A DNA stretch of 64,000 nt. It comes from Actinomycetota bacterium (GTDB lineage: Bacteria > Actinomycetota > Acidimicrobiia > Acidimicrobiales > JAMCPL01). The DNA is taken from NCBI GenBank assembly GCA_023379675.1, contig JAMCPL010000014.1:72185-136184 (forward strand). Direction: 5' to 3'. The translations under genes and the position numbers were made by a program. This document shows positions 1-64,000 of this stretch, one piece after another. The notes below the pieces were generated by a model that was not told the origin of the DNA, searched no databases, and was given only the letters and a program-made list of their open reading frames with translations. Within the stretch, counting starts at the first letter, position 1; every line of letters begins with the position of its first letter.

Positions 1-1165
1 TGGTCCGTCCCGATACCCTGTCTGGGGAGGCGATATCTGGAGCCTCCAGCATATCGAGCGCATGGCCGACCATCTCCTCAGTGGTGATCGTTGCTCCACC
101 TGCCTTGAGCAACGGTCTGAGAATGACGCTGCCTGCTGCAACCCGCTCCACCTCTCTGGCCCACTGGCCCCGGTTCATCTCGGCCACCACCACCATCTCC
201 GCATTTTGCAGAGCACCTCTCAACATTTCGTCCTGCGCTGGCCAGAGCAGCCGCGGACGCCACAGCCCAGCTCTTATACCCCTGCTGCGGAGTGTATCCA
301 CCGCCGCCTTGGCGGTTCGCCCGGTGATACCGTAAGCCACGAGCACCAAGGTGGCGTCATCCATCAGATAGGCCTCAGGCATGACCAGGTCCTTGGCCGC
401 CTGCGCCTTGTTCTCCAGCCTCTCCAGCAACGCAGCCACCACCGATGTGTCGGTGGTGGGAAACCCGCGCTCGTCGTGCATGAGCCCGGTTACGTGGAAC
501 CTGTAGCCTCTGCCAAAATCGGGTAATTCAGCCACGCCGGTGGCATTGGCCTTGTAAGGCCTGAAGGACGGCCCTGCGGGTTGGCTGGAACGAGGGCGTC
601 CGCCGAGGGTCATAGGATCAGGTATGGCCAGATCTACGCCCTCCCTCATATGCCCGACCACCTCGTCGTAGAGCAGGGTGACCGGCATACGCAGAGTCTC
701 TGACAGTCCGAATGCCTGTATGGTAAGGTCGTAGACCTCCTGGACGCCTACTGGTGCAAGCACCACCGCCGCCCGGTCCCCATGGGATCCCCATTGAGCC
801 TGCATGACATCCCCCTGTGAGGGTTGGGTAGGCAGTCCCGTGCTGGGCCCTCCTCTCATCACGTCTACCACTACGCAAGGTATCTCGGCTAGGTAACCGT
901 AGCCGATGTGCTCTTGCATAAGGGAAAACCCAGGGCCTGAAGTGGCGGTCATCGCTTTGGTCCCGCCAAGAGCCGCTCCAAGAACGGCTCCCAGGGAGGC
1001 CAACTCGTCCTCGGCCTGAAGGAAAACCCCTCCGTGCCTGGGGAGCATTCGAGCCATAGCCTCGGCAATCTCCGAGGACGGTGAGATCGGGTAACCGGCA
1101 AAGAACCGGCATCCTGCAGCTATGGCCCCTTCGGCACATGCCTCATTTCCTTGTATCAATCGCAC
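1..1165 (-). CDS. 2-oxoacid:ferredoxin oxidoreductase alpha subunit (KorA/PorA family); C-terminal end runs off the window
   Basis: My own minus-strand translation from GTG at 1165 (GGAG SD a few nt upstream) reads VRLIQGNEACAEGAIAAGCRFFAGYPISPSSEIAE...TATSGPGFSLMQEHIGY...VVAEMNRGQW. The frame stays open to position 1. It is absent from the ORF track because it has no in-window stop. Confidence 0.8.
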   Translation of the reverse strand, partial: MRLIQGNEACAEGAIAAGCRFFAGYPISPSSEIAEAMARMLPRHGGVFLQAEDELASLGAVLGAALGGTKAMTATSGPGFSLMQEHIGYGYLAEIPCVVVDVMRGGPSTGLPTQPSQGDVMQAQWGSHGDRAAVVLAPVGVQEVYDLTIQAFGLSETLRMPVTLLYDEVVGHMREGVDLAIPDPMTLGGRPRSSQPAGPSFRPYKANATGVAELPDFGRGYRFHVTGLMHDERGFPTTDTSVVAALLERLENKAQAAKDLVMPEAYLMDDATLVLVAYGITGRTAKAAVDTLRSRGIRAGLWRPRLLWPAQDEMLRGALQNAEMVVVAEMNRGQWAREVERVAAGSVILRPLLKAGGATITTEEMVGHALDMLEAPDIASPDRVSGRT

Positions 1166-1210
1166 GTTGTATCTCCTCAGCCCTTGTTCTTCCTCAGTCC
1201 TTGTCCTTCG

Positions 1211-2230
1211 CTATTCTCCGCCAGTACCGGCATGCGCCGGTGTATCCACCCAAATCTCTATGGCCATGTCCGGACAGAGCCGGGCGCAGAGGCCACACGC
1301 GGTACAGCGATCCGGCTCGGAAGCCACTACGATGTCAAAACGATCGAGGCTGAGAACCCTTTCCGGACATACGATCACGCAGATGTTGCACCCTTTGCAC
1401 CAATCTCGAAGCACTTCGATACGCGGCATGCCTCCACGCCAGTCTTTCACCGATACATCCGGCCCGTTGAAACCACCGGCGCGAAACGCTCCAGGAGAAA
1501 CCCCCTCCGGCCGTTGGATGTCGTTTGCCTTGATCGAAGATCCGGGCTTGGAACCCGTGGTTTTCTTCCATCGCTCGTACCAGGCACGGCCGTTCTCGAA
1601 CGCAATAAGATTCGCCTGCACTGCCTTCGGTGGTACCGTAGCCGCTATAGCCTCCCGCCAAGTCTCTTGGGACAGCCCCATATCCACAGACAGCGCTCCG
1701 AGCAGGACGGTCTGAGCAATGACCGGCCGCTCTGCTGCGGCCTCACCAGCCACGGCATAAGTATCCACAGGAACAACGCCTCGAGGTACTCCGGCCCCCA
1801 ATGCATAATCAATCTTGCCTCCCAAGCGGTCCGCAAATGCTGTAGGCGGTATCCGCCGTTCAGTACTCATAAAGGCCACCCCCCCTGGCTTCAGGTACTC
1901 GAGAAAACGCAATCCTTCCTCCCACTCGAGGCCGATGATCCACTCAGCCTGTTTGGGCTCCAGCATCACCGAGTGAACCTCGTGGCCGAAACGGACATGG
2001 CTCACCACCGTACCACCTCTCTGAGACATGCCGTGAACTTCTGACTTCTTCACATCCAACCCAGATTCGAGGCAAGCCAGGGAGATGATGTTACTGGCCA
2101 TTATGATCCCTTGACCACCTACGCCTGCCAGCACAAGGTTACCTTGGGATACGGCGGGTTCATTGGCCTCCTTCGAGTCTCCAGCCTGCTCGACTAGTTT
2201 GCCCGGTTGATCGATAGTCTTGACCGTCAC
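1211..2230 (-). CDS. 2-oxoacid:ferredoxin oxidoreductase gamma domain (IorB/PorG family) fused to a C-terminal 2x[4Fe-4S] delta/ferredoxin domain
   Basis: N-terminal LVLAGVGGQGIIMASN is a gamma-subunit motif. The C-terminus carries CKGCNICVIVCP and CTACGLCARLCP. The start was trimmed to GTG 2230, which forms a GTGA overlap with the iorA stop and has a GGGGGA SD upstream. Confidence 0.75.
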   Translation of the reverse strand: MTVKTIDQPGKLVEQAGDSKEANEPAVSQGNLVLAGVGGQGIIMASNIISLACLESGLDVKKSEVHGMSQRGGTVVSHVRFGHEVHSVMLEPKQAEWIIGLEWEEGLRFLEYLKPGGVAFMSTERRIPPTAFADRLGGKIDYALGAGVPRGVVPVDTYAVAGEAAAERPVIAQTVLLGALSVDMGLSQETWREAIAATVPPKAVQANLIAFENGRAWYERWKKTTGSKPGSSIKANDIQRPEGVSPGAFRAGGFNGPDVSVKDWRGGMPRIEVLRDWCKGCNICVIVCPERVLSLDRFDIVVASEPDRCTACGLCARLCPDMAIEIWVDTPAHAGTGGE

Positions 2231-4236
2231 TGCCGTCCCCCTTGGTTGGAAGAGACGGAGACACCCGTCGAGGCCGTAGAAGCTGTCACCAACTGGCTGC
2301 TGGAGGCAAATATCGCTCCTTGTGGACAGATCTGGGCGCAGACTGTGCATCCGGAACAGAGCGTTGCGTCTATGCGCACTCGCTTGGGCATGACGTCAAG
2401 GCTCAAGTCCCACACCAGAGCAGGGCACCCCAGGTTCATGCACAACTGGCAACCATCACAGCTGTCGATGTCCACGTAGTACACCGGCCCACGAATCTTC
2501 TCTGGTGACTCCGCGCACGCCCTGACGGTGACCACCACGGATACACCATCTTTGGAGATGGCGTTCTCTATGGCCCTTCTCGTGGCGCCCACGTCATAAG
2601 GATCCACCACCGCCAATGAAGCCACCCCGATGGCTTTGCAAATAGCCGGGATGTCCACCTTCGGAACTGATCCTCCACGGATATCCACGGCATTGGCCGG
2701 ATTCGGCTGTCCGCCGGTCATGGCCGTTGTTCCATTGTCAAGTATGACAACGGTCAGATTGGCCTCCCTGTGGACCGCATCAATCAGAGGCGGGATGCCC
2801 GCATGAAGGAAGGTAGAATCGCCGAGCACTGCCACTACCGGCCTTCCTCCGGTACTGCCTGCCTTGGCCAATCCTACGGCCATACCCACACTTGACCCCA
2901 TGGAAAGGCAGGTGTCCATAGCCGAGAGCGGATCGGTGGCTCCGAGTGTGTAGCAACCAATATCACCAGTCACTACTGCATCAAGCTCTCTCAACACAAA
3001 AAACGTGGTAGCATGCGAACACCCCGAACACAACAGGGGAAAGCGAGGACCGACCGGATCAATGGATGGACCGGCAACACTGCCGGCGGTCTCTCCGGCG
3101 GTCTCTCCAGAAGGTTCGAGTATCCCGGCCGCCTGGAATCCGACACGCACCAGGTGGGGGGAGAGTTCGCCATAACGGGGAAAGAACTCCTTACCCTCCA
3201 CCGGCACACCCAACAACTTCAAAGCTTCCTCGAGGTAAGGCTCCAGCTCTTCCACCACGAAAAGCCGATCGACCTTGGAGGCAAAATTTGTCAAACTCTC
3301 CTTGGGAAGGGGGAAGGTAAGTCCCAGCTTGAACACGCTGGCATGAGGCAACACGTCCCGTACATACTGGTAAGACATACCGGAGGCAATCACCCCTATG
3401 CTCTTGGAACGTAGCTCCTCACGGTTGAAGGGCGCCTCCTCCGCCCACCTCTCCATCCTGGACAGGCGCTCGAGATGCGCCACATGCCGGGGCCTGGCAT
3501 TGGCAGGAAGCATCACGTACTTGCGAGGATCGCGGCGGAACTCGCCCGAACGGTGCTGCTCCGCAGGCGAGGCGATCACTCTCGATAAAGCGTGAGAGGT
3601 ACGAGTGGTCGTACGCAGGATGACCGGAGTGTCCCACTGCTCGCTCACTCCAAACCCGGCCCGAGTGAAGTCATAGGCTTCCTGGCTGTCAGAGGGTTCG
3701 AGCAAAGGTATCCCTGCAAAACGGGCAATGTAACGGTTGTCCTGCTCGTTCTGGGAGCTGTGCATACCAGGGTCGTCGGCGTTGAACACGACCACACCAC
3801 CGTTCACCCCGATGAACGGGCTTGTCATCAGGGAGTCTAGGGCCACGTTGAGCCCAACGTGCTTGGTCGTGACTATCACCCGCTTCCCTGCCAAAGAAGC
3901 GCCCATGGCTACATCCATGGCCACTTTCTCGTTGGTGGACCACTCCACGTAGATATCTGATTCAGGCGTGATCTTTGCTATGTATTCCAAGACCTCTGTG
4001 CTCGGAGTCCCCGGGTACCCCACAGCCATGTCCGCTCCGGCATGCCACGCGGCCAACCCGATGGCCTCATTGCCGGAGAGCAGAGCCTGATGCCTGGAGT
4101 GGGCGATGGAACCGTTGCCAGCTGGCGCCACGGCCACCACCGGCGTACCACCTGACCTCTTGCGCCCATTGTCGCCATTGGCACCTGCTGATGCGCTCGA
4201 GCCGTTGCCAGGCTCGGTACCTGCCACCATCTTCAT
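2227..4236 (-). CDS. iorA: indolepyruvate:ferredoxin oxidoreductase alpha subunit
   Basis: 669 aa. It contains LLSGNEAIGLAAWHAGADMAVGYPGTPSTEVLEY, the TPP region GDSTFLHAGIPPLIDA, and C-terminal CDGCQLCMNLGCP / CSGCTVCAQICP clusters. Confidence 0.85.
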   Translation of the reverse strand: MKMVAGTEPGNGSSASAGANGDNGRKRSGGTPVVAVAPAGNGSIAHSRHQALLSGNEAIGLAAWHAGADMAVGYPGTPSTEVLEYIAKITPESDIYVEWSTNEKVAMDVAMGASLAGKRVIVTTKHVGLNVALDSLMTSPFIGVNGGVVVFNADDPGMHSSQNEQDNRYIARFAGIPLLEPSDSQEAYDFTRAGFGVSEQWDTPVILRTTTRTSHALSRVIASPAEQHRSGEFRRDPRKYVMLPANARPRHVAHLERLSRMERWAEEAPFNREELRSKSIGVIASGMSYQYVRDVLPHASVFKLGLTFPLPKESLTNFASKVDRLFVVEELEPYLEEALKLLGVPVEGKEFFPRYGELSPHLVRVGFQAAGILEPSGETAGETAGSVAGPSIDPVGPRFPLLCSGCSHATTFFVLRELDAVVTGDIGCYTLGATDPLSAMDTCLSMGSSVGMAVGLAKAGSTGGRPVVAVLGDSTFLHAGIPPLIDAVHREANLTVVILDNGTTAMTGGQPNPANAVDIRGGSVPKVDIPAICKAIGVASLAVVDPYDVGATRRAIENAISKDGVSVVVTVRACAESPEKIRGPVYYVDIDSCDGCQLCMNLGCPALVWDLSLDVMPKRVRIDATLCSGCTVCAQICPQGAIFASSSQLVTASTASTGVSVSSNQGGRQ

Positions 4237-5561
4237 ACGGATGTCTCCTTTCGCCCACCTGCTGGTACGGTTTCCTTCTCCATGGCCAGCTCCACTGCAA
4301 CTTTAGCCTCGTCATCGTGCAGCACGTGCGTAGAACGCTTCGCAACATCCAAGATAGCCGACACCAGCTCGGGCGACTCCTCGATACCATGTTGACGTAA
4401 CCAGAACAGTGCGTTCCAGCGCCCGCTCATCGGACCCACCAGTATGCGCTGCTCTCTGCCGACAAGTCCAGCCGGAACGGCGGAATAGATACGATCGGCG
4501 AGCCATGCCTCACCCATTTCATATGCCTTGGCCACCGCTGCTGCATGCACCCCTGTGCTGGTGGTGAACGCATCCTCACCGACCACCGGGTAGTTGCGTG
4601 CAATGGGAAAACCCGTCATCTCACTGGCCAACTCGCAATAGGCGGGCAACCCGGTCAGATCCGCTTCCATCCACCCCAGAAGGACGAGGTTGACCACCAG
4701 GGTATCCATAACCGCGTTGCCTACCCGTTCTCCTACGCCCAACGCGCAAGCGTGTACCCGAGTGGCGCCGGCCGACAACGCCATCAAGTTGTTGATCAAA
4801 TCAAGGCCTCGGTCTCTGTGCCCATGGTAATCGATCTCGATAGCGGGGAAACCGGCCTCGTCCAAGTCTTTACGCAAGAAACTGATGACACGCTGAACAC
4901 CCACAGGAGTGGCTTGCCCAACCGTATCCGACACGCATACCCGGGCGGCCCCAGCGTCAGCGGCTGCCCGGTAAAGACGTGACAGATCACCTGGCCGGGC
5001 TCTGGTGGTGTCCTCAGTGACGAACATGACCTCCACCCCCTGGCTCCTGGCATAGCCAATTGCCCTGGTCGCGGTTTCCACCAGGTAATCGAGATCCCAA
5101 CCCTCCACGAGCTGCCTGATCGGGCTCGAGCCGAGGAACAGTGCTGCCCGTATGGCCAAACCGGAGCGCTGGCAGGCCTCCAGGATGGGGTTGATATCAT
5201 CAATGTGAGTGCGCCCTGCGCAGTTCGCCTCGATGGACAGCCTCTCGTTACGGATCGTCTCGGCCAGCTTGACCACATCGGAAAGCGCAGCACTGCCTGC
5301 CCCCGCATATCCGATGTCTGCGGAATGGATGCCCAACGCGGGCAGCAAGCGCAGGAATACTTGTTTCTGCGCCAGCGTAGGCTGCAGCGTAGAGGGAGAC
5401 TGCAGACCGTCACGAAGCGTTTCATCGTTCAAGATGATCTTCGAAGGCGGTTCGAACGAGCAACTCGGTGGATCCACCTGATTCCAATCAAAGACAAGCT
5501 CCGAGAACTCGGGGAGGTTAGACGTCTGCGAACCAGAAGACAACTTAGCGGTCTCATCCAT
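4233..5561 (-). CDS. LeuA-like 2-isopropylmalate/homocitrate synthase family (HMGL-like aldolase domain) enzyme
   Basis: It contains ILNDETLRDGLQSP, EIDYHGHRDRGLDLINNL and ALGVGERVGNA motifs. Its stop overlaps the iorA start. Confidence 0.75.
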   Translation of the reverse strand: MDETAKLSSGSQTSNLPEFSELVFDWNQVDPPSCSFEPPSKIILNDETLRDGLQSPSTLQPTLAQKQVFLRLLPALGIHSADIGYAGAGSAALSDVVKLAETIRNERLSIEANCAGRTHIDDINPILEACQRSGLAIRAALFLGSSPIRQLVEGWDLDYLVETATRAIGYARSQGVEVMFVTEDTTRARPGDLSRLYRAAADAGAARVCVSDTVGQATPVGVQRVISFLRKDLDEAGFPAIEIDYHGHRDRGLDLINNLMALSAGATRVHACALGVGERVGNAVMDTLVVNLVLLGWMEADLTGLPAYCELASEMTGFPIARNYPVVGEDAFTTSTGVHAAAVAKAYEMGEAWLADRIYSAVPAGLVGREQRILVGPMSGRWNALFWLRQHGIEESPELVSAILDVAKRSTHVLHDDEAKVAVELAMEKETVPAGGRKETSV

Positions 5562-5727
5562 CGCTCCACCTCATCTTCCCTGCCGTACCGGCAGTTCGGC
5601 CACTCCTGAACGGAACATTCCGGACGGCGCACTTGATACGATCCACAATCTTCACCAGATCGTGACCACGTTCGAAACACCCCTTCATCGGCAGGACCCG
5701 CCACCCCTCTCGTATACCAACAACCAT
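5554..5727 (-). other. 57-codon upstream ORF whose N-terminus is paralogous to the BcrC/BzdN-like subunit (relic or leader ORF), translationally coupled to the leuA-like gene
   Basis: The context is gcgcGAGGtggctATG. The peptide MVVGIREGWRVLPMKG... compares with MVVRMLEGWQDLPIEG... at 19142. Its stop lies in ATGGATGA, overlapping the leuA-like ATG. Confidence 0.4.
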
Positions 5728-5852
5728 AGCCACCTCGCGCTCTCTTCGGCTCGCAGAATAGTTCTCTGAGCCATGTCCTCCACCTCTGGGCAGCCATTCA
5801 CAATCCAAGCCATCAAGCATCCGATCCCAGCTATCCGGCCACTCTCCAGCAG

Positions 5853-5921
5853 AGTTTAATCAACCAACCGTTCAATCAAACTATATGTATGTATCATATA
5901 CCTGTCCGTTGCAAATTGCAA
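5853..5921 (-). promoter_or_regulatory. Promoter (-35 TTGCAA 5916-5921, 17-bp spacer, -10 TATGAT 5893-5898) plus conserved 24-nt box ATTGAACGGTTGGTTGATTAAACT (5853-5876)
   Basis: Copy A of a four-copy cassette (the others are at 9093-9152, 19312-19370 and 22720-22779). It is read in the orientation of the downstream minus-strand operon. Confidence 0.6.
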
Positions 5922-6040
5922 TAGCTCCGAGTATGTATTACCGGAAGTTTTTGGCAGGGTTTGTTTTCCCGTGGTATTGTTCACCTAGTATCGTAATAGC
6001 ACTCAGACGACGATCATTGAGTGATAGCATGGGCTAAGTA

Positions 6041-6148
6041 TATCGTAACAGTACTGTAATATCGTAACAGTATTGTAAGATTGCTTGTATGTATACAAGC
6101 CGGTGCCCTGATATATACTCAGGAATCATACGTATACGTATACGTAAT
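6041..6148. repeat. Cluster of candidate operator repeats upstream of the aryl-CoA ligase gene
   Basis: A tandem 19-mer is present: tatcgtaacagtactgtaa (6041-6059) and tatcgtaacagtattgtaa (6060-6078), containing the ACAGTACTGT palindrome. An 8-2-8 inverted repeat gcttgtatGTatacaagc lies at 6083-6100. A (TACGTA)n palindromic run lies at 6128-6148. Confidence 0.5.
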
Positions 6149-6176
6149 ACACCAGTGGCAAGCATGAGGAGGCGCC

Positions 6177-7760
6177 ATGGCAGAGCCGTTCAATGCAAGC
6201 AGTTACTTAGTCGACACCAATGTCGAGAGGGGGCAGGGGGACGACACCGCCCTATACTGCAGGGGTGCGAAGCTCAGCTATGCAGAGCTGCTTGCCAATA
6301 TCTCCGATGCCGCCAGGGGTCTCAAGGAGCTGGGCGTAAGGCCTGAGGAGAGAGTGCTCCTGGTCATGGCCGACGAGCCGGAGTTCCTCGCCGCCTTCTT
6401 GGGTGCTATGCGGATAGGCGCCATACCCGTGCCGGTGAATACCATGCTCACCGCTGAAGAGCTCATTCACATAGCCAGAGACTCCCGGGCTCGTTGGGCC
6501 ATAGCCAGCGCTTCCTTTGCCCCAGAAGCCATCAAGATGGCATCTGGGTCCTCCGAAGTGGAGGCCATCCTGCTCACCGGTCATGTAGACATTCTTGCCC
6601 TGGCCGGCCGGGAATCGGCATCCCCGGCCCGTGCCGGCCTGCACATCCACCAGTGGAACAGCTTCATGGACGGCACGGGGGATTTCTTCCCTCCCCATGC
6701 CACCTGGGACGAGTCTCCAGGGTTCTGGCTGTACACCTCCGGCACCACCGGCAGGCCATATGCCGCCATGCACCGTCATATCGACCTCAAGGTAACCGTG
6801 GACACCTACATGCGCACAGTTCTTGCCATCTCCTCCTACGACCGATGCTTCTCCGTGGCAAAGCTCTTTTTCGCTTACGGTCTGGGCAATTCGATGACCT
6901 TCCCTCTGGCCGGCGGCGCATCCACCGTGCTCGACCCGGCAGCACCCACTCCCGCCTCGACGGCTGCTATCGTGTCTGAGTACAGACCAAGCCTCTTCTT
7001 CGGAGTACCTACCTTCTATGCAGCCTTGCTCGCATCGGATATCGCCCAGGACACATTCAGATCCGTGCGGTTCGGAGTGTCGGCAGGCGAGCCACTGCCT
7101 GCGAGCATCTTCCACCGCTTCCGCGATCGGTTCGGCGTGGAGATACTGGACGGCATAGGCTCGACTGAAGCTCTGCACATCTTCATATCCAACAAACCAG
7201 GTGACATACGGCCAGGCACCACCGGAACGGCGGTGGACGGTTACGAGTTGCGCCTGCTGGATGACGGGGGTAGCCCGTGTAAGCCCGGCGAACCGGGCAA
7301 CCTCGAGCTCAGAGGTGACTCCATAGCGACCGGCTACTGGTGCAATGCCGCCAGTAGCCGGTACAGCTTCAAAGGTGAGTGGCTGCACACCGGAGACATG
7401 TATTCCTGCTCCGACGATGGCTACTATACATACCTCTCTCGCTCGAACGACATGATCAAGGCCGGAGGCATTTGGGTTTCCCCGTCCGAAGTGGAGGCGA
7501 CCTTGATCGAACATCCTGACGTACTGGAGGTAGGGGTGGTCGGCTTCCCTGATGAAGAGGGCTTGGACAAGCCGGTAGCCTGCATAGTGCCCATGCCCGG
7601 GCACTCGATCTCAGAAGAAGAGATCATAGCTTTTGCTCGGCAGAAGTTGGCGCCATTCAAAAGACCTCGACGGATAATTGTCCTGGACACCCTTCCGAAG
7701 ACAGCTACCGGCAAGATACAGCGGTACAAACTGCGTCAAGCCCTCGCTGCCGGAGAATGA
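6177..7760 (+). CDS. aromatic acid-CoA ligase (benzoate / 4-hydroxybenzoate-CoA ligase family)
   Basis: GAGGAGG SD at 6166-6172. AMP-binding motifs are WLYTSGTTGRPYAAMHRH, GEWLHTGDMY and KTATGKIQRYKLR. Confidence 0.85.
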   Translation: MAEPFNASSYLVDTNVERGQGDDTALYCRGAKLSYAELLANISDAARGLKELGVRPEERVLLVMADEPEFLAAFLGAMRIGAIPVPVNTMLTAEELIHIARDSRARWAIASASFAPEAIKMASGSSEVEAILLTGHVDILALAGRESASPARAGLHIHQWNSFMDGTGDFFPPHATWDESPGFWLYTSGTTGRPYAAMHRHIDLKVTVDTYMRTVLAISSYDRCFSVAKLFFAYGLGNSMTFPLAGGASTVLDPAAPTPASTAAIVSEYRPSLFFGVPTFYAALLASDIAQDTFRSVRFGVSAGEPLPASIFHRFRDRFGVEILDGIGSTEALHIFISNKPGDIRPGTTGTAVDGYELRLLDDGGSPCKPGEPGNLELRGDSIATGYWCNAASSRYSFKGEWLHTGDMYSCSDDGYYTYLSRSNDMIKAGGIWVSPSEVEATLIEHPDVLEVGVVGFPDEEGLDKPVACIVPMPGHSISEEEIIAFARQKLAPFKRPRRIIVLDTLPKTATGKIQRYKLRQALAAGE

Positions 7761-8680
7761 CCCTGTCCGGCAAGTGGGCTGGATCCGCCAGCGGCAACCT
7801 CCCCCAACAGCGATGATGCAGTATCCACAAACAAATTGGCAAGCACTTCCGGAGAAAGACCCAGCTCGAGGATACCTTGCACCGTCCTGCTGATCGCTGG
7901 GGTGGACGGCCAGTCGCTCCCAAAGATCACCTTGTCCGAGATCCGTGGCAGGTCCGGCAGGTACTCGAGCAAGCGGTGCGGGGGGATACCTGATATCTCC
8001 AGGTACACCTTGTCGTGGGTACGAGCCAAGATGGTGGCCTCTGCAGTCCAGGCAGGACGCCCACAATGTGCGAGAACCACCGGCAACGAAGGAAAGTCGG
8101 CAGCTACATCGTCCAGGTGGATGGGAAGCGCGTACTTGAGACGCGAATTGGCAAAGACCGAGCTGCCTGTATGGAACACGACAGGCCAACCAAGCTCTTC
8201 GGCCAGCTCGTAGCAGCGGTAAAAGCGCCGGTCGTTAGGATAGATGAATTGGTAAGAAGGATAAAGCTTGAGACCCCTGGCTCCCCGGGCCGCCCAGGAT
8301 AAGAGCTTGCCCATGTAATCGTGTTCGGTCTGGATATTCAGGGAGACGAACGGCACCAGACGATCCGTCTGGGTGCAGTACTCCAGCACATAGTCGCTTG
8401 GTACATTGATGCCTATCCCGGGGGTTTCCTGGGCCAGCACTACCGCTCGCTCGACTCCTGCAGCATCCAGTTGCGCCAGCATCGTCTCGAACGGCACAAT
8501 CTCATCCCCGACACCAGGCGGAGGCTCTGCGCCGGTACCGTGGCCCATCTGTGGGTTGGAAGCTTCGATCAGATCCCTCACCACCGGAGAAGCGAGGCCT
8601 GACATCCTGAAAATGTGGACATGAAAGTCGATCCAACCCTTTCTCGATACCTCCCCATCCACCGCTTCTGTTCCTTCCAT
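7736..8680 (-). CDS. amidohydrolase_2 (ACMSD/LigW-like metal-dependent hydrolase or decarboxylase) family protein
   Basis: Motifs are WIDFHVHIF, VVFHTGSS, LAHCGRPAW and FGSDWP. The start was trimmed to ATG 8680 (GGAGA SD 5 nt upstream). The track start at 8737 is a GTG without an SD. Confidence 0.7.
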   Translation of the reverse strand: MEGTEAVDGEVSRKGWIDFHVHIFRMSGLASPVVRDLIEASNPQMGHGTGAEPPPGVGDEIVPFETMLAQLDAAGVERAVVLAQETPGIGINVPSDYVLEYCTQTDRLVPFVSLNIQTEHDYMGKLLSWAARGARGLKLYPSYQFIYPNDRRFYRCYELAEELGWPVVFHTGSSVFANSRLKYALPIHLDDVAADFPSLPVVLAHCGRPAWTAEATILARTHDKVYLEISGIPPHRLLEYLPDLPRISDKVIFGSDWPSTPAISRTVQGILELGLSPEVLANLFVDTASSLLGEVAAGGSSPLAGQGHSPAARA

Positions 8681-9018
8681 CCATTTCTCCGTGCTCTCTT
8701 TGCGCAGCCAAGAAGTCTCATCACTATCCAGTGGCACTACACGATTTCACCGGCCCTTCCCGACGGAACCAGTCTCGGGCCGGTCGCTTAAACCCAGGTC
8801 CACCCCATAGTACCAGCCACTGGCCATGCAAGGCCCGCGGCAACAAGTGGCGGGCATGCTATGGCCGGGGCCGGCCGGGGCCATACCGGTCATGATCCCG
8901 CCGTCGCCATAACATGCCGGCTTCTAAACCATGTGTTCAGGCACCGGCAGGCCTAGAAGGCAAGCACGGATAAATGTGGTAGCCCACCCCGTTTGATTCA
9001 ACGAATCACCAACCCTGA

Positions 9019-9081
9019 CCAAAATTACCGGTAATCAGATCTGCCAAGTCTGTCAAAATTACCGGTAATCAGATCTGCCAA
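9019..9081. repeat. Two tandem copies (34-bp period) of caaaATTACCGGTAATCAGATCTGccaa; candidate transcription-factor sites
   Basis: 9019-9047 and 9053-9081 are identical except for the first base. Each contains the perfect palindromes ATTACCGGTAAT and CAGATCTG. They lie immediately upstream of the -35 at 9093. Confidence 0.6.
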
Positions 9082-9092
9082 CCCTGGAACGG

Positions 9093-9152
9093 TTGCAACC
9101 TGTGACGAAATGATATACAGTGGTTTTTATTGAACGGTTAGTAGATTAAACT
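9093..9152 (+). promoter_or_regulatory. Promoter (-35 TTGCAA 9093-9098, 17 bp, -10 TACAGT 9116-9121) plus conserved box ATTGAACGGTTAGTAGATTAAACT (9129-9152)
   Basis: Copy B of the four-copy cassette. The box starts 7 nt after the -10. GGAGG at 9158-9162 and ATG at 9171 follow directly. Confidence 0.6.
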
Positions 9153-9170
9153 TGTTTGGAGGTAATTGTA

Positions 9171-10220
9171 ATGGGAGAGATCCGCCTGCCTGAAGTCGAA
9201 TTCACCGAAATCACTTATTCCAGGGATGGGTGGGTGGCAAGGGTGACCATCAACCGCCCGGAAGCATACAATGCCTACAGTACTCGTACGCTGATTGAAC
9301 TCGCTGCCGCTTTCCGGCAGGCTGCATTCGACGACGAGGTGGCTGTGATCGTATACACAGGTAGCGGCACCAACGCCTTCTGCACGGGCGGCGATGTCAA
9401 GGAGTACGAGAGCGTCTATACCAAGTCTCCTCATGACTACTGGAAGTACATGGGTCTTTTCAGCGCCTACATAGAGAGTATCGTAAAGACAGGCAAGCCG
9501 GTGATCGCTCGGCTGAACGGCATAGTTGTAGGTGGCGGCAACGAGAGCCACCTGGCCTGTGACCTGTCCGTGATTGCCGAACACGCCTACGTAGGTCAGG
9601 TCGGTACAGGCGTGGGAAGTGTGGCGGCAGGTGGAGCCACCCAGTGGCTCCCTATCGTAGTCGGCGATCGCCGTGCACGATGGATGCTCATGCTCAACCG
9701 GCGCATCCCTGCTTACCAGGCACTGGAGTGGGGCCTCGTCAACGAAGTGGTCCCTTCCGTGCGCCGCGACGGAGAGTTCATCGAGCGCGCGACACCCGAG
9801 CAGATCAAGCTGGCGCAGAAGGGACAGGATGGATACAGCATCGACCTCTCCAAGCTTGATGAGACTGTGGACGGCCTGTGCGAAGAGCTCATAGACAAGT
9901 TTGCCGAGTGCACCAGGTATACCAAGCAGCAGGCCAACTTCTGGAAGGATCTGTCCTGGTACCAGACTGTCGGCCATGCAGGCGAGTGGCTTGCTCTTCA
10001 TTATGCATCCTGGGAACCGCTGGAAGGCATGAGCGCCTTTGTGGAGAAGCGGCCGCCCCGGTACAGGATGCTGAGAGAACAGGCGGCTTTCGGGGGATCC
10101 TCGGAGTTCCCGTGGGGTCCCTACATGAATCATTGTCCCTCTTGCGGAGCCAGCAACCTTCCACGCAACTTCGAGTACTGCGGTCAGTGTGGCCATGCCC
10201 TTCAACCTCGAGAAAGCTGA
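9171..10220 (+). CDS. MenB-subfamily crotonase (candidate ring-opening hydrolase of the Oah/BamA or BadI type) with a C-terminal zinc-ribbon
   Basis: It contains RPEAYNAY...AFCTGGDV...GIVVGGGNESHLACDL...GQVGTGVGSVAAGG, which is MenB-like. An insertion follows VNEVVP. The C-terminus reads HCPSCGASNLPRNFEYCGQCGH. Confidence 0.65.
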   Translation: MGEIRLPEVEFTEITYSRDGWVARVTINRPEAYNAYSTRTLIELAAAFRQAAFDDEVAVIVYTGSGTNAFCTGGDVKEYESVYTKSPHDYWKYMGLFSAYIESIVKTGKPVIARLNGIVVGGGNESHLACDLSVIAEHAYVGQVGTGVGSVAAGGATQWLPIVVGDRRARWMLMLNRRIPAYQALEWGLVNEVVPSVRRDGEFIERATPEQIKLAQKGQDGYSIDLSKLDETVDGLCEELIDKFAECTRYTKQQANFWKDLSWYQTVGHAGEWLALHYASWEPLEGMSAFVEKRPPRYRMLREQAAFGGSSEFPWGPYMNHCPSCGASNLPRNFEYCGQCGHALQPRES

Positions 10221-10238
10221 TCGGGCCGGCAGCAACTG

Positions 10239-11141
10239 ATGGGAGCTTCCAAGGTGGTATCCATCTCTGATGCCGTCTCGAGCATAGTCGAAGACGGCTC
10301 TTTTGTGGTAGTCGGTGGCATGCACTTGCACAACAACCCGATGGCTCTGGTAAGGGAGATCATCCGCCAAGGTCGAAGGACAGGTAAGTTGCTGACCAGC
10401 CCCTGCGGTGCCATGAACGCAGACTTGCTGCTCGGAGCGGGGCTGGTCGACGAGCTGATCACCTCCTACGTCGGCTTCGAGCATCTCGGCTTGGCGCCCA
10501 ATTTCAGGCGCCTTGCCGAGCAGGGAAGTATCCGCATCCTCGAGTGCGACGAACCTTACATAGCCCATGGTCTCTATGCAGGAGCCGGCGGTCTGCCTTT
10601 CATCCCCTTGCCCAGGGGACTCGAGTACTCGGACATCCCCAAGGTGAACCCCGAAAGCTATACCTATACTGAGGATCCTTTCAGCGGTGAGCGCGTGCTT
10701 GTAGGGGCTCCCCTCTTGCCGGAGGTCGCTCTCCTGCATGCCCAGCTCTCGGATGCACAGGGGAATGCTGTCCTGCTGGGAGCTCACTTCCTGGACAGGC
10801 TGATAGCATTGGCGTCAAAGCATGTGATCCTCCAGGTGGAGCGTATCGTATCCACCGAGGAGATCAGCAGCCATCCGATGGGCACGACAATCCCTGCTTT
10901 CCTCGTTGACGCGGTGGTCGTAGCCACCGGAGGCTGCCACCCCACCTCCTCTCACGCTTTCTACACATACGACGAACAACATCTGCGCCAGTATCTCGAG
11001 ATGGCAAGAGATGAGCGTGGTACCGATGAGTACTTGACTCGTTATGTACGCCAGACTACAGAGGCACTGTACCAGCAGTCTATGGCCGATCGTATCGATA
11101 GCCTGCGCAATGAGGCCGTCCTGGAGCAAAGGGCACTATGA
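10239..11141 (+). CDS. CoA-transferase subunit A (glutaconate/3-oxoacid CoA-transferase family)
   Basis: It contains VVVGGMHLHNNPMALVREI and is followed by subunit B through an ATGA overlap. Confidence 0.75.
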   Translation: MGASKVVSISDAVSSIVEDGSFVVVGGMHLHNNPMALVREIIRQGRRTGKLLTSPCGAMNADLLLGAGLVDELITSYVGFEHLGLAPNFRRLAEQGSIRILECDEPYIAHGLYAGAGGLPFIPLPRGLEYSDIPKVNPESYTYTEDPFSGERVLVGAPLLPEVALLHAQLSDAQGNAVLLGAHFLDRLIALASKHVILQVERIVSTEEISSHPMGTTIPAFLVDAVVVATGGCHPTSSHAFYTYDEQHLRQYLEMARDERGTDEYLTRYVRQTTEALYQQSMADRIDSLRNEAVLEQRAL

Positions 11142-11917
11142 GCCTGGATCAACCAACGGATTGGAGTGCTTCAGAGCTGATGGCCACCGTGCTGGCCGGC
11201 CAGTTGCGTGACGGCGAAGTTGCCATAATGGGTACGGGCAGCGCTGTTCCGCAGGCTTCCTGCAGGCTGGCACAGCTGACACATGCTCCCAATTTCTCCT
11301 ACATAGCAGGCGGTACTTGCAGCGTCAATCCATACCAGCAGCCACTGGTCGCATCGTCTTGCGACTACCGGCTACTACGGGCAGAGACGGCGGTACCGCT
11401 TACCGATGTAGTCCTAATGGAGGGTCGCGGCGACGTGTTCGACATCTTCTTTGCCGGTGGCATCCAGATCGATGCCTACGGCAACTGCAATCTGGTGGCG
11501 GTAGGAAGCTGGAACCATCCTCACCCTCGGGGACCAGGCAGCGTAGGGCTTCCTTTCCTTTCCAGGGTGGGGAGAATACTCATTTACACCATGTCGCACA
11601 ACCGGCGCACCTTCGTCGAGAAGGTCGACTTCCGGAGCGGCCCTGGTTTCTTGGAGGGACCGGCGTCCTGGCGAGAAGCTGGACTCATGGGAGGGGGACC
11701 AGCCATGGTGGTCACCCCTCTGTGTACCATGACCTTCAACCCGGAAACCTTGCGGATGCAGATTGCCTCGCTCCACCCAGGCGTAGAACTCCAACAGGTG
11801 GTGGAAGCCACCGGTTTTGAGATCGAGATCGAACCACCCCTACCGTTCACACCCTCACCCTCTCCCGAACAGCTTGACATACTACGGGCAATGGATCCGA
11901 ATGGACTGCTCCGTTGA
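11138..11917 (+). CDS. CoA-transferase subunit B
   Basis: It contains AIMGTGSAVPQASCRLAQLTHAPN and has an ATGA overlap with subunit A. Confidence 0.75.
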   Translation: MSLDQPTDWSASELMATVLAGQLRDGEVAIMGTGSAVPQASCRLAQLTHAPNFSYIAGGTCSVNPYQQPLVASSCDYRLLRAETAVPLTDVVLMEGRGDVFDIFFAGGIQIDAYGNCNLVAVGSWNHPHPRGPGSVGLPFLSRVGRILIYTMSHNRRTFVEKVDFRSGPGFLEGPASWREAGLMGGGPAMVVTPLCTMTFNPETLRMQIASLHPGVELQQVVEATGFEIEIEPPLPFTPSPSPEQLDILRAMDPNGLLR

Positions 11918-12032
11918 CCGTATATCCGGCCGGCTCCTTTCTCCGCAAAGAAGCATCCCCATGCTGCAATACATGTCGGCATCCATCTGGCCATGACTCG
12001 CAATATAAGAATATATGGAGGTAGAAAGACTT

Positions 12033-12785
12033 ATGCGCTTCGAAGGCAAGACAGCTATCGTCACTGGTGGTGGCAGTGGCATCGGCAGGGCAGTTGCGCT
12101 GTTGCTCGCAGGCGAGGGTGCTGCCGTAGCAGTGGCGGATCTCGACGGAACCAGAGCATCTCAGGTGGCCGGCGAGATCGCATCCACTCCAGGTGAAGGA
12201 ATAGGCGTAGCCTGTGACGTCACATCCACCTCTGATGTCCGATCCATGATAATAAAGGTCTTGGATGCGTTCGGGCACCTGGACATCCTTGTTTCCAACG
12301 CAGGCTGGGACAAGGTCATGCCATTCGTTGACACCGACGAGGAACTCTGGGACAAGGTCATTGCGGTCAACTACCGCGGCCATCTCGCATGCGTGCATGC
12401 GGTTCTGCCTCACATGATCGAGCAAGAGCACGGCCGCATCGTGCTGGTGGCTTCAGACGCAGGAAGGGTCGGTTCCAGCGGGGAAACCGTCTATTCCGGG
12501 GCCAAAGGCGCCACGATCGCATTCTCCAAAGCCATTGCCAGAGAGGTGGCTCGCCACAGCATCAATGTGAACTGCGTGGCGCCGGGGCTCATCGACACTG
12601 CCATGCTTGCGGGAGTACGCGAGGGTAACGAACGGCTGATGGATGCGATCACGCGCTCGATCCCGTTTCGCCGGGTAGGTAAGCCGGAGGAAGTAGCCAG
12701 GGCCATCTGCTTCATGGCCTCTTCTGATGCCGATTACATCACTGGACAGACACTGAGCGTAGACGGTGGACTCACCATGTCCTGA
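12033..12785 (+). CDS. short-chain dehydrogenase/reductase (FabG/BadH-like)
   Basis: It contains MRFEGKTAIVTGGGSGIGRA and the catalytic motif YSGAKGA. The ATG at 12033 was preferred over 12015 because GGAGG lies at 12017-12021. Confidence 0.75.
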   Translation: MRFEGKTAIVTGGGSGIGRAVALLLAGEGAAVAVADLDGTRASQVAGEIASTPGEGIGVACDVTSTSDVRSMIIKVLDAFGHLDILVSNAGWDKVMPFVDTDEELWDKVIAVNYRGHLACVHAVLPHMIEQEHGRIVLVASDAGRVGSSGETVYSGAKGATIAFSKAIAREVARHSINVNCVAPGLIDTAMLAGVREGNERLMDAITRSIPFRRVGKPEEVARAICFMASSDADYITGQTLSVDGGLTMS

Positions 12786-12922
12786 GAAGCTGGCGTCGCG
12801 GTTCCAGGTCATGGCCGGCCACCGGCATCCGTAGCGTGCATGTTGTCCACGGGCAAATCGCCGGTGACTCGCTCTCCTGCTGCTTTCCCAGCCACCCCAG
12901 ATAAGAGGCTCAGCGGAGCCCG

Positions 12923-14098
12923 TCAATCCCACCAGATGTCGCCGTCCAGTAGACCTTTGGCAATCAAACCCAGTTGTACCTGGGTAGTTCCTTCTACGAT
13001 GGTAAGTTGCTTGGCATCCCTGTACCACAGCTCTGTGGGGTGATCTTTCATGTAACCGGCGGCGCCGAGCAACTGTAAAGCCACCCCTGAGGCATGGACA
13101 GCAAGCTCGGTTGCGTAGTATTTGGACATAGAGAGCAGGGGCACCCATTCCTTGGTGAACTTACCCTGATCGGCAAGGGCGGCTGCACGGTAAGTAAGCA
13201 GTCTGGCTGCTTCTATCTCGGTAGCCAACCTGGCCAGTTCCCACTGGATCCCCTGGAAGTCAGCTATGGTCCTGCCGAAGGCCTCGCGCTCTTTCACATA
13301 GTTGGTGGCGTACATGAGCGCTCCTTCCGCCAAGCCAATCCCCCGAGCAGCCACGACCGGCCTCATGGAGTTGAGGCCCAGCATAGCCAGCCTGAATCCT
13401 CCCACCTCTCCTATGACGCACTCTGGAGGAACGCTGACGTCCTTCAGAACCAGCTCACCGGTATCCACACCTCTGACGCCCATCTTTTCGTCAAGACGAC
13501 CCACGGATACACCTTTCCACCCACGTTCGACGATAAAAGCGGTGATCGAGTCGTGAGCACGGCTGGCCGGAGCCTCTGTCTTGGCAAAGACGGTAAACCA
13601 GTCAGCCTGAGCGACTCCTGACATCCAGCATTTCAAGCCGTTCAGTATCCAGGCGCCCTCATGACTGGGATCTCTCACGGCCCTGGTTCTCATACCCATA
13701 ACATCACTGCCCGCTTGCGGCTCGGATAGTCCAAATGCGGCGCGTTGAGTACCCTCGGCAATTCCCGGCAGATAGCGCTTCCTCTGATCCTCGGAACCGG
13801 CTATCATCACAGGTCCTGTCGGGAGACGGGTGAGCAACAGCATAAGCGCTGCCGTGCTCGAGTACTTAGCCACCTCCTCCACCGCCAAGACAAGGCCAAG
13901 TATCCCAGCTCCTGATCCGCCGTACTCCTCAGGTATGCACAGTCCCAGCAAACCCGCCTTGGCGAATGTCTCGAAGAGATCAGCTGGGTACTCGCCGGTG
14001 GTGTCGATCTCACGGGCTCTGGGCTGCACCTTATCTCTTGCAATTCTACGAACCGTATCTTGCAGCTCAGCCAGCTCAGATGAAAGCTCAAAATCCAT
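12923..14098 (-). CDS. acyl-CoA dehydrogenase
   Basis: It contains MDFELSSELAEL..., GLSEPQAGSD and YRDAKQLTIVEGTTQVQ. The start was trimmed to ATG 14098, with AAAGGGG upstream. Confidence 0.8.
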   Translation of the reverse strand: MDFELSSELAELQDTVRRIARDKVQPRAREIDTTGEYPADLFETFAKAGLLGLCIPEEYGGSGAGILGLVLAVEEVAKYSSTAALMLLLTRLPTGPVMIAGSEDQRKRYLPGIAEGTQRAAFGLSEPQAGSDVMGMRTRAVRDPSHEGAWILNGLKCWMSGVAQADWFTVFAKTEAPASRAHDSITAFIVERGWKGVSVGRLDEKMGVRGVDTGELVLKDVSVPPECVIGEVGGFRLAMLGLNSMRPVVAARGIGLAEGALMYATNYVKEREAFGRTIADFQGIQWELARLATEIEAARLLTYRAAALADQGKFTKEWVPLLSMSKYYATELAVHASGVALQLLGAAGYMKDHPTELWYRDAKQLTIVEGTTQVQLGLIAKGLLDGDIWWD

Positions 14099-14163
14099 AC
14101 CTACCCCTTTCTTGGTTCTGGCCCTCTTGCAGCCTTCGCTCCGGCCAATATCCTCCTCCCATC

Positions 14164-14865
14164 TCAACCTGCCATTATCATGTCCACGCAGGCATCGGCG
14201 AATGCCTGAGGATCATCACGGTCGGGGTCGAACCACTTGTATATCCAACTGGTCATGCCAAGGATGGCTTGGGCGCCGTAACGAGCCCTCATGGGCGCCA
14301 GTACTCCATTGTCCACGGCAGTAGCAACTGCTTCTTGATATACACGCAGGTACTGCTTCTCCTTGGCCAGTATCTCACTGTCATAGTTTCGAGCCAGCCT
14401 CGGTCGCTGGTCGAAGAAGACGGTGAAAAAGCTGGGTTCCGAAGCGACCATGACCACCTGATGACGTATCAGCGCCGCTAAGCGCTCTCTGGGATCCTGG
14501 ATGGACAGGCACTTCTCGATGCTATCCAGCGCTGAGGTGATGGTCTTGTCGAATATCAGGTAAAGCAGTTCGGCCTTGGAGCGCACATAGTAGTACAGGC
14601 TCGCTTTCCTCAAGTTCAACTCCGAGGCCACATCGTCCAACGACCCGGCATCATAGCCTCTCTCCCTGAACACCTTTGCAGCCACCTCTACGATCTCCGC
14701 CAAACGGGCCGTATATTCCGCGCTGGGCCCACGGTTCCGCGGCCTTCCCGGACGCCGTGCACCCACCTGCGCTCCGGCAGCACCGATCATCGCCCCCATG
14801 CCTCTCCTGACACTTGGATCAAGACTTGTGGCACTATCCTCAAGATCCTCAAGGCTGTCTTTCAT
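14164..14865 (-). CDS. TetR-family transcriptional regulator
   Basis: The HTH region is AAKVFRERGYDAGSLDDVASELNLRKASLYYYVRSKAEL. It lies co-directionally between the bcr-like genes and the acyl-CoA dehydrogenase. Confidence 0.8.
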   Translation of the reverse strand: MKDSLEDLEDSATSLDPSVRRGMGAMIGAAGAQVGARRPGRPRNRGPSAEYTARLAEIVEVAAKVFRERGYDAGSLDDVASELNLRKASLYYYVRSKAELLYLIFDKTITSALDSIEKCLSIQDPRERLAALIRHQVVMVASEPSFFTVFFDQRPRLARNYDSEILAKEKQYLRVYQEAVATAVDNGVLAPMRARYGAQAILGMTSWIYKWFDPDRDDPQAFADACVDMIMAG

Positions 14866-14973
14866 GCGCTATATGATCATCCCATGCATGGGCGGCGTGG
14901 ATCTTGTCCAACCAAGTATCCTCTCGCTGATCGGCACCCATACCCTGCAACTTCTCCCGTTCATCAGCTCAAT

Positions 14974-15786
14974 CTATACCAGCGCATCTTCCTTGGCAAG
15001 CTTTCTGGCTCGTTGCCGACCAAGAACTGCGGCTCCAAGAGCAAGGACAAACTGGGGCATGTCTCCTGATGGCAGGTTCATCTCCGCCTTCAGCTTTTCC
15101 TTGAGCACCTGCGCCATGCTCTCGAAACGCAGTATCCCACCGACCAGAGTGAACTCGGGCTCCATCTGCACTCTTTTCATCAGCTGGACCGACTTGGAGA
15201 CCAGAGAGACGATTGCGCCATGCATGATGTCGGCAGGAGCCACCCCTTGGGAAAGATGGTTGATGACTTCCGCCTCGGCAAAGACGGCACACACTCCAGA
15301 GATGGGCACATCCTCCTTCGATGTCGCTGCTGCCGGCCCGATCTCCTCGGTCTCGAAACCCATGTAACGGGCCGTCTTCTCCAGGAAGGCCCCAGTGCCA
15401 GCGGCACACTTGTCATTCAGGCGGAACGACTTCACCCTACCGTGCTCATCGAGCCGGGTGACCTTCATCGTCTGCCCACCCACATCCAGGATGGTGTGGG
15501 TGTCAGGATACAAGAATCGGGCCCCCCAGGCCGCTGCGGTAAGGTCAGTGATATTGATACTTCGCCCTCCCACTTGGAAGCGGCCATAGCCCGTTGCCGC
15601 CACGTAGGACAGGTCCCCCCGGTCCAGCCCAGCTTGAACGAGCGCCTTTCCCAGAGCCTCTTCTCCCACCTTGTCCAGCTTGAACCCGGTTCGGATCATG
15701 GCCTTGCCTGCAATCGAGTCGTCATCGGATAGGATAACCGCTTTGGTATAAGTCGAGCCTACGTCTATTCCCGCTACGTAGCTCAT
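14974..15786 (-). CDS. BcrAD_BadFG-family ATPase subunit (benzoyl-CoA reductase D/BzdP-like)
   Basis: It contains [12 protein letters not shown] and [13 protein letters not shown]. It is one of two distinct adjacent ATPase subunits. Confidence 0.75.
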
Positions 15787-16607
15787 GCCGTAACCTTCAT
15801 CAGCCTTGATGGAGCCTGACGGCTCTTCACATGATCCATGGCGAACAATGCTGCCCCCAGCGCTCCCATAAAGTGCGATTCCTCGCTCACGTATATCGGA
15901 AAACCCAGAAGCTCCTCCAGTGCCTTCACCATTCCTATATTCCTGGCCACCCCACCAGTGAATGCCACATCCTGCTCGATCCCTACTCGCCGTAGGAGAC
16001 CCAGGGCCCTCCCCGCCACTGACTGGTGGACCCCGAAGAGGATGTCCTCAACCTTCTTGCCCTTACCCAGCCAGGAAAGGATCTCTGACTCAGCAAAGAC
16101 TGTACAGGTGGTGGAGATCTTCACGGGCCTCTCCGAGCGAAGCGAGGTAGGACCAAGCTCATCGAGTGGTATCTCGAGCGCAGTCGAAGCCGCTCCCAGG
16201 AACCTCCCTGTACCAGCAGCACACTTGTCGTTCATGCTGAAGTCGAGGATCTCTCCATTGGGGTTCACCTTGATCGCCTTGGTGTCCTGACCGCCCATGT
16301 CCAGGACAGTCCTCGTGGCAGGGAACATGTGCACGGCTCCCCTGCCGTGGCAGGAAATTTCCGTAGTTTGGGTATCACCAAATGTCACCTTGTAGCGTCC
16401 GTACCCGGTACCCACGATGAAGCCAACGGCCTCCTTCTCCTCATGAATGTCGCCATCCCGAAGAGCCACCTCGTAAGCATGCTCGGCCGCTATGGTGACA
16501 TTGGCACCGGTATCTATCAGAGCTCGGCCCACTATTCGCTGGTCCTCGTCGATGATGATGGCTTTTGTTTGAGTGGACCCGACATCCACTCCTGCTGCAT
16601 ATGACAT
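15783..16607 (-). CDS. BcrAD_BadFG-family ATPase subunit (benzoyl-CoA reductase A/BzdQ-like)
   Basis: It contains [20 protein letters not shown] and [13 protein letters not shown]. It overlaps the downstream ATPase gene by 4 nt. Confidence 0.75.
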
Positions 16608-16616
16608 TTATACCTC

Positions 16617-17945
16617 CTAACTGGCTCGTGCCGCTATCAGCTTGCGAGTGGCCAGCCCTTCGAAAAAGGCATCCACCCGGTTTTTCAACTGCGCTTCCGA
16701 GACCACACGGGAGTCCATGTGATCAGACTCGAGTAGCAGCGTACCTACGTCGGCATCTTTCATGACTGCCAGCCTGTTGTCGGCCAAGCCCGTCGAAACC
16801 GTTCGGCAGGATTTGATGGAGTGATACACCACACCGTCGATCCCGTAGGGCTCCACCATGTCCACCAGCATTTTGTCCGAATAGAACATGGAATCCATTG
16901 CATTTCTCACTGTGACCAGCACCCCCTCGGCCAAGCTCTCCAAAGGATTGTCAAGGTCGTACTCGAACCCCGTGTTCATGCCACCCGAAGCAAACCATAG
17001 ATAGCTGGAGCCTACGAACTCCCCGCCCCACTTACTGAACATCTCTCCAAAACGCCGGAATATCGGGTAACAGGGTACTCCTACGAATACCAGGCGGTAC
17101 TTCTCCTCATGAAGAGTCCCGATTCCGTTGGCGGCTTTGTACTCGAGCTCTTCCACCAGATCCTCGAAGTACTTGGCTCCCTCTTCCCGGCCTCTGAACC
17201 CGTTGGCTACGCCAAGATACACTGTCCCGTCAGTTACCCCGTTGTAGAGAGCAGGTACAGCTTTGTTGACTTCGACCACTCGCTTGAAGCCAACGCTCAT
17301 CCTGTTGGCGTAACCCATGTGATCGCGTAGCTTGTCAATATCGAACTTCTTCCCGGTAACACCCTCCAAGACACCGATCAGCTCTTTCACCTGCCCTTCC
17401 ACATAGAGGCGATCATTGTCGAAATCGGCATCCCCTTTCCAGGTCCGCCTGCCTTCTGTCCTGGACCCGGGCACATCCAAGGTGAAGATAGGGACGTGGT
17501 ACATCCTCTCCCATATCTCCGCCCACTTTATGTAGGTATTGCAGGCATTGGTGTAGACAGCTACGGCGGGCGGAGGTATGCGCCCCATCGGGTGGTCTCC
17601 GCCGCGCATCTGCAATCCCACATCCGCTTTCACGTAGCCGCATACGTCGGATGCATACCCATAATCCTCTGCATCGGCTATGTAGGACTCCGAAGCATGC
17701 CTTACCGCTGTCTGCAGGCCATTGATCTCCGGAAATACCGTATGCAAATCGAACGATCGAAGCAACTCGGCCAAGCTTCCCATCACAAACACGTAGGCAG
17801 CCTTCTCGCCCCGCTCCGGAGCGGTGGTCAGCTCCTTATACCATTCACGGAACAGCTGGTTGCCGTCCCTGTTGCCCCGTCCTACCAATGTTTCAGCCCT
17901 GCCATCAGAACTGGGCGTTACTCTTGTAATTTGTTCGCTGCTCAT
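16617..17945 (-). CDS. benzoyl-CoA reductase / 2-hydroxyacyl-CoA dehydratase family subunit (BcrB/BadE/BzdO-like)
   Basis: It contains FPEINGLQTAV and SDVCGYVKADVG. The start was trimmed to ATG 17945, with GGAGG 5 nt upstream. Confidence 0.75.
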   Translation of the reverse strand: MSSEQITRVTPSSDGRAETLVGRGNRDGNQLFREWYKELTTAPERGEKAAYVFVMGSLAELLRSFDLHTVFPEINGLQTAVRHASESYIADAEDYGYASDVCGYVKADVGLQMRGGDHPMGRIPPPAVAVYTNACNTYIKWAEIWERMYHVPIFTLDVPGSRTEGRRTWKGDADFDNDRLYVEGQVKELIGVLEGVTGKKFDIDKLRDHMGYANRMSVGFKRVVEVNKAVPALYNGVTDGTVYLGVANGFRGREEGAKYFEDLVEELEYKAANGIGTLHEEKYRLVFVGVPCYPIFRRFGEMFSKWGGEFVGSSYLWFASGGMNTGFEYDLDNPLESLAEGVLVTVRNAMDSMFYSDKMLVDMVEPYGIDGVVYHSIKSCRTVSTGLADNRLAVMKDADVGTLLLESDHMDSRVVSEAQLKNRVDAFFEGLATRKLIAARAS

Positions 17946-17975
17946 TGCAACCTCCATTTACCAATCTCTCTCCGC

Positions 17976-19142
17976 TCACACGAAGAGAATATTCTCTATG
18001 AATGTCTCCAGCTGGATCTGCAGGCTGTCGAAGCTGGTCATCGATTCTTCGAACTCGCTCACGAAGTACGGCACGCCCTCTTCGTCAAGGGCCTTTATAT
18101 ACGCCACCTGCTCGTCCAGCCCGGGCTCACACATCTTGGCCGCGGTGATGATTGCCGCACTCGCGCCGGAGTCCTTGATCCGGTCCAAGAGCATCTTTTC
18201 CTTCGGCTTTCGCAAATCATGCTGGACAGCGCTGTAGCTGGAGTGTTCCAGATAGGCATCGGCCAGGTTGCCGAGTGGGTCCCCCTCGGTCGAGACATCC
18301 TCAGTGATCCAGCGCGACCCAATCAAAAGATCATCATCCACTACATAAGAGAACTGGCCGATGGTGTGCAGCAGATCCAATGGCGGTTGTTCGCAGAAAC
18401 CTCCCTCCAGCACAAGGCGCATCCTGTCCTGAGGCTGGAGATTTCGCTTGCCCACGAGGTCCAGGGCATATCTCAGCAACTCGTTGTGCTCCTGCCTCGG
18501 CACCATACCGCCAACTGCCATCAGCACGTATGCCTCGTCCACCGCCAGCAGCCAAGGGGAGTCCCGCCTTATGGCATACATCTCTCTCAACAGCCGTCTG
18601 TTCTCGTTGAAAATGACGATTGCTGCGCGCAGATCGTCATCACTGATCCGATGACCTGCAACATCCTCGACATCCCTCTTCAGGCGATCATACTCGCCCC
18701 GCAGGTACGTGATCGCGTGAGCGGAGTTGGCATTCTGGGGCAGGTAAAGAATCTCGCACGGATAATCAAAGTTCCGTCCGTATACCGCAGCCAGGTTTCT
18801 TGCCGAGTCGCAGATGGGATGCGAAACAAACATGTCCAGCACGATCTTCCGGGTCAGGGCAAGTTCGAGGGAGGTCTTGACAATCGAGCAAAGATACCCA
18901 CCAAAGTGCGCCCCCGCCTCGCTTACCTCAAAGGATCCTCCCCTTACGGACAGAGGCAACATCCCTGCTGCCGCGACAATCTCATCTGGAAAATAGACCT
19001 GAAAACGCCCAACCACCTTGCCGCCGTTTTCACGCCAACGTTTCACCGTCGGATAGTCCACGTCTTCCACCAGATCACGGCAGTACTCGACAACACCTTC
19101 TATCGGCAGGTCCTGCCACCCTTCCAGCATGCGAACAACCAT
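17976..19142 (-). CDS. benzoyl-CoA reductase / 2-hydroxyacyl-CoA dehydratase family subunit (BcrC/BadD/BzdN-like)
   Basis: It contains GRFQVYFPDEIVAAAGMLPLSVRGG and HPICDSARNL. The start was trimmed to ATG 19142 (context gtGAGGttgctATG). The track start at 19298 lies in the leader. Confidence 0.7.
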   Translation of the reverse strand: MVVRMLEGWQDLPIEGVVEYCRDLVEDVDYPTVKRWRENGGKVVGRFQVYFPDEIVAAAGMLPLSVRGGSFEVSEAGAHFGGYLCSIVKTSLELALTRKIVLDMFVSHPICDSARNLAAVYGRNFDYPCEILYLPQNANSAHAITYLRGEYDRLKRDVEDVAGHRISDDDLRAAIVIFNENRRLLREMYAIRRDSPWLLAVDEAYVLMAVGGMVPRQEHNELLRYALDLVGKRNLQPQDRMRLVLEGGFCEQPPLDLLHTIGQFSYVVDDDLLIGSRWITEDVSTEGDPLGNLADAYLEHSSYSAVQHDLRKPKEKMLLDRIKDSGASAAIITAAKMCEPGLDEQVAYIKALDEEGVPYFVSEFEESMTSFDSLQIQLETFIENILFV

Positions 19143-19311
19143 AGCAACCTCACGCTCTTTTCCTTTATCTGGCTGGAGTTCTCCAAGCCAAGTCCTCCAC
19201 CTCATGCACGCCGACCACTGCTCGAGGATGTCGCCTGGACATCCGGTCCCTGGAGTCCCTGGCGCGGAGTCCCTGACACCATGTCGTACAATCACCACAC
19301 GTTTCCAGTGG

Positions 19312-19370
19312 AGTTCAATCTACCAACTGTTCAATAAAACTATTGTACGCCACTCGACTGCAAATTGCAA
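19312..19370 (-). promoter_or_regulatory. Promoter (-35 TTGCAA 19365-19370, 17 bp, -10 TACAAT 19342-19347) plus conserved box ATTGAACAGTTGGTAGATTGAACT (19312-19335)
   Basis: Copy C of the four-copy cassette. The box starts 6 nt after the -10. A leader of about 170 nt precedes the ATG at 19142. Confidence 0.6.
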
Positions 19371-19517
19371 CTGTTCTGATGTGCTTCATCAAACAATTTT
19401 GAAAGATATTGGTTCTACGTTATATCACGTGGACTTATAGATAAAAAGCTTGCCCGCGAGGCTTTCAGTATCGCACTCGCCTGAACTGCTGGTACCTGCG
19501 ATACGCTATACTCAAGG

Positions 19518-19555
19518 TTGAATTGCGGATTGCCGCATTTGGAATTTCAATTCAA
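19518..19555. promoter_or_regulatory. Nested inverted repeats upstream of boxC (candidate operator)
   Basis: TTGAATT (19518-19524) pairs with AATTCAA (19549-19555). Inside lie GCGGattgCCGC (19525-19536) and GAATTtcAATTC (19542-19553). The site is 40 nt upstream of the GTG at 19595. Confidence 0.4.
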
Positions 19556-19594
19556 GCAACGATTTTTCTGATCGACTGAACGAGGAGAACGGCA

Positions 19595-21259
19595 GTGATC
19601 ACTCGGCACATAGACTTCGACACCGATCCCGGGGCCTACCGGCACTGGAAGCTCATTATCGAGCCACCGATAGCCACCGTCGTCATGGCAGTCGATCCGG
19701 CAGGGGGGTTGCATGACGGCTACGAGCTGAAACTCAATTCCTACGATCTCGCAGTCGACATCGAGTTCTACGACCTGACACAACGACTTCGTTTCGAACA
19801 TCCCGAGGTGAAGGCCGTCGTGATGACCAGCGGCCTCGATAAGGTCTTCTGCGCGGGAGCCAATATCCAGATGCTCGCTGGTTCTTCCCACCACCACAAG
19901 GTCAATTTCTGCAAGTTCACCAACGAGACACGTAACGGGGTCGAAGATGCCACGCGGTATTCCGGGCAGGTCTGGATCGCTGCAGTCAATGGCGCCGCAG
20001 CAGGTGGCGGCTACGAGCTTGCGCTCGCTTGCGATGAGATCATCCTGATTGATGATCGTGTCTCAGCGGTCTCGTTTCCGGAGGTACCACTCCTCGGCGT
20101 ACTCCCGGGCACTGGTGGACTCACCCGAGTCGTCGAGAAGCGTCATGTGCGGCGAGACCGCGCCGATGTCCTGGCAACCAAGGCCGAAGGCATAAAGGGC
20201 CACCAGGCAGTCGAGTGGGGGCTCGTCGACGAAATCGCACTGCACAGCCGTTTCGATGAGGCCGTGCGGCAACGGGCATTGGCACGCGCCGAGCAATCGG
20301 ACCGGCCTGCAGAAGAGCATGGCATCATCCTCTCCTCTATAGAGCGCAGAGAAGATACCGGCACGCTCAGCTATCCCCATCTCGAGATCCGCCTAGAACA
20401 TCATATCGGTGCAGCCTTCTTCAAGATCAAGGCTCCAACCCCCGCTCAAACCCTTTCATCATTGGACGAGATGCTTTCAGCAGGTGCAGCGTTCTGGCCC
20501 CTAGCGCTGTGCAGGGAACTCGATGACGCGGTGCTCCGCCTGCGCTTCAACGAGCCGGAACTCGGCACCTGGGTCTTTGAAACCGAGGGTCAGGCTTCAA
20601 ACGTACTGGCAGTCGGCGAGCTACTGCGCGAGCACGCCGGCCACTGGCTCGCCAGGGAAATCCGCCTGTATTGGGCGCGGACACTCCGCCGCATCGAGCT
20701 TTCGGCGCGCACGCTCGTTACTCTCATCAAGCCCGGAAGCTGCTTTGCGGGCATCCTTGCCGAGCTGGTACTGGTCGCGGATCGCTCCCTGATGCTTGAG
20801 GGCGTTGTGGGCCATTCCACGCTGCCCGCGGCATCCATCCTGCTGGACGAGATGAACGATGGCTGGTTCGTGATGACCAACGGGTTGAGCCGGCTCGAGT
20901 GCCGCTATCTCGGGCAACCGGATGACCTGCAAGCCGTGCGGGACCGGCTCGGCAAGGAGTTGCCGGCAGCAGATGCCGCCGAGCTGGGGTTGGTTACTTT
21001 CACCCCTGACGAAATCGACTTTGATGAGGAGGTACGGGTGATGCTGGAAGAGCGGAACAGCTTCTCGCCCGATGCGGTAACCGGCATGGAGGCGAACCTC
21101 CGCTTTGCTGGGCCGGAGACGATGGAAACGAAAATCTTCGCACGTCTCACCGCCTGGCAGAACTGGATATTCCAACGCCCTAATGCGTCAGGGCCCGAAG
21201 GTGCACTACGCAGCTACGGCACCGGGTCTCGTCCCAATTACGACCGGGAGCGAGTGTAA
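19595..21259 (+). CDS. boxC: benzoyl-CoA-dihydrodiol lyase (2,3-epoxybenzoyl-CoA dihydrolase)
   Basis: 554 aa double-crotonase architecture. The N-terminus is IDFDTDPGAYRHWKLIIEPPIATVVM. GTG start with a GAGGAG SD. Confidence 0.85.
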   Translation: MITRHIDFDTDPGAYRHWKLIIEPPIATVVMAVDPAGGLHDGYELKLNSYDLAVDIEFYDLTQRLRFEHPEVKAVVMTSGLDKVFCAGANIQMLAGSSHHHKVNFCKFTNETRNGVEDATRYSGQVWIAAVNGAAAGGGYELALACDEIILIDDRVSAVSFPEVPLLGVLPGTGGLTRVVEKRHVRRDRADVLATKAEGIKGHQAVEWGLVDEIALHSRFDEAVRQRALARAEQSDRPAEEHGIILSSIERREDTGTLSYPHLEIRLEHHIGAAFFKIKAPTPAQTLSSLDEMLSAGAAFWPLALCRELDDAVLRLRFNEPELGTWVFETEGQASNVLAVGELLREHAGHWLAREIRLYWARTLRRIELSARTLVTLIKPGSCFAGILAELVLVADRSLMLEGVVGHSTLPAASILLDEMNDGWFVMTNGLSRLECRYLGQPDDLQAVRDRLGKELPAADAAELGLVTFTPDEIDFDEEVRVMLEERNSFSPDAVTGMEANLRFAGPETMETKIFARLTAWQNWIFQRPNASGPEGALRSYGTGSRPNYDRERV

Positions 21260-21264
21260 TCGTC

Positions 21265-22677
21265 GTGGCGACCGCGGACTACAACACGCTGATCCCCAAT
21301 AATGTCGATCTGTCGAGCGACCGCCGGTTGCAGCGAGCACTGGAATCCTGGCAGCCTCGCTTTATTGAGTGGTGGAAGATGCTGGGACCAGTAGCATTCC
21401 AAGATCACGATGTCTACTTGCGAACGGCCATCTCTGTCGCCCAAGATGGATGGGCCAACTTCGGTTACGTCAAGATGCCGGAATATCGATGGGGCATCTT
21501 CTTGGCTGATGCGGTCCCTGGGCGGAAGATCGCTTTTGGCGATCACATGGGCATGGATGCCTGGCAAGAGGTTCCGGGTGAGTATAGGGCCGACCTCCGC
21601 CGGTTGATCGTTGTGCAAGGGGACACCGAGCCAGCCTCAGTCGAGCAACAACGGAGGCTATGCCTGACAGCACCGAGCGTATACGACCTGAGAAACCTGT
21701 TCCAGGTGAACGTGGAGGAGGGACGTCACCTGTGGGCTATGGTGTATCTCCTGCACCGGTATTTCGGCCGGGATGGTCGTGAGGAGGCGGACGACCTGCT
21801 GCAGCGCCACTCCGGCGATCAGGACAATCCGCGCATCTTGGGCGCGTTCAACCAAGCGACGCCTGACTGGCTGTCGTTCTACTTCTTCACCTACTTCACC
21901 GACCGGGACGGCAAGTTCCAACTCGCGTCCCTCAAGGAGAGCGCTTTCGACCCGCTTTCACGGACCTGCGAGTTCATGTTGAAAGAAGAAGCACATCACA
22001 TGTTCGTCGGTGCAAGCGGGGTGGCACGGGTGCTGCAACGCACCGTCGACCTCATGAAAGAGCACGACACCAGTGACGTTGCACAATTCGGTGGAATCGA
22101 CCTCGCGACTATTCAAAGATACCTCAACTTCCACTTCAGCGTTTCCCTCGATCTCTTCGGAGCCGAAACCTCCACCAATGCCGCCAATTACTTCGCGGCA
22201 GGACTCAAGGGTCGCTTCCACGAAGAGCAACGCGACGATGATCACCAGATGAAGGGCGAGAGGCGAATGGTACCCGCATTCGAAAGTGCGGCCATCACCG
22301 AGCACGAGCATGCATCACTCACGGCACTCAACGAGATGCTCCGCGAGGACTATATCGCCGACTGTGCAAAGGGCGTGGAGCGCTGGAATAGGATCCTGGC
22401 CGGAGTAGGCGCTGAACTCCGCCTGCCCCACATCGGCTTCAACCGCCATGTCGGTGTCTTCGCGGGACAACCCATCACACCCGATGGGAACGTGATAAGC
22501 GAAGGAGGCTGGAAGTCGGGGATGGCCTCTGAGTGGATCCCGATTGACTCGGACAAGGAACACGTGCAGGCGCTCATGTCTGGTATCCGTGAACCAGGAA
22601 AGATGGCAGGCTGGATCGCACCACCCGCCACCGGCATCCACGCAAAGCCCATCGAATTCGAGTACGTCCGTACATAG
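21265..22677 (+). CDS. boxB: benzoyl-CoA 2,3-epoxidase (oxygenase) subunit B
   Basis: 470 aa. It contains IPNNVDLSSDRRLQRALESWQP and the di-iron type motif MLKEEAHHMFVG. GTG start 5 nt after boxC. Confidence 0.85.
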   Translation: MATADYNTLIPNNVDLSSDRRLQRALESWQPRFIEWWKMLGPVAFQDHDVYLRTAISVAQDGWANFGYVKMPEYRWGIFLADAVPGRKIAFGDHMGMDAWQEVPGEYRADLRRLIVVQGDTEPASVEQQRRLCLTAPSVYDLRNLFQVNVEEGRHLWAMVYLLHRYFGRDGREEADDLLQRHSGDQDNPRILGAFNQATPDWLSFYFFTYFTDRDGKFQLASLKESAFDPLSRTCEFMLKEEAHHMFVGASGVARVLQRTVDLMKEHDTSDVAQFGGIDLATIQRYLNFHFSVSLDLFGAETSTNAANYFAAGLKGRFHEEQRDDDHQMKGERRMVPAFESAAITEHEHASLTALNEMLREDYIADCAKGVERWNRILAGVGAELRLPHIGFNRHVGVFAGQPITPDGNVISEGGWKSGMASEWIPIDSDKEHVQALMSGIREPGKMAGWIAPPATGIHAKPIEFEYVRT

Positions 22678-22719
22678 CGCCCCCCTTCAGTAATATCAGC
22701 AATATATGCATGCCGTCTG

Positions 22720-22779
22720 TTGCAATTTACGATGAAGTGGTATATAATATGTTCAATTGAACGGTTGGTAGATTGAACT
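22720..22779 (+). promoter_or_regulatory. Promoter (-35 TTGCAA 22720-22725, 17 bp, -10 TATAAT 22743-22748) plus conserved box ATTGAACGGTTGGTAGATTGAACT (22756-22779)
   Basis: Copy D and the best-consensus copy. The box starts 7 nt after the -10. A leader of about 105 nt contains the hairpin GCGCCTGGttagCCAGGCGT (22791-22810). Confidence 0.65.
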
Positions 22780-22885
22780 CTACTGAGAAGGCGCCTGGTT
22801 AGCCAGGCGTGGCTTCCGGTCGGTGCCGGGCTTTTCACAGCCGGAGGATTGCCAACCTGCAAAGGAAGAGGAGGTTTTTAGCAAA

Positions 22886-23173
22886 ATGACTTATGTGATT
22901 GGCGCCACCTGCATAGACGAGAAGGATCAGTCGTGTATCGATGCTTGTCCGGCGGAGTGTATCCACGCTGATGAGGGCGACCGGATGTTTTATATAGACC
23001 CGGATGAGTGCATAGACTGCGAAGCCTGTGTAGAGCCGTGCCCAGTGGACGCGATCTTCGCAGAAGAGGAGCTCCCTGCTGAGTGGAAGGAGTTCATCAC
23101 TGTAAACAGCATGTGGTACAAGGACAAGAACGCCGCGCGGGCAATGGTGGACTCGTGGATGGCGAGGAATTGA
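22886..23173 (+). CDS. fdxA: 7Fe-type (FdxA-like) ferredoxin
   Basis: It reads MTYVIGATCIDEKDQSCIDACPAECIH...CIDCEACVEPCPVDAI. The start was trimmed to ATG 22886, with a GAGGAGG SD. Confidence 0.8.
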   Translation: MTYVIGATCIDEKDQSCIDACPAECIHADEGDRMFYIDPDECIDCEACVEPCPVDAIFAEEELPAEWKEFITVNSMWYKDKNAARAMVDSWMARN

Positions 23174-23176
23174 TCT

Positions 23177-24484
23177 GTGGACAACCTTGCGGGGTCCAAG
23201 CAATTGACCGTAGCTGAGGAGATCCTGGCAAGGGCGGCAGGCAGGGAAGAGTCGAGCGCCGGCGAGTACGTGGTGGCACGGGTCGATGCCATGATGATGC
23301 ACGACATCTTTGCTGCAGATGTCCTGTCTATGCTGGAACAGGCGGGTATCCAGCACCTGCATGATCCCAGCAAGGTAACGGTGGTGTTCGACCATATGAT
23401 CCCCCCACCGTCGGTTTCCGCCGCTTCCCACCAGGCAAAGGCACGGGAGCTGATCTCGCATTTTGGTATAGATGCTTTTTTCGAGATCGGGCGCGGGATA
23501 TGCCATCAGGTGATGATCGAGGAACATCGAGTAGCGCCTGGACAGCTGGTGGTGGCTACGGATTCGCACACAACGACATACGGAGCACAAGGTGTCGCTG
23601 CAACGGGTATCGGGAGTTCGGAGATGGCTTACACCCTTGCCACTGGACAGCTGTGGTTCAAGGTGCCCGAGAGCATTAGCGTGGTCCTGGAGGGACAGTT
23701 CTCGTATGGCGTAACGGCCAAGGATCTGGTCCTGTACTTGATGAAGGCAATAGGCTCGGCAGGAGCTCAGTACCGGTCAATCGAGTTCGGCGGCGAGGGT
23801 GTGGACCAGCTGAGCTTGGCCGATCGCATGACCATCTCCAACATGGGGGTGGAGATAGGCGCCAAATTCGCTGTCTTCCCCGCCGGCTCTGTCCAGACCA
23901 TCAGGGAAAATGCCGGCTATGTGGCAAGCCATACCGTATCGCTTCGATCCTTGACTCCTCAGGTTGCTGTTCCCCATCACGTCGAGAATGTCGTAGACGT
24001 GGATGAGGTGGCAGGAACCCCCTTGGACCAGGTGTTCATAGGGTCTTGTACAAATGGAAGGCTGGAAGACCTGCGGCAGGCCGCCAGCATCCTCGAGGGA
24101 AGGCATATAGCCAAGGGATTGCGGCTGATCGTATTCCCTGCATCCTCTCATGTAATGGAAGCGGCGGCACAGGAGGGAATCATAGAGATACTTAACGAAG
24201 CAGGGGCTTATGTCGGTGGTCCCGGCTGTGGGCCCTGCTTTGGCGGGCATCTCGGGCTTCTGGCTCCCGGTGAACGTTGCTTGGGTACGCACAACCGTAA
24301 CTTTCGTGGAAGGATGGGCTCTGCAGATGCCGAGATATACCTGGGGTCTCCCATGACCGCCGCCGCATCGGCATTGGCGGGTGCTATCAGTAACCCGTGC
24401 CAGGTGGACCACATGACATCAGGAAGAGAGCCCTTTGGTGTAGTCACTGCAGGAGATCCTCTTGGCGGGAGAGGCGAGGCATGA
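23177..24484 (+). CDS. aconitase-family dehydratase large subunit (LeuC/HacA-like)
   Basis: It contains VATDSHTTTYGA, GSCTNGRLEDL and GPGCGPCFG (cluster cysteines). Confidence 0.8.
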   Translation: MDNLAGSKQLTVAEEILARAAGREESSAGEYVVARVDAMMMHDIFAADVLSMLEQAGIQHLHDPSKVTVVFDHMIPPPSVSAASHQAKARELISHFGIDAFFEIGRGICHQVMIEEHRVAPGQLVVATDSHTTTYGAQGVAATGIGSSEMAYTLATGQLWFKVPESISVVLEGQFSYGVTAKDLVLYLMKAIGSAGAQYRSIEFGGEGVDQLSLADRMTISNMGVEIGAKFAVFPAGSVQTIRENAGYVASHTVSLRSLTPQVAVPHHVENVVDVDEVAGTPLDQVFIGSCTNGRLEDLRQAASILEGRHIAKGLRLIVFPASSHVMEAAAQEGIIEILNEAGAYVGGPGCGPCFGGHLGLLAPGERCLGTHNRNFRGRMGSADAEIYLGSPMTAAASALAGAISNPCQVDHMTSGREPFGVVTAGDPLGGRGEA

Positions 24485-24996
24485 TGGCTGGTCTGCCGGC
24501 TATCCAGGGTAGAGCATGGCTATTCGGCTCCGGCATCTCTACTGATATGCTTTCACCGGGTCAGTACGTACACCACCCCATGGAGGAACGCCTGAAGCAC
24601 GTTCTGGAGTCGGCTCGTCCGGAGTTTGCCGGCGAAGTGAAGCCCGGCGACATCGTGGTGGCGGGAGCCAACTTCGGCTGCGGTTCCTCCAGGGAGTCAG
24701 CGCCCCAGCACTTGAAGGACTTGGGAGTTGCAGCTGTCGTAGCCGACTCGCTGGCGAGGATTTTCTCACGGAATGCCATTGCCATCGGTTTGGTGGCGAT
24801 TGCCTGTCCTTCGATATCCGAGGTCGTCAAGGATGGCGACACAGTTGAAATCGATGTGGTATCTGGCATAGTCAGTGTCGCAGAGCGGGGCATCGTGCTG
24901 GAAGGCGATCGGATTCCGGAGCCTATGCTCGATGTTCTGCGTCATGGCGGCATAGAGCCATTGCTCGCCTCCATAGCTGCGGAGCAGAACCGATGA
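24481..24996 (+). CDS. aconitase-family dehydratase small subunit (LeuD/HacB-like)
   Basis: It contains GANFGCGSSRESAPQHL. The start was trimmed to ATG 24481, which forms an ATGA overlap with the large subunit. Confidence 0.8.
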   Translation: MMAGLPAIQGRAWLFGSGISTDMLSPGQYVHHPMEERLKHVLESARPEFAGEVKPGDIVVAGANFGCGSSRESAPQHLKDLGVAAVVADSLARIFSRNAIAIGLVAIACPSISEVVKDGDTVEIDVVSGIVSVAERGIVLEGDRIPEPMLDVLRHGGIEPLLASIAAEQNR

Positions 24997-25469
24997 GTGA
25001 TTCTGTCATTGCGAACTTTGACGTGAACGGCCGTAGCCGGGAAGTACTGGTGAAACCCTACCACACGCTCCTCGAAATACTGAGAGAGGATCTTGGCCTT
25101 ACCGGTACCAAGCACGGCTGCGAGTTGGGCGAGTGCGGTGCTTGTACTGTGCTCGTTGACGGGTTGCCACAGCTCAGTTGCCTGCTCCTGCCACACCAGG
25201 TGGAAGGGAAAGAGATCACTACTATAGAGGGACTGGCCGAGGGCGATGAGCTGCACCCTCTCCAAGAGGCTTTTGTCGAGGCAGGGGCCGTTCAGTGTGG
25301 CTACTGCACCCCGAGCATGCTTCTTACTGCAAAAGCGCTTCTGGAGGGAGACCCCTCCCCTAGCCGTCAAGAAATAGCCGAGGCGCTCTCGGGCAATCTT
25401 TGCCGGTGCACGGGTTACGAGGCGATCACCCGGGCGGTCGAGTTGGCCGCAACGAGAATGGACACTTGA
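24993..25469 (+). CDS. [2Fe-2S] small subunit of a xanthine-dehydrogenase-family molybdoenzyme (HcrC/CoxS-like)
   Basis: It contains GCELGECGACTV and GYCTPSM...NLCRCTGY. ATGA overlap with the upstream gene. Confidence 0.85.
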   Translation: MSDSVIANFDVNGRSREVLVKPYHTLLEILREDLGLTGTKHGCELGECGACTVLVDGLPQLSCLLLPHQVEGKEITTIEGLAEGDELHPLQEAFVEAGAVQCGYCTPSMLLTAKALLEGDPSPSRQEIAEALSGNLCRCTGYEAITRAVELAATRMDT

Positions 25470-25472
25470 GCG

Positions 25473-27809
25473 ATGCGCGTGGTAGGAAAGCCCCTGGCAA
25501 AGGTCGATGCTCGAGCCAAGGTCACTGGAAGCACGCTTTACGCTGATGATCTCATCTTCTCTGATACTTTGTTCTGCAAGCTCTTGCGTAGCCCTCACCC
25601 GTACGCACGGATCAAGCACATGGACCTGAACGCCGCCAAGGCAGTTGAAGGCGTGGTGGCGGTCATCACCGGAAACGATCTGCCCGTCAAGTACGGGATA
25701 CTTCCGATCAGTCAGGACGAGCACGCGCTGGAGAGCGAAAAAGTGCGTTACGTAGGTGACCCGGTGGCAGCTGTAGCTGCTTTCGATGAAGAAACGGCAG
25801 CTCTGGCAGCTGAGAAGATCCGTGTCGAATATGAAGTGCTGGATCCGGTCACCAGTATAGAGGAAGCATTGTCCGAGCCGACCGATGAGCCGATACATGA
25901 CTATGGTGGGCCGGCGAATATCCATAAGATGGCGGCGCTCTCCTTTGGCGACCTGGAGGCCGGATTTGCCGAGGCTGATCACATCCGTGAGGACGTGTTC
26001 TTCTACGGGGGAAATACCCACCTCCCCATGGAACAACACTCTGCCATCGCCACCTACGTAAACGGCAAACTCACTTTATGGTCTTCCACCCAGACTCCGC
26101 ACTATGTACATCGAACGATTTCCAAAGTACTGGATCTGCCCATGCAGGCAATACGGGTAGTAGCCACACCTCATGGTGGTGGTTTTGGAGGGAAGACTGA
26201 CCCATTCTCCCACGAGTTGGCCGTATGCAAGCTGGCCATGGTCACCGGTAAGCCGGTCAAGTGCACTTTGACTCGTGAAGAGGTCTTCTACGCTCACAGG
26301 GGGCGCCATCCGGTCCTCATGTGGGTTCGCACGGGAATGAAGAGCAATGGCAGGATCACTGCCATGCACTTCAAGACCGCCCTGGATGGCGGAGCTTACG
26401 GCTCTTACGGGGTAGCCACCATGTTCTATACCGGAGCCCTTCAGACCACCACTTATGACATCCCCGCCTATCGTTTCGAGGGAGCGCGGGTCTTCACCAA
26501 CAAGGCTCCCTGTGGCCCGAAACGCGGGCACGGCACTCCCCAACCTCGTTTCGCCCTCGAGTTGCACCTCGACAAAATGGCCGAGGACCTGGGGCTCGAT
26601 CCGGTGGAAGTACGGCGCCGGAACTACGTGTCACCCAATACCACTACTGTGAACTGGCTCCGTATCACCTCCTGCGGGCTGGAGGAGATCACTGATCAGG
26701 TACTTCAAGCCTCCTCGTACGTGAACCGCCAGAGAGCGGTAGGTCATGGCATGGGCTTCGCCGTCGCCAGCTACCTGTGCGGCGCCGGACTTCCCATCTA
26801 CTGGAACAAACTTCCTCACAGTGAATGTCTTATCAAGCTCGACAGAGGAGGAGTAACCGTCTATTGCGGAGCGACCGACATCGGTCAAGGCTCTGACACG
26901 GTCATTGCCACCCTGGTTGCCGAGGAACTCGGACTCTGGCCATCAGATATTCGCCTGGTGACGGGCGATACTGGATTTGCTCCCGTCGATCTGGGCTCTT
27001 ACTCTTCAAGGGTTACCTTCATGGCAGGCAATGCCGCGCTGGACGCTGCCAGGAAGCTCCGGAATCTGCTCGCGGAGGTGGCCGCGGAGTCAATGGGGTG
27101 TTTGCCTGGGGAGATAGTGACAGGCGATGGCAAGTTTGGCACGCTCAGCTTCGAGGAAACCACCCAGCTGGCTCAGGAACGTTTTGGCGCCATCTCCACC
27201 GTCGGCAGCTACCGTCCCCCAGATCTGGCCGGCCCTTACAAGGGTTCGGGTGTCGGTCCCAGCCCTGCTTACAGCTACTCCGCCGCGGTGGTTGACATCG
27301 ACGTCGATCCTGAAACGGGAATAATCAAGGTGAACAAGGTCTGGCTGGCTCATGACATAGGCCGTTCCATCAACCCTGTTTCAGTAAGAGGGCAGGTGGA
27401 GGGGGGGGTCTACATGGGCTTGGGCGAAGCGCTCATGGAAGAGCAAGCGTATAGGAAAGCCATGCCCAAGCAGCCTTCCATGCTTGACTACAAGTCGCTC
27501 ACCTCTGTCGATATGCCCGAGGTAGAGACCATCCTGGTGGAAACCGATGACCCGGAGGGACCATATGGCGCCAAAGAAGTGGGGCAAGGTCCCCTCTTAC
27601 CAGTGGTTCCGGCGGTGGTCTCGGCGGTACACGACGCCCTGGGTGTATGGATCGATCAAGTACCAGTGACTCCGGACAAAATTATGAAGGCGCTGGATGC
27701 CAAGGCCAAGGGCCAGGCTCCGAGATTTGGCCCCAAGTCATTTCCCGACATCGCCTATCCTCAATACGTGAAGGTGGATACCCCCCATGTTGCGACTCAA
27801 GCCATTTAG
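25473..27809 (+). CDS. molybdopterin-binding large subunit (HcrA/XdhA/CoxL-like)
   Basis: 778 aa. It contains GKPLAKVDARAKVTGSTLYADD, GGGFGGK and GAKEVGQGPL. Confidence 0.85.
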   Translation: MRVVGKPLAKVDARAKVTGSTLYADDLIFSDTLFCKLLRSPHPYARIKHMDLNAAKAVEGVVAVITGNDLPVKYGILPISQDEHALESEKVRYVGDPVAAVAAFDEETAALAAEKIRVEYEVLDPVTSIEEALSEPTDEPIHDYGGPANIHKMAALSFGDLEAGFAEADHIREDVFFYGGNTHLPMEQHSAIATYVNGKLTLWSSTQTPHYVHRTISKVLDLPMQAIRVVATPHGGGFGGKTDPFSHELAVCKLAMVTGKPVKCTLTREEVFYAHRGRHPVLMWVRTGMKSNGRITAMHFKTALDGGAYGSYGVATMFYTGALQTTTYDIPAYRFEGARVFTNKAPCGPKRGHGTPQPRFALELHLDKMAEDLGLDPVEVRRRNYVSPNTTTVNWLRITSCGLEEITDQVLQASSYVNRQRAVGHGMGFAVASYLCGAGLPIYWNKLPHSECLIKLDRGGVTVYCGATDIGQGSDTVIATLVAEELGLWPSDIRLVTGDTGFAPVDLGSYSSRVTFMAGNAALDAARKLRNLLAEVAAESMGCLPGEIVTGDGKFGTLSFEETTQLAQERFGAISTVGSYRPPDLAGPYKGSGVGPSPAYSYSAAVVDIDVDPETGIIKVNKVWLAHDIGRSINPVSVRGQVEGGVYMGLGEALMEEQAYRKAMPKQPSMLDYKSLTSVDMPEVETILVETDDPEGPYGAKEVGQGPLLPVVPAVVSAVHDALGVWIDQVPVTPDKIMKALDAKAKGQAPRFGPKSFPDIAYPQYVKVDTPHVATQAI

Positions 27810-28767
27810 ATATCTACGCCCTGCGGGAGCGGAGGAAGCGGCTGCGATAGTCGCAGAGTTCGATGGCGAAGCGATGCTGGTAGCGGGAGGAACCGACTTG
27901 GTGCCCAAGCTGAAAAGGCGGCAGATGGAACCCTCCATATTGGTGGGAATCAGCCATCTCGAAGAACTGAGATCGCTTCGCTCCACGCCAGAGGGAGGGA
28001 TGGAAATCGGTGCAGCGATCACCCTGGCCGAGGTGACAAGAAACAAGGATCTGGAGATGCATTGGCCCGGATACGTCCAAGCGGCTTCTCTGGTGTCCTC
28101 GCCTCCGTTGAGGAACCTGGGAACCATAGGCGGCAATCTCATGGTGGACACCCGTTGCAACTACTACGACATGACCTACGAGTGGCGGCAGGCAGCAGGG
28201 TTCTGCCTCAAGAAAGACGGCGATGCCTGCCGAGTGGCTCCTGCCAGGCCACACTGCTGGGCAGTATCCTCCTCTGATACCGCTCCGGTAGCCATAGCCC
28301 TCGATGCCACCGCCGTCCTGGCCGGTCCCGAGGGACGCCGGGAGGTCCCAGTCGAATCCTTGTACCAAGACGATGGTATACACTACACAACCAAGCAGCC
28401 TTACGAGGTAGTGACCAGCCTGCACTTCCCTCCTCGAGCCGGGTGGCGGTCCTCTTACGTGAAGCTCCGTCGTCGTGGATCAATAGATTTCCCCATCGGC
28501 GGCGCCGCGGTGGCGCTGGTAATTGAAGGGGGTCGAATTATCGACTCGAGGATTGTCCTCTCCGGAGTCGCCTCACATCCAGTGGTAGCCGTCGAGGCGG
28601 CTTCATACCTGGTAGGCCACAGCCTCGATCCAGAATTGGTGGCAGAGGTTGCTGATCATGCCGCAAAGCCGGTAAAGCCGCTGGACAACGCCGATCTTGC
28701 CTACACCTGGCGAAAGAGAATGGTGAAATGGCTGGTCACCCAGGCCGTTCTCGAGGCGGGCAAATGA
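27787..28767 (+). CDS. FAD-binding medium subunit (HcrB/CoxM-like) with a four-cysteine insertion
   Basis: It contains AGGTDLVPKLK. The insertion is C124-X15-C140-X7-C148-X8-C157 (nt 28156-28257). Confidence 0.8.
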   Translation: MLRLKPFRYLRPAGAEEAAAIVAEFDGEAMLVAGGTDLVPKLKRRQMEPSILVGISHLEELRSLRSTPEGGMEIGAAITLAEVTRNKDLEMHWPGYVQAASLVSSPPLRNLGTIGGNLMVDTRCNYYDMTYEWRQAAGFCLKKDGDACRVAPARPHCWAVSSSDTAPVAIALDATAVLAGPEGRREVPVESLYQDDGIHYTTKQPYEVVTSLHFPPRAGWRSSYVKLRRRGSIDFPIGGAAVALVIEGGRIIDSRIVLSGVASHPVVAVEAASYLVGHSLDPELVAEVADHAAKPVKPLDNADLAYTWRKRMVKWLVTQAVLEAGK

Positions 28768-28814
28768 GCCTCGCGCTCAGCCTTATGTAACGCGCCTGTT
28801 CGCAAGACACTCCA

Positions 28815-29822
28815 CTAGCCCAACAGGCCGAGGGACACTACGGCGTCACGCTCCTCCTGCAACTCTCTCGTTGTCATTGCTATGCGTTCCTGAGCAAACG
28901 CGCTATGAGAGAAACCTTGCACCACCTCGCATCTCCGACCATCCGATCTCATCGGAAATCCGAAGATGAGCCCATCGGGAATGCCGTATTCCCCATGCGA
29001 TACGGCCGACAACGATACGCAGTCTCCTTCCGGAGTCGGATTCGTGATGCTCCTCACGGAGTCGATGATTGCATTCGCCGCCGAAGCAGCCGATGACGAC
29101 CCTCTGGCCTCTATAACCTTGGCCCCTCTCTGCTGGTTGGTGGTGATGAAGTCCCCCTGCAGCCAGGCATCGTCATTGATGACCTGCGGCGCCGGTCGTC
29201 CGGCTACCAGCGCGTTCTCGTAGTCAGGGAACTGCGTAGAGGAGTGGTTACCCCATATGGCGGTTCTGGTCACCTCCGTAATGGAAGCGCCGGCTTTCTT
29301 GGCAAGCTGGCTCTGCGCCCTGTTCTGGTCGAGCCTGGTCATCGAGAACCACCGCTCGTCGGGTATCTCCTTTGCGTGTGACCTTGCGATCAGGCAGTTG
29401 GTATTGCATGGATTGCCAACAACGAAAACCGTCACGTCCGGAGCGGCGTTCGCAGCTATCGCCTCCCCTTGTGGCTTGAATATGCCGCCATTCACGCCGA
29501 GAAGATCCTTTCGCTCCATGCCGGCCTTCCGAGGTATCGATCCCACCAGCAGTGCCCATGAAGTTCCATCAAAGGCAACCTTCAGGTCTGAGGTCAGTTC
29601 CATGCCGGCAAGCAGCGGAAATGCGCAATCATCCAATTCCATGGCTACACCCTCCAGGGCTTTCATGGCGGGTTCTATCTCGAGCATCCGCAAGTTCACT
29701 GGCTGATCAGGACCGAGCAAATCTCCTGCAGCTATGCGGAAAAGCAGGGAGTAGCAGATCTGCCCTGCTGCTCCTGTAACGGTGACATTTACTGGCGTAT
29801 TCGTAGTTGCATCTGGGGTCAT
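28815..29822 (-). CDS. mdh: malate dehydrogenase
   Basis: It contains [23 protein letters not shown] and [10 protein letters not shown]. The start was trimmed to ATG 29822; the track start at 29969 adds an unlikely 49-aa extension. Confidence 0.8.
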
Positions 29823-30025
29823 GATCACATGATACCGCTGGTGTCGAGATGCACGCCAACTCGGGATATGAGAAAGAGAGCAATCCGGATACGAGCCCAA
29901 GGGCGGGCATGGATACCGGCAGAATGAGCGACCGGCAGCATGCAACCACCCAGGGAAGCCATGGGGCAATGCCGGAGGAACGCCACGTTTGGCAAGTGCG
30001 CACCTGCCGGTGTAATGATATTACG

Positions 30026-31000
30026 ATGGACAGGAAAGGGCTGGGTATTCCCAGCGGACCGGTAGTACTTTTTCAGGGTCCGCGTGGCACCTCCGACGAG
30101 CGTGCCGCGCGGCTGTTGCTCACGGTTACGGCGCCTGATGTCCACCCAGTACCCTCCATAGAGACCATTCTCCATACGGTCGACCTGACTCCCGAATGCC
30201 TCGGGTTGCTCCCGGTGGAGAACCCCCTGGAAGGCGAGCTGGCGCCGGTACTGGATCGCATAGCATTCGAGACACAACACGTATACATCAGGGAAACCGT
30301 GGTCCTTGCCGAGCAGCTCGAAGCTTTCAGCCTGACCAAGAATGCACGCCCCCGCGTTGCAGTGTCTCATCCATTCGTGCTTGCTCTCTGTGCGCGATAC
30401 ATCTCGAGGGCAGGTTTGGCCAGCATGACCGCACCCTCCACCACTGAAGCGTGCAAGATGGTAATGACCGGCAACGACGACGGGCTGCTGGCGCTGGCGC
30501 CATCGGAAGTCGGTAGCTCGATAGACCTCCATACATACTCCGACATGGGGACAGACCTCCCTGAGGTAAGGACACGCTACGCGCTCATCGGGAGAGAAGT
30601 TGCCCCCGTAACCGGAAACGATCAGACCCTTGTAGTTGTCACCCCTATAGCGGACCGCCCCGGGTCTCTGGCCGCCATGCTTGACAAACTGTCAAAGCGT
30701 TCCATCAACTTGACATCTTTGCGCAGCAGGCCGATCATCGTGGACGAGAAGAGCATCCACTGCTTCTTCATGGAATTGAGCGGTCATATATCAGAGCCTG
30801 TCATACAGTCCGCGCTGGTGGACATCATGGAGGATGGGGCAAAGATCCGGGTACTCGGTTCATACCCCCAGTGGTCAGGAACACCCGTCGTCTCGCCATT
30901 CAATGAGTTGCCACTCCGCTCCATCGGGATATCCTCGGGAGAGCCTATGCCCCAAGATGCCCTTCTGCCGCCCATAGCGCACGAGCCCGATGACCCGTGA
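30026..31000 (+). CDS. pheA: prephenate dehydratase with a C-terminal ACT domain
   Basis: It contains LFQGPRGTSDE, LPVENPLEGE, TRYALIG and DRPGSLAAMLDKL. The start is uncertain (ATG 30026 chosen). Confidence 0.7.
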   Translation: MDRKGLGIPSGPVVLFQGPRGTSDERAARLLLTVTAPDVHPVPSIETILHTVDLTPECLGLLPVENPLEGELAPVLDRIAFETQHVYIRETVVLAEQLEAFSLTKNARPRVAVSHPFVLALCARYISRAGLASMTAPSTTEACKMVMTGNDDGLLALAPSEVGSSIDLHTYSDMGTDLPEVRTRYALIGREVAPVTGNDQTLVVVTPIADRPGSLAAMLDKLSKRSINLTSLRSRPIIVDEKSIHCFFMELSGHISEPVIQSALVDIMEDGAKIRVLGSYPQWSGTPVVSPFNELPLRSIGISSGEPMPQDALLPPIAHEPDDP

Positions 31001-32169
31001 CGATTGACTCAGAGTACGCACATCTTGGTCAAGACGCATCAGGTGGTACAGAAGATGATGTCTATGGTGTAGGTGGTATGACATCTACGGTGCGCAGAGT
31101 CGGCATTATCGGGTTGGGACTCATCGGTGGTTCCGTAGCGCTAAACCTCTTGGGAAATCTGGACCTGGTTGGGTACGATATCGATACAGAGACCATCAAT
31201 GCTGCTCAGGACTTGGGTATTCCTACGGTGTCGCACATTGATGCACTGGTATCGTTCGCCGATCTTATCATGATATGTACACCCATCGAAGCCTTTCAAT
31301 CTGTAGCCAACCTCGTCGCAGAGTCGTACCAGAAGCATGCATCCGCTGAAGGTCACCATTCGCTGGTGGTGGCTGACACGTGCTCGGTCAAAAGGGCTGT
31401 GCATAGTTGGGCGGGCCGTATGGAGGAGGTGGGCATATACTTTGTAGGCACCCATCCGATGGCAGGGAAGCACAACAGCGGTATACGTGCGGCGGATTCC
31501 ACTCTCTTCACGAATCATTCGTGGGCACTGAGCATTACGGATACGACTGACCTGGCTGCTCTGCTGGCGGTCGCGCAGATCATTACCGGGATGCAAGCTG
31601 AACTGGTACCGGTCGATCCAGCCATGCATGATCGTTCCGTAGCAATCGTGAGCCACCTGCCCCATGTCATTGCTTCCGTAATGGCAACGATGCTCGCAAA
31701 TGACACCTCCTCCGCTCTCGGTTCCTCGCTGGCGGCTGGATCGTTTGAAGATATGATCAGGGTGGCAGGCAGCCCGCCCAGCTTGAGTAGCCAGATGTGC
31801 AACGCCAACCTGGACTTGCTGCTGGATGCATTCCAGCACTTTCAGGCCGGACTCGAACCGGCTCGCGATGCTCTTGCGTCAGCCAACGATGTACCATCAA
31901 TTCTTAACAGCTTTTTCGCTGAAGGCAACAAGGCTTATGCGAGCATACACGCTTCCGGCGATCCTGCTTCGGTATATCCCGGCATGGATATTCACAGCAC
32001 GGTTTTTTCTCTCGATGATCGGCAAACATTGAGCAACTGGTTGCTGGGGCTCGGCCATGGCGGGGGTCGTATAGTCGAGATCAGCTACCCCAGTCCTGCT
32101 GAGGTAGCCATCTCTTTCATGCTGCCGCCCAAGCCCGCAGTGCCGCCCAAGCCCGCTTCCTCCGGCTGA
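30997..32169 (+). CDS. tyrA: prephenate dehydrogenase
   Basis: It contains VGIIGLGLIGGSVALNL and GTHPMAGK. The start is either GTG 30997 (GTGA overlap with pheA) or ATG 31078. Confidence 0.75.
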   Translation: MTIDSEYAHLGQDASGGTEDDVYGVGGMTSTVRRVGIIGLGLIGGSVALNLLGNLDLVGYDIDTETINAAQDLGIPTVSHIDALVSFADLIMICTPIEAFQSVANLVAESYQKHASAEGHHSLVVADTCSVKRAVHSWAGRMEEVGIYFVGTHPMAGKHNSGIRAADSTLFTNHSWALSITDTTDLAALLAVAQIITGMQAELVPVDPAMHDRSVAIVSHLPHVIASVMATMLANDTSSALGSSLAAGSFEDMIRVAGSPPSLSSQMCNANLDLLLDAFQHFQAGLEPARDALASANDVPSILNSFFAEGNKAYASIHASGDPASVYPGMDIHSTVFSLDDRQTLSNWLLGLGHGGGRIVEISYPSPAEVAISFMLPPKPAVPPKPASSG

Positions 32170-32342
32170 TCACACCGACGGTAAGGGCAAGCCACAGGCC
32201 AGTAACCGTGCCACTTGCCCACACCTCCTGCACATCCAACGACCAGCCGGTCGCGCTGCCTGCTTGCTGGTGATTCCACGTAATTTGCGCACGGCACCGG
32301 ACCTGAGCGCCGTTCCTCGGTTGCAATTCCCGGCCACACCGC

Positions 32343-32762
32343 CTACTCGCTTACCAGCCTGCCCTCGAGCAAGCTGAACAGGGATTCCAGCGCCTCTCCT
32401 TCACGATAGTGGCCAGACGACACTAGAGCATCTCCAGCCTCCGCTATAGAAGAACAGGCGTTGAATGCCTCCTGCTTGTCCAGCAGGATCATGCCGGCAA
32501 AGCGCACCCGGGTTGGCTCTTGCCTCATCGTTCCCTGCTCCGCTAGTTCTGGATCCGCTAGTTCTGGATCCGCCCCGATGTACTCGTGCACAATATCAGG
32601 ATGCTCCGGAGCGATATGGCGGCGGGCATGCGGCAGTAAGCCGTGCAACTCGGAAACAGCGATACTGGCAAATGGGACGTGCCGACGATCTTCCGCCGGC
32701 GAAGTTGCCAGATGCACATTGCAGGTATCCGATTGCGTCTCCGCCATACGTGAGGCGGTCAT
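32343..32762 (-). CDS. hypothetical acidic protein, translationally coupled to the ssb paralog
   Basis: ATGA overlap with the ssb stop at 32759-32762. It contains an in-frame perfect 2x15-bp tandem repeat (32541-32570) that encodes ADPELADPEL. Confidence 0.5.
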   Translation of the reverse strand: MTASRMAETQSDTCNVHLATSPAEDRRHVPFASIAVSELHGLLPHARRHIAPEHPDIVHEYIGADPELADPELAEQGTMRQEPTRVRFAGMILLDKQEAFNACSSIAEAGDALVSSGHYREGEALESLFSLLEGRLVSE

Positions 32763-33337
32763 CCCGCCACCTCCTCTATTTCGCACTCTTCAGCAGTAGC
32801 CGTCTGGCCGGTATCCCCTCCTGCTTCTCCTGATCGCGGCCCGATCGAGGACGACGACTTCCTGGTTTTGCGAGCCGATGGTTTTACATGGGTATCGCTA
32901 AGTGCACTTTCAGCGGAACCCTCTCGCTCGTCGCTACCCGCCTCCGTACCTTCGTCACTGTCCTGAGCCGGCTGTTCCAGCCTCTCTGTCCGCATCACCT
33001 CTGCCGTTGCAAACCGCAAGCTGGGACCTATCTCCTCTGCAATCACCTCCACCTTGTACCTACGCTCACCTTCGTCATTCTCCCATGTACGCTGTTCCAT
33101 CCTTCCGGTGACGATAACACGCATGCCTTTTGTCAAGCTCAGCGCTGCATTCTCCGCAAGTTCGCGCCAGCACACTATGTCGAAAAAGGACGTGGATTCC
33201 TCCCATTCGTCAGAGTTGCGTGACCGCCACCGCCTTGTAACCGCCAGACCGAAATTCACCGCCGCCTGTCCGTCACGCGTGTAGCGCACCTCAGGATCGT
33301 TGGTAAGGTTTCCTGTCAATGTAGTGCTATTTGTCAT
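32759..33337 (-). CDS. ssb: single-stranded DNA-binding protein paralog (non-canonical C-terminal tail)
   Basis: The OB-fold N-terminus is LTGNLTNDPEVRYTRDGQAAVNFGLAV...FFDIVCWRELAEN. The tail ends ...EECEIEEVAG rather than an acidic ...PF tip. Confidence 0.8.
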   Translation of the reverse strand: MTNSTTLTGNLTNDPEVRYTRDGQAAVNFGLAVTRRWRSRNSDEWEESTSFFDIVCWRELAENAALSLTKGMRVIVTGRMEQRTWENDEGERRYKVEVIAEEIGPSLRFATAEVMRTERLEQPAQDSDEGTEAGSDEREGSAESALSDTHVKPSARKTRKSSSSIGPRSGEAGGDTGQTATAEECEIEEVAG

Positions 33338-33614
33338 TGTAATGCTCCTTTGCTATCAAGCTATATTGTTGGTTGTCGTGTGTTTCTGGTGATTCTGCAA
33401 GCTACTTGCTCGTTGAAAACTGAACGCCGCAAGATGCACAGTGCCACCAGTTGCCGCCCGTGCCACTCCCCACCGGTTTTCACCCGCTGGATATCCGTGT
33501 TGCAAGCTGCACTGGTATTATCCGGCATCGACCTAGCTGAAAAGATTGTCAACAACCTTGCTGGATACTTCGCACCAGACAGTTGTGTGGTCTGTTATCT
33601 GCTGTAGTTACTTG

Positions 33615-34244
33615 TCACCCGTAACGCTCGAATCCACGCGCCAACCCCAGTACTTCACTGACATATCGTGACGAGTGATTATATGAATAGACAGCCAGCG
33701 CCGGCAATCCTGCCACAAACCCGTCCGTGCAAAGTAAACGGGCCGCCGCATACATAGCATCGACTGGATTGTAGGGACTCTGATTGGACATTCCGCCCAC
33801 GCCGATCCCGCCTGGAGCAGACCGGGTAGGCAGCTGGAAAGGCGTTAAAGATGTATCTGACGGAACCGGGTGGTCGTAGTAAGTGAACGTGGCCGGCAAA
33901 AATTGCATAGGCCCCTCTGCTCCAGCGCTGTTGTGCCCATGGTGCACGCCGGACAACTCTGAACTGCCGAACGACGACTCTACGTCTCCAATTGCCAGCA
34001 ACACCGGCGCCAGCGCCGGTGACGTACCAACCGGCACATGGCAAGTCAGTGCAGCAGCACGTGCCAAGGCAACCCATGACTGTGGAGGCTTCCCGGCTGA
34101 GGGGGGTGCAGGAGCGTAACCCCCGAAAGCGGCAAGCAGGACGGCCACTGGAAGAGCGAATGTTACACACACAACAGCACCAGCCACTATCGCAACTCGC
34201 ATAGCAAGCCCTCCATCCTGGGTCTTGCCAGCATAACCTTTCAT
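33615..34244 (-). CDS. lytic transglycosylase (SLT-domain) with an N-terminal membrane anchor
   Basis: It contains GDVESSFG (catalytic Glu context), GPMQFLPATF and YSYNHS. The start could instead be ATG 34202. Confidence 0.65.
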   Translation of the reverse strand: MKGYAGKTQDGGLAMRVAIVAGAVVCVTFALPVAVLLAAFGGYAPAPPSAGKPPQSWVALARAAALTCHVPVGTSPALAPVLLAIGDVESSFGSSELSGVHHGHNSAGAEGPMQFLPATFTYYDHPVPSDTSLTPFQLPTRSAPGGIGVGGMSNQSPYNPVDAMYAAARLLCTDGFVAGLPALAVYSYNHSSRYVSEVLGLARGFERYG

Positions 34245-34467
34245 CGTGGATCGCGGCTCTCTCCATGATCAGCCTGCTGGACAGCAGGAGCCCAAGCCAG
34301 CAACTGGCTGCCGGTGGAATTGCCTGCGACATTGCGCACCAAGGACATACGCCGGACAGCAGGCATGCCGGAGGGTATATCCCTGGACTGCATATTACGC
34401 GATGGCAGTATTGCCGTATACCGCACCAGCACGACCAATCCCTCAGTACCTTGGCCACATACACGCA

Positions 34468-37400
34468 TCATGCCATGGCGAGAAGGGACTGATGCCTCGA
34501 TAGTGAGCGGTAAAGCTCGATGGTTTCGGGATGTACCGCATCGTAGGGCTCTAAATCATCTGCCACCAAGTGAACCAGCTCGCGCATAACCCTTTCGACT
34601 CCAGCGGGATTGCCTGCCAGGTCAGCCGAACGCATTAGTATACGATATAATCGTTCGTCATAGGTGCTCACCAGCAGTCCTTTACGTGCCGCCCACTCGG
34701 CCCCCGGCGCATCGCCAGCTCCCAAGCAGTGCTCAGCATATTTCACTGCAAGGTCCACCACCTTCGACTCCACGTAAGCATATATACCTTCCAACAACGC
34801 CCAGTCGGTCGATCTCAATCCTTCAAATGGCCTTCCCCTGACCAGTTCGAGCCCGACCCTCCAACTGGCCGGGTACGAAGACTTGGACAACTCCACCAGC
34901 CTGTGTACGTCACTGTGAACCGTGGAGCGCAACGCCAGCCTGCCATGTGACCGGGGCAGGTAGTCCAAGCCATCTGGAGACTTTCCCAGCGCACGCCTCG
35001 CAGCAGACGCTGTCGAATGCAGGCTGGATGCAGCCAGGCGCTTGTCCGGCCATAAGGCAGCTGCCCATTGATCGCTGGTGGCACCTCGTGGATGCATTGC
35101 CAGGTAAGCTACAAGATCCACGGCCCAAGCCCTGGCAAATGCCCGTTCTGCGCCATGAATTTCCACTTGCCCGAGTACGCACACCTCCACCGTTCTGCCA
35201 GCGGCCTGCGCATCCTCGTCTGATTGCTCAACTTTACATGGGATTACCTCGCAACTTGACGTATTTACTGAACTGGCAACACTACATTGCCCCCCTGCTT
35301 CCTCCGGATCTGCACTACCTGCCGCACTACCTGCCAGGCAGTTGTCGTATATAGCCACATCCCTGTCGAGCATGGAACAGTCCTCGGTATCCTGCGCCAC
35401 CTCCAGAAGTGACTTGATGTTCATGCCGTCAGCACCAGACAAGGTGGCTATATCCTGCAGCACTATAGCGGCATCGCCAATGGTCAATGCCAGCAGGTTA
35501 TCCCCTGGTACGCGATAAAGTACGCTCTTGGCATTCGGCACGACGCCACCTATGACTGCAAGCAGTCCAGCGGAACCGTCTCCTGCCAGGGAAGCCAGTG
35601 CTATGGCGGACTCGGGATACCTCACCACTTCTTCTGGAGCGACCAGCACGATCGTCCTATCTGCTCCACGAACCCCCTCGGCTCCTCGCCCTGCCATATC
35701 CTGACTGGACACACCCTGAGCCTTAGCCGACTGCGAGACCCTCCTTGCCAGATGTGGCATGAGCAGTGGCAACGACTCCACCTCTTCGATACGACCATTC
35801 AGGCCGGCAATCTCGGGAAGCCCTATAGTAACCACCCGGCCGTTCCTGAGCCACGGAGAAGTTGCCAGTTCCACAGCTAATGCAGTCTCTAACGATATGC
35901 ACTTACCAGCCTCAATGTTCAGGCTGAGTGATACCAGTGCATCCAGATCGACCATAATCACACCCTCAGCATCACTGCCCAGCGTCACAACAGCAACATC
36001 CACATCGCGCACCTGGCCATACCAGGGATCGTTGACCAGCCGCTTCCGGACGCTGTCACTCCTCTCCAGCGCCCACCATTTCAACTTCATGGACCCTACG
36101 AATGGCGTGTCTCTCGAAGGGCTAATCCCGCACGTAGCGCTGTTCAGTTCAACAGGTTCAAGCAGTGACGATGCCATCTCTACGTGATGATCCACGGCTA
36201 CATCCAGCATGCCTGGTCGCAACCGCAGTGCGCGCGGCGTGCAGAACTGCTGGTGCTCCTTGAATGCCATGGATGCGACTACACTTATTCCGATACGTAC
36301 CCATCCAATGGCATCTGCATCGGCCGAAATCCGTAGCCGTCTCTCGAAATCAAGCAAGTCCCCTGATGGCAACTTAATTTCACGACCTGCTCCCCGGTAC
36401 CTCCCCTGAACCAGACGGCGCCGATCCACGGCGAACAGCACGCCGGCTCCCAGGGTACCAATACCCACACCTCCCAAGGGAAGCGAGGGAACGATGGGCG
36501 CGGCCGGTTCCCTGGATGGCTGCGCGACAGGCGCTGTCACATTGCTGCGATCTTGCTCTGGTACGATAGTAGCAGTGACACTGCCGGCGGTTCCAGGAGT
36601 TGTAGTGGCGGAAACAGTTACATCAGCATGCACGCGAGAACCCTGCCCGGCAACCAGATCATATCGTCCAGGCAGTGCTATTTTCCATCCAGGCAACAGC
36701 CATTTCGATTCCCCGAATACCAGCCCGCCCGGCTCGAGTCGACCGTCGTTGAGAAGAGCGATCTCCTTCCACCTGGTGCCAGAGCCAAATTCCCTAACGG
36801 CTATGGACCAGAGCGAGTCACCAGGTTGCACAGTGTACAGATCTGTCTCGTCGCCAGGGCTCAATACCGATGGCGCATCACCAGCCGGATATGCTATGCG
36901 AGGTTCCGAGACCAGTGATGCGTCTGGTGCGCCCTGCGTATGTACGGCCAATTCCACATGCTCTGCAGTAGGTCCACTCTCCAGGTGGAGCAGACTGCCA
37001 CTGCCGGTCGAAAACCTGTCCTTATGGTCGTCACCGTCAATTTCTGTATTGCTGAAATTATTCGTAACGGTGCCGTTCTGTCCTTCCGGTATGGGATCGT
37101 GAGGGGAAGTGAACGTGCCATCTCCCGTACGGAGACTGCCCCCCCTACCAGACCAAGTCCTGCTCACATAGCCGACCGCAATCTTGGCGATCTTCCTACC
37201 GTTCCTGTTCCCTGAACTTCTCGTAGTTTGTGATTCAGTGCCACTGGTAAGTTTTGCAATGACCGAACCGCGGGCGACCCTTAGGCTACCGCCGTGAGTA
37301 CTATTGATTGGTACGTGTCGTACCCGTGCGTCCTGTCCGGATTGGCTGTTCTGCAAGTCCTGAGCACCCCCTGCATCTCGTACACTGCATGCGTCTTGAC

Positions 37401-37914
37401 TTCGAGTGTCTTGAACACCGGTTGTGACTCGACCCTGCATATCTTGAACACCGTGGCCACCGGCACCGTCCTGGAAAAGGCATACCGCATCTGCAGATTG
37501 AAGCGCATGCAGGCGGATGGTACCTGCCGACGTATCCGTCCGTGCAAGCAGCAGCAATCCTACCGAAACACCGACCAGGCAAGCTACCACCGATTGCATC
37601 CTACGACTCCCTGGAATCTTGGAGGTAGGCTGGTGAGTAACCTCTGCAAACACTTCCGCAAGCACGCATACGGCGAACCAGAGCCATCCAAGCCAGGCCA
37701 CCGCCATTACTAGGTGAAGCGATGTCAGATTCGAGGCCGGCGAACTCAGATCATGGAAGATGCCGCTTGGATGCAGGAATACATGGACTATGCCAGCCGG
37801 ATCCGGAATTCCACCGCTCAGTATTAGAACTACCGGCACACCACACAAGAGACATATAAGCGCCAGCGCTGAAAGAACGGAAACTGGCCTGCTTGCTTTC
37901 CTGCGAACCATCAA
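34468..37914 (-). CDS. large membrane protein: N-terminal TM segments, extracytoplasmic LysM, a further TM, and a cytoplasmic C-terminal SARP-type winged-helix + BTAD regulator domain
   Basis: The LysM is YTVQPGDSLWSIAVREFGSGTRWKEIALLND (about nt 36670-36840). A TM segment LPLGGVGIGTLGAGVLFAV follows. The C-terminus reads VCVLGQVEIHG...ALWPDK...LELVRGRPFEGL...YDERLYRILMRSADLAGNPAGV. ATGA overlap with the upstream tadG-like gene. Confidence 0.7.
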   Translation of the reverse strand: MMVRRKASRPVSVLSALALICLLCGVPVVLILSGGIPDPAGIVHVFLHPSGIFHDLSSPASNLTSLHLVMAVAWLGWLWFAVCVLAEVFAEVTHQPTSKIPGSRRMQSVVACLVGVSVGLLLLARTDTSAGTIRLHALQSADAVCLFQDGAGGHGVQDMQGRVTTGVQDTRSQDACSVRDAGGAQDLQNSQSGQDARVRHVPINSTHGGSLRVARGSVIAKLTSGTESQTTRSSGNRNGRKIAKIAVGYVSRTWSGRGGSLRTGDGTFTSPHDPIPEGQNGTVTNNFSNTEIDGDDHKDRFSTGSGSLLHLESGPTAEHVELAVHTQGAPDASLVSEPRIAYPAGDAPSVLSPGDETDLYTVQPGDSLWSIAVREFGSGTRWKEIALLNDGRLEPGGLVFGESKWLLPGWKIALPGRYDLVAGQGSRVHADVTVSATTTPGTAGSVTATIVPEQDRSNVTAPVAQPSREPAAPIVPSLPLGGVGIGTLGAGVLFAVDRRRLVQGRYRGAGREIKLPSGDLLDFERRLRISADADAIGWVRIGISVVASMAFKEHQQFCTPRALRLRPGMLDVAVDHHVEMASSLLEPVELNSATCGISPSRDTPFVGSMKLKWWALERSDSVRKRLVNDPWYGQVRDVDVAVVTLGSDAEGVIMVDLDALVSLSLNIEAGKCISLETALAVELATSPWLRNGRVVTIGLPEIAGLNGRIEEVESLPLLMPHLARRVSQSAKAQGVSSQDMAGRGAEGVRGADRTIVLVAPEEVVRYPESAIALASLAGDGSAGLLAVIGGVVPNAKSVLYRVPGDNLLALTIGDAAIVLQDIATLSGADGMNIKSLLEVAQDTEDCSMLDRDVAIYDNCLAGSAAGSADPEEAGGQCSVASSVNTSSCEVIPCKVEQSDEDAQAAGRTVEVCVLGQVEIHGAERAFARAWAVDLVAYLAMHPRGATSDQWAAALWPDKRLAASSLHSTASAARRALGKSPDGLDYLPRSHGRLALRSTVHSDVHRLVELSKSSYPASWRVGLELVRGRPFEGLRSTDWALLEGIYAYVESKVVDLAVKYAEHCLGAGDAPGAEWAARKGLLVSTYDERLYRILMRSADLAGNPAGVERVMRELVHLVADDLEPYDAVHPETIELYRSLSRHQSLLAMA

Positions 37915-38327
37915 ACACCTCCCAATCCCTTGACGTTGGTGGCGCTCGCTGTTGCAGAGACATGTAGGCTATTAATCCCGATGAGAGAAATAATCACGGT
38001 CGGGTAATTATAGGATATGTTTACCGTTACCGTACTTCCGCTCACATAAGCAGTACCAGGGTGACCGGCAGCTGTGGCATATTCCTCGGCGGCGCGTATG
38101 GCTCGACCGGTATCCAGCGTAACCGCCCCTGTAGTCCGCAACTGGCTGACCGATATCTGTCCTGCACCAGCTCGCGCCGCCTGCTCGGCTATCCCGTAAG
38201 CCGCTCTGTCGGCAGCGATGGCCGCGCCACCATCCACCACCAGCCCAATAAGGACAAACAGAGCAAATGCGATTATGGCGACAAACGCCGTCAACGATCC
38301 TTCCTCGTGATGCAATCTCTTACCCAT
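37911..38327 (-). CDS. TadG/TadE-like pseudopilin (Tad_N type)
   Basis: It contains EEGSLTAFVAIIAFALFVLIGLVVDGGAAIAADRAA. The start was trimmed to ATG 38327. Confidence 0.65.
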   Translation of the reverse strand: MGKRLHHEEGSLTAFVAIIAFALFVLIGLVVDGGAAIAADRAAYGIAEQAARAGAGQISVSQLRTTGAVTLDTGRAIRAAEEYATAAGHPGTAYVSGSTVTVNISYNYPTVIISLIGINSLHVSATASATNVKGLGGV

Positions 38328-38850
38328 CCTGTACCGCACGATAAGGATCAATGGGCGCGCTCCTCGACTCGTCAATGTTGCCGGACCCGGGAAAACCAGG
38401 AATCAGTAGATCAGAGAGATGAACCGTACATGATACGTTCACCGTTACGACACCACCAGGCCTGAAGCCGGAAGTGTCCGCCTGTACGTTCAACGGTTGG
38501 CAGGTAAATTGCTGATTGAATACCGAGGGTACGGCCGCATCAGCAGCTGCAACTTGCGCTTGGCTCGCCGATGGCATTACCGAAGCCGCCTCTGCTCCTG
38601 CACGAGCGGCGGCTATTACCTCCTGCCGTGCCCTCTCCACCCTACCGAATGCCACTGCAAATAGCATGAACAGGATCAGTACGGGCACCAATACGACCAG
38701 TTCCACCGTCATGGATCCGCTTTCGCGATACGCCCCGCGCGGCACTCGAGGCACGCCAACTGCTGGAACATCCTCTACGGTAGCATGGTACGTAACGTAC
38801 GATACCGGCCTAGCCATTGGCACGCGCCGCCATGCAACTATTGATGGCAT
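38320..38850 (-). CDS. TadE-like pseudopilin
   Basis: It contains GSMTVELVVLVPVLILFMLFAVAFGR. The TGATG junction couples it to the upstream gene. Confidence 0.65.
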   Translation of the reverse strand: MPSIVAWRRVPMARPVSYVTYHATVEDVPAVGVPRVPRGAYRESGSMTVELVVLVPVLILFMLFAVAFGRVERARQEVIAAARAGAEAASVMPSASQAQVAAADAAVPSVFNQQFTCQPLNVQADTSGFRPGGVVTVNVSCTVHLSDLLIPGFPGSGNIDESRSAPIDPYRAVQDG

Positions 38851-39239
38851 CAGCCTGACATCCTGTAACGCTGCTCAGGGCCAATACGTACAGCACTAAC
38901 CGGGAAATGCATGCCTGGCACTATGGACTCCGCCATGCCGGTAACCTTGATTTCCGCCATGCTCGCCGGAAGCACCTCCCCGGTAACGGATTCATCAGCC
39001 ACGAGTCCTGTTGAATGGCTTGCCAGCATGGTGTCGGCTGCAGATATACCGCTCGACACACTACCGCTATAGCTGCATGCGATCTGATCGCCAAGCGCTG
39101 CGGCTGACTGTACTGACTGAGAGGCTTCCGCCCACAACACCGCTTGGCAAGCCAGCAATAAAACAAGCATGAATACCGGTACCACAATCACCGCCTCGAC
39201 CACTGTCGACCCATCCTCACCACGCAAGACATCCGGCAT
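38850..39239 (-). CDS. TadE-like pseudopilin
   Basis: It contains GEDGSTVVEAVIVVPVFMLVLLLACQ. The start was trimmed to ATG 39239, 7 nt after the flp stop. Confidence 0.6.
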   Translation of the reverse strand: MPDVLRGEDGSTVVEAVIVVPVFMLVLLLACQAVLWAEASQSVQSAAALGDQIACSYSGSVSSGISAADTMLASHSTGLVADESVTGEVLPASMAEIKVTGMAESIVPGMHFPVSAVRIGPEQRYRMSG

Positions 39240-39246
39240 GACATAT

Positions 39247-39438
39247 TCAATTGAGATTGATCGAATTGGCCTTGGCCGTGATTTTAGCAACTATGATCGC
39301 GCCAACCGCAAGGGCCAGCGCCGCGAAGATTGCCGTCAAGATGACTTTTTCGACCACGCTCCCCTCCTCGTCCGGCTGTATACGGGAATCGAGCATGACT
39401 TTCGCCATGATCCATATTGCACGTACGCTCTCAAGCAT
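39247..39438 (-). CDS. flp: Flp-family type IVb pilin
   Basis: 63 aa. It has a leader followed by DEEG/SVVEKVILTAIFAALALAVGAIIV. An AAAGGAGAAG SD lies upstream of the ATG at 39438. Confidence 0.7.
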   Translation of the reverse strand: MLESVRAIWIMAKVMLDSRIQPDEEGSVVEKVILTAIFAALALAVGAIIVAKITAKANSINLN

Positions 39439-39552
39439 TTAATTACTTCTCCTTTCTGTCTTTTTCCTTCTCTCTGCCACAGAGATCATGTACCACCTGG
39501 ACCATAATTGAATATGACCTGCCAGCACCACGGCTCCATCATCCGCAACCAG

Positions 39553-40551
39553 CTACAACCCGCCCAGTATCCGGGTGGTAGCGGGATAGCCGATGAAAAT
39601 CAAGAACCCGAGCAGCAAGAGCATGCTGGGCAGGAACAGCCGCTCAGTCGCACGATTCGCTCTCGTCTCGGCTTCTGCAAGCTCTCTTTTCCGCATGGAC
39701 GCAGCCTTGGCTGATAACGTCGTTCTGATACGTGCCCCCTCACTGCTTGCTAGACCGACAACCACCGAAAGCTCCACCAGCTCTGGTAGCTCCAGAACCT
39801 CGCCAAGATCACTCAGATGCTTCCACATCGACCCCCCGCTTCTTTTCGCTGTCTGAAGTGTCCGGCGGATTCGCGCATAAAACCAGCTATCTCCCACGTC
39901 TGCCGCTGCATGCAAGGCGCCTTCGATGCCCATCCCACCTGCCAGGCAAAGCACTACCAGGTCAATGTACGAACTCACGGTTCTCCTGGCCAGATCTCTC
40001 ATTTGCCGTGCGTCGGAAAGTAATGCAGCAACCGGGATAGACCCTCCAATCAATACGCTTACCAGTGCCAGAAACGACATAACGACGATCGGCAAATCAA
40101 TCCCGGCAACCATCAGGAGACCCATTACAACGGGCACTACGACAAGACATGCAAGCGCACTGGAAATGGACTCCATGCAGAGCGCTTCGATTGATGTTCC
40201 TGTAATAGCGAGTGACGGCCTGAGGTACGAAGTCGCCTTTTTGGACTCGTGAGTATACAACGCCACAGTATGTGCAGTATGCCGTAAAAAAGGAATACGC
40301 TCGGCAATATCGCTCAAGACGCTTTGCTCATGCGGCCCTCTAATCTTGCCACCGTAGCCGGTGGAGGTTCCAAATGTCCTCTTTCCTGGTTGCGATGATC
40401 CATGCCCCATGTCGTACTGGCTTGCATCCACCTTGATATTCGCAGGCAGACGAACAATCGGTCGTACCTTGGCAGTAGGAGAACGGAGCGATAGAGCAAC
40501 CAGCAACAGACCAGTTCCAGCGGCCATACCGAGCAGTAATGCAGCCGTCAT
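39553..40551 (-). CDS. tadC: Tad pilus inner-membrane platform protein (T2SS-F family)
   Basis: Polytopic T2SSF-like protein that overlaps tadB by 4 nt. Confidence 0.7.
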   Translation of the reverse strand: MTAALLLGMAAGTGLLLVALSLRSPTAKVRPIVRLPANIKVDASQYDMGHGSSQPGKRTFGTSTGYGGKIRGPHEQSVLSDIAERIPFLRHTAHTVALYTHESKKATSYLRPSLAITGTSIEALCMESISSALACLVVVPVVMGLLMVAGIDLPIVVMSFLALVSVLIGGSIPVAALLSDARQMRDLARRTVSSYIDLVVLCLAGGMGIEGALHAAADVGDSWFYARIRRTLQTAKRSGGSMWKHLSDLGEVLELPELVELSVVVGLASSEGARIRTTLSAKAASMRKRELAEAETRANRATERLFLPSMLLLLGFLIFIGYPATTRILGGL

Positions 40552-41501
40552 GGTCTCGTACCACGCCCATTGATCTGCAATGCACCAGGCCGGTCCCCGT
40601 CAACATCTTGGCCGATCAGCCTGACAGGAGTAGGCAACTTATCCATTTTCAGCATAAGCCACACGCCTAGCACGTAGCAGACCCCTACGAATAGCAACGC
40701 AAGCTGGCCAGCCGGAGATCCAAACGGTGCCAGGTAGGAATGAGCGAGTAGGAGAAGAGCCAGAAAAAAGAGGGCTGAAAAGATGACCACGGTCCTCACG
40801 CTGCTCTTTGCCGAAGCACGACTCGCCTCGATACGCATACGGGCGGCAACCTCCTCCCGCATGGAAGTTGCCAGCTCGCCCAATAGATCCGCCAGACGTT
40901 GAGTCTTGGTGCCCGCCGCAAGCAGCAGCGCACATACCAGCAAGTCGCCACTGGGATCATCAAGCTCTTCACCAAATTTTGTGATGGCATCCGCTATGGG
41001 CATGCCGTTGGCAAGCCGGGAAGCCATCCGTTCTACGGCCGAGCGTATCGTCTTCGGTGAAATCGTTGCGGTGGACACGATCGCCTGGAGCAAGCCCGAA
41101 GAAGATGCAAGGCTGTCACGCAACAGCTCGGTCCAACCGGCGATCGCCTCCACCTTGCCGCCATCAATCATGCTCTTTGTAGCATTGAGGACCGCCGGGA
41201 TACCCACGCATGCGCAGAATACCAGTAATCCTGCCACAGGCCAGCCAGTTATGGCCATGGTCACTACTGCAGCCACCACAGATGCAACAATCTTCACTGC
41301 GAGATCATGCGAACCTGCGTTTCCAGTACCGCCCTCTTCATCGCCTGGATGGGCAGTATTTCCCTTACGTACCAACGAGAAGCCACCGCCTTTCCCTGAG
41401 AACATGGCTGGAGCCGGCCCGTAGATCCCTGTGGCAAACACAATCACTCCCGCAACACCGACCAGCATGCCAATCACGCAAAGCAGTAAAAGTACCATCA
41501 T
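40548..41501 (-). CDS. tadB: Tad pilus inner-membrane platform protein (T2SS-F family)
   Basis: Polytopic T2SSF-like protein that overlaps tadA by 4 nt. Confidence 0.7.
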   Translation of the reverse strand: MMVLLLLCVIGMLVGVAGVIVFATGIYGPAPAMFSGKGGGFSLVRKGNTAHPGDEEGGTGNAGSHDLAVKIVASVVAAVVTMAITGWPVAGLLVFCACVGIPAVLNATKSMIDGGKVEAIAGWTELLRDSLASSSGLLQAIVSTATISPKTIRSAVERMASRLANGMPIADAITKFGEELDDPSGDLLVCALLLAAGTKTQRLADLLGELATSMREEVAARMRIEASRASAKSSVRTVVIFSALFFLALLLLAHSYLAPFGSPAGQLALLFVGVCYVLGVWLMLKMDKLPTPVRLIGQDVDGDRPGALQINGRGTRP

Positions 41502-42958
41502 TGATCAAACCTGCTGTTGAAGCCAAGCGACGGATCGTATCCATGTTCTACAAGCTCATCCAGGGTTTCAGTGCGCAACGGCGCACCTTCGACCGCCCGC
41601 CTGTCGGGGCCAGGTCTAAACACCTCGTTCGAGATCACTTGTACGCCTTCAGCGTCGACAACCTCGCGCACCGATGATATAAACCTGCTCCGTTTGGCAG
41701 CCTCGAAGCGAGGCTGGTCTTCATCGTACAAGCAACGTGGCTGTCCCTCGGAAGGATCAACTGCAACGCAAAGGTCTCCAGGTCCATCCTGTAGGCTGAG
41801 ATTGCTCATGTTGCCTGTACGCGTATCGGGTACTCCCATGGTCACATCAAGGAAGACCACGAAGTGAATGGCTCCGGCAATCAGTAAATTAGTGGCCTCA
41901 ACGGGAAGCCGCTCATCAGCCTGCACGGCATAGGACGCAATTCGCCGGAACACTCCTGCCGACGAATCTGCGTGTATGGTGCACATGGAGCCTGAGCGTC
42001 CTTGGCTCATTGCGTTCAGCATGGGTATTATCTCGTTCCCCAATACCTCTCCCACTATTACACGGTCAGCGTTCATCCTGAGTCCCCTTCGCACCAGCCT
42101 CCCCATGGAAATCTCCCCTGCTCCTTCAGCATTGGCTTGCCGCGCTTCCAGTGCAACAAGATCAGGGTATCGATCAGGCATCGTGTCCAATCCGAGTTCG
42201 AAAGCCTGTTCGATCGTGACTATCCTTTCTCGAGATGGTATCTCATTGCACAGGGCTCGCATCAGGGTTGTCTTGCCGGAGTTCATCGCTCCAGCGACAA
42301 TGATGTTCTTGCGCGCCCTTACGGCCGCCCCTAGAAAGGAGGCCAGGCCAGGGCTCATGGCGTCCAACCGGACAAGGTCATCCAGGCTCAGCCCCACAAA
42401 CCGGTGACGTCGGATTGACAGGACAGGGCGCCTTGCGACCGCCATCAGGGCCGACAACCTGCTGCCATCCGGTAGTCTGAGGTCCAGTTCGGGATGGGAA
42501 TGGTCAAACCTCCTTTCCGAATGCCCCAACCGTGCCGCTGCATTACGTATAAGATCCACCAGTTCCTCATCACTGGATGCTACGGGTGCACACAGGGTTT
42601 TGGTGCCATCAGCACGAGTCACCCAAACGACATCAAATCCGTTCACATCTATGTTTTCGATGCTCTGATCATCTATGAGTGTCTGCAACTTGCCTAGACC
42701 AAAAAGGGCATCCAGTACCTCTTGAGCAATTCGCTGCTCATCAGCCATATCAAGGGGTTCTGACCCGCCGGCCATTCTCTGCATTGATATGGCCTGCAAC
42801 CTGGTGAGTGCAAGGCTACGCGCCAACTCTCTACGATCATCCTCTTCCAGGCCGACGAGTCCTTCTCTGGCAAGATCTTCCGCCACTTCCGTCCTTACTG
42901 CGCGTACAATCCCGGGATCGTACACAGCCTCAATCCTGCTCTCCATCAAGTCTGTCAT
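41498..42958 (-). CDS. tadA: Tad pilus secretion ATPase (CpaF/TadA)
   Basis: Walker A is GAMNSGKTTLMRAL. It also contains IVGEVLGNE and CTIHADS motifs. Confidence 0.85.
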   Translation of the reverse strand: MTDLMESRIEAVYDPGIVRAVRTEVAEDLAREGLVGLEEDDRRELARSLALTRLQAISMQRMAGGSEPLDMADEQRIAQEVLDALFGLGKLQTLIDDQSIENIDVNGFDVVWVTRADGTKTLCAPVASSDEELVDLIRNAAARLGHSERRFDHSHPELDLRLPDGSRLSALMAVARRPVLSIRRHRFVGLSLDDLVRLDAMSPGLASFLGAAVRARKNIIVAGAMNSGKTTLMRALCNEIPSRERIVTIEQAFELGLDTMPDRYPDLVALEARQANAEGAGEISMGRLVRRGLRMNADRVIVGEVLGNEIIPMLNAMSQGRSGSMCTIHADSSAGVFRRIASYAVQADERLPVEATNLLIAGAIHFVVFLDVTMGVPDTRTGNMSNLSLQDGPGDLCVAVDPSEGQPRCLYDEDQPRFEAAKRSRFISSVREVVDAEGVQVISNEVFRPGPDRRAVEGAPLRTETLDELVEHGYDPSLGFNSRFDQ

Positions 42959-44001
42959 GCTGGTCCAGCCCCCTGAAGAATGCGTTTACCTTCGGCCGCC
43001 AGGGATTTGGACGGCATTATAGCGCCGGCGACGCCAACAGCTTCGTCTTGCAGGCACGACCCATCCCCTCCTCGGTTCCCGCTGGAATCACCGGCCTGGC
43101 TCGCTTCGCCCGCCTCGCATGAGGCATTTTCCGCCCCCCATCCGGTATCTCCGCCAGCACCCGTCACGGCACCAGTACCGCCTAGCGCATTGGTGCCCGC
43201 GGCTTTCGATGAATCGTACGCATCGTAATCTGTCGAAACAGGAGGCAGCAGCCTTCTGTCCACCATTTCAAGATCTCCGATGATATTCTCCACTACGGAC
43301 GCGGCTGATCTGATAATCGCGGATCTGGCAAACGCCGCTGTGCTGCCCGGCTGACCGCAAGCTATCGCAGCGCCTTTGTAATCATCCGGCACGGCGCCCA
43401 GTAACTCCATGTCGAGGACCGCTGCCAACTCCTCGGGCTTCACCTCTCCCCTACCACACACCACGAGCTTTACGGGATCCTCTCCCTGCCACCGGGAACG
43501 TGCTTTATCGATCCTGGTAACGACATGCTCTGCATGGGCTGCAGCACCGGCCTGGGGAGGTAATACCATAATGGCGACATCGGCTCGCTCCACAACCGCC
43601 ATCTGGCCAGGCAGCGCAGGGGAAAGCCGTCCGCAATCGGCGATGATGTCCACGTCTCCCGGAGAGAGGCCTATCAGCGAGCTCAATACCGCCACTTCCC
43701 TGTCCAGCGAGAGCGCCGAATCGCTGCTGGATGGCCCCACCAGCACCTCCAATCCTCCGGGAAGTTGCTGCACATGGGAATCGATCTCCACCGTACCGGT
43801 ATTGTTACTCCTCGCGGATAGTGCAAGGGACATGACCCCGGGCCCACTTGCCAGAAGGAATCTCGTGGATAGATCACCCCCGGCAGGATCCGCCTCCATA
43901 AGCACAACCCTTCTTTTTGAGGGCCAGACAGCACCGATACAGCACGCCAAGGTCGTCACGCCCGGCGAACCTTTTCCCGAAAAAAGCGCAATGGTCCTCA
44001 T
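42955..44001 (-). CDS. tadZ: TadZ/CpaE-like (ParA/MinD-fold, Ssd-like) localisation protein
   Basis: It contains IALFSGKGSPGVTTLACCIG and VVLMEADPAGGDL. It sits directly upstream of tadA. Confidence 0.65.
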   Translation of the reverse strand: MRTIALFSGKGSPGVTTLACCIGAVWPSKRRVVLMEADPAGGDLSTRFLLASGPGVMSLALSARSNNTGTVEIDSHVQQLPGGLEVLVGPSSSDSALSLDREVAVLSSLIGLSPGDVDIIADCGRLSPALPGQMAVVERADVAIMVLPPQAGAAAHAEHVVTRIDKARSRWQGEDPVKLVVCGRGEVKPEELAAVLDMELLGAVPDDYKGAAIACGQPGSTAAFARSAIIRSAASVVENIIGDLEMVDRRLLPPVSTDYDAYDSSKAAGTNALGGTGAVTGAGGDTGWGAENASCEAGEASQAGDSSGNRGGDGSCLQDEAVGVAGAIMPSKSLAAEGKRILQGAGPA

Positions 44002-44879
44002 GAATGCATCCTTGTGACCGCTACCGCCACTTGACCCGCCGACGACGCGGCAGCGATGACGGGTGCCAGTACCGATGGGACAAGCAGCGATACGAGCACT
44101 TTGTTGCTTTGCGAAGACTGCGACCCTGCCGTGACATCCGTTACCCGGACGCGCGACGCCAGTATGCTTCCTACCATTCCGCTGGACGGCTGAATTCCGG
44201 TCGGCGATCCTACTTGAGATGCAGCGCTGGTTTGCAATGACGGATTGATGGCCTGCCCTTTGTGTTGCAATGACGCCGCCCCGCCGGCCTGGGTGATATT
44301 CGAGCCTATGCCTGCTGGAGAAGCTGAGCCAGCGGCTGCCGTAGCCCCAATGCCGGTTTGCATCTGTTCCTGACTGGTACCTGCCATCTGAAAGGCCGCA
44401 CCCGGGGCGCCTGTAAATATTACATCGACATACTCACCTGGCTGTACACCCGATGCAGGTTCCTGGCTTTGTCTCAAGGCCACTCCCACAAGTGATTCAC
44501 CGGCCGGTGGCTGCCAACTCACCGTGACGTCTCCAGGAGCGAGTATGCCGCCGGCAGGTATCGTCACAGCAGCGCTCTTGCCGACAACCGACGCTGCCCG
44601 AGAAACGGGAATAGCGCTGCCAGGCGCACTCACCGAAATGTTCACACTCTTCAGATCCTTTACGGTAATGGCCGTGCCCGGCGCTACAGTACGAGACGCT
44701 TCCAGCACGGCAACCTTGCCGCTGGCGCTCGCATACAGTGACGCGAACAGCACCCCGCATACAATCACTAGGAGAGCCGACCCTATCGCCATCACCGGTC
44801 TCCTATTGCTCCGGGACGGTTTCAGTCTCAGCAAAGGCTGCTCTGATGACGTCTCACTCGCCTGCGCAGGTCTATACAT
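43998..44879 (-). CDS. cpaB: CpaB/RcpC-like (SAF-domain) pilus assembly protein
   Basis: It has a TM anchor followed by VAVLEASRTVAPGTAITVKDLKSV. The start was trimmed to ATG 44879. Confidence 0.6.
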   Translation of the reverse strand: MYRPAQASETSSEQPLLRLKPSRSNRRPVMAIGSALLVIVCGVLFASLYASASGKVAVLEASRTVAPGTAITVKDLKSVNISVSAPGSAIPVSRAASVVGKSAAVTIPAGGILAPGDVTVSWQPPAGESLVGVALRQSQEPASGVQPGEYVDVIFTGAPGAAFQMAGTSQEQMQTGIGATAAAGSASPAGIGSNITQAGGAASLQHKGQAINPSLQTSAASQVGSPTGIQPSSGMVGSILASRVRVTDVTAGSQSSQSNKVLVSLLVPSVLAPVIAAASSAGQVAVAVTRMHS

Positions 44880-44902
44880 AGTATCTCGTGCTACAGCCAC
44901 AG

Positions 44903-45793
44903 TCACCCACCTATAATCGATTCGATCTGTTGTACTTGGTATGCAACGGCGGCAGTGGTCTGAAGCGGGGAGAGCCGGCCGCCGCCGCTCGCGCCGCTCG
45001 ACGACCAGGAGACATCCCACTGTATCGTTGCCTCGATGCTGTAAGCGCCCGATAATGACGTACCTCCACCTAAAGAACCAGTATTCCCAGAGGGGGTGCG
45101 GTATGTATACGAGCAATAGGTGCTCTGGGACGAAGCAGGCAACTGTGAATCATACGGAGTACCCGGCCCGTCACATGTCACGGCCTGACCATCCCCCATC
45201 GTCCAGGTCACCGAAACCGGTATCGCGGTAGCAGTTGCACTTACACCGCCCGCACTGGCTGTGGCACTATAGGAATGCCAGATGGACGCTGAGATCCATA
45301 GCCATACCGGCAAGTTGACCACTCCGAATGATGAAGGGCTCAGATTGATCACTGGATCCGGCAACGCCATACTCGCCTCCGCGCTCTGCGCTACCTGCAC
45401 AGGCTGGACCGCCGGCTGCTGCGTCTCCTGCGGTGGCGGGTTCAGCGGGACAAACTGCGTGTAAGAGGTTTGCTCGCCGAAGGGCCCATTGCACACTACA
45501 AGTTCCCATGTGCCTTGAGCTCCCGTGGACGAGACTACCGGAGTATCCAGGTTGCTGTCCACGCTGCATTGCCAACCAGAGGGATTCGAAGCTGTGGTGG
45601 ATCCCGGGGATCCGGGCGTAGTGGTGGTGGACCCCGCATGCACAGTGAACGTACCTCCCCCGCCTTCCGAGGCGCCAGTCGAGCCCTGGGTGGTGCCGCC
45701 GGCAGCGGTCTGAGCCGATGCAAGAGGAGAGTGCAACGCCACCATCAGCACCACGAGTATCGTCGTAACCAGCCATCCTGTCATCTTTCGCAT
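44903..45793 (-). CDS. secreted hypothetical protein (Thr/Gly/Ser-rich linker, Cys pairs, VNLPVWLW motif)
   Basis: The signal peptide is MRKMTGWLVTTILVVLMVALHSPLASA. I recognise no family. Confidence 0.55.
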   Translation of the reverse strand: MRKMTGWLVTTILVVLMVALHSPLASAQTAAGGTTQGSTGASEGGGGTFTVHAGSTTTTPGSPGSTTASNPSGWQCSVDSNLDTPVVSSTGAQGTWELVVCNGPFGEQTSYTQFVPLNPPPQETQQPAVQPVQVAQSAEASMALPDPVINLSPSSFGVVNLPVWLWISASIWHSYSATASAGGVSATATAIPVSVTWTMGDGQAVTCDGPGTPYDSQLPASSQSTYCSYTYRTPSGNTGSLGGGTSLSGAYSIEATIQWDVSWSSSGASGGGRLSPLQTTAAVAYQVQQIESIIGG

Positions 45794-46734
45794 TTGCCTG
45801 CCTTCCTTTCTGTCATTTGATCCATTGAGTTCTTCCAATTACCAGCAATCTGCGTCATAGTGGAGGTAAAGTAATCGATTCCGCCTGACCAGAAACCCTG
45901 CATGACCTTGCCGGTGGCAGCACTGACCGGAACCTGATCACCAATGATGCAACCCTTCACTGTGGCCTGCCCGCCATCTATAGAGGTCACCATCGCATAA
46001 GACACATAATTATGCCCGCGTGAGATATAGCCACCTTCATAGGCACGCCTCATCCAGGCCTGGTCGTGAGCCAATTGGGCCGGAGCCTCGGTGGCGGCAA
46101 GCGCGGGGCTGTTCCAGTCCATCGTACGAAACGCAGCATCAGACGATACGAGCCATGCATGCCAGGCGGAGAGAACGGATACAGCCTCCGTACCTTTGAG
46201 CGCCACCAGATGACCGAATCCTGGCGGCGCAGTGGAGTTGGCAGATGGGGCAGGATAGTTGCCGAGAATATTGCTGTCGCTCGAGTTGCTCTGGGAACTC
46301 CCACCGCTGGTTCCGAGGGGTATCCCGCCGTGGGGGGTGGATCCTGACGGGCGGACCTGTGTCTTGTCCCGACCAGCGCTATGACGTGCCCCCACCGTGG
46401 GATTACCGATATTCCTGGAGAGACTCGATGATCGTACAGCCTGCCCGCACCCCGAAAGCAGAACCGCCACCAGTAGGCCCGATGCAATTACACCAAGCCT
46501 ATGTCGCAACGTAGCCTCTCCAGGAGACTTGCCAAAATACCGGCCTAACCGACCTGCCGCATGCCCGCCGGCACAAGCAGCGCCACTCGACGGTATACCT
46601 GCAGGATTGTTTACACCCGTAAGAGAACGGACGGCATCAGCACCGGACGGCGGGAGACCGTCCGGAAATAGATTATCTACACTCGTGAAAGGACGGACGG
46701 CAACGACACGCCCATCATGAGTAAGCACCCTCAT
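45781..46734 (-). CDS. hypothetical lipoprotein
   Basis: A GAGGGTG SD lies upstream of the ATG at 46734. The lipobox is LLVAVLLSGCGQ. I recognise no family. Confidence 0.55.
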   Translation of the reverse strand: MRVLTHDGRVVAVRPFTSVDNLFPDGLPPSGADAVRSLTGVNNPAGIPSSGAACAGGHAAGRLGRYFGKSPGEATLRHRLGVIASGLLVAVLLSGCGQAVRSSSLSRNIGNPTVGARHSAGRDKTQVRPSGSTPHGGIPLGTSGGSSQSNSSDSNILGNYPAPSANSTAPPGFGHLVALKGTEAVSVLSAWHAWLVSSDAAFRTMDWNSPALAATEAPAQLAHDQAWMRRAYEGGYISRGHNYVSYAMVTSIDGGQATVKGCIIGDQVPVSAATGKVMQGFWSGGIDYFTSTMTQIAGNWKNSMDQMTERKAGKCER

Positions 46735-46746
46735 AGTTGCACCCTC

Positions 46747-47037
46747 TTAAATTCCTTTCCGCCAGATTCCTCTGTAACGCACCAACAATGATTCCATGAT
46801 GCCAAGACCACTAAAGGTGGGCCTGCCGACCGGCATCGCCGTGCCGGCAAACCCATCCGGTCCCGCCACCACTATCTGTAGCGGATGTACGACCGTACTT
46901 CCGAAGACGCGCACCCCATATGGCAGTCTCCAAAATACGTGCACCCCGTAACAAGATGTGTATGTTATACGATTTACCGCAACGATGCAAATCGGCCAAT
47001 CCGGCTGGTCCCGCCGACCGAAGAACATGCTATGCAT
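46747..47037 (-). CDS. small hypothetical protein (first ORF of the tad block), weakly supported
   Basis: AGGGG lies 6 nt upstream of the ATG at 47037, and the stop is 12 nt before the next gene. I recognise no motifs. Confidence 0.3.
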   Translation of the reverse strand: MHSMFFGRRDQPDWPICIVAVNRITYTSCYGVHVFWRLPYGVRVFGSTVVHPLQIVVAGPDGFAGTAMPVGRPTFSGLGIMESLLVRYRGIWRKGI

Positions 47038-47489
47038 GTTGACCCCTACATATGCAATTTAGCTCAACGCCACCTTTTACCTGGGACTTCAGATAATTTG
47101 ATATGTAATACATGCCATGATAATGGCATACAAACCTTGCCGGAAACCTGGCTGGATCTCTTGCAAAGAGTGAAACTACAATTTTTTAGATCATCAACTT
47201 TTCTACACTCATCTCTAACATTACCACCACGTTTACTACAAACTGAATAAATGTCACCACTATTAGCACTAGTACTACTATAAGTAGCCATACTATCTGT
47301 ATTTGTACAGCTGGGTTAGACAGGCTGACGGTGCATATCAGAAACGGTGGCTGCCGCTTCTGCTCCTTACCGCACCTTCCAGTTGCCAGCACCTCCTCCG
47401 TTCACTTTCGTCGTCACTACCGGGTTCCAAGCCCGGCGACCCTTCTATTCTTTCGCGGGTAGAAACGGCCCGCCAAGCTATCGAGGCCG

Positions 47490-48671
47490 TTACGAGCGAG
47501 CGACCAGTGCGTTGCCATGACTGTCTACGGCCGCGCAGAAACTCGGTACCGGACATGACACGCTGTGCAGCCCTTGTGCTCCTGAAGGGAGGCTCTGGGC
47601 CGACCACGAAGCACCATTCCAGTCAAGCGCGACACCAGCACTATAGGAGGAGTTGTAGCCCACCAGCTCACATGAGTACACCAATGGGCACGACACGCCA
47701 TAGAGCCAGCCCACTCCCGATGGAAGGCTCTGGGTCGACCACGACGTACCATCCCAGCGATAAGCGACACCGTTGGAAGAAGTTTGGCCCACCGCCTCAC
47801 AGAACTCGGCGGAGGAACACGACACGCCGTTGAGGCTGCTCACTCCCAAAGGGAGGCTCTGAGCTGACCAAGACGTACCATCCCAGCGATAAGCGACACC
47901 GCTGGTGGAGTTGGAACCCACCGCCTCACAGAACTCGGCGGAGGAACACGACACGCCGTGGAGGATCCCCACTCCCGATGGAAGGCTCTGAGCTGACCAA
48001 GACGTACCATCCCAGCCAAGAGCAACACCGCTGGAAGAAGTTTGGCCCACCGCCTCACAGAACTTCGCGGAAGGACACGATATGCTACTAAGGCCCACTA
48101 TCCCCGAGGGGAAGCTCTGAGCTGACCAAGACGTACCATCCCAGCCGAGAACTCCGGTACCGAAGATACTGGAACTAATCACCGCCTCGCAGAACTTGGC
48201 GGAGGAACACGATACGCCGTCAAGGCGGCCTACCCTTGATGGGAGGGTCTGGCTCGACCACGAGGTACCGTTCCAACTATAAGCGATACCGGCATTGGAT
48301 GCCTTGCCGCCCACCGTCTCGCAGAACTTGACAGATGAACACGATACGCCGTCGAGCAGGCCATTCGGGACCAGGGGTTCCAGGCCGGACCAGGTAAGCG
48401 CACTCATGGACTGTACCGAACCGTTGATCGCCGGTGTAGAACGCGACAACGATGCTCTCGAGGTGGTGGCGCAACCGGTGGCTAGCAGGACCAAGGCGGC
48501 AAGCAAGATACCCGTCAGGAGTCGATGGCTTGCGGGAACTGGGCTGCCTACCAGGCTCCCGGTGCGAGACGTCTTTACAGCTAGGATCATTCCTGGATCG
48601 CTACCTGACCTGGCTATCGTATACCTCACCTCATGTACCGGTCCAAGGAAACACCCGGGACCACAGACCAC
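47490..48671 (-). CDS. lipoprotein built from about eight ~42-aa Cys-pair repeats (WDGTSWS...GVSCSSAxFCEAVG)
   Basis: The lipobox is LLATGC. The repeats are visible in the translation. The start may be ATG 48590. Confidence 0.65.
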   Translation of the reverse strand: MVCGPGCFLGPVHEVRYTIARSGSDPGMILAVKTSRTGSLVGSPVPASHRLLTGILLAALVLLATGCATTSRASLSRSTPAINGSVQSMSALTWSGLEPLVPNGLLDGVSCSSVKFCETVGGKASNAGIAYSWNGTSWSSQTLPSRVGRLDGVSCSSAKFCEAVISSSIFGTGVLGWDGTSWSAQSFPSGIVGLSSISCPSAKFCEAVGQTSSSGVALGWDGTSWSAQSLPSGVGILHGVSCSSAEFCEAVGSNSTSGVAYRWDGTSWSAQSLPLGVSSLNGVSCSSAEFCEAVGQTSSNGVAYRWDGTSWSTQSLPSGVGWLYGVSCPLVYSCELVGYNSSYSAGVALDWNGASWSAQSLPSGAQGLHSVSCPVPSFCAAVDSHGNALVARS

Positions 48672-48928
48672 AGACCAATATTGTTAACAATCATAACGAG
48701 ACTGCATTGTAGCGTCAAAGACGAGCAGGCCGGCCAGCGGCGGTGTGCGACACTTCCGGAGTTCGCAACTGTTACCAGTTCCGCAGGGGACAGATGGGAC
48801 AGTCAGCCTCATCCAGATTCAGGTGAAGCAACGTATGGGATTGCGCGGAGGCTGTCAACAAGCCAATGCGAACTTCCGGCGCGATGCCGGCAGTTCGGCT
48901 AGAATGACAACAACAAAGGAGAAAACAG

Positions 48929-49288
48929 ATGGGACTTATCGACAAGGTAAAGGCACAGGCCGGACAGGCCATGGTCAAAGCACAGCAGGGCATGGCTCAG
49001 GGCCAGGCGAAACTCGATAAAATACAGGCCAAACGTCATGCCGATATGCTGTTGCGGAATCTGGGCGCAGCCGTCTATGCCGAGCAACGTCAAGGAGGGG
49101 CGAACCAGGCGGTACTCGACGCGCTCAAAGCGATTGATGTATTCGTCTCCGAGCAGGGACCTATTGATCTGGCGCAAGGCACGCCAGCCGTACCGGATGA
49201 CGCAGGTACTCCGGCTCCAGGCGGATCCACCGCTCCTTCAGGGCAGGCCAGCATGCCTGGAAGCGACTCCACGCCCGGCAACGCATAG
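48929..49288 (+). CDS. small hypothetical protein (helical N-terminus, Pro/Gly-rich tail)
   Basis: An AAGGAG SD lies 7 nt upstream of the ATG. The protein begins MGLIDKVKAQAGQAMVKAQQGMAQGQAKLDKIQ. Confidence 0.6.
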   Translation: MGLIDKVKAQAGQAMVKAQQGMAQGQAKLDKIQAKRHADMLLRNLGAAVYAEQRQGGANQAVLDALKAIDVFVSEQGPIDLAQGTPAVPDDAGTPAPGGSTAPSGQASMPGSDSTPGNA

Positions 49289-49396
49289 ACCTTCGCAATC
49301 TCTGCGAAATACCGACCAACGGTTCTCCAACATGAGGTGATTTGTTTTACCGGCAAGAACGCCGGGGTCGATGGGACGTAAGCCCGGCCGGTAGGG

Positions 49397-49472
49397 CCAA
49401 CCTTACAAATGGGGAAGTTCACCGATGCTCGACAATGGAGAACTCCTTATAATCCGGTGCTATGACACATAG
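49397..49472 (+). promoter_or_regulatory. Copy 1 of a repeated ~76-nt 5' element containing a palindromic GGGGAAgTTCaCC core and a 15-codon mini-ORF (49425-49472)
   Basis: It is near-identical to 59803-59881, and its first ~25 nt also occur (reverse strand) at 56458-56482. The mini-ORF MLDNGELLIIRCYDT* overlaps the ATG at 49462. Confidence 0.5.
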
Positions 49473-52400
49473 CATTATAGCCTTAGGCACTCTACCGGTA
49501 GCTCCAGCTGACGCGTCGGCAGGAGTCGGCTGGAGCATGGAATCTGAGGACATGGGAACCAATAGGCTCTCGAGACCAGGCTGGACGACAAGAATCAGCG
49601 CAGGCGCCGGGTCATCGCAGTGGTCACGCAGGCGCGGCAACTCGAGGCCAGGCTGGACAATAAGAATCGCCGCGCGGGCAGCGGCCGTGGTGATGGTGGT
49701 GATAATGCTGGTAATATCCCTTGGGGTGGCTGGAAGCACGGCGGCTGCAGCGCCTATCTCCGCCTCCATCACCAATGCATCTGATTCAAGAGTTCCACTC
49801 CCGTATTCTCTTCCGGTACGGAGTTGGACCGCAGTCATCGCTGATCCATTCGGAGTCGTACCTGCCAACGTTGCCACCAGCACCGCGGGTACGCCTCAGG
49901 ATTTGAGTGGCGCCAGCACCAACGCGGCCGAACTCCCTCAGGTCGTGGCAATCACCCCGAACGGCCAGTACGCCTACGTCCTCGGCAACAGCAACGCCAT
50001 CTATCCCTACGACATCGCCACGAACACCTTCGGTAACCCGATCTCGTTGCCGATCCCCGCCAGCGCCGGCAGCGATGACCCCGTAGCGATCGCAATCACT
50101 CCGGATGGGCAGTACGCCTATGTCGCCGACTATTCGAACAACGTAGTCATACCGGTTGACCTGGCTACTGCGCAGGCGGGCAACGCGATTGTCCTGGGCA
50201 CGAGCCAGGGGTCGCCAATCAGCAATCCGATCGGCATCGCCATAACCCCCGACGGCAATACCGTGTGGGTGGACGCAAGTGGCAACGGAACACAAGTGTT
50301 GGTACCCATCGCCACGGCCACCAACGCCGCCGGTCCCTCCATCGTCATCGACGGATACCCGGGAGCCGAGGCCATAGCGATCGCCCCGGATGGGAAAACC
50401 GCTTATGCCGTTAACTCTCAGGACGGAGTGGTACCTGTGTCTCTCACCACCGGTACCGCCAGCACCGCAATCCCCCTGGGTAATACTGGGCCCATGGGCA
50501 TCGCCATAACCCCCGATGGCGCCACGGCCTGGGTGACTGAGTCCCAGGGCGGCAACGGCAATGGGGCGCTAGTGCCGATTGATCTCGCGACTGGCACTGC
50601 AGGCACCCCGATCACTGACCCATCCATGGCAACACCCATTGGAGTGACAGTGGCCCCGGATGGCCAGTCAGTCTACGTCGGAAATTACGGCGTCACTGCC
50701 GCCGGTAGCGGCGACAACTACATCACGATCATCTCCACGGCTACCAGGACTGTCACTGCAACCATCGACATAAGTTCTCTGGGAGAGAAAGAAGGATCGA
50801 GCATTGCCATCACTCCCGATCAGGCTCCGATTGCCAGGCTTGCAGCCAGCCCGGCGCCTGCGGGGCAAGCAACGAGCTTCGATGCCTCGGCGTCCACCGT
50901 GGCGGTCGGCAACATCGTCTCATATGCATGGAACTTCGGTGACGGGTCGGTAGCTATGACGACATCGCCCACTACAAGTCATGTCTATACGGTCGCCCAG
51001 ACTTACAAGGCCAGCGTCACGGAGACCGATTCGGCAGGTACCTCGACCACGCAGGTCTTCACGGGAACGACGGTTTCCCTGAACGGTGGCCCGTCCGCTG
51101 TCGCGAGCACATCATTCGCCGTTCCGGCAAGCGGACCAGACGTGAGCAGCGTGTCCCCGGACTTCGGTCCGACGGCCGGAGGTACAAGTGTCACGATCAG
51201 CGGTTCAGACTTTGCTTCCGGTGCCGCGGTGACGTTCGGCTCCACCCCGGCCGCCGCCGTGAACGCCGTGTCGACGACTGAGATTGCAGCGACATCGCCC
51301 GCGGGAACCGGTACCGTCGATATCAGGGTCAGCGTGTCCGGCCTGCAGAGCCCAGCAAATGCGGGTGACCGCTTCGCCTACGTGAGCCCGCCTGCTCCCT
51401 ACCACCCGCTTACCCCAGCACGCATATGCGACACCCGAGCAGGCAACCCATCGGGGCTCTCGGGTGGCACCGCCCAGTGCAATGGCAATAGTCTCGAGGG
51501 TGGAACACCCCGGAACATCGCGGTTGCCGGCTTGGGTGGCGTACCGGCCTCGGGTGCTACGGCTGCCGTGCTCAACGTGACGGTCACCGACCCGTCGAAC
51601 GCCGGTTACTTGACCGTATATCCTGCAGGCCAAAACCCGCCCACCGCCTCGAACCTGAACTTTACCCGTGGAGAGACCGTGCCCAACCTGGTTGAAGTGG
51701 TATTGCCCTCCTCGGGGCAGGTATCCATTGTCACCAACACGACCAGTGCTGATGCTATAGTCGATGTGGAAGGCTATGTAGGTCCAGCTTCGGGCGGCTC
51801 GACCGCTGGACTCTACAACCCTCTACCTCCATCACGCATATGCGACACCCGAGCAGGCAACCCATCGGGGCTCTCGGGTGGCACCGCCCAGTGCAATGGC
51901 CAGAGCATCCAGGGTGGAGTGGCGCGCGATGTGAACGTCGTGGGCTTGGGTGGGGTCCCCTCCGCAGGCGTCGAGGCCGTCGTGCTGAACGTCGCGGTAA
52001 CCGGTCCGTCCTCGGTGGGCTTCCTTACGGTGTATCCGGCGGGCCGGAACCGCCCCACTGCATCCAACCTTAACTTTACCCGTGGAGAGACCGTGCCCAA
52101 CCGGGTCATCGTTCCAGTCGGATCGGCAGGACAGGTCGCCCTCTATGCAAATACGGGCAGTCTCAACGTAGTGGTAGATGTAGGCGGCTGGTACACGGAT
52201 GGCTCCGGCTCGTCAAGTGGCTCCTTGCCCTTTACAGCTATGGCGCCGAGCCGTATATGCGATACCCGTACCGGGTCAGGTGAGCCGTACGCAGGAAACA
52301 CGCTTGGCCCCGGTGGTGTGCTGGCTGTTCAGGTGGCAGGTGTAGGTGGCGTACCGGCCGTAGGCTCGTCATCGCCTCCGACGGCCGTCGTGGTAAACAT

Positions 52401-52608
52401 CACAGCCACCAAGGTAAGCTCTGGAAGTTATCTCACCGCCTATCCCGACGGCACGTCACGGCCTACCGCCTCGGACCTGAACCTGTCAGCTGGCAGGACA
52501 GTGCCAAACCTGGTGGTCGTGAAGCTGGGCAGTGACGGCGCCATCGATGTCTACAACTTCGCAGGGTCGACCGACGTGATCATCGATGTGGTCGGCTGGT
52601 ACTCCTGA
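49462..52608 (+). CDS. giant secreted/surface protein: YVTN-type beta-propeller repeats, PKD, IPT/TIG, then three ~135-aa 'RICDTR' modules
   Basis: It has repeated IAITPDGxxAYV motifs, the PKD signature FDASAS...YAWNFGDGS, the IPT signature VSPDFGPTAGGTSVTISG, and three modules over 51399-52605. The true start is uncertain because 49462 lies inside the repeated element. An N-terminal ~40-nt direct repeat occurs at 49569 and 49641. Confidence 0.75.
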   Translation: MTHSIIALGTLPVAPADASAGVGWSMESEDMGTNRLSRPGWTTRISAGAGSSQWSRRRGNSRPGWTIRIAARAAAVVMVVIMLVISLGVAGSTAAAAPISASITNASDSRVPLPYSLPVRSWTAVIADPFGVVPANVATSTAGTPQDLSGASTNAAELPQVVAITPNGQYAYVLGNSNAIYPYDIATNTFGNPISLPIPASAGSDDPVAIAITPDGQYAYVADYSNNVVIPVDLATAQAGNAIVLGTSQGSPISNPIGIAITPDGNTVWVDASGNGTQVLVPIATATNAAGPSIVIDGYPGAEAIAIAPDGKTAYAVNSQDGVVPVSLTTGTASTAIPLGNTGPMGIAITPDGATAWVTESQGGNGNGALVPIDLATGTAGTPITDPSMATPIGVTVAPDGQSVYVGNYGVTAAGSGDNYITIISTATRTVTATIDISSLGEKEGSSIAITPDQAPIARLAASPAPAGQATSFDASASTVAVGNIVSYAWNFGDGSVAMTTSPTTSHVYTVAQTYKASVTETDSAGTSTTQVFTGTTVSLNGGPSAVASTSFAVPASGPDVSSVSPDFGPTAGGTSVTISGSDFASGAAVTFGSTPAAAVNAVSTTEIAATSPAGTGTVDIRVSVSGLQSPANAGDRFAYVSPPAPYHPLTPARICDTRAGNPSGLSGGTAQCNGNSLEGGTPRNIAVAGLGGVPASGATAAVLNVTVTDPSNAGYLTVYPAGQNPPTASNLNFTRGETVPNLVEVVLPSSGQVSIVTNTTSADAIVDVEGYVGPASGGSTAGLYNPLPPSRICDTRAGNPSGLSGGTAQCNGQSIQGGVARDVNVVGLGGVPSAGVEAVVLNVAVTGPSSVGFLTVYPAGRNRPTASNLNFTRGETVPNRVIVPVGSAGQVALYANTGSLNVVVDVGGWYTDGSGSSSGSLPFTAMAPSRICDTRTGSGEPYAGNTLGPGGVLAVQVAGVGGVPAVGSSSPPTAVVVNITATKVSSGSYLTAYPDGTSRPTASDLNLSAGRTVPNLVVVKLGSDGAIDVYNFAGSTDVIIDVVGWYS

Positions 52609-52618
52609 GACCGGTGAG

Positions 52619-53794
52619 TTATGAGGTGCCGGCCACACCCATGCCGTAAAGGGCCATGTCGTAGTAGGAGCTCGAGCCGTTAGTCACGATCGTCAGGTTC
52701 ACGTCAAGTGGCGTGACGGCCTTGGGAGCGAAGGCGACCTGGAACGTGGCGCTCTGGCCGACATCGAGTACCAAGTCGGTACTGCAACCCGACCAGTTGC
52801 CGGAAGCAGGCATGAAGCAGCCCTTAGAGATCGTGCTGCTGCTGAACACGTAGTCGGCGGCAGCTCCCGGCTCCCCGGCAACACCAATCCCGTCGATCAC
52901 CAGTGGCGCGTTCCCCGGAGGGGGGTTTGAGATCGTGACCGTCTGCGCAGCAGACGACTTTCCGACCTGCGTTTCTCCGAACTGCAGCTTAGAAGGGCTG
53001 ACCACGATATTCGGGGCGACGGTCACGGTCTCGAAGTCGACCTGGAGCGTTGCCGAGCCCGTCCCCGCGCACGAGTTGTGAAGACCGGTAGCGGGACCCA
53101 TGTGAAGGGGCGGGCAGTAGGTCAGATGGAAGGTCCCCGTGTACTTGTTCGACGTCTTGGGCGTACAGGAGACGTTCGGTCCACCCGGATTTCCCGGCGC
53201 CGTCTGGAGGGATGTGCTGCCCAGCGTGAAGCCCTTGCAGGAGAGAGCGCCCTTGCCAGACCGGAGGCCCTGGGCAGAGGTGAACACCCACTGCGGCGCT
53301 CCCTCGTACAGGAACGCCACCTGCGGTGGGGACGGGATGACCATGCTCGCGGGGTATGTCAGATTGACGAGCATGTCCCCGGTCCAGCTGCCGCCGGATG
53401 GTCCTGGGACGGAGAACTGGCCGATACAGGCTTGCTCGGAAGCTACTGGCTGCCTTTCCAGCGATACGCCACCCACCGCGAGCTGCCCTGTTCGTGGCGA
53501 GAAGGAGGCCGCCTGATCCTTCAGATCGAAGGTGTAGTCCTGTCGCCAAGAGAAAGTGCAATCGGGGAGCGTTGTGGTCTGGGTCAGGTTGAAAGACCCC
53601 GAGCCGGAGACCTTGGCGCCGATCAGCGTTTTGTTTGGTGCCGTTGTCGGTGGTGAAGGCAGGGTCGAGCTGGACCCAGAAGTCGTGGTCGTGGAGGCTG
53701 GTGGCTGAGGGCCGTCGCTGCACGCCGCAACGGAGGTGCCCAGTGCCAGCACGGTCATGCCCGCCGCCAGCATCCCTGCTCTCTGCACGTGCAT
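52619..53794 (-). CDS. hypothetical lipoprotein with a C-terminal ASH/choice-of-anchor-D-like Ig domain
   Basis: The lipobox is LALGTSVAAC. The C-terminus reads SPSKLQFGETQVGKSSAAQTVTISN...GQSATFQVAFAP. Confidence 0.6.
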   Translation of the reverse strand: MHVQRAGMLAAGMTVLALGTSVAACSDGPQPPASTTTTSGSSSTLPSPPTTAPNKTLIGAKVSGSGSFNLTQTTTLPDCTFSWRQDYTFDLKDQAASFSPRTGQLAVGGVSLERQPVASEQACIGQFSVPGPSGGSWTGDMLVNLTYPASMVIPSPPQVAFLYEGAPQWVFTSAQGLRSGKGALSCKGFTLGSTSLQTAPGNPGGPNVSCTPKTSNKYTGTFHLTYCPPLHMGPATGLHNSCAGTGSATLQVDFETVTVAPNIVVSPSKLQFGETQVGKSSAAQTVTISNPPPGNAPLVIDGIGVAGEPGAAADYVFSSSTISKGCFMPASGNWSGCSTDLVLDVGQSATFQVAFAPKAVTPLDVNLTIVTNGSSSYYDMALYGMGVAGTS

Positions 53795-53816
53795 GCCGAG
53801 ATCTGCCGGTGCTTTC

Positions 53817-56462
53817 CTACTGGTACCAGCCCACGACGTCCGCTACCACGTCGACGCTGCCTGCATTATTGAAGATTGACACCTGGCCGCTGGAACCGAT
53901 CTTCACGATTACGAGGTTCGGAACCGTCTCACCAAGCGCCCAGTTGAGATCGGAAGCCGTAGGGCGGTTTTGGCCTGTAGGCCATATGGTGAGATAGCTT
54001 GACGCCGTCGTGTGAGCAACCGTCACGTTCAGAACGACGGCGGTGGCTCCTGCCGGTACCCCGCCGACCCCTTGCACCTGAACTGCGAGAGAATCTCCTG
54101 GAGAGAGCGTCTGGCCTTCGTAGGGCTCTCCGGATCCCTGGCGGGTGTCGAGGATGCGGGCCGGGGTGATACCGGAGAACTGGGTAAGAGTGCTCCCCGT
54201 GCCGCCGGGAAGGGTGTACCAGCCCCCCACGTCCACTATCACGTTCGCCTGTCCTGAATTGTTGTAGATGGATACCTGGCCTTTGGGTCCGACCGGTACG
54301 GATACCCGGTTCGGTGTCGTCACGCCTTTCGTCCAGTTCAAGTTGGAAGCGGTAGGCCTTGGCGAACCTTGTGGCCACACGGTTAGGTAGCTCGATGCAG
54401 TAGTTCCGCTTACCGTCACGTTCAGAACTACCCCGGCCACCCCGCTTGCTGGCACGCCGCCCGCCCCCGCCGCCTGTATGGTCATGGTCTTTCCTCCGGA
54501 CAGCAGGCCGTCGGTGTTACACTGGGCTTCGGCGCCGGAGAGACCCGAGGGGTTGCCTGCCCTCGTGTCGCAAATGCGGGCAGGTGAGAGCGCATTGAAG
54601 AGGCCCGCTCCAGAAGTTGCCGGTCCTACATAGCCTTCTACGTCCACGATGACATCGGCGGAGCTGACGTTGTCGTAGATGGACACCTGCCCGGACGAGC
54701 CGAGAGCCACCTCCACGAGGTTCGGGACGGCCTCGCCTTTCGAGAAGTTCAGGTTGGAAGAAAGCGGCTCGGCGGTGCCGGACGGATAGATCGTGAAGAA
54801 TCCGGCTGCGCCGGCATTGTCTGCAGTCACATTCAGTACGGCAGCAGTGGCACCTGTGGAGGGGACCCCTCCCGAGGTCTGGCCGTTCGGGTCTGTTCCT
54901 GCCACTTGGATCGTAAGGGGGGTACCTCCCACAAGTGTCTTTCCTGCGCACTGAGCGTCTTGTCCTGACAGCCCCGAGGGGTTGCCTGCCCTCGTGTCGC
55001 AGATGCGGTAAGGGGTGAGCGGGTTGTATGGCGCTGGTACCGTCGGCTGGGAGGGGATCACCGGCTCAGAGGCCGCGGACCAGGGCCCGTTACCGTCGCA
55101 GTTGGTGGCCGCCACCATAAAGGTGTACTTCGTGCCGTTGGAAAGGCCAGTCACGCTGTAGCTGGTAGAGGTCGTGCCAGTAGCGGTGGAACTGACTAGG
55201 GTGGTGCCCGAGTAGACGGCGATGTCGTAGCTCGTGATCGGGCACTCGCCCTGCGAGGTTGGCGCCGTCCAAGAGAGGGCAGCCGTCGCGTTGGCCGGTG
55301 TTGCTATCACATTGTTCGGCTTGCCAGGCACGGTGTCGGCGTTGGTGTAGATGAAGAGGTAGCCGGTTGTGCTGTCGTCTCCTGCAGCACAGAAGGAGAT
55401 CGAAGGGCAAGAGATGGCCACGAGATTCCCGTTCGTGTCGACAGAGACCGCAGTGCTCCACGAAGTGCCGTCGAAGTAGAAGACATCCCCGAAGTAGGTT
55501 CCGTGTGCGCTCGAGGCACTCGCCACGCAGAACTTGGTGCTCGCGCAGGACACATCTTTGAGCTCCTCCTCGTTCTGGGGCACGACGGTTGTGGGTGAAG
55601 ACCATGTCGTCCCGTCGAAGGTGAGCGCTTGCCCTATCCAATCGACCGCTACACAGAACGACGGGGTGGGGCACGAGACGGACTCGATCTCACCGGTGTC
55701 GATCGGGTCGAGGGCGCTCCAAGCCGATCCGTCGTAGCTCGCGACGTCTCCCATGCCGTCGGTCGCGATGCACATGGTGGAGCTGGCGCACGATACCGAG
55801 ACCAGGGTCTTGGAGGTGGTACTGGTGTTGTCGACGAAAGTCGGCACTGTCCAGGTGGATCCGTCGTAGGTCATCGCGTAGCCGTTCGCGTCGACAGCTG
55901 CACAGAAGTTGGCGCTCGGGCACGACACGGACTCGAGAGAGACGGCATTCTGGCCCTGGTTTGCACTCCCCTGACCATCGATCAGAGTGGGTTTGCCCCA
56001 GGTGCCGTTCGAGTACTCGGTTGCGTAGCCCAAGCTGTCGACGACCATGCAGAAGGTGGTCGTCGGGCAGGAGATGTCCATAGCCCAGCTACCGTTGCCA
56101 TTCACCTCGGTATCGACGTGATTGCTGCTGGGATCGGTCCAGGCGGTGCCATTGTAGAAGACAGCGTCACCGGAACTGTCGACAGCCATACACCAGGTTG
56201 AACTCACGCACGACATCCCGGCAAACGACGGGGACTCCGGATAGATGTTGTTCTGGTGGGGATCGAGCGGCGCGCTCCAAGTTCCGGTCGAGGCCGCTGC
56301 GAGAGGGCTGACGGTGAGGACGCTTGTCATGACGTATACCACTAGGACGGATACCGCGAGGAAGGGCTGCCACCTGGACAAGAGCCGAACGACATAGACA
56401 TGCGTTTTTCCTGGAAATGATTGCATACCTCCAAGATTAGGGAGCGTCGCTGGCCATAGCAT
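53817..56462 (-). CDS. giant secreted/surface protein: Cys-pair ~42-aa repeats, FN3, then three 'RICDTR' modules
   Basis: It has repeats of the form YDGSTWT...VSCASSTMCIA, the FN3 signature PGKPNNVIATPANATAALSWTAP, and three modules over 53820-55040. The start is ATG 56462 or 56426. Confidence 0.75.
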   Translation of the reverse strand: MLWPATLPNLGGMQSFPGKTHVYVVRLLSRWQPFLAVSVLVVYVMTSVLTVSPLAAASTGTWSAPLDPHQNNIYPESPSFAGMSCVSSTWCMAVDSSGDAVFYNGTAWTDPSSNHVDTEVNGNGSWAMDISCPTTTFCMVVDSLGYATEYSNGTWGKPTLIDGQGSANQGQNAVSLESVSCPSANFCAAVDANGYAMTYDGSTWTVPTFVDNTSTTSKTLVSVSCASSTMCIATDGMGDVASYDGSAWSALDPIDTGEIESVSCPTPSFCVAVDWIGQALTFDGTTWSSPTTVVPQNEEELKDVSCASTKFCVASASSAHGTYFGDVFYFDGTSWSTAVSVDTNGNLVAISCPSISFCAAGDDSTTGYLFIYTNADTVPGKPNNVIATPANATAALSWTAPTSQGECPITSYDIAVYSGTTLVSSTATGTTSTSYSVTGLSNGTKYTFMVAATNCDGNGPWSAASEPVIPSQPTVPAPYNPLTPYRICDTRAGNPSGLSGQDAQCAGKTLVGGTPLTIQVAGTDPNGQTSGGVPSTGATAAVLNVTADNAGAAGFFTIYPSGTAEPLSSNLNFSKGEAVPNLVEVALGSSGQVSIYDNVSSADVIVDVEGYVGPATSGAGLFNALSPARICDTRAGNPSGLSGAEAQCNTDGLLSGGKTMTIQAAGAGGVPASGVAGVVLNVTVSGTTASSYLTVWPQGSPRPTASNLNWTKGVTTPNRVSVPVGPKGQVSIYNNSGQANVIVDVGGWYTLPGGTGSTLTQFSGITPARILDTRQGSGEPYEGQTLSPGDSLAVQVQGVGGVPAGATAVVLNVTVAHTTASSYLTIWPTGQNRPTASDLNWALGETVPNLVIVKIGSSGQVSIFNNAGSVDVVADVVGWYQ

Positions 56463-56482
56463 CGGGAAGTTCCCCTATTTTT
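56458..56482 (-). promoter_or_regulatory. Copy 3 (partial) of the repeated 5' element: aaaatAGGGGAACTTCCCGATGCT
   Basis: The reverse complement of 56458-56482 matches aaatGGGGAAGTTCACCGATGCT of copies 1 and 2. Here the ATG (56462) opens the long ORF. Confidence 0.45.
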
Positions 56483-56585
56483 AGGAGTAGACGGATAGGA
56501 GCGGGGCACAAGCCCGGCGCAGCACTACCAAGCACTCAACAGCATCCGACACGACTTCCTGACTTTCTGGCCTTCTGGATGACAG

Positions 56586-59441
56586 CTAGGACGCCCCGGC
56601 GCTCGGGTGGCACTCCTCGACCAGATCATCGCGCCAGGTGAGCATGAGTTCCCTTCTGGAGCCGATCCCGAGCTTCGCATACACACTTGACAGGTGGTGG
56701 TCGACGGTCTTCGGCGATATGAAGAGGCGCTCCGCCAGCTGCTTGTTCGTGAGGCCTCCCGCAGCCAGCGCTGCGACGCGCTTCTCCTGGGGACTGAGCA
56801 CCACACGTGAAGCGGACTTGCGACGGCGCCCTCCTGCGGCGGCGAGTTCCTGTTTGGCAATCCGTTGGATCCGCACCGCTCCCGCCGGTTCTGCAAGGTC
56901 GAGCGCCCGTCGCAACACACCCTTGGCCGGCACCGCTCGATCAGTCAAGCGCAGGAACCTACCGTACGCGACGAGCGTCTCTGCCTCTGCGAGCGGCATC
57001 CCAACCCCGCAGTGGTGACCGAGAGCCTCCTCGTAGAGCCTCTCGGCATCGTCAAGCTTTCCCAGACGCCATGCCAACGTTGCCCGACCGGCAGCGGCCA
57101 CAGCACGCGGAGTACGACACTCCAGCGGTTCGCAGCGCTCTTCGAGGGAATCGAGCAAGCCCTCGAGGCGATCGAGTTTCCGAGCGGACGCATAGGCCTC
57201 GATCGCCGCCGCATGCCAGGGCACGACGCAGGGCTCGAGTATGCCGGACTCCCCTGCCAGCGACCCGGCGCACTCGGCAGCAGCTACGGCCTCGGTAATC
57301 CGCCCCGCCTGCAAGTGGTCGCGGCACGTGACAAGCAACAGCCAGAGACGCAGGTAGGGCGGGTCGCCCATCACGGTAGCCGCGGCATCGACACGTTCGA
57401 GCCACATGGCGCTCTCCTCGTCGCGTCCGAGTTCCTGGCAGAGATGCGCCATTCCCACTGAGGCGTGCGTTCCCACCGCTCTCGCTATCTCGATCATCTC
57501 GGTGGCCGATCGGAGCAGGCCGTATGCCTCTTCGATACGCCCCACTCGCCACAGCGTGTCGGCGTGGTTCACTGCATAGCCCTCATAGGTGAGCATCGCG
57601 CCCTGGCTCATCGCCCGACTCGCGATCGAGGCGTGGGCGGCCGCCTCCTCCTCGAAGCGCTCCGCCAGCTTCGCCAGCAACGAGTACCCGAACCGCACGT
57701 CCCAGAACCACGGAGTTGGATCATTGGCGGCTTCCGCCTCGAGGGCTACACCGGCAGCTTCCGCTACGGCATCGATGCCGTACGCATCGCCCTGCAGGTA
57801 CGCGAGGTAGGCGTCCGCAGTTAAGGCTGACAGGTGAAGTCGCTCATCGACGATCCCATACTTATCGATCATGGACAACACGCGCTGGGTTGTGGCACGC
57901 GCTCTCCGCGGTCCTTCGAAGAGCCAACCGAAGAAGGTGTAGTCGAGCAATGTATCGCAGGCAAGCACGGGATCGAACTCGAGCGCGATCGACGATGCCT
58001 CCTCAGAGCACTTCTTCGCTCCGGCAAGGGAGACGGTGGCGAGCAGCACTTGGGCGAGCAGGCGTAGGACCGCGACGCGTTCAGGACCGGACAACGGCTC
58101 CCTGGTGGCGACACCTGTGTCGAGTACGGCCCGAAGCACCTCCTCCGCCTCCGTGGCGTGTCCTATCGCCAGTTCGGCTTGGGCCAGCTCGATCTGCAAG
58201 CCAAGCGGCGCGGAACCCTCGGCCATACCGACAGCGCTTTTCAGGTGCTCCACCGCGGTCGCGAGCGCCCCTGCCGCAACGCTGACGCGACCAGCTTCGG
58301 CGAGCGCGCCGATCGCCTCGGGGTCTCCTCGCATCCCTGCTGCGACCGCGTGGGAGGCAGCCGCCGGCGCGCCACGAGCGTGCAGCACGCGGAATGCCTG
58401 AGTGTGCATGGCGCGGCGTACCGGCTCGGGCATGTCCTCGTAGAGCGCTTCGCGGAACAGGGGATGGACAAACTCGGCGTCGTCACGGGGGGTACCCCGG
58501 ACGAGCCCAGCACGGCAGAGCGCGTCGAGTGCAGCGAGGGACACCGCCTCGCTCTGTCCGACCAGACCAGCTACAACAGACGTGCTGAAACGCGTACCGA
58601 GCACGCTCGCTCCTCGGGCAAAGTGCAGCGCGCTGGTCCCGACTCCGGCGAATCGGGCCAGGTAGATCCGCTCGGCCAATGCGCGGGCAGATTTGGTGGC
58701 GGCAATAGATGACCCCTCGCTCCGACGCCAAGTGGAGGCGAGCTCTCCAAGCAGGAGCGGGTTGCCCGCGCATACTCCCAACGCCCGAGTTGCCAGATCA
58801 TCAGGTACGTCGTTACCCAGGTGCTTGGCCAAGAGTGCTCGGCCGGCACCATCGGACAGTGGCGCAAGACGTTCGATGGTTGCATGCCCCTCAACGGCCA
58901 ACAGGCGCGCTTGACCGTACGCCAGGTCCGGCCACGGGCGCGCCGCGGCCACTACGGCGACCGGAATCCCCCCTATCCTCCTGCAAATGAGCGCCAGGAG
59001 TTCCGCTGAGTCGGTGTCCGCCCAGTGAAGATCGTCGATCGCAACCAACAATGGCTTTGGCGCACGCTCTCGTAGCCAATCGAGGAGATCCACGTAGTGC
59101 CTCGCCCGTGCCTCGCCCGATCCGATTCCGTCCCGCCCTCCCGCAAACACTCCGAGCCCACCGAACAGGCGGGTAAGCAACCCAAAAGGAAGCACCGACT
59201 CCGCCTCCGAGCAGCCGGCCGCCCTTATGGTGAAGTCCGTGGCGCGCGCGCAGGCATCCGCGAAGAGGGTCGTCTTGCCAAGACCTGCTTCACCGATCAA
59301 GAACAGCACGCCGCCCTCGCCTGCGCGCCCCCTTCTGAGGATCTCCGCCACGGCTTCAAGTGCCGCCTCGCGCTCAAGCAGGTCCGGGCCGGTCCCTAGC
59401 GAGGCCGAGGCTCCAAGGAACCGATCCTTCCCCACCATCAA
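56586..59441 (-). CDS. LAL-type (large ATP-binding LuxR family) transcriptional regulator
   Basis: It has an N-terminal Walker A GEAGLGKTTL, a long helical/TPR-like middle, and a C-terminal HTH LSPQEKRVAALAAGGLTNKQLAERLFISPKTVDHHLSSVYAKLG. Confidence 0.85.
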   Translation of the reverse strand: MMVGKDRFLGASASLGTGPDLLEREAALEAVAEILRRGRAGEGGVLFLIGEAGLGKTTLFADACARATDFTIRAAGCSEAESVLPFGLLTRLFGGLGVFAGGRDGIGSGEARARHYVDLLDWLRERAPKPLLVAIDDLHWADTDSAELLALICRRIGGIPVAVVAAARPWPDLAYGQARLLAVEGHATIERLAPLSDGAGRALLAKHLGNDVPDDLATRALGVCAGNPLLLGELASTWRRSEGSSIAATKSARALAERIYLARFAGVGTSALHFARGASVLGTRFSTSVVAGLVGQSEAVSLAALDALCRAGLVRGTPRDDAEFVHPLFREALYEDMPEPVRRAMHTQAFRVLHARGAPAAASHAVAAGMRGDPEAIGALAEAGRVSVAAGALATAVEHLKSAVGMAEGSAPLGLQIELAQAELAIGHATEAEEVLRAVLDTGVATREPLSGPERVAVLRLLAQVLLATVSLAGAKKCSEEASSIALEFDPVLACDTLLDYTFFGWLFEGPRRARATTQRVLSMIDKYGIVDERLHLSALTADAYLAYLQGDAYGIDAVAEAAGVALEAEAANDPTPWFWDVRFGYSLLAKLAERFEEEAAAHASIASRAMSQGAMLTYEGYAVNHADTLWRVGRIEEAYGLLRSATEMIEIARAVGTHASVGMAHLCQELGRDEESAMWLERVDAAATVMGDPPYLRLWLLLVTCRDHLQAGRITEAVAAAECAGSLAGESGILEPCVVPWHAAAIEAYASARKLDRLEGLLDSLEERCEPLECRTPRAVAAAGRATLAWRLGKLDDAERLYEEALGHHCGVGMPLAEAETLVAYGRFLRLTDRAVPAKGVLRRALDLAEPAGAVRIQRIAKQELAAAGGRRRKSASRVVLSPQEKRVAALAAGGLTNKQLAERLFISPKTVDHHLSSVYAKLGIGSRRELMLTWRDDLVEECHPSAGAS

Positions 59442-59802
59442 GAGCTCCTAAAGGGAAATGGCGACTGCAGCCATCTCGGAGATCACAGGCCGAACCTTTT
59501 TCTCGAGCCGGTGCCAAATTCGCGCAGTTGCCACTGCGCCGGCGAACACAACCACCGAGCGGTGGCCGGCGAAGCCCTCCTGGCCGACCCATGGCGACAT
59601 GACACTGTTCCGGCTCATATAATCAGTGGGCATTCCTGCCCTGCAACTTGGCGATGATATACATCTCATATTTAAGGTTACCATGGTCACCGGCAAAACG
59701 CAGGACTTTTACCTTGATAAACGTGCTAATCAAGGCGTTACCTCGAAAGAAGTTCACGGCCGCTTCGGAATCTGGCTTAGAGGCCGGCGTATCGACAAGG
59801 AA

Positions 59803-59881
59803 CCAACCTTACAAATGGGGAGGTTCCCCGATGCTCGACAATGGAGAACCCCTTATGATTCTGTTCTATGGCACATTGTGA
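59803..59881 (+). promoter_or_regulatory. Copy 2 of the repeated ~76-nt 5' element with a 16-codon mini-ORF (59831-59881)
   Basis: It reads ccaaccttacaaatGGGGAGGTTCCCCgATGctcgacaatggagaacccctt... The mini-ORF is MLDNGEPLMILFYGTL*. Confidence 0.5.
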
Positions 59882-59968
59882 GCTTCGTTTCCGGCATATC
59901 GGTACATCCATCGGTCATGCTTATGGTCCTTCAAGGCATTGCAGCTGATTCCTTGCAACGACCGCTGG

Positions 59969-60010
59969 AACTCGCCGTGCATGCAGGAAAACTCGCCGTG
60001 CATGCAGGAA
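59969..60010. repeat. Perfect 2x21-bp tandem repeat aactcgccgTGCATGCAggaa
   Basis: 59969-59989 equals 59990-60010. Each unit carries the palindrome TGCATGCA. It lies about 55 nt upstream of the ATG at 60066. Confidence 0.7.
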
Positions 60011-60065
60011 AGAGCCACAAGGCAATAGATTCGACAACACAACTATGACTACGGAGGTTTGGCAT

Positions 60066-60683
60066 ATGAGTACATTGAATAGAATCGAGGAACCGTTGAA
60101 TGGTCTTTTCGGCGATGAGGGTCCCGTTCAACTCCCAGATGCGGCAAAGGACTGGATTGCCCGTTATGCATGGATGTTGGCTCTTATCGGTGGAGTATCA
60201 TTGCTCTTGTCATCGTGGGCATTCTGGACGGCCGCCAATGCCCTCCACGCATTAAATGCATACTGCAATTCGTATGCCGGCAACCCTTATTTGAGGGGGA
60301 TTGCCCATGAGTGCATGGCGTCGTCGCCCGGAGTGTTCTTTTACGTGGCGTTTATAACCGTATTGGCAACTGGCATCTTGTATATAGTTGCTGCACTGAA
60401 ACTCAAGGAGATGTCCAAAGTTGGATGGGATCTTTTGTTCCTAGCTAGTTTGGTATACCTTGTTTACGGGATATTAACAATATTTGCTGGATATGGTATC
60501 AATATCGTCGCTGCTGTAATTGGAGCGGCTGTCACGTGGTTTTTCCTCTTTCAAATCCGGAGCCGCTTTACAGGAGAAGTTCCCCTACCACCTGCGATGC
60601 CGCATATGTCACCGCAGCCGCCATCGCAATATCCTCCTTCAAACCCTGGACCACCAGCGCCCCCATCACTTCCACAGGGATAA
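60066..60683 (+). CDS. hypothetical polytopic membrane protein with a Pro-rich C-terminus
   Basis: GGAGG lies 8 nt upstream of the ATG at 60066. It has four hydrophobic segments and the tail PPAMPHMSPQPPSQYPPSNPGPPAPPSLPQG. Confidence 0.6.
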   Translation: MSTLNRIEEPLNGLFGDEGPVQLPDAAKDWIARYAWMLALIGGVSLLLSSWAFWTAANALHALNAYCNSYAGNPYLRGIAHECMASSPGVFFYVAFITVLATGILYIVAALKLKEMSKVGWDLLFLASLVYLVYGILTIFAGYGINIVAAVIGAAVTWFFLFQIRSRFTGEVPLPPAMPHMSPQPPSQYPPSNPGPPAPPSLPQG

Positions 60684-60697
60684 ACAGGATAATCAAG

Positions 60698-60967
60698 GTG
60701 ATCGCTCGTAAGGCATTGCTCGCCTTCTTGGGTGCTGTAGGCATCACGGGCTCAGCTCACCCAAAGTTCCCCGTAGGCGCCGACCACTGCACCGGTGCGG
60801 CACTCCAACCAGGACGGAGTTGCACCTTCGCAGTGGCATTCGAGCCGGGATCAAGCGACCACGGTTATCAGGATGCCACCTTGAAGGTCATCACCGACGC
60901 AAAAGTGGGCACCTACACATCCGCTCTATGCGGCACCGCTGTTCCGTTGCCAGCAAAGTCGAGTTGA
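60698..60967 (+). CDS. small secreted protein with an ASH/choice-of-anchor-D-like motif
   Basis: The in-frame GTG at 60698 gives VIARKALLAFLGAVGITGSA (signal peptide) followed by CTGAALQPGRSCTFAVAFEP. The track start at 60536 overlaps the upstream gene. Confidence 0.45.
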   Translation: MIARKALLAFLGAVGITGSAHPKFPVGADHCTGAALQPGRSCTFAVAFEPGSSDHGYQDATLKVITDAKVGTYTSALCGTAVPLPAKSS

Positions 60968-61069
60968 CAAAGCTCCATTCAAACGCATTTCCTCGACCAA
61001 AGGCGATTACCCTTGTTATCCTGCCAAGCAATAGGGCATTAGCCGCTTGCCTGCAACGCCCCGACTGCG

Positions 61070-62908
61070 ATGAGCACCTATAATGAGGTGGTGTTTGAAT
61101 CCCTGCGTCGCCACAGTCCGGACACCCTTGCTCGAGCACGCGGTGATTCCCCGGTGGATCTCCTGCTTACCAACGCCAATCTATTCGTCCCGACCACCAA
61201 GGAATGGATAATGACCGACATCGCTATCGCAGGCGGGGTAGTGGCCGGTTGGGGACGCAGGGAGGCATCCCGGGAGATAGACCTGGATGGCGCCTGGGTT
61301 ACTCCAGGATTCATAGATGCTCACATGCACATCGAGTCCACCAAATTGTGGATACCCAACTTTGTCGGGGCTGTCCTGCCTTGGGGAACGGTTGCAGTTG
61401 CCAACGACCCTCATGAAATGGCCAATGTGGCTGGGATTGATGGGGTAAAAGCAATGATACAGGCGGCCATGGAAATGCCCTTTACGTTCGGATTCTCCGC
61501 CTCCTCATGCGTTCCTGCCTCCATATTCGAGAGTAACGGAGCGATATTTGACCTCGCTGAGATGGAGGAGGTCCTTGGATCCCCCTTGGGCATTGGTATT
61601 GCGGAAGTGATGAACTACCCTGGGGTCATCCATGGCGACGAGGCGCTGATGGCCAAGATTGCGGCAGCAGGCAACAAGCGAGTAGACGGTCATGCGCCCG
61701 GGGTAACGGGTCGCGATCTGGATGCCTATCTCTGTGCCGGAGTCGAATCGGACCATGAGATGGCCAGCTATGAAGAGGTGGTCGAAAAGCGGAGAAAGGG
61801 GATGTGGGTATTTCTCAGGCAAGGTTCGGCAAGCTGGAACATCCCCACGCTGGCAAGGACCGTCATCGAGTCAGGAACCTCCAGAGTGGCCCTATGCAGC
61901 GACGACAGGGAACCAGACCTTATCGAACAAAAAGGACATATGAACCACTGCATAGGTGTCGCTGTGGAGTCAGGCATCAGCCTGGAAGATGCGTTGGTAC
62001 TGGCCACCCTGAACCCGGCGGAGTATCATGGCTTCAAGCACCTGGGCATTGTCGCTCCCGGTTACCAGGCCGACTTGAATATCTTCACCTCCGTGGATCC
62101 ACTCGATCTCAGGCCTAATATGGTGTTCCAGAGGGGGAATCTGGTGGCTCAGGAAGGTAAACTCCTGGCAGTATTAAAACGTGTCAACCCTCCCGAATCG
62201 GTAAGGAGTTCGGTAAAACTCGCCTACAAGCTGGCTCCTGACTCGTTCACTCTGAACTGCAAAGAAGGCGACCCGGTACGGGTCATCGAAGTAACCACAC
62301 GCTCACTATGGACAGCGGCCAGTACGGCCACTTTCTCTCTAGCGGACCAGAAACTGAACCAGCTGGCCGTTGTGGAACGCCACACTGGCGGTGGGCGGAT
62401 GGCCAACGGGCTGGTAAGGGGCTTCGGGCTGAAATGTGGCGCCATGGCGTCCACGGTTGCACATGACGCTCACAATCTCATGATAGTTGGCGCCAACAGC
62501 GACCGGGGCAGAGCCGATATGGCAACTGCCGGCAACCGGATCGCAGAAATAGGCGGCGGTCAAGTGGTCTGCCTGGATGGCGAGATAATCGCCGAAATCC
62601 GGCTACCGATCGCCGGACTCATGAGCGACCAGGAAATCGGGGAACTGGCCCCCCAGGTGGTGTTTGCCCACGAAGCCGCCTCGGCCAGGCTCGGCTGTTC
62701 TCTCGATGCGCCATTCATGACTCTGTCATTTCTCGGTCTGTCTGTGATACCCGAGCTCAAGCTAACCGACAAGGGCCTAGTCGATGTAGACCGCTTCGAG
62801 CTGGTGGACCTGGTGGCCAGCGGGGACGGCTTCACGGTCGGCAATGCGCATGGGAGCTCGCACGGATCCTCGGCTGCCAGCTCAATTTCCGACTTGACTG
62901 CCGGCTAG
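61070..62908 (+). CDS. ade: adenine deaminase
   Basis: It contains GFIDAHMHIESTKL and NDPHEMANV. 612 aa, amidohydrolase fold. Confidence 0.8.
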   Translation: MSTYNEVVFESLRRHSPDTLARARGDSPVDLLLTNANLFVPTTKEWIMTDIAIAGGVVAGWGRREASREIDLDGAWVTPGFIDAHMHIESTKLWIPNFVGAVLPWGTVAVANDPHEMANVAGIDGVKAMIQAAMEMPFTFGFSASSCVPASIFESNGAIFDLAEMEEVLGSPLGIGIAEVMNYPGVIHGDEALMAKIAAAGNKRVDGHAPGVTGRDLDAYLCAGVESDHEMASYEEVVEKRRKGMWVFLRQGSASWNIPTLARTVIESGTSRVALCSDDREPDLIEQKGHMNHCIGVAVESGISLEDALVLATLNPAEYHGFKHLGIVAPGYQADLNIFTSVDPLDLRPNMVFQRGNLVAQEGKLLAVLKRVNPPESVRSSVKLAYKLAPDSFTLNCKEGDPVRVIEVTTRSLWTAASTATFSLADQKLNQLAVVERHTGGGRMANGLVRGFGLKCGAMASTVAHDAHNLMIVGANSDRGRADMATAGNRIAEIGGGQVVCLDGEIIAEIRLPIAGLMSDQEIGELAPQVVFAHEAASARLGCSLDAPFMTLSFLGLSVIPELKLTDKGLVDVDRFELVDLVASGDGFTVGNAHGSSHGSSAASSISDLTAG

Positions 62909-62978
62909 GACAGCAACTCACAGGCGCGAGGATATGCCTACCTGATCTCTTGGCGATATACTGCCATGCTTAGCTATT

Positions 62979-63006
62979 CTCGACGTTCCGGTCTCGACGT
63001 TCCGGT
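62979..63006. repeat. Perfect 2x14-bp tandem repeat ctcgacgttccggt upstream of the GT4 gene
   Basis: 62979-62992 equals 62993-63006. It lies 37 nt upstream of the ATG at 63043. Confidence 0.6.
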
Positions 63007-63042
63007 CTGCCGTGCACTATACTTTCGCGCCATGCAACACCT

Positions 63043-64000
63043 ATGGCGTACTCGCGCCTTGATCAGCTGGTGCACGATACGGTGCATATTCTCCTGACCA
63101 ACGACTTTCCCCCAAAGGTAGGAGGCATACAGTCGTACCTATGGGAGCTATGGTCGAGGATGGATCCAGACAGCTACGCAGTCGTTACCGCTTCCTCTCA
63201 CGCCTATGCATCCAGATTCGATGACGAGCAAGCATCCAGAGGCATCCGGATACACAGACTTCCCTCCAAGGTGCTCTATCCTTCAGCAACGCTTGTCCGT
63301 GAAGTTGACAGGTTCGCCCGCCATTACGGCGCCGGCACAGTCGTAATAGATCCTATCCTGCCCCTTGGGCTGATCGGGCCGAAGCTGTCCACCAGGTACG
63401 TACTGGTGGCTCACGGAGCGGAAGCTGCCATACCGGCCAAGCTCCCGCCGCTGGCCAGCATTATGCGCATGTGCGTAAGACGATCGCAGGGTATTGTCTG
63501 TGCGGGTAACTATCCTATGGAAGTAATCGGCAAGCTGATGAAGGACCCCACAACGCAGCGCTGCACTGTTCCACTCTACAACGTGCCTCCCGGGGTGGAT
63601 GTAAACAGATTCCATCCATTGACAGGAGTTGAAAAGGCCAGAGCCAGGGAAGGTCTCGGCATCGGCCCCCACGAACAGGTGGTGCTTTCCCTGTCAAGGC
63701 TGGTCCCCCGCAAGGGGATGGACGTCCTCATCAAGGCGGCAGGAGCCTTGAGAACATCCTTCCCTGAACTCAGGGTACTGGTAGGAGGTGAGGGCAGGGA
63801 CAGGGACCGGTTGGCCCGCATAGCCCGAACCAGTGAAGCCAGGGTCACCTTTCTCGGAAAAGTGCCTGACGACCAGGTAGCGACTCTGTATGGAGCGGCA
63901 GATGTGTTCGCCATGCTCTGCAGAGACAGATGGTTGGGACTCGAGCAGGAAGGATTTGGTATCGTATTCCTCGAGGCTGCCGCGTGCGGGATCCCCCAGA
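63043..64000 (+). CDS. GT4-family glycosyltransferase (PimB-like mannosyltransferase type); 3' end runs off the window
   Basis: My own translation reads MAYSRLDQLVHDTVHILLTNDFPPKVGGIQSYLWELW... and ...EQEGFGIVFLEAAACGIPQ, in frame to position 64000. It is absent from the ORF track because it has no in-window stop. Confidence 0.75.
   Translation, partial: MAYSRLDQLVHDTVHILLTNDFPPKVGGIQSYLWELWSRMDPDSYAVVTASSHAYASRFDDEQASRGIRIHRLPSKVLYPSATLVREVDRFARHYGAGTVVIDPILPLGLIGPKLSTRYVLVAHGAEAAIPAKLPPLASIMRMCVRRSQGIVCAGNYPMEVIGKLMKDPTTQRCTVPLYNVPPGVDVNRFHPLTGVEKARAREGLGIGPHEQVVLSLSRLVPRKGMDVLIKAAGALRTSFPELRVLVGGEGRDRDRLARIARTSEARVTFLGKVPDDQVATLYGAADVFAMLCRDRWLGLEQEGFGIVFLEAAACGIPQ

Follow-up and report, generated by a model that had tools for sequence, protein, structure and literature searches.

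The regulators KstR2, FadR of Bacillus, and 3vpr of Thermus control CoA-thioester pathways through the occupancy of operators at their promoters, and none of them, to our knowledge, controls bcr-like or hcr-like genes. The BzdR/BoxR proteins of Azoarcus repress the promoters of the benzoyl-CoA pathway, and are released by benzoyl-CoA, and TGCA repeats are a feature of the promoters that they regulate. In the bcr-type mbd cluster of Azoarcus (Aromatoleum) sp. CIB, four promoters are repressed by the TetR protein MbdR, which is released by 3-methylbenzoyl-CoA, and its operators span the -10/+1 region, with the palindrome ATAC-N10-GTAT (PMC4424350). In Myxococcus xanthus, AibR (PDB 5K7F/5K7H/5K7Z) controls the biosynthesis of isovaleryl-CoA through an experimentally defined operator, ACCTACCG-N2-CGGTAGGT, in which the mutation of G12 abolished binding, and this protein needs its ligand in order to bind DNA (PMC5389471).

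The window analyzed here is a 64-kb stretch of DNA from an uncultured actinobacterium (MAG lineage Actinomycetota), in which four operons for the breakdown of aromatic acids each carry a copy of one promoter of approximately 70 bp, together with a conserved 24-bp box (Table 1). The promoter pattern TTGCAA-N17-TANNNT has exactly four matches in the window, each directly 5' of a box, with 0.18 expected and none of 100 shuffles reaching four. The box pattern ATTGAAC-N9-ATTRAAC, with up to two mismatches allowed, also has exactly four matches, at 5854-5876(-), 9129-9151(+), 19313-19335(-), and 22756-22778(+), all with zero mismatches (chance expectation 0.33; 0/100 shuffles reach four). The box begins 7, 6, and 7 nt after the -10 in copies B, C, and D, respectively, and 16 nt after it in copy A, where approximately 10 nt are inserted relative to copy C, and where a second possible promoter (CGGACA-17-TATAGT) is found at 5880-5908. 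The first-pass annotation had given the same coordinates, strands, and box sequences for the four copies, the same -35, 17-bp spacer, and -10 in all of them, and a spacing that is 16 nt in A and 6-7 nt in the other three copies, all of which hold. The same annotation described the box as an ATTGAAC-N9-ATTRAAC direct repeat, which is indeed present without mismatches in all four copies, but is probably secondary as the main description; a TetR-type 8-2-8 core, ATTGAACG-GT-TGGTAGAT, followed by a 6-nt tail, is more informative. The start sites of all four modules are predicted from the consensus, and the data support the interpretation that four putatively co-regulated operons are marked by a sigma-70-type promoter followed, at the predicted start or beyond it, by a box under selection.

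Table 1. Promoter-box modules, candidate regulator, and associated genes in the 64-kb window.
Feature	Position	Strand	Details
Copy A module	5853-5921	-	-35 TTGCAA 5916-5921; -10 TATGAT 5893-5898; box 5853-5876; 18-bp operator core 5859-5876
Copy A leader, duplicate of bcr leader	5554-5852	-	Includes 57-codon ORF, 5727 to 5554
Operon A genes	618-5561	-	LeuA/HMGL-like 4233-5561; 2-oxoacid:ferredoxin oxidoreductase-like 2227-4236 and 1211-2350; ORF without assigned function 618-1139
Copy B module	9093-9152	+	-35 TTGCAA 9093-9098; -10 TACAGT 9116-9121; box 9129-9152; core 9129-9146
Operon B genes	9172-12785	+	Enoyl-CoA hydratase with C-terminal DUF7577; CoA-transferase subunits A and B; short-chain dehydrogenase
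Copy C module	19312-19370	-	-35 19365-19370; -10 TACAAT 19342-19347; box 19312-19335; core 19318-19335
Operon C genes	12923-19142	-	Four bcr-like 17976-19142, 16617-17957, 15783-16607, 14974-15786; TetR; acyl-CoA dehydrogenase 12923-14098
Candidate repressor TetR	14164-14865	-	TetR_N PF00440 (E 9e-12); TetR_C_24 PF17932 (E 6.5e-21)
Copy D module	22720-22779	+	-35 22720-22725; -10 TATAAT 22743-22748; box 22756-22779; core 22756-22773
Operon D genes	22887-28767	+	Ferredoxin; LeuC-like and LeuD-like aconitase-family subunits; 4-hydroxybenzoyl-CoA-reductase-like gamma, alpha, beta

The box is under selection, as seen in the comparison with a relative of approximately 93% identity, in which 0/72 box positions are changed, while the -35 has 0/18 changes, the -10 has 1/18, the spacers 6/51, and the other intergenic DNA 119/936 (12.7%). 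This lack of substitutions, against approximately 12% in the flanks and spacers, shows that the box is constrained far more than recent copying would explain. In a further relative (L011), whose TetR protein is 85% identical, the -35, the -10, and the box are retained, and the spacer has diverged. The relatives' bcr promoters are the orthologues of the copy C module, and in these the best match to the box falls at the same spot, just 3' of the -10, with a direct repeat that is weak or missing. The possibility that the 24-mer might represent a dispersed, MITE-like repeat was not borne out. A scan of 185,579 species-representative genomes with the strict 23-mer pattern, which diverged copies would escape, recovered only the homologous cluster of one close relative (three sites on one contig) and two isolated matches in unrelated genomes, the number expected by chance being roughly estimated at two.

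The TetR gene was correctly placed by the first-pass annotation downstream of the bcr-like genes and co-directional with them, inside the boxed operon C, and its product has a conserved N-terminal arm, RRPGRPR. The scan for regulators with Pfam covered the larger ORFs of the window, and found no other regulator domain among the aromatic-cluster ORFs scanned; elsewhere in the window, it found one more regulator, a distant LuxR/STAND protein (56586-59441). The orthologues of this TetR in Actinomycetota MAGs are 63-85% identical, with an almost invariant DNA-binding region, and adjoin bcr-like/hcr-like genes in 5/5 of the distinct longer contigs examined, with the same linkage in a shorter contig (L016) and at further loci. 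The best homologues with solved structures are 3dcf, AibR, and 3vpr, together with KstR2 and FadR, and AibR, 3vpr, KstR2, and FadR are sensors of CoA thioesters. AibR is the second-best of them (E 2e-24 over approximately 180 residues), and the low protein identity indicates that the window TetR belongs to a related subfamily, rather than being an AibR orthologue. The base-contacting Lys47 and Tyr51 of AibR correspond to Lys87 and Tyr91 in the window TetR, and the pair is also present in the other two TetR-family structures aligned. This Lys and Tyr pair is common to many other TetR proteins, and therefore says little on specificity.

The AibR operator, used as a probe on approximately 330 kb, matched 14/16 positions in the promoter regions of the relatives at L012:9456, L017:8257, L021:1247, and L022:6296, and 13/16 at L026:4564, and these sites make up five of the seven matches at 13/16 or better. 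With a position weight matrix (PWM) built from the relatives' sites only, the four boxes take ranks 3 (D), 9 (C), 31 (B), and 40 (A) among the 127,966 window positions, the matches being aligned with the start of the box, and copy D is the best of the four matches to the operator model. The boxes are, at the level of the sequence, akin to the operator-like sites that lie beside the TetR orthologues. Against the AibR consensus itself, the window boxes match 9-10/16 positions, with a weak left half (ATTGAACG), although A5, G8, and T10 of the AibR frame are kept in all four boxes, and G12 in three.

In copy B, position 12 of the operator is an A, and not a G, which, given the effect of G12 in AibR, is a point against the reading of the box as a TetR operator, and so is the 16-nt distance between the -10 and the box in copy A. 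A single 18-bp dimer site does not explain the conserved 3' tail (TGAACT/TAAACT), and hence does not explain the direct repeat either.

On balance, the box is probably the operator of the cluster's own TetR, and would form part of the promoter-operator module of an aryl-CoA-responsive TetR regulon, spread by duplication. A housekeeping-sigma promoter would be followed, from about +1, by the box, of which the first 18 bp would represent an 8-2-8 operator like that of AibR, although degenerate. The TetR would bind the box at all four promoters and, once bound, block either the binding of RNA polymerase or its escape from the promoter, which implies repression, rather than activation; the location of its gene inside a boxed operon would result in negative autoregulation. 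The affinity of the TetR for DNA may be altered by one of the CoA thioesters of the pathway (probably benzoyl-CoA, 4-hydroxybenzoyl-CoA, or another aryl-CoA), although the direction of this control cannot be assumed here because AibR needs bound ligand for DNA binding. The linked TetR had already been proposed as the repressor, and is the best candidate for this role, considering its kept synteny, the AibR-type operators beside its orthologues, and the PWM ranks.

Other explanations would assign the box to a different protein. It may, for example, be the operator of a regulator encoded elsewhere in the genome, such as a reader of ATTGAAC-N9-ATTRAAC, with the linked TetR controlling something else. 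The view of the genome is limited to the 64 kb of the window, L011 and the four copies all keep the heptamer direct repeat, TetR sites do not typically take the form of a 16-bp direct repeat, and the AibR-type match is weak; this explanation is nevertheless improbable, given that the PWM from the orthologues' sites places all four boxes in the top 40, in register, that the synteny of the TetR with the bcr genes is kept, that the direct repeat fades at the orthologous sites, and that the aromatic cluster has no other regulator among the scanned ORFs, with only the distant LuxR/STAND protein elsewhere in the window. A regulator of the BzdR/BoxR type, acting on the TGCA repeats of the promoter, is hardly credible, and the analogy drawn in the first-pass annotation does not stand. 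The TGCA-N3-TGCA motif (TTGCAATTTGCA), which had been reported at the -35 of copies A, C, and D, does overlap the -35 in A and C, but copy D reads TTGCAATTTACG, copy B reads TTGCAACCTGTG at this position, and the L011 orthologue of the bcr promoter has no such motif. Its presence in A and C counts as one observation because the two are mutual duplicates, and the scanned ORFs of the window, where the regulators are the TetR and the LuxR/STAND protein, include no protein of this type.

The box may also have a role that involves no dedicated repressor. If only a promoter was copied, the box would be the initial transcribed region, setting promoter strength, escape, or the stability of the mRNA 5' end, and the homology by descent of the copies, the approximately 59% identity of the B, C, and D spacers (counted by eye), and the presence in the box of TGGTAGATT, which resembles an extended -10 (seen in C and D), all favor this interpretation, as do the leader and codons shared by A and C. 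There is only a small chance that it is correct, considering the 0/72 substitutions in the box and its match to the operator-like sites beside the TetR orthologues, and the second -10 is not conserved because copy A reads TTGATT for TAGATT. The box might, alternatively, act as RNA, either as a common 5' leader element recognized by a small RNA or an RNA-binding protein, or as a regulatory structure, given that it would open all four mRNAs if the predicted starts are correct, that the leaders of operons A, C, and D are long (about 130-315 nt), and that a stable hairpin is possible in copy D (z = -2.26). The operon B leader has only 43 nt, however, the copies fold into different structures, with z-scores between +1.5 and -2.3, and the consensus fold (-2.86 kcal/mol) has no compensatory pairs, all of which makes a function in RNA very doubtful; no Rfam family reached the gathering threshold.

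The module has been duplicated, and appears to have spread in this lineage from an ancestral bcr promoter region. Copies A and C share the leader, which in operon C extends over approximately 190 nt (19143-19311) 5' of the genes, and some 30 codons. The 57-codon ORF in the copy A leader opens with a stretch of about 30 codons (MVVGIREGWRVLP...) that is paralogous to the first bcr-like gene, but truncated, and the stop of this ORF overlaps the start of the LeuA-like (HMGL) gene at 5561. The kinship of the four copies by duplication was missed by the first-pass annotation.

A more speculative, and on the whole unlikely, extension is that a copy-and-paste promoter-operator cassette has added new sets of enzymes to the regulon of an aryl-CoA reductase, pointing to an undescribed aromatic pathway, possibly with an unusual mode of TetR binding or co-repression. 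The sets added in this way would be the LeuA-like/2-oxoacid oxidoreductase-like genes, the LeuCD-like genes fused to the hcr-like operon, and the hydratase/CoA-transferase/SDR genes. Copy A would then have been caught in the act, with a bcr-like fragment that arrived with the promoter and is now an upstream ORF overlapping the LeuA-like start. The asymmetric operator, with its direct-repeat tail, could in this case mean two dimers, or the RRPGRPR arm in the AT-rich minor groove, and the asymmetry could alternatively mean ligand-dependent co-repression, as in AibR.

The preferred reading, of the box as the operator of the linked TetR, describes what is most likely a familiar kind of switch in a new lineage, and the conceptual gain is modest because the release of TetR repressors by CoA thioesters is a well-known mechanism. 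It does provide a concrete model, with a regulator, four operators, and a defined regulon, for aryl-CoA metabolism in the uncultured Actinomycetota, in which a literature search found no characterised regulator for such genes, and would represent a clean case of regulon growth through the duplication of a promoter-operator module. The box also shows which genes belong together in function: the bcr-like and hcr-like reductases are joined by the unusual genes of the LeuA-like, LeuCD-like, and 2-oxoacid oxidoreductase-like types, and these operons are set apart from the aerobic boxBC genes and the ligase. The label of a benzoyl-CoA regulon, applied previously, is too specific, in that boxB, boxC, and the benzoate-CoA ligase, which pass the cut-offs of the curated benzoyl-CoA families, all lack the box, while the boxed bcr-like and hcr-like genes score below these cut-offs.

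Among the known systems, BzdR/BoxR differ from the present case in belonging to another protein family, absent among the window ORFs scanned, and in the TGCA repeats, which are not conserved over the four copies or the L011 promoter. KstR2, the FadR of Bacillus, and the Thermus 3vpr are found among the solved homologues of the window TetR, but their operators and ligands differ. AibR is similar in that it binds a CoA thioester, its operator is matched at 13-14/16 positions beside the orthologues of the window TetR, and the box fits the same 8-2-8 frame; its operator differs from the window boxes, which match only 9-10/16 positions, are degenerate in the left half, and carry an additional conserved tail of 6 nt. 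The likeness to MbdR lies in the TetR-family gene inside a class I (ATP-dependent) aryl-CoA reductase cluster, the one operator (here a putative one) common to four promoters, its position over the -10/+1 region (here from predicted starts), and the aryl-CoA thioester of the pathway as the effector (here proposed). The MbdR palindrome, ATAC-N10-GTAT, is absent from all four modules, which have ATTGAACG-GT-TGGTAGAT in its place, and the host of MbdR is a betaproteobacterium, rather than an uncultured actinobacterium. The present system, as predicted from its sequence, also differs from that of MbdR in that the whole promoter is shared and duplicated, and not just the operator.

Four copies of a promoter followed by a conserved 24-bp box (ATTGAAC-N9-ATTRAAC) are found in the window, and all were confirmed at the positions proposed by the first-pass annotation, which had read them as the shared control region of four operons forming a benzoyl-CoA regulon. 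With up to two mismatches allowed, the box has four matches in the window, all of them with no mismatch, against an expected 0.33, and none of 100 shuffles reached four. The promoter pattern, TTGCAA-N17-TANNNT, occurs exactly four times in the 64 kb, each time immediately upstream of a box (0.18 expected; 0/100 shuffles reaching four). The motif observation is real and non-random. The distance from the -10 to the box is 7 nt in B, 6 nt in C, 7 nt in D, and 16 nt in A, as annotated earlier, while a consensus promoter scanner detected A, C, and D independently, and found a second candidate promoter in copy A (CGGACA-17-TATAGT), nearer to the box. The starts of transcription at these modules are predictions from the promoter consensus.

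Positions of the promoter-box modules, the TetR gene, and other features of the window, with AibR-type sites in related loci
Feature	Position	Strand	Content or context
Copy A	5853-5921	-	Operon A: LeuA/HMGL-like gene, two 2-oxoacid:ferredoxin oxidoreductase-like genes
Copy B	9093-9152	+	Operon B: enoyl-CoA hydratase, CoA-transferase subunits A and B, short-chain dehydrogenase
Copy C	19312-19370	-	Operon C: four bcr-like genes, TetR gene, acyl-CoA dehydrogenase
Copy D	22720-22779	+	Operon D: ferredoxin, LeuC-like, LeuD-like, three hcr-like genes
57-codon ORF	5727 to 5554	-	bcr-like remnant in A
TetR gene	14164-14865	-	Candidate repressor
Promoter-like TTGCCA-17-TAGATT	14971-14999	-	End of last bcr-like gene, just upstream of TetR gene
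34-bp tandem repeat, two units	9020-9086	+	Upstream of copy B -35
AAACTTCCGGTAAT	5937-5950	-	Upstream of copy A
Unboxed promoters	5985-6075, 19468-19510		Common motif TATCG(T/C)A
LDH/MDH-like gene	28815-29969
Prephenate dehydratase	29849-31000
Prephenate dehydrogenase	30997-32169
Pilus and surface protein regions	38320-46734, 49462-59441		Tad-type pilus genes (TadE, two T2SSF, T2SSE) and very large surface-type proteins (LysM, PKD/TIG, fn3), unrelated to the boxes
LuxR/STAND protein	56586-59441		951-aa LuxR/AAA/TPR
AibR-type site	L012:9456		Between ferredoxin/hcr-like genes and hemerythrin-tetR
AibR-type site	L017:8257		Upstream of ferredoxin/hcr-like genes
AibR-type site	L022:6296		Upstream of ferredoxin/hcr-like genes
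AibR-type site	L021:1247		Upstream of tetR
AibR-type site	L026:4564		Upstream of hydratase/CoA-transferase genes

The curated NCBIfam cut-offs were passed by BoxB, BoxC, and the benzoate-CoA ligase family, that is, by genes without the box. The top NCBIfam matches of the bcr-like and hcr-like subunits are benzoyl-CoA reductase and 4-hydroxybenzoyl-CoA reductase, yet they fall below the cut-offs. Because the boxed reductase-like genes are below the cut-offs and the genes that pass are unboxed, “aryl-CoA reductive regulon” is a safer name than “benzoyl-CoA regulon”. The mix of genes in positions 1-32169 (LeuA-like, LeuCD-like, 2-oxoacid:ferredoxin oxidoreductase-like, bcr-like, hcr-like, boxB/boxC, and benzoate-CoA ligase genes, together with the LDH/MDH-like and two prephenate genes) is unusual for a single cluster in an uncultured Actinomycetota/Acidimicrobiales-like genome, and the pathway encoded is not obvious.

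The conservation of the modules was followed in related genomes. A strict 23-mer of the box, searched in the 185,579 GTDB representatives (one genome per species), matched one contig of “Actinomycetes bacterium TL1-4.bin29” and two isolated sites in unrelated genomes, the number expected by chance being about two in a back-of-envelope estimate. This contig carries a homologous cluster, 90-98% identical to the window, with copies B, C, and D, while all four copies, and an identical TetR, are present in the MAGs GCA_027387375.1 and GCA_023486005.1; besides these MAGs, the contigs derive from samples such as SRR10276728 and ERZ27237265. The first-pass annotation had raised the possibility of a MITE-like dispersed repeat, but the box does not qualify as such a repeat, since the strict pattern matches only homologous clusters, apart from the two isolated sites. 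Three intergenic regions could be aligned between the window and the ~93% relative. No substitutions were counted there in the boxes (0/72) or the -35 hexamers (0/18), with 1/18 in the -10 hexamers, 6/51 in the 17-bp spacers, and 119/936 in the other intergenic DNA. At this background of ~12.7%, the probability of 72 unchanged positions is roughly 6e-5, as estimated from these counts. The bcr promoter of L011, an Acidimicrobiales MAG with a TetR 85% identical, retains TTGCAA, the 17-bp spacing, TATGAT, and the box (ATTGAACAGTTGGTAGATTAAACT), the sequence of the spacer having diverged. A scan with the box PWM found no window-type box at a score of at least 12 in loci where TetR is 70% identical or less, so the exact box is lineage-specific.

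Among the ORFs scanned with Pfam, the gene for the TetR protein (domains TetR_N and TetR_C_24) is the sole regulator gene of the aromatic cluster, and the window has one further regulator, a LuxR/STAND protein. Homologues with 63-85% identity are neighbours of bcr-like and hcr-like genes in all of the longer contigs inspected, and their helix-turn-helix region is almost invariant, so that they should recognize similar DNA. A hemerythrin-domain gene is frequently paired with tetR, on its upstream side, in the relatives (L012, L016, L017, L019, L022, L025, L026, and L028), while the lineage of the window has no hemerythrin gene at this position; in two loci, L014 and L019, a PaaX-like regulator lies close to tetR. 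A basic, AT-hook-like N-terminal arm (RRPGRPR, residues ~46-52), located before the helix-turn-helix and kept in nearly all the orthologues, could make contacts with the box at its AT-rich edges. The best solved homologues are 3dcf, AibR (5k7f/5k7h/5k7z, E 2e-24), 3vpr, KstR2, and FadR, several of the solved homologues being CoA-thioester sensors. The DNA-contacting Lys47 and Tyr51 of AibR are conserved as Lys87 and Tyr91, although this carries little weight, since the two further TetR-family structures in the alignment have the same residues. This Lys/Tyr pair is common to many other TetR proteins.

The operator of AibR, ACCTACCG-N2-CGGTAGGT, has been defined by EMSA mutagenesis and crystal structure, the most important bases being A5, G8, T10, and G12, with Lys47 and Tyr51 contacting G12, G13, and T14 (PMC5389471). 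When the published consensus was used as an independent probe of ~330 kb of non-redundant loci, at a threshold of at least 13/16, five of the seven matches fell in promoter regions of TetR-linked clusters. A PWM built solely from the sites detected in this way (an earlier PWM, which included bcr-type sites found through the window consensus, was set aside as circular) ranked the copies 3 (D), 9 (C), 31 (B), and 40 (A) among 127,966 positions of the window, every one of these hits being in register with the box start. The bcr promoters of four relatives (L012, L014, L019, and L021) have their best box match at the equivalent place, just downstream of the -10, and the L021 site, GTCGACCG-AC-CGGTGGGT-AGAACTCC, aligns without gaps with copy C, ATTGAACA-GT-TGGTAGAT-TGAACTCC. 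Given the AibR-type sites of the relatives, the PWM ranks, and this equivalent position, the box would thus be a lineage-specific, AT-shifted form of an operator family that accompanies this TetR. Taken alone, the window boxes match 9-10/16 positions of the AibR consensus, with a good right half (TGGTAGAT) and a poor left half (ATTGAACG), and copy B has an A at operator position 12. The regulon and operator interpretation is well supported by these sequence comparisons, and TetR is likely the repressor of the boxed operons, the TetR-operator regulon of the first-pass annotation being backed by synteny, the AibR-type sites of the orthologues, and the PWM ranks.

The conserved 6-nt tail, which creates the direct repeat, lies outside the 18-bp operator frame. 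A second 8-2-8 site, beginning at the second ATTGAAC, was rejected, as its right halves are, by eye, unlike CGGTAGGT, and a shared “GGTAG” core (regex GTAGGT[CA]/GGTAGA[TA]) was discarded because ordinary -10 hexamers (TAGAAT, for instance) confounded the search.

The modules also bear on the history of the cluster. The alignment of copy A with copy C, and with the bcr promoter of L011, extends far past the box: it covers a leader of ~190 nt and the ribosome-binding site, and reaches ~30 codons into the first bcr-like gene (N-terminus MVVGIREGWRVLPMKG... for A, MVVRMLEGWQDLPIEG... for C). The bcr-like remnant in A is a 57-codon ORF, which opens with a truncated paralogue of the first bcr-like gene; its stop end overlaps the start codon of the LeuA-like gene, at 5561, by 8 nt, and it may be translationally coupled to that gene; gene callers place ORFs of 55-88 aa at this position in related MAGs. 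Copies B, C, and D have about 60-70 nt in common (repeat families D3, I1, I5, and I7), with ~10 of the 17 spacer positions matching when counted by eye. L011 has a single box. Its ferredoxin/LeuCD-like/hcr-like genes lie on the strand of the acyl-CoA dehydrogenase and come after it, across an unboxed gap of 129 nt. On the simplest reading, other operons acquired upstream copies of the bcr promoter-operator module during the rearrangement of the cluster. The system is of additional interest for the spread of its module by duplication and for the unusual set of genes that the module links.

Promoter copying alone would leave unexplained both the 0/72 substitutions in the boxes, where the flanks have ~12%, and the agreement with the operator model of the orthologues. 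The box might instead act as an RNA element, but the five leaders, folded singly, adopt different structures (z-scores from +1.5 to -2.3), none of them common, while the fold of the leader alignment reaches -2.86 kcal/mol with 0 compensatory pairs and no covariation; a scan of the whole window at the Rfam gathering thresholds returned no match. Control of the BzdR/BoxR type was suggested in the first-pass annotation by TGCA repeats, which it had placed at the -35 of A, C, and D. The TGCA-N3-TGCA motif (TTGCAATTTGCA) is indeed found in A and C, but D reads TTGCAATTTACG, and the motif, limited to this duplicate pair, is missing from B, D, and the L011 orthologue. No regulator of this type is found among the window ORFs scanned with Pfam, and the analogy is not supported.

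Other motifs were found in the promoters of the cluster. The 34-bp unit repeated upstream of copy B, CAAAATTACCGGTAATCAGATCTGCCAA, contains the palindrome TTACCGGTAA, and copy A has a related sequence upstream; the two intergenic regions concerned are divergent (B/amidohydrolase and A/CoA ligase). This type of motif has six matches, against 0.41 expected, and both repeat copies at B read TTACCGGCAAT in the ~93% relative; it may be the site of a second regulator. As alternative TetR sites, these palindromes were rejected, given that their half-sites are spaced 4 bp closer than in the AibR type and that they are missing from C and D. The benzoate-CoA ligase gene is preceded by two copies of ATATCGTAACAGTA, with GTATCGTAATAG close by, and boxC by the inverted repeat AGTATCGCA...TGCGATACG. 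The distinct motif shared by the unboxed promoters suggests that the aerobic box genes and the ligase are under separate control. Given the promoter-like sequence just upstream of its gene, TetR may also have its own unboxed promoter.

In the literature searched, no description was found of the regulation of actinobacterial bcr-like clusters. In function, the nearest parallel is MbdR, from Azoarcus sp. CIB. The gene for this TetR repressor lies within a bcr-type cluster, and the protein acts on four promoters through operators spanning the -10/+1 region and is released by 3-methylbenzoyl-CoA (PMC4424350), although its operator, ATAC-N10-GTAT, differs from the window box. By sequence and operator type, the closest characterized relative is AibR, which binds DNA solely when bound to its ligand (PMC5389471). 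By these precedents, a CoA thioester may either release the putative repressor of the window from its operators, as in MbdR, or recruit it to them, as in AibR.

Follow-up and report, generated by a model that had tools for sequence, protein, structure and literature searches.

The questions raised by this locus, which lies in the 64,000-nucleotide stretch of DNA analysed here (the window), are whether an ATP-dependent class I benzoyl-CoA reductase is encoded in an actinobacterial genome, and whether its position beside the oxygen-requiring boxCB genes amounts to an oxygen-dependent switch. The six genes of the original prediction were found at the coordinates given (Table 1), and its four-subunit class I signature was borne out, the operon (gene order N-O-Q-P) consisting of one-to-one homologues of MbdN, MbdO, MbdQ and MbdP (i.e. 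the MBR type). N scored 524 bits to MbdN (PDB 9g87; phmmer) versus 128 to HadC and 95 to BzdN (identity 57% to MbdN, 25% to HadC), O 507.6 bits to MbdO (53% identity) versus 116 to HadB and 82 to BzdO, Q 413 bits to MbdQ (PDB 9gai) versus 232 to the HadI activator, and P 300 bits to MbdP versus 183 to MbdQ; dehydratase components thus reached at most 232 bits and BzdNO at most 95, against 300-524 for the Mbd partners. None of the four subunits attained an NCBIfam equivalog cut-off; NCBIfam holds no MBR-type model, and MbdN and MbdO themselves show the same sub-cut-off pattern as the window's N and O. In an NJ tree, 81 related N-type sequences (including the window species' own N, from locus L007, 99% identical) formed one clade with MbdN, far from HadC and BzdN.

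Table 1. Positions of the features discussed (window coordinates).
Feature	Position	Strand	Remarks
Fourth-cassette operon	1211..5960	-	IPMS-like 4233-5561, IorA 2227-4236
IorB-2x[4Fe-4S] fusion, fourth-cassette operon	1211 to about 2230	-	
Fourth cassette	element 5854-5875	-	precedes IOR operon; with duplicated N leader
Benzoate-CoA ligase family protein	6177..7760	+	TIGR02262 537.3 bits, cut-off 375.25
Third cassette	9093-9151	+	precedes Oah-like operon
Oah/BadI-like ring hydrolase	ATG 9171 to 10220	+	third-cassette operon (9093..12785)
CoA-transferase A/B	10239-11917	+	third-cassette operon
BadH-like SDR	12015-12785	+	third-cassette operon
Acyl-CoA dehydrogenase, 391 aa	12923..14098	-	co-transcribed with TetR; Pfam ACAD domains
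TetR-family regulator	14164..14865	-	Pfam TetR_N, TetR_C_24; candidate repressor of four promoters
P subunit (delta, MbdP-like ATPase, 270 aa)	14974..15786	-	
Q subunit (alpha, MbdQ-like ATPase, 274 aa)	15783..16607	-	
O subunit (beta, MbdO-like, 442 aa)	16617..17945	-	predicted substrate-binding and active-site subunit
N subunit (gamma, MbdN-like, 388 aa)	17976..19142	-	Fe-S electron-transfer subunit of catalytic dimer
Reductase promoter cassette	19311..19370	-	TTGCAA 19365-19370, 17-nt spacer, TACAAT 19342-19347; promoter scan
22-nt element TTGAACAGTTGGTAGATTGAAC of reductase cassette	19313-19334	-	directly after -10 box
boxC, 2,3-epoxybenzoyl-CoA dihydrolase	19595..21259	+	TIGR03222 820.8 bits, cut-off 712.3
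boxB, benzoyl-CoA 2,3-epoxidase oxygenase subunit	21265..22677	+	TIGR03225 771 bits, cut-off 499.1
Second cassette, between boxB and ferredoxin gene	22720..22778	+	TTGCAA-N17-TATAAT; element 22757-22778
FdxA-type ferredoxin, 95 aa	22886..23173	+	NF045480 FdxA_Actino 101.6 bits, under 125 cut-off
Aconitase-family large and small subunits	23177..24996	+	NF001614 503 bits, TIGR02087 157 bits
4-hydroxybenzoyl-CoA-reductase-like (HCR-like) molybdenum enzyme	24993..28767	+	gamma 24993-25469, alpha 25473-27809, beta 27787-28767

Pfam detected the BcrAD_BadFG domain in both ATPases (P, E 4e-51; Q, E 1e-62) and HGD-D in the longer ORFs of the catalytic subunits (16617-17957, E 6e-61; 17976-19298, E 5e-63). 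The shorter, originally proposed starts of O (17945) and N (19142) are better than those of the longer ORFs, because the homologues measure 442 and 388 aa and, for N, because the conserved operon promoter (-10 box) is reported inside the longer 19298 ORF. Over the 68-83 sequences compared for the four subunits, N cysteines C85, C111, C250 and C338 were conserved in 100%, C21 in 96% and C129 in 93%, while C102, C135 and C380 of O (aligned with BzdO C95, C128 and C380), Glu73 of its FPE motif, C129 and C168 of Q, and C127 and C166 of P were invariant. The motif at the active-site Cys135 of O reads N-A-C-N-T-Y in the window and its environmental clade versus N-Y-C-N-T-F in MbdO, and the substrate range may therefore differ.

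The expected actinobacterial origin of the contig was corroborated by a 99%-identical locus and by the nearest relatives: the same locus (N 99% identical) occurs in 'MAG: Actinomycetes bacterium isolate TL1-4.bin29', the window maps to GCA_023486005.1, and the next relatives (88-89% identical) are MAGs named Acidimicrobiales or Actinobacteria. The LAL-type regulator invoked for this placement was recovered (an AAA_16+GerE protein at 56586-59441); the G+C content of the window is about 58%, which is not very high. The MBR-type reductase group is already known and very widespread, and at least 580 species-representative genomes carry it. Of its loci, the 80 closest belong to Actinomycetota, Chloroflexota, Gemmatimonadota and Acidobacteriota, with one locus each from Binatia and Planctomycetaceae. 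That characterised class I enzymes are proteobacterial is correct for most of them, with the exception of an archaeal case cited in PMC5736913, where class I BCR genes are also reported from Chloroflexi single-cell genomes. For MAGs of Acidimicrobiia (order UBA5794), PMC12008989 reports both bcrBC and boxBC, and suggests horizontal acquisition of the box genes. These published annotations coincide with our observations in phyla and gene content at the annotation level; the retrieved passages of both papers contain no MBR-type assignment, physical linkage or shared promoter element.

The neighbours of NOQP in 82 non-redundant loci comprise an Oah-type hydrolase (46 loci), a Dch-like hydratase (36), a BadH-like SDR (36) and a Had-like dehydrogenase (29), and nearly all aromatic-CoA neighbour genes are co-oriented with and adjacent to NOQP. 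True Oah accounts for 19 of the 46 (representative: TIGR03200 543 bits, over the cut-off). Locus L001 carries a three-subunit 2-oxoacid:ferredoxin oxidoreductase upstream of NOQP, and the TetR gene is retained beside NOQP in L001, L006, L007, L045, L056 and L075. The window's ring hydrolase, which has orthologues (56-78%) no more than 10 kb from NOQP in 27 loci, is 32% identical to true Oah (192 bits, cut-off 464), and no canonical Dch or Had was found in the window. The best NCBIfam matches of the acyl-CoA dehydrogenase (acryloyl-CoA reductase and cyclohexane-1-carbonyl-CoA dehydrogenase) and of the HCR-like subunits fall under their cut-offs; the HCR-like alpha scores 572 bits to 1rm6_A (276 for the next match) and the beta retains the four-Cys loop of HcrB. 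The FdxA-type ferredoxin is likely the low-potential electron donor; in L006 a ferredoxin gene lies directly downstream of NOQP-TetR-ACAD, without box genes. The aconitase-family pair was present, among the loci compared, in the window, L007 and L006 only.

Taken together, these observations make it probable that an MBR-type class I aryl-CoA reductase forms the centre of an anaerobic-type benzoyl-CoA island in an uncultured, Acidimicrobiia-like member of the Actinomycetota; the model is based on homology, cofactor ligands, gene neighbourhood and a repeated promoter element, and within it we infer the substrate, the identity of the repressor, the inducer and any part played by oxygen. P and Q would pair as an ATPase heterodimer bridged by a [4Fe-4S] cluster; this would accept electrons from reduced ferredoxin and transfer them, with ATP hydrolysis, to the N/O dimer, at which benzoyl-CoA (or a close analogue) would undergo ring reduction to a cyclic dienoyl-CoA. 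The predicted island enzymes further include the benzoate-CoA ligase, the HCR-like enzyme, ferredoxin, an indolepyruvate:ferredoxin oxidoreductase (IOR), the Oah/BadI-like ring hydrolase, the BadH-like dehydrogenase and the acyl-CoA dehydrogenase.

Many database records name these four genes as encoding a 2-hydroxyacyl-CoA dehydratase plus activator(s), a reading in keeping with source names such as '2-hydroxyacyl-CoA dehydratase' and with the Pfam HGD-D and TIGR00241 activase domain matches. We consider its likelihood to be close to negligible, given the distance from HadB/HadC (116-128 bits versus 507-524 for MbdO/N, with N 25% identical to HadC), the two distinct ATPase genes that each pair with a different Mbd subunit, and the aromatic-CoA enzymes in the neighbourhood. 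It is also unlikely that the reductase, while genuine, physiologically serves a substituted or other aryl-CoA (such as methyl-, halo- or hydroxy-benzoyl-CoA) and not benzoyl-CoA: the nearest characterised enzyme is indeed named 3-methylbenzoyl-CoA reductase, the residues flanking Cys135 are unlike those of MbdO, and the downstream enzymes are BadH/BadI-like variants, not canonical Dch/Had/Oah, but the island holds a benzoate-CoA-ligase-family enzyme (over cut-off), an HCR-like enzyme whose characterised Thauera counterpart yields benzoyl-CoA, and boxCB, which acts on benzoyl-CoA, and a true Oah accompanies the relatives found in Acidobacteriota and Gemmatimonadota.

The window contains four copies of the 22-nt element of the reductase cassette (chance expectation 0), each preceded by a TTGCAA-N17-TAnnnT promoter, and these cassettes head the reductase, ferredoxin/4-hydroxybenzoyl-CoA-reductase-like, Oah-like and IOR operons. 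A window scan did not find the element before boxC/boxCB, and the expectation of different cis-elements on the two sides is upheld: the reductase has an element common to three other operons and boxC does not. The reductase promoter block does not vary among L007, L006 and L001 while its flanks diverge, and L006 and L001 keep promoter and element without a box neighbour, which argues that these are autonomous and ancestral, and no part of a shared switch. The TetR protein, the sole regulator in the reductase locus, is probably, by analogy with MbdR, the repressor that would keep the four cassette operons off until an aryl-CoA inducer appears; MbdR is a TetR-family repressor with an aryl-CoA inducer, acting on several promoters of the mbd cluster (PMC4424350). 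Unusually for a TetR operator, the element lacks palindromic symmetry; and since it sits in the transcribed leader, its action could be at the level of RNA.

This absence of a palindrome would also suit the view that the four cassettes are mere remnants of recent duplication and no functional common operator, as would the fourth copy, which lies inside a ~370-nt duplication (76% identical to 19020-19400) holding a non-functional N' coding fragment (about 5590-5960). As the duplication carried at least one copy and part of the N coding region, shared ancestry could explain part of the similarity; we nevertheless find this view doubtful, because, in the stretch from promoter to leader, the element and hexamers are nearly invariant between paralogous copies whose flanks diverge, the same pattern recurs between genomes with proteins 88-89% identical, and copy 3 has nothing else in common with the others. 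Regarding the box side, the nearest homologues of BoxB (73-79%) are named BoxB and come from MAGs of Acidimicrobiia or Ilumatobacteraceae, and the reductase operon is, as predicted, divergent from genuine boxCB (spacer 19143-19594, 452 bp). The common spacer and the different cis-elements are consistent with a dedicated oxygen switch (ring reduction without O2, epoxidation with it), as are a palindrome just upstream of the reductase -35 (TGATG-N5-CATCA, 19377-19391, specific to the window and L007) and a second one in the box leader (19518-19555). The spacing of TGATG-N5-CATCA, however, differs from the FNR (TTGAT-N4-ATCAA) and actinobacterial CRP (TGTGA-N6-TCACA) consensus sites, and the three remaining cassettes lack this palindrome. 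The mbd and bzd genes of Azoarcus do need an oxygen-dependent activator, AcpR (PMC4424350), but the locus lacks an oxygen-sensor gene, and neither an oxygen-sensing regulator nor a shared FNR-type site was found there. Moreover, only one of 80 species-representative loci, that of the window's own species, has boxCB no further than 10 kb from the reductase; L087, another actinobacterial MAG, has the two co-directional with a PaaX gene between them, and the back-to-back layout is therefore not a conserved device. With the reductase promoter and element being the same in box-less relatives, we regard such a switch as very unlikely; boxCB, which is flanked by two of the cassettes, would rather be a separately controlled module, linked by rearrangement in the window's lineage.

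Among characterised systems (for the enzyme architecture and the BCR, MBR and BZD types see PMC11971306), the BZD-type BCR (BzdNOPQ, PDB 8s02) belongs to the same superfamily, and the conserved Glu and the three-Cys [4Fe-4S] site of O are common to both, but its identity to the window is about 25%, BzdO His131 aligns with Tyr138 of the window's O, and the N cysteine pattern differs from the BzdN [8Fe-9S] ligands at three positions (PMC11971306). The Thauera-type BCR (BcrCBAD/BadDEFG) has the same enzyme class and gamma-beta-alpha-delta gene order and gives the best NCBIfam matches of the catalytic subunits (TIGR02263 248 bits, TIGR02260 219 bits), at about half the equivalog cut-offs; the window's alpha matches the 432-residue BcrA model in two stretches, the longer being the second (positions 232-432), and is devoid of most of its N-terminal part. 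Box genes and a class I BCR also share one genome in the facultative anaerobes Azoarcus/Aromatoleum (PMC6449761, PMC10803450), whose boxABC + BoxR clusters have the boxB/boxC equivalogs in common with the window; unlike these, the window's boxCB is embedded in a reductive island, and neither boxA nor boxR was found as a neighbour of boxCB, whether in the window or in five related box clusters of actinobacteria. The closest counterpart is MbdONQP (MBR of Thauera chlorobenzoica 3CB-1 and mbd of Azoarcus sp. CIB), with its four subunits matching one-to-one, agreeing sizes (both ATPases about 270 aa) and conserved Cys ligands. Its hosts are Betaproteobacteria and that of the window belongs to Actinomycetota, and the window differs by its N-O-Q-P order, BadH/BadI-like downstream enzymes, adjacent boxCB, and a 22-nt element unrelated to the MbdR operator (ATAC-N10-GTAT); both, however, combine a TetR-family regulator gene with an element common to several promoters (PMC4424350).

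The positions originally predicted for the four reductase genes (N, O, Q and P) and for boxC and boxB were all borne out by the ORF map and by Pfam and NCBIfam scans. N, O, Q and P are contiguous (one 4-nt overlap, gaps of 9 and 30 nt) and form one operon with two catalytic subunits of the HGD-D family and two distinct BcrAD_BadFG ATPases, as is typical of class I benzoyl-CoA reductases (BCR). While the mechanical ORFs of O and N extend upstream to 17957 and 19298, the shorter starts proposed for them are correct, since homologues measure 442 and 388 aa and a conserved promoter falls within the longer N ORF. A search of all PDB sequences matched the four subunits one-to-one with those of the structurally solved 3-methylbenzoyl-CoA reductase (MBR type; entries 9g87, 9gai, 9gal and 9gba), for which our literature search found no paper describing the 9g87/9gai structures. 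In each case the MBR counterpart was the closest (see table; dehydratase or BZD-type components scored at most 232 bits), with identities of 57% (N to MbdN) and 53% (O to MbdO) versus 25% to HadC and BzdN. Class I enzymes comprise BCR, MBR and BZD types, of which the BCR and MBR types are permanent heterotetramers, and the published identity between BzdNO and MBR (24-25%; PMC11971306) agrees with the values measured here.

As regards profile scores, the window subunits did not reach the NCBIfam equivalog cut-offs of the Thauera-type (TIGR02259-02263) or BZD-type (TIGR03190-03192) models (248 vs 421, 219 vs 487, 209 vs 578 and 127 vs 313, the first two being Thauera-type models at about half cut-off); NCBIfam is without any MBR-type model, and these scores served as a proxy for comparison with BcrBC, BadDE and MbrBC. 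As MbdN and MbdO (sequences rebuilt from printed alignments) also scored below cut-off (230 and 221 bits), we consider the sub-threshold scores a signature of the MBR type and not of another function. In a neighbour-joining tree with MbdN, HadC and BzdN as references, the 81 related N sequences, that of the window's own species included, grouped with MbdN in a single clade well apart from HadC and BzdN.

A rival reading is that of a 2-hydroxyacyl-CoA dehydratase (Had/Hgd/Lcd/Fld), a two-subunit enzyme served by one homodimeric activator. Two distinct ATPases, scores of only 116-128 bits to HadB/C, the 25% identity of N to HadC and the gene context argue against it, and the clustering with dehydratases that would have spoken against the original prediction is not seen in the tree. 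On sequence grounds, we read the operon as a class I BCR of the MBR type, predicted to carry out ATP-dependent reduction of benzoyl-CoA or its analogues to a cyclic dienoyl-CoA. Many public entries for N homologues bear the name ‘2-hydroxyacyl-CoA dehydratase’ (JGI uses ‘benzoyl-CoA reductase subunit C’); the former name has probably been misapplied to this clade systematically, and would be misleading if the enzymes are active.

Alignment of 68-83 family members per subunit recovered the expected Fe-S ligand set (three cysteines in O, further cysteines in N and two per ATPase). In O, C102, C135 and C380 are invariant and align with the [4Fe-4S] ligand cysteines of BzdO, and Glu73 (FPE motif), likewise invariant, would by positional offset rather than alignment be the counterpart of the catalytic Glu65 of BzdO. 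Six cysteines are conserved in N (C85, C111, C250 and C338 in 100%, C21 in 96%, C129 in 93%), and the pairs C127/C166 of P and C129/C168 of Q are invariant, as expected for a bridging cluster. In place of BzdO His131, the aligned residue is Tyr138 in the window's O and Phe in MbdO. Around Cys135 of O, 99% of 74 environmental sequences read N-A-C-N-T-Y (residues 134-138; window ~17532-17546), whereas MbdO reads N-Y-C-N-T-F, a difference that may bear on substrate range.

Scanning one genome per GTDB species for relatives of N returned at least 580 loci, and the MBR-type reductase is far from rare outside Proteobacteria. The window itself maps to assembly GCA_023486005.1. The best locus among the matches listed encodes an N 99% identical (‘MAG: Actinomycetes bacterium isolate TL1-4.bin29’), while the next 79 of the at least 580 are 63-73% identical and belong mostly to Actinomycetota (Acidimicrobiales, Acidimicrobiaceae), Chloroflexota (Anaerolineae, Ardenticatenaceae, Caldilineaceae), Gemmatimonadota and Acidobacteriota; Binatia and Planctomycetaceae contribute one locus each. 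Phylum-level groups were largely coherent in the tree, where the locus of the window's species (L007) fell in an Actinomycetota subgroup with the relatives L006 and L001; this, together with the 99% match, confirms the actinobacterial placement that had been proposed from the DNA.

We clustered all ORFs of 82 non-redundant loci and annotated the cluster representatives with NCBIfam. The commonest neighbours of NOQP, nearly always adjacent and co-oriented, were an Oah-type ring hydrolase (46 of the 82 loci, 19 of the true-Oah type and 27 of the 354-aa variant present in the window; the scanned true-Oah representative, from L084, scored 543 bits to TIGR03200, above cut-off), a Dch-like hydratase (36 loci; TIGR03189, 245 bits, cut-off 292.5), a BadH-like SDR (36 loci; TIGR03206, 261 bits, cut-off 431.2), a Had-like Zn-dehydrogenase (29 loci; TIGR03201, 250 bits, cut-off 338.65) and a PaaX-family regulator (18 loci; TIGR02277, 249 bits, cut-off 264.55). 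Beside its operon, L001 (88%) carries genes for a 2-oxoacid:ferredoxin oxidoreductase of three subunits, a ligase of the aryl-CoA type and a hemerythrin. Such a neighbourhood is what one would expect around a dearomatising reductase, and the association with lower-pathway (Dch, Had, Oah) and ferredoxin-regenerating genes is present in many relatives; the window's own set comprises only the Oah/BadI-like variant, the BadH-like SDR, ferredoxin and IOR. In two separate lineages (L001-L004, 14251-14667; L087, 6735-7145), P is immediately followed by a hemerythrin gene, which is absent from the window; its product might shield the oxygen-sensitive reductase or act in signalling for it. Furthermore, 29 of the 82 loci carry on the same strand, directly after P, a conserved ORF of ~107 aa whose C-terminus bears a CGDC...C motif (e.g. 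L014, 14309-14632); this ORF has no NCBIfam match and is absent from the window.

Features of the reductase island and the box genes (coordinates in the window)
Feature	Coordinates	Strand	Evidence or remark
IorB-ferredoxin fusion, IorA and isopropylmalate-synthase (IPMS)-like genes	1211-5561	-	Pfam/NCBIfam scans
IorB-like protein	1211-2350	-	POR gamma domain and C-terminal 2x[4Fe-4S] ferredoxin domain
Isopropylmalate/homocitrate-synthase-like gene	4233-5561		Head of the IOR operon
Duplicated reductase promoter, element, leader and start of N	5590-5960	-	76% to 19020-19400
22-nt element, IPMS-like-IorAB operon	5854-5875	-
Benzoate-CoA-ligase family gene	6177-7760		537 bits (cut-off 375)
Amidohydrolase			Among the island genes
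22-nt element, Oah-like-CoA-transferase-BadH-like operon	9130-9151	+
Oah/BadI-like hydrolase, CoA-transferase A/B and BadH-like SDR	9171-12785
ACAD-TetR-P-Q-O-N		-	TetR gene at 14164-14865
P subunit, BcrAD_BadFG ATPase	14974-15786	-	Best MbdP 300 bits; next MbdQ 183
Q subunit, BcrAD_BadFG ATPase	15783-16607	-	Best MbdQ 413 bits; next HadI activator 232
O subunit, HGD-D family	16617-17945	-	Best MbdO 507.6 bits; next HadB 116, BzdO 82
N subunit, HGD-D family	17976-19142	-	Best MbdN 524 bits; next HadC 128, BzdN 95
22-nt element, N-O-Q-P operon	19313-19334	-
Palindrome TGATG-N5-CATCA	19377-19391		Just upstream of the reductase -35
TATACT hexamer	19507-19512
Second palindrome	19518-19555		boxC leader
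boxC	19595-21259	+	TIGR03222, 820.8 bits (cut-off 712.3)
boxB	21265-22677	+	TIGR03225, 771 bits (cut-off 499.1)
22-nt element, Fdx-aconitase-HCR operon	22757-22778	+
Ferredoxin, aconitase-family pair and three-subunit molybdenum enzyme			Part of the island; ferredoxin at 22886-23173 (+)
Aconitase-family large/small pair	23177-24996		Between ferredoxin and HCR-like genes

Within the island, the molybdenum enzyme resembles 4-hydroxybenzoyl-CoA reductase in having three subunits and a four-cysteine loop in its FAD subunit: alpha scores 572 bits to the Thauera enzyme (1rm6_A), and beta, aligned to 1rm6_B, keeps all four cysteines of the HcrB Cys-rich loop, which we take to be the [4Fe-4S] insertion characteristic of this reductase; the enzyme remains below the NCBIfam cut-offs (788 vs 995). 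Outside the window, the neighbouring aconitase-family pair is confined to L007 and L006. For the Oah-like gene, ATG 9171, with GGAGG before it, is a more probable start than the first TTG (9156); the 22-nt element ends at 9151. Gene calling by GC3 was unreliable at 58% G+C, yielding some wrong-strand ORFs without family match (e.g. 9138-10787 and 1151-2044).

The promoter ahead of N, TTGCAA-N17-TACAAT, runs straight into a 22-nt element, TTGAACAGTTGGTAGATTGAAC; L007, L006 and L001 share this block unchanged, in a spacer that has otherwise diverged. Four copies of the element (up to 3 mismatches) occur in the 64-kb window as compared to none in 100 shuffles, each coming after a TTGCAA-N17-TAnnnT promoter and before an island operon, and no copy precedes boxC. 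The original prediction of different cis-elements on the two sides therefore holds in a stronger sense, with all four copies on reductive modules, which look like one regulon with boxCB outside it, although the element is not palindromic and lies in the transcribed leader. The copy before the IPMS-like/IorA/IorB operon is part of a duplication of ~370 nt, which comprises the reductase promoter, element, leader and the first ~30 codons of N, and suggests that the operon captured its promoter through this duplication; the reading frame of the N' fragment, opened by ATG 5727-5725, runs into the start codon of the IPMS-like gene. At four mbd promoters, the TetR-family protein MbdR acts as a repressor, and 3-methylbenzoyl-CoA relieves the repression (PMC4424350). 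By analogy, the adjacent TetR protein would repress the cassette promoters, with an aryl-CoA as inducer. The window holds a compact candidate regulatory unit, in which four promoters share one 22-nt element and a single TetR gene lies adjacent.

BoxB and BoxC both score above their equivalog cut-offs, and boxCB and the reductase operon stand, as had been proposed, back to back on opposite strands (452-bp spacer). Among the best 80 of the at least 580 species-representative loci, only that of the window's species has boxCB and NOQP no more than 10 kb apart. In L006 (89%), the next-closest relative, the order is N-O-Q-P-TetR-ACAD-Fdx-aconitase-HCR without box genes, from which we read the window's layout as a rearrangement of the L006-type order with boxCB in between. 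A search from BoxB homologues recovered a further linked locus (L087, GCA_027410185.1), arranged ECH-N-O-Q-P-small ORF-hemerythrin-PaaX(-)-boxC-boxB-BCL, and four related box clusters (L088-L091) with no reductase nearby. Given one locus in 80 and the differing layout of L087, the linkage is recurrent without amounting to a conserved architecture. In these five actinobacterial clusters the order is boxC-boxB-BCL-hydrolase, frequently accompanied by a PaaX-family regulator (a gene sought in the window and not found there), and no BoxA reductase gene flanks boxCB either in them or in the window. The ferredoxin gene 3' of boxB has its own promoter and is present in L006 without box genes. The motif ACATGTAGTAT was observed upstream of ECH-NOQP in L087 (~940-990) and upstream of boxC in L088 (~4000-4040) and L089. 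A PaaX-family regulator is encoded at all three loci, a hint that one type of CoA-ester-responsive regulator serves both routes in these lineages.

As for the oxygen-dependent switch originally suggested for the shared spacer, no feature of the locus indicates oxygen sensing. Within 19050-19700, an Rfam search at E up to 1 gave no RNA family; scans of the spacer gave no terminator and, as the sole promoter, that of the reductase on the minus strand, none of sigma-70 type being predicted for boxC. A repeat search of the spacer gave only short, weak repeats. The palindrome TGATG-N5-CATCA is restricted to the window and L007 and absent from the other cassettes; an FNR or CRP site was rejected on its spacing, unlike that of either consensus, and on its absence from the other cassettes. 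The boxC leader holds a second palindrome (TTGAATTGCGG...CCGCA...AATTCAA), preceded by a TATACT hexamer.

To our knowledge, the biochemically studied class I benzoyl-CoA reductases all come from a few Proteobacteria, and the phyla carrying this MBR-type branch dominate soils, aquifers and sediments. The locus belongs to a large, well-conserved and unstudied branch, and if its enzymes are active, ATP-dependent anaerobic ring reduction would be far wider than cultured models suggest. As a tentative and rather unlikely joint reading, we propose that the clade with its own NACNTY motif (at least 580 species-representative genomes) is a major ATP-dependent ring reducer of soil/sediment bacteria outside Proteobacteria and that, in the window's actinobacterium, a four-promoter regulon wires the pathway, with the BoxA-less epoxidase pair in the island but outside the regulon. 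Were this so, one benzoyl-CoA pool could be dearomatised reductively or by epoxidation according to conditions, and the island's ferredoxin might stand in for BoxA. The window is a natural case of reductive and epoxide routes in physical linkage.

The finding overturns nothing known. Class I BCR and box genes are known to share a genome in facultatively anaerobic Betaproteobacteria, with BzdR/BoxR cross-regulation (PMC6449761, PMC10803450), the latter source not mentioning Actinobacteria or Chloroflexi. Two further sources report class I BCR genes in Chloroflexi single-cell genomes (PMC5736913), and bcrBC with boxBC in Acidimicrobiia MAGs of the order UBA5794, where the box genes were suggested to be horizontally acquired (PMC12008989). 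Set against these reports, what appears new is the MBR-type assignment, how large the clade is and how many phyla it spans, the fact that the two modules are physically linked in this lineage, and the promoter cassette with its four copies.

What the first reader, a model, noticed from the sequence alone, without database searches (positions are those of the whole stretch)
22886..28767. Hcr-like molybdoenzyme with a CX15CX7CX8C insertion in its FAD subunit, co-operonic with a 7Fe ferredoxin and LeuCD-like dehydratase subunits
The medium (FAD) subunit (27787-28767) carries four cysteines, C124, C140, C148 and C157 (nt 28156-28257, TRCNYYDMTYEWRQAAGFCLKKDGDACRVAPARPHCW), inside the otherwise CoxM/XdhB-like fold.

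An extra [4Fe-4S] cluster bound by four Cys in an insertion of the beta subunit is the hallmark of 4-hydroxybenzoyl-CoA reductase. That enzyme runs the xanthine-oxidase electron chain in reverse, with ferredoxin as donor. My recollection is that the Thauera enzyme has the same Cys spacing, but this needs an alignment. The small-large-medium gene order also matches hcrCAB.

What is unusual is the operon context: a FdxA-type ferredoxin (22886-23173) and an aconitase-family LeuC/LeuD-like pair (23177-24996) precede the reductase genes with start/stop overlaps. I know of no role for an isopropylmalate-isomerase-like enzyme in 4-hydroxybenzoate metabolism.
Basis: partly seen in the sequence, partly recalled or inferred. 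Interest (0 to 1): 0.62.

Follow-up and report, generated by a model that had tools for sequence, protein, structure and literature searches.

The report
Variant hydroxybenzoyl-CoA reductase in aromatic-degradation operon
An uncultured mine-tailings actinobacterium carries a ferredoxin-driven molybdenum enzyme of the 4-hydroxybenzoyl-CoA reductase type that has lost the family's universal catalytic glutamate, and the LeuCD-like genes beside it belong to a conserved, uncharacterised gene set that may turn aromatic keto-acids into benzoyl-CoA without oxygen.

Summary
Genes fdx, leuC-like, leuD-like and hcrC/A/B-like lie at 22886-28767, packed tightly or overlapping.

**The four cysteines.** They are the only Cys in the FAD subunit. 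They align without gaps to the [4Fe-4S] ligands of Thauera HcrB (PDB 1RM6) and are invariant in homologues. The large subunit matches HcrA far better than any other xanthine-oxidase-family enzyme.

**Not an orthologue of the characterised enzyme.**
- All three subunits score below NCBIfam's 4-HBCR equivalog cut-offs.
- It belongs to a widespread sister clade, 37-46% identical to the Thauera clade.
- In that clade the family's catalytic Glu (Thauera Glu726) is always Gln.

**The LeuCD-like pair is not a stray leucine gene.** In about 20 Actinomycetota MAGs it sits in a conserved block: LeuCD, optionally HcrCAB, a LeuA-like condensing enzyme, IOR, a KOR-type oxidoreductase, a type III CoA-transferase, a hydratase, an SDR and a DUF35/thiolase pair. 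The specificity residues of LeuD and of the LeuA-like enzyme fit neither isopropylmalate nor homocitrate. They are apolar.

**Best reading.** This is a ferredoxin-dependent para-hydroxyaroyl-CoA dehydroxylase in an aromatic catabolic island. The LeuA/LeuCD-like enzymes may build an aryl-itaconate from an arylpyruvate for benzylsuccinate-like β-oxidation. That chemistry is inferred, not shown.

The parts
22720..22748 (+). Promoter-like site (TTGCAA-17-TATAAT) in the 209-bp AT-rich gap between boxB and fdx
   Evidence: 10 of 12 matches. This is a consensus scan only; 4.1 such sites are expected by chance in the region scanned. Sequence shown.
22886..23173 (+). 7Fe-type (FdxA-like) ferredoxin, 95 aa; proposed electron donor
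   Evidence: FdxA_Actino 102 bits (cut-off 125). Cys at 9, 17, 21, 25, 42, 45, 48 and 52, i.e. CX7CX3CP...CX2CX2CX3CP. An orthologue sits upstream of the LeuCD operon in L005, L010, L013, L018, L019 and L020.
23177..24484 (+). LeuC-like aconitase-family large subunit, 435 aa
   Evidence: passes the subfamily models NF001614, TIGR01343 and TIGR02086; the LEU2 equivalog scores 422 against a cut-off of 610. Cluster Cys 291, 351 and 354. Orthologues of 69% identity or more occur only in about 20 Actinomycetota MAGs.
24481..24996 (+). LeuD-like small subunit, 171 aa
   Evidence: TIGR02087 158 bits (passes); leuD equivalog 128 against a cut-off of 245. Best PDB match is 3vba, the M. jannaschii isopropylmalate/citramalate isomerase small subunit.
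24553..24576 (+). LeuD specificity loop SPGQYVHH (residues 25-32)
   Evidence: the clade invariantly has SPGQYVH[HDE]P. IPMI has PGRYL[VIT] and homoaconitase has PGPYLRT.
24993..25469 (+). HcrC-like small subunit with two [2Fe-2S] clusters, 158 aa
   Evidence: Fer2 plus Fer2_2; TIGR03193 184 bits (cut-off 258). Cys at 43, 48, 51, 63 and at 102, 105, 137, 139.
25473..27809 (+). HcrA-like molybdopterin large subunit, 778 aa
   Evidence: TIGR03194 788 bits (cut-off 995), with XdhA next at 502; 1rm6_A 572 bits, next solved relative 276.
27585..27587 (+). Codon for Gln705, at the position of the xanthine-oxidase family's catalytic Glu (Thauera Glu726)
   Evidence: Glu in HcrA, nicotinate dehydrogenase, quinoline oxidoreductase, 7dqx and CoxL, but Gln here. 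Gln in 120 of 120 best homologues and in 75 of 75 loci.
27787..28767 (+). HcrB-like FAD medium subunit, 326 aa
   Evidence: TIGR03195 274 bits (cut-off 405); 1rm6_B 193 bits. Foldseek best hit 1rm6_B, TM-score 0.83.
28156..28257 (+). Insertion carrying C124, C140, C148 and C157, the predicted [4Fe-4S] ligands
19595..22677 (+). boxC (19595-21259) and boxB (21265-22677), the aerobic benzoyl-CoA pathway; no boxA seen
   Evidence: both score above the equivalog cut-offs (821 against 712; 771 against 499).
14974..19298 (-). Four-gene class-I benzoyl-CoA-reductase-like enzyme: two BcrAD-type ATPases and two HGD-D subunits
   Evidence: the best named hits are BcrC, BcrB, BcrA and BcrD, all below the equivalog cut-offs.
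9156..12785 (+). Oah/BadI-like crotonase (9156-10220), glutaconate-CoA-transferase-family pair CtAB (10239-11917) and BadH-like SDR (12015-12785). In other MAGs CtAB-SDR lies directly upstream of LeuCD.
6177..7760 (+). Benzoate-CoA ligase family protein
   Evidence: TIGR02262 537 bits (cut-off 375).
4233..5561 (-). LeuA-like (DRE-TIM) condensing enzyme, 442 aa, with an apolar substrate pocket
   Evidence: the pocket positions are Ala/Met/Val/Cys/His, against His/Arg/Thr/Ser/His in HCS and Leu/Glu/Ser/Asn/Glu in IPMS.
1211..4236 (-). IorA (2227-4236) and IorB fused to a ferredoxin domain (1211-2230): indolepyruvate-type 2-oxoacid:ferredoxin oxidoreductase
   Evidence: TIGR03336 664 bits (cut-off 651).
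1..1165 (-). First gene of a KOR-type oxidoreductase (alpha subunit); it runs off the window. The operon continues outside the window with the β and γ subunits, a type III CoA-transferase, ECH, SDR, DUF35, a thiolase, a 3-methylitaconate-isomerase-like gene and a PaaK-like ligase.
   Evidence: locus L252.

Best explanation
**What the six genes are.** fdx-leuC'-leuD'-hcrC'-hcrA'-hcrB' most likely form one transcription unit. They lie inside an aromatic-acid catabolic island of an uncultured Acidimicrobiales-like actinobacterium from mine tailings and mine drainage.

**The reductase.** HcrC'A'B' is a three-subunit xanthine-oxidase-family molybdoenzyme of the 4-hydroxybenzoyl-CoA reductase lineage.
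- Electrons from the reduced 7Fe ferredoxin enter through the extra [4Fe-4S] cluster in the FAD subunit. They then pass FAD and two [2Fe-2S] clusters to the molybdenum site.
- There a para-hydroxylated aroyl-CoA, most likely 4-hydroxybenzoyl-CoA, is reductively dehydroxylated to benzoyl-CoA.
- Benzoyl-CoA then goes to the neighbouring class-I-reductase-like enzyme or to BoxB/BoxC.
- The enzyme belongs to a separate, widespread sister clade in which the family's catalytic Glu is Gln. Its proton chemistry, and possibly its substrate, therefore differ from the Thauera enzyme.

**The LeuCD-like pair.** LeuC'D' is not a leucine enzyme. It is a fixed member of a conserved block, listed in the evidence below.

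**Proposed chemistry (inferred).**
1. Arylpyruvate + acetyl-CoA gives 2-(arylmethyl)malate (LeuA-like enzyme).
2. Dehydration gives arylmethylmaleate (LeuC'D').
3. An allylic shift gives aryl-itaconate (the 3-methylitaconate-isomerase-like protein).
4. A CoA ester is formed, then hydrated, oxidised and cleaved by thiolysis. The products are (4-hydroxy)benzoyl-CoA and succinyl-CoA.
5. The Hcr-like enzyme takes the 4-hydroxybenzoyl-CoA. The two 2-oxoacid oxidoreductases re-reduce the ferredoxin.

**Shown versus inferred.**
- Shown: gene content, the cofactor motifs, the clade split, the Glu-to-Gln change, the synteny, the altered specificity residues and transcript fragments.
- Inferred: every substrate and the direction of every step.
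For: **Hcr lineage**
- Searches place all three subunits in the Hcr lineage.
- the model of the FAD subunit is closest to 1rm6_B (TM-score 0.83).
- The four Cys ligands are conserved.

**Separate clade**
- Identity is at least 54% within each clade and 37-46% between them.
- There are 15 fixed differences, including E726Q.
- Gln occurs in 120 of 120 homologues and 75 of 75 loci. All five best solved relatives have Glu.

**Aromatic acyl-CoA context**
- boxC and boxB score above the equivalog cut-offs, and a benzoate-CoA ligase and a BCR-like enzyme are present.
- In unrelated Burkholderiales MAGs the same Hcr clade again sits next to a benzoate-CoA ligase and boxBC (L202, L214, L243).

**LeuCD module**
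- The order LeuCD, optionally HcrCAB, LeuA-like, IorAB, KorABC, type III CoA-transferase, ECH, SDR, DUF35 and thiolase recurs in L008/L261, L011, L015-L017, L023, L172 and L262.
- In L262, HcrCAB heads that operon.

**Specificity residues**
- The LeuD loop is YVH, against YLV in IPMI and YLR in homoaconitase.
- The LeuA-like pocket is Ala/Met/Val/Cys/His. Its Ala matches HphA Ala73, the residue shown to gate aromatic substrates (PMC12961565).

**Other components**
- The isomerase-like protein best matches E. barkeri 3-methylitaconate isomerase: 292 bits, against 190 and 183 for LigU and PrpF.
- The thiolase and DUF35 proteins have BbsB and BbsA among their named hits.
- The CoA-transferase is of the dicarboxylate type (SUGCT, mesaconate).
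- No LeuB-type dehydrogenase lies in any of these operons. That fits a dehydratase-only role for LeuCD.

**Expression**
- Metatranscriptome contigs 94-99% identical cover the fdx/leuC and leuD/hcrC junctions, leuC, hcrA and hcrB.
Against: - No biochemical data exist for any member of this Hcr clade. Gln cannot act as the acid/base that Glu provides, so the reaction may differ from 4-HBCR.
- All three subunits score below the curated equivalog cut-offs.
- The same Hcr clade occurs in presumably aerobic soil phyla (Dormibacterota, Acidobacteriota) without LeuCD or a ferredoxin nearby.
- The LeuA-like clade is broad. It sometimes stands alone (L254, L256) or has the oxidoreductases but no adjacent LeuCD (L257). 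Its role need not be tied to aromatics.
- The isomerase-like gene was found only in this genome, its close relative and two short contigs.
- The β-oxidation genes score far below the Bbs equivalog cut-offs.
- In the proposed route the IOR has no carbon-skeleton role.
- The structure model is unreliable in the Cys loop (pLDDT below 50 for residues 122-160).
- The metatranscriptome could contain DNA.
Confidence: 0.45

Rival explanations
1. The Hcr part is as described above. LeuA'/LeuC'D' instead run a full HphABCD-style one-carbon elongation: arylpyruvate to benzylmalate to 3-benzylmalate to 2-oxo-4-arylbutyrate. One of the two 2-oxoacid:ferredoxin oxidoreductases then makes arylpropionyl-CoA, which ordinary β-oxidation shortens to (4-hydroxy)benzoyl-CoA.
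For: - The operon holds two different oxidoreductases.
- The LeuA-like pocket is apolar and has the HphA-like Ala (PMC12961565).
- The hydratase, SDR and thiolase lie downstream.
- PaaK-like ligases sit next to the block.
Against: - No LeuB-type decarboxylating dehydrogenase and no acyl-CoA dehydrogenase lie in the conserved operon.
- The dicarboxylate-type type III CoA-transferase, the DUF35 partner of the thiolase and the methylitaconate-isomerase-like gene would have no role.
Confidence: 0.15
2. The LeuA-like and LeuCD-like enzymes are a citrate-synthase/aconitase-like branch. It supplies 2-oxoglutarate to the KOR-type enzyme, whose only task is to reduce the ferredoxin for the Hcr-like and BCR-like enzymes. 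This is the role of the KGOR/ferredoxin system in the Thauera bcr cluster.
For: - The KOR-type oxidoreductase and the ferredoxin are in the same gene set.
- Malate dehydrogenase is adjacent in this genome.
- Re-citrate synthases are LeuA-family proteins, and Thauera couples KGOR to ring reduction (own knowledge).
Against: - The LeuA-like enzyme has Met and Val where homocitrate synthases use Arg and Ser/Thr to hold the distal carboxylate. It has Ala where they have His.
- The LeuD loop lacks the Arg of homoaconitase and aconitase.
- No isocitrate dehydrogenase is present.
- MDH adjacency is seen only in this genome and its close relative.
Confidence: 0.1
3. The Gln-type Hcr-like enzyme is not a 4-hydroxybenzoyl-CoA reductase. 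It would act on a different aryl or heteroaryl (CoA) substrate, or run oxidatively as 2-furoyl-CoA dehydrogenase does. Its presence in the operon would then reflect another step of the same pathway.
For: - It scores below all three equivalog cut-offs.
- The catalytic Glu is replaced in every member.
- The clade is common in aerobic soil phyla, with varied neighbours such as aroC and a CoA-transferase-family pair in Dormibacterota.
- [4Fe-4S]-bearing FAD subunits also exist in oxidising enzymes (5y6q; PaoB, own knowledge).
Against: - Base-catalysed hydroxylation needs the Glu, so Gln argues against an oxidative role rather than for it (PMC11760930 calls the Glu essential).
- The Cys loop has exactly the HcrB spacing, unlike that of 5y6q_B.
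- Benzoate-CoA ligase and boxBC neighbours recur in two phyla.
Confidence: 0.2
4. The LeuCD-like genes are ordinary amino-acid biosynthesis genes (leucine, isoleucine or lysine) that merely lie next to hcr, with no functional link.
For: - Both proteins pass the broad IPMI/homoaconitase subfamily models.
- Prephenate dehydratase and prephenate dehydrogenase, which are housekeeping genes, lie just downstream.
Against: - The genes overlap start-to-stop with fdx and hcrC.
- Synteny with catabolic genes holds in about 20 MAGs down to 69% identity.
- The specificity loops differ from those of IPMI and homoaconitase.
- The partner LeuA-like enzyme lacks the IPMS and HCS pockets and the regulatory domain.
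- No leuB is present.
- True HCS/homoaconitase pairs in Anaerolineae loci keep the canonical motifs.
Confidence: 0.05

Closest known systems
4-Hydroxybenzoyl-CoA reductase HcrCAB of Thauera aromatica (PDB 1RM6/1SB3)
   Same: - Three subunits in the same gene order.
- Same domain set.
- Identical CX15CX7CX8C [4Fe-4S] loop in the FAD subunit.
- By far the closest solved relative of both the large and the medium subunit.
- An aromatic acyl-CoA gene neighbourhood.
   Different: - Only about 41% (alpha) and 35% (beta) identical.
- Below the NCBIfam equivalog cut-offs.
- Glu726 is replaced by Gln.
- The adjacent ferredoxin is of the 7Fe type, not the 2[4Fe-4S] type (own knowledge for Thauera).
- Embedded with box genes and a LeuCD module.
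Other xanthine-oxidase-family enzymes with a Cys-rich insertion in the FAD subunit (Methylobacillus aldehyde oxidase 5Y6Q; E. coli PaoABC 5G5G)
   Same: The insertion lies at the same position of the FAD subunit, with Cys residues there (alignment to 5y6q_B).
   Different: - Different Cys spacing, with gaps needed in the alignment.
- Their large subunits are far more distant (171-189 bits against 572).
- They are oxidising enzymes that keep the catalytic Glu.
Urolithin C dehydroxylase UcdCFO of Enterocloster (PMC11760930)
   Same: A xanthine-oxidase-family enzyme that removes a phenolic hydroxyl reductively.
   Different: It lacks the [4Fe-4S] loop and keeps the conserved Glu (E741). Its substrate is not a CoA ester (PMC11760930).
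Eubacterium barkeri nicotinate fermentation: 3-methylitaconate Δ-isomerase (Mii, 3G7K) plus dimethylmaleate hydratase DmdAB (LeuCD-type)
   Same: A LeuCD-type hydro-lyase and a PrpF-family allylic isomerase work in sequence on substituted maleate/itaconate. The isomerase-like protein of this island matches Mii best. NCBIfam names the small-subunit family 'LeuD/DmdB'.
   Different: - There the flow runs itaconate to maleate to malate and ends in a lyase of another family.
- Here a LeuA-type synthase implies the opposite direction.
- The substrate here is probably aromatic.
- The pairing in E. barkeri is cited from own knowledge.
HphA/HphCD benzylmalate synthase and isomerase of cyanobacterial homophenylalanine biosynthesis
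   Same: LeuA-family and LeuCD-family enzymes that act on arylpyruvates. The LeuA-like enzyme here shares the small Ala at the position of HphA Ala73 (PMC12961565).
   Different: - A biosynthetic pathway with an HphB dehydrogenase.
- The other pocket residues differ: HphA has Asp/Ala/Met/Ser, this enzyme Met/Val/Cys/His.
Benzylsuccinate β-oxidation (BbsEF, G, H, CD, AB) of anaerobic toluene degraders
   Same: The architecture matches: type III CoA-transferase, enoyl-CoA hydratase, SDR and a DUF35 plus thiolase pair. BbsA and BbsB are among the named hits, and BbsEF is a detectable relative.
   Different: - One transferase gene and one SDR gene instead of two of each.
- No BbsG-type dehydrogenase in the conserved block.
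- All scores are far below the Bbs cut-offs.
- No glycyl-radical synthase was seen.
Ferredoxin plus 2-oxoglutarate:ferredoxin oxidoreductase encoded with the ring reductase in Thauera aromatica
   Same: A low-potential ferredoxin and 2-oxoacid:ferredoxin oxidoreductases are encoded with ferredoxin-consuming aromatic reductases.
   Different: Here there are two oxidoreductases (IOR-type and KOR-type) and a 7Fe ferredoxin. The Thauera system is cited from own knowledge.

Membership tests
4-Hydroxybenzoyl-CoA reductase (HcrCAB/HbaBCD) | Three subunits of the xanthine-oxidase family: Mo-binding alpha, FAD beta and 2x[2Fe-2S] gamma | tested here: met
   Pfam and NCBIfam domains; eight Cys in the gamma subunit.
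4-Hydroxybenzoyl-CoA reductase (HcrCAB/HbaBCD) | Insertion in the beta subunit with four Cys that bind an extra [4Fe-4S] cluster | tested here: met
   Gap-free alignment of C124/140/148/157 with C122/138/146/155 of 1rm6_B. The Cys are invariant in homologues. Cluster binding itself was not testable.
4-Hydroxybenzoyl-CoA reductase (HcrCAB/HbaBCD) | Alpha subunit closer to HcrA than to CO, aldehyde, xanthine or quinoline enzymes | tested here: met
   572 bits to 1rm6_A against 276 or less for all others. TIGR03194 788 bits against XdhA 502.
4-Hydroxybenzoyl-CoA reductase (HcrCAB/HbaBCD) | Scores above the curated equivalog cut-offs (TIGR03194, TIGR03195, TIGR03193) | tested here: not met
   788 against 995, 274 against 405 and 184 against 258.
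4-Hydroxybenzoyl-CoA reductase (HcrCAB/HbaBCD) | Conserved active-site Glu (Thauera Glu726, bovine XDH Glu1261) | tested here: not met
   Gln705. Gln throughout the clade. Glu throughout the Thauera clade.
4-Hydroxybenzoyl-CoA reductase (HcrCAB/HbaBCD) | Gene order gamma-alpha-beta (hcrCAB) | tested here: met
4-Hydroxybenzoyl-CoA reductase (HcrCAB/HbaBCD) | [quoted passage not shown] | not testable with these tools
   Context only: the adjacent ferredoxin, benzoate-CoA ligase, boxBC and a BCR-like enzyme.
3-Isopropylmalate dehydratase (LeuCD) | Aconitase-family large subunit with three cluster Cys, and a small subunit with GCGSSRE | tested here: met
3-Isopropylmalate dehydratase (LeuCD) | Equivalog-level scores and the IPMI specificity loop (PGRYL-V/I/T) | tested here: not met
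   LEU2 422 against 610; leud 128 against 246. The loop is SPGQYVH.
3-Isopropylmalate dehydratase (LeuCD) | Partnership with IPMS (LeuA) and LeuB | tested here: not met
   The partner LeuA-like enzyme lacks the IPMS pocket. No LeuB lies in any of the operons.
Homoaconitase (HacAB/LysTU) | Arg in the small-subunit loop (YLRT) and partnership with homocitrate synthase (VRFS/T, REGEQ) | tested here: not met
   The loop is YVH. The partner has VMFV and RDGLQ.
7Fe (FdxA-type) ferredoxin | CX7CX3CP ... CX2CX2CX3CP cysteine pattern | tested here: met
   The best families are FdxA_Actino and FdxA_Protbact, but both score below their cut-offs (102 against 125).
Benzylsuccinate β-oxidation (Bbs) module | BbsEF, BbsG, BbsH, BbsCD and BbsAB orthologues | tested here: inconclusive
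   The architecture is partly matched: type III transferase, ECH, SDR, DUF35 and thiolase. BbsB scores 293 against 750 and BbsA 49 against 250. No BbsG is present.
Aerobic benzoyl-CoA (Box) pathway | BoxA reductase, BoxB epoxidase and BoxC lyase | tested here: inconclusive
   BoxB and BoxC score above their cut-offs. No BoxA was found among the annotated genes of the island; the rest of the genome was not seen.

The most novel reading that the evidence does not exclude
These Actinomycetota would use a previously undescribed oxygen-independent route from phenylalanine or tyrosine (arylpyruvates) to benzoyl-CoA.
1. A LeuA-like synthase, a LeuCD-like dehydratase and a methylitaconate-isomerase-like enzyme build (4-hydroxy)phenylitaconate, the key intermediate of the toluene/p-cresol fumarate-addition pathway.
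2. A Bbs-like β-oxidation releases (4-hydroxy)benzoyl-CoA plus succinyl-CoA.
3. A new Gln-type 4-hydroxybenzoyl-CoA reductase, fed by a 7Fe ferredoxin, finishes the job.
Probability: 0.25. Interest if true: 0.8.

Novelty: new variant of a known kind. Interest (0 to 1): 0.62.

Why it matters
**The reductase.** 4-Hydroxybenzoyl-CoA reductase is the textbook case of a xanthine-oxidase-type enzyme running backwards. It has been studied biochemically and structurally in Thauera, with genetic evidence in R. palustris.
- The sister clade found here is large: thousands of database sequences across Actinomycetota, Dormibacterota, Acidobacteriota and Burkholderiales.
- It keeps the ferredoxin-entry cluster but has swapped the catalytic Glu, considered essential in the family, for Gln.
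- That gives a natural experiment on what the Glu does in the reverse reaction.
- It also warns that the automatic label "4-hydroxybenzoyl-CoA reductase" on these genes is untested.

**The gene block.** The conserved block from LeuCD and the LeuA-like gene through the two oxidoreductases to the Bbs-like genes gives a concrete, cheaply testable hypothesis. It would explain how uncultured anaerobic or micro-aerobic actinobacteria in mine wastes and sediments channel aromatic amino acids or phenylpropanoids into benzoyl-CoA. It would do so without the molybdenum-dependent α-oxidation of phenylacetyl-CoA.

Tried and rejected
- **Structure prediction of the FAD subunit**. The overall fold is good (pTM 0.83; best Foldseek hit 1rm6_B). 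The Cys loop (residues 122-160) has pLDDT below 50 and no coordinates are returned, so convergence of the four Cys could not be judged.
- **All-against-all clustering of neighbours of 80 Hcr-clade loci**. It was dominated by shadow ORFs, and nothing beyond HcrCAB was conserved in more than about 13 of 80 loci. I replaced it with targeted searches.
- **Greedy ORF calling on high-GC loci**. It was noisy, so tblastn maps were used instead.
- **Genome scan with the isomerase-like protein**. It gave only 3 loci, so the conservation of that gene is unproven.
- **Literature searches**. The terms were 4-HBCR with isopropylmalate, indolepyruvate, Dormibacter or boxB, and phenylmalate and benzylmalate. 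No description of this gene set or of the Gln clade turned up. One SAR324 paper lists Box genes and a 4-HBCR in MAGs.
- **An apparent reciprocal Q673E swap**. Dropped, because that position varies across the family.
- **LeuA-like as homocitrate synthase, Re-citrate synthase or IPMS.** Rejected on pocket residues.
- **The HGD-D pair as a 2-hydroxyacyl-CoA dehydratase.** Thought less likely than a BCR-like enzyme, because there are two distinct ATPase genes and the best hits are BcrB/BcrC.
- **The CtAB pair.** It cannot be assigned. AibA (a decarboxylase), GctA (a transferase) and IpdA (a ring hydrolase) score almost equally.

Full report
**1. What is in the sequence**

Positions 22886-28767 of the + strand hold six tightly packed genes. 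Independent gene calls on identical public contigs agree.

| Gene | Coordinates | Junction |
|---|---|---|
| fdx | 22886-23173 | 3 nt before leuC' |
| leuC-like | 23177-24484 | overlaps leuD' by 4 nt |
| leuD-like | 24481-24996 | overlaps hcrC' by 4 nt |
| hcrC-like | 24993-25469 | 3 nt before hcrA' |
| hcrA-like | 25473-27809 | overlaps hcrB' by 23 nt |
| hcrB-like | 27787-28767 | - |

- A 209-bp AT-rich gap with a TTGCAA-17-TATAAT match and a strong ribosome-binding site precedes fdx.
- Malate dehydrogenase on the other strand follows hcrB.
- The same DNA occurs in MAGs GCA_023486005.1 and GCA_027449425.1 and in mine-tailings, mine-drainage and sediment metagenomes.
- Relatives are labelled Actinomycetota, Acidimicrobiales or Acidimicrobiaceae.

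**2. The four cysteines**

- The medium subunit has only four Cys in 326 residues (C124, C140, C148, C157), all within nt 28156-28257.
- phmmer against the PDB aligns residues 4-311 with Thauera aromatica HcrB (1rm6_B; 193 bits). There is no gap in the loop, and the four Cys fall on HcrB Cys122/138/146/155.
- They are invariant in 36 homologues down to 57% identity.
- The CX15CX7CX8C spacing occurs in 69 of 72 loci of the same clade and throughout the Thauera clade.
- The AlphaFold2 model has the right fold (pTM 0.83; best Foldseek hit 1rm6_B, TM-score 0.83). It is unreliable in the loop (pLDDT below 50 for residues 122-160). Prediction therefore neither adds to nor detracts from the alignment.
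- Caveat: a Cys-bearing insertion at this site also exists in the Methylobacillus aldehyde oxidase (5y6q_B, different spacing) and in E. coli PaoB (own knowledge). The cluster is a strong hallmark of 4-HBCR but not an exclusive one.

**3. The large subunit and the clade split**

- HcrA' matches 1rm6_A at 572 bits, against 276 bits for the next solved relative.
- Its best NCBIfam family is 4-HBCR alpha, at 788 bits, with XdhA next at 502.
- All three subunits nevertheless fall below the curated equivalog cut-offs: 788 against 995, 274 against 405 and 184 against 258.
- I compared 65 HcrA sequences around Thauera-type hcrB genes with 64 sequences around relatives of the window's gene. They form two groups: at least 54-56% identity within each and 37-46% between them.
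- Only 15 positions are fixed differently. One is Thauera Glu726, which is Gln here (Gln705).
- That Gln is present in 120 of 120 best database homologues and in 75 of 75 loci.
- The five best solved relatives all have Glu at this position: HcrA, nicotinate dehydrogenase, quinoline oxidoreductase, 6-hydroxypseudooxynicotine dehydrogenase and mycobacterial CoxL.
- The literature calls this Glu essential in xanthine-dehydrogenase-family enzymes (PMC11760930).
- The Gln clade is large and spans Actinomycetota, Dormibacterota, Acidobacteriota, Burkholderiales, Myxococcota and SAR324. JGI labels its members 4-HBCR automatically.
- I found no paper that characterises one.

**4. Context supports an aroyl-CoA substrate**

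- Immediately upstream lie boxC and boxB, both above their equivalog cut-offs.
- Divergent from them is a four-gene class-I benzoyl-CoA-reductase-like enzyme.
- Further on lie a benzoate-CoA ligase family gene, an Oah/BadI-like crotonase, a BadH-like SDR, an acyl-CoA dehydrogenase and a TetR regulator.
- In unrelated Burkholderiales MAGs the Gln-clade hcrCAB again lies beside a benzoate-CoA ligase homologue and boxBC (L202, L214, L243).
- Reductive removal of a para-hydroxyl from an aroyl-CoA to give benzoyl-CoA is therefore the most economical reading.
- The 7Fe ferredoxin is the obvious donor (Cys pattern). Its orthologue accompanies the operon in other Actinomycetota.
- No boxA was seen. 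The ferredoxin gene sits directly after boxB.

**5. The LeuCD-like pair belongs to a larger conserved module**

LeuC' orthologues of 69% identity or more occur only in about 20 Actinomycetota MAGs. The next relatives, at 51% or less, are archaeal and Chloroflexi IPMI or homoaconitase genes. tblastn maps and Pfam gene calls show a constant order wherever the contig is long enough:
- optionally Fdx, CtA, CtB and an SDR
- LeuC and LeuD
- optionally HcrCAB
- the LeuA-like gene
- IorA and IorB
- KorA, KorB and KorC
- a type III CoA-transferase
- an enoyl-CoA hydratase, an SDR, DUF35 and a thiolase

Details of the variation:
- Hcr lies between LeuD and the LeuA-like gene in L005/L172, L010 and L018. 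L009, L013, L014 and L019 show LeuCD followed by HcrCAB, but no LeuA-like gene is mapped after it on the sequence held. In L262, HcrCAB heads the LeuA-to-thiolase operon.
- Hcr is absent from that position in L006, L008/L261, L011, L015-L017 and L023. At least four of those MAGs carry the same Hcr elsewhere (L174, L175, L176, L231).
- In the window the module is split. Fdx, LeuCD and Hcr are at 22.9-28.8 kb, CtAB and the SDR at 10.2-12.8 kb, and the LeuA-like gene, IorAB and the start of Kor at 5.6-0 kb on the minus strand.
- The operon continues outside the window through the β-oxidation genes, a PrpF-family gene and a PaaK-like ligase.

**6. These are not leucine or lysine enzymes**

- The LeuD' specificity loop is invariantly SPGQYVH[HDE]P. 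IPMI has PGRYL(V/I/T) and homoaconitase has PGPYLRT.
- The LeuA-like enzyme keeps the catalytic Arg-Asp and HxH motifs.
- At the five side-chain-contacting positions tabulated for HphA, HCS and IPMS (PMC12961565) it reads as follows:

| Enzyme | Pocket residues |
|---|---|
| Window LeuA-like | Ala / Met / Val / Cys / His |
| HCS | His / Arg / Thr / Ser / His |
| IPMS | Leu / Glu / Ser / Asn / Glu |

- The Ala equals HphA Ala73, the residue shown experimentally to gate aromatic substrates.
- The carboxylate-binding Arg of homocitrate synthases is Met.
- The signature (MFV, RDGLQ) is present in 120 of 120 best homologues.
- Genuine HCS/homoaconitase pairs in neighbouring Anaerolineae loci keep VRFS and REGEQ.
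- No LeuB-type dehydrogenase lies in any of the operons.

**7. Proposed mechanism for the module (inference)**

A LeuA-type synthase, a LeuCD-type hydro-lyase and the PrpF-family protein could together make (4-hydroxy)phenylitaconate from (4-hydroxy)phenylpyruvate and acetyl-CoA.
- The PrpF-family protein's best solved relative by a wide margin is E. barkeri 3-methylitaconate Δ-isomerase: 292 bits, against 190 for LigU and 183 for PrpF.
- The dicarboxylate-type CoA-transferase resembles SUGCT and mesaconate transferases and is distantly related to BbsEF.
- Together with the hydratase, the SDR and the DUF35/thiolase pair (BbsA/BbsB among the named hits), it would convert that product to (4-hydroxy)benzoyl-CoA plus succinyl-CoA. 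This is what happens in benzylsuccinate β-oxidation.
- The carbon balance closes: C9 + C2 = C7 + C4.
- The model explains four things: why Hcr is an optional insert, why no LeuB is needed, why the pockets are apolar, and why ferredoxin-reducing oxidoreductases and a ferredoxin are co-encoded.
- Precedent for a LeuCD-type enzyme working next to a PrpF-type isomerase is the E. barkeri nicotinate pathway (own knowledge).

Weak points:
- The isomerase gene's conservation is unproven.
- The LeuA-like clade is broader than the module and sometimes stands alone.
- The IOR has no skeleton role.
- All named matches are below the curated cut-offs.

**8. Expression**

One mine-drainage metatranscriptome has short contigs 94-99% identical to the following:
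- the bcr-like genes
- the fdx/leuC junction (22984-23180)
- leuC
- the leuD/hcrC junction (24895-25084)
- hcrA and hcrB

This is consistent with expression and co-transcription in a close relative. DNA carry-over cannot be excluded.

**9. Verdict**

- The enzyme is best filed as a new variant (the Gln clade) of the 4-HBCR kind, not as an orthologue of the characterised enzyme.
- The LeuCD-like genes are part of a conserved, uncharacterised catabolic module whose chemistry I can only propose.
- My probabilities:
  - ferredoxin-dependent aroyl-CoA dehydroxylase, about 0.75
  - 4-hydroxybenzoyl-CoA as substrate, about 0.55
  - LeuCD functionally tied to the LeuA-like, oxidoreductase and β-oxidation block, about 0.9
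  - the specific aryl-itaconate route, about 0.25-0.3

Noticed in passing
window 19595-23173: boxC and boxB are present and score above their equivalog cut-offs, but no boxA reductase gene was seen. The 7Fe ferredoxin gene follows boxB after a 209-bp gap. A free ferredoxin might replace BoxA as electron donor to the epoxidase.
   Followed up: partly
window 14974-22677: A class-I benzoyl-CoA-reductase-like enzyme (oxygen-sensitive chemistry) and the oxygen-dependent BoxBC genes are transcribed divergently from one 300-bp intergenic region. This suggests one island serving both anoxic and micro-oxic conditions. All four Bcr-like subunits score well below the equivalog cut-offs.
   Followed up: partly
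window 10239-11917: The CoA_trans pair CtAB matches three functionally different solved relatives almost equally: AibA (3-methylglutaconyl-CoA decarboxylase), GctA (glutaconate CoA-transferase) and IpdA (ring-cleaving hydrolase of M. tuberculosis). It lies between an Oah/BadI-like crotonase and a BadH-like SDR, so it may not be a transferase.
   Followed up: partly
loci L085-L090 and L179-L185 (Dormibacterota and others): In Dormibacterota the Gln-clade hcrCAB follows a HAD hydrolase gene. It is divergent from chorismate synthase (aroC) plus a CoA_trans pair about 31-37% identical to CtAB. Polyprenyl synthase and a UbiE-like methyltransferase are nearby. The context looks biosynthetic or quinone-related rather than catabolic.
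   Followed up: no
window 7736-8680 (-): An Amidohydro_2 family gene (the family of LigJ hydratases and non-oxidative aromatic decarboxylases) has no NCBIfam match. It sits between the benzoate-CoA ligase and the crotonase.
   Followed up: no
locus L257: In another lineage the LeuA-like, IorAB and KorABC block (64% identity) is flanked by a TetR regulator, a PaaK-like ligase and an ADP-forming acyl-CoA synthetase, with no LeuCD nearby. That looks like an amino-acid fermentation module.
   Followed up: no
window 34468-48700: A Tad/Flp-type pilus cluster (T2SSE ATPase, two T2SSF genes, TadE-like genes) lies next to a 1148-aa protein with a weak LysM match. Several neighbouring ORFs have no Pfam hit.
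   Followed up: partly
window 50000-60000: GC content rises to 0.62-0.63 here, against about 0.57 elsewhere. The stretch holds three long ORFs (1048, 881 and 951 aa) that I did not annotate.
   Followed up: no
window 19767-19896 (boxC): One contig of metatranscriptome X20 (90-95% identical, so from another organism) joins 19767 to 19896 and skips 128 nt. This is most likely a divergent homologue aligning in pieces rather than a real deletion.
   Followed up: no
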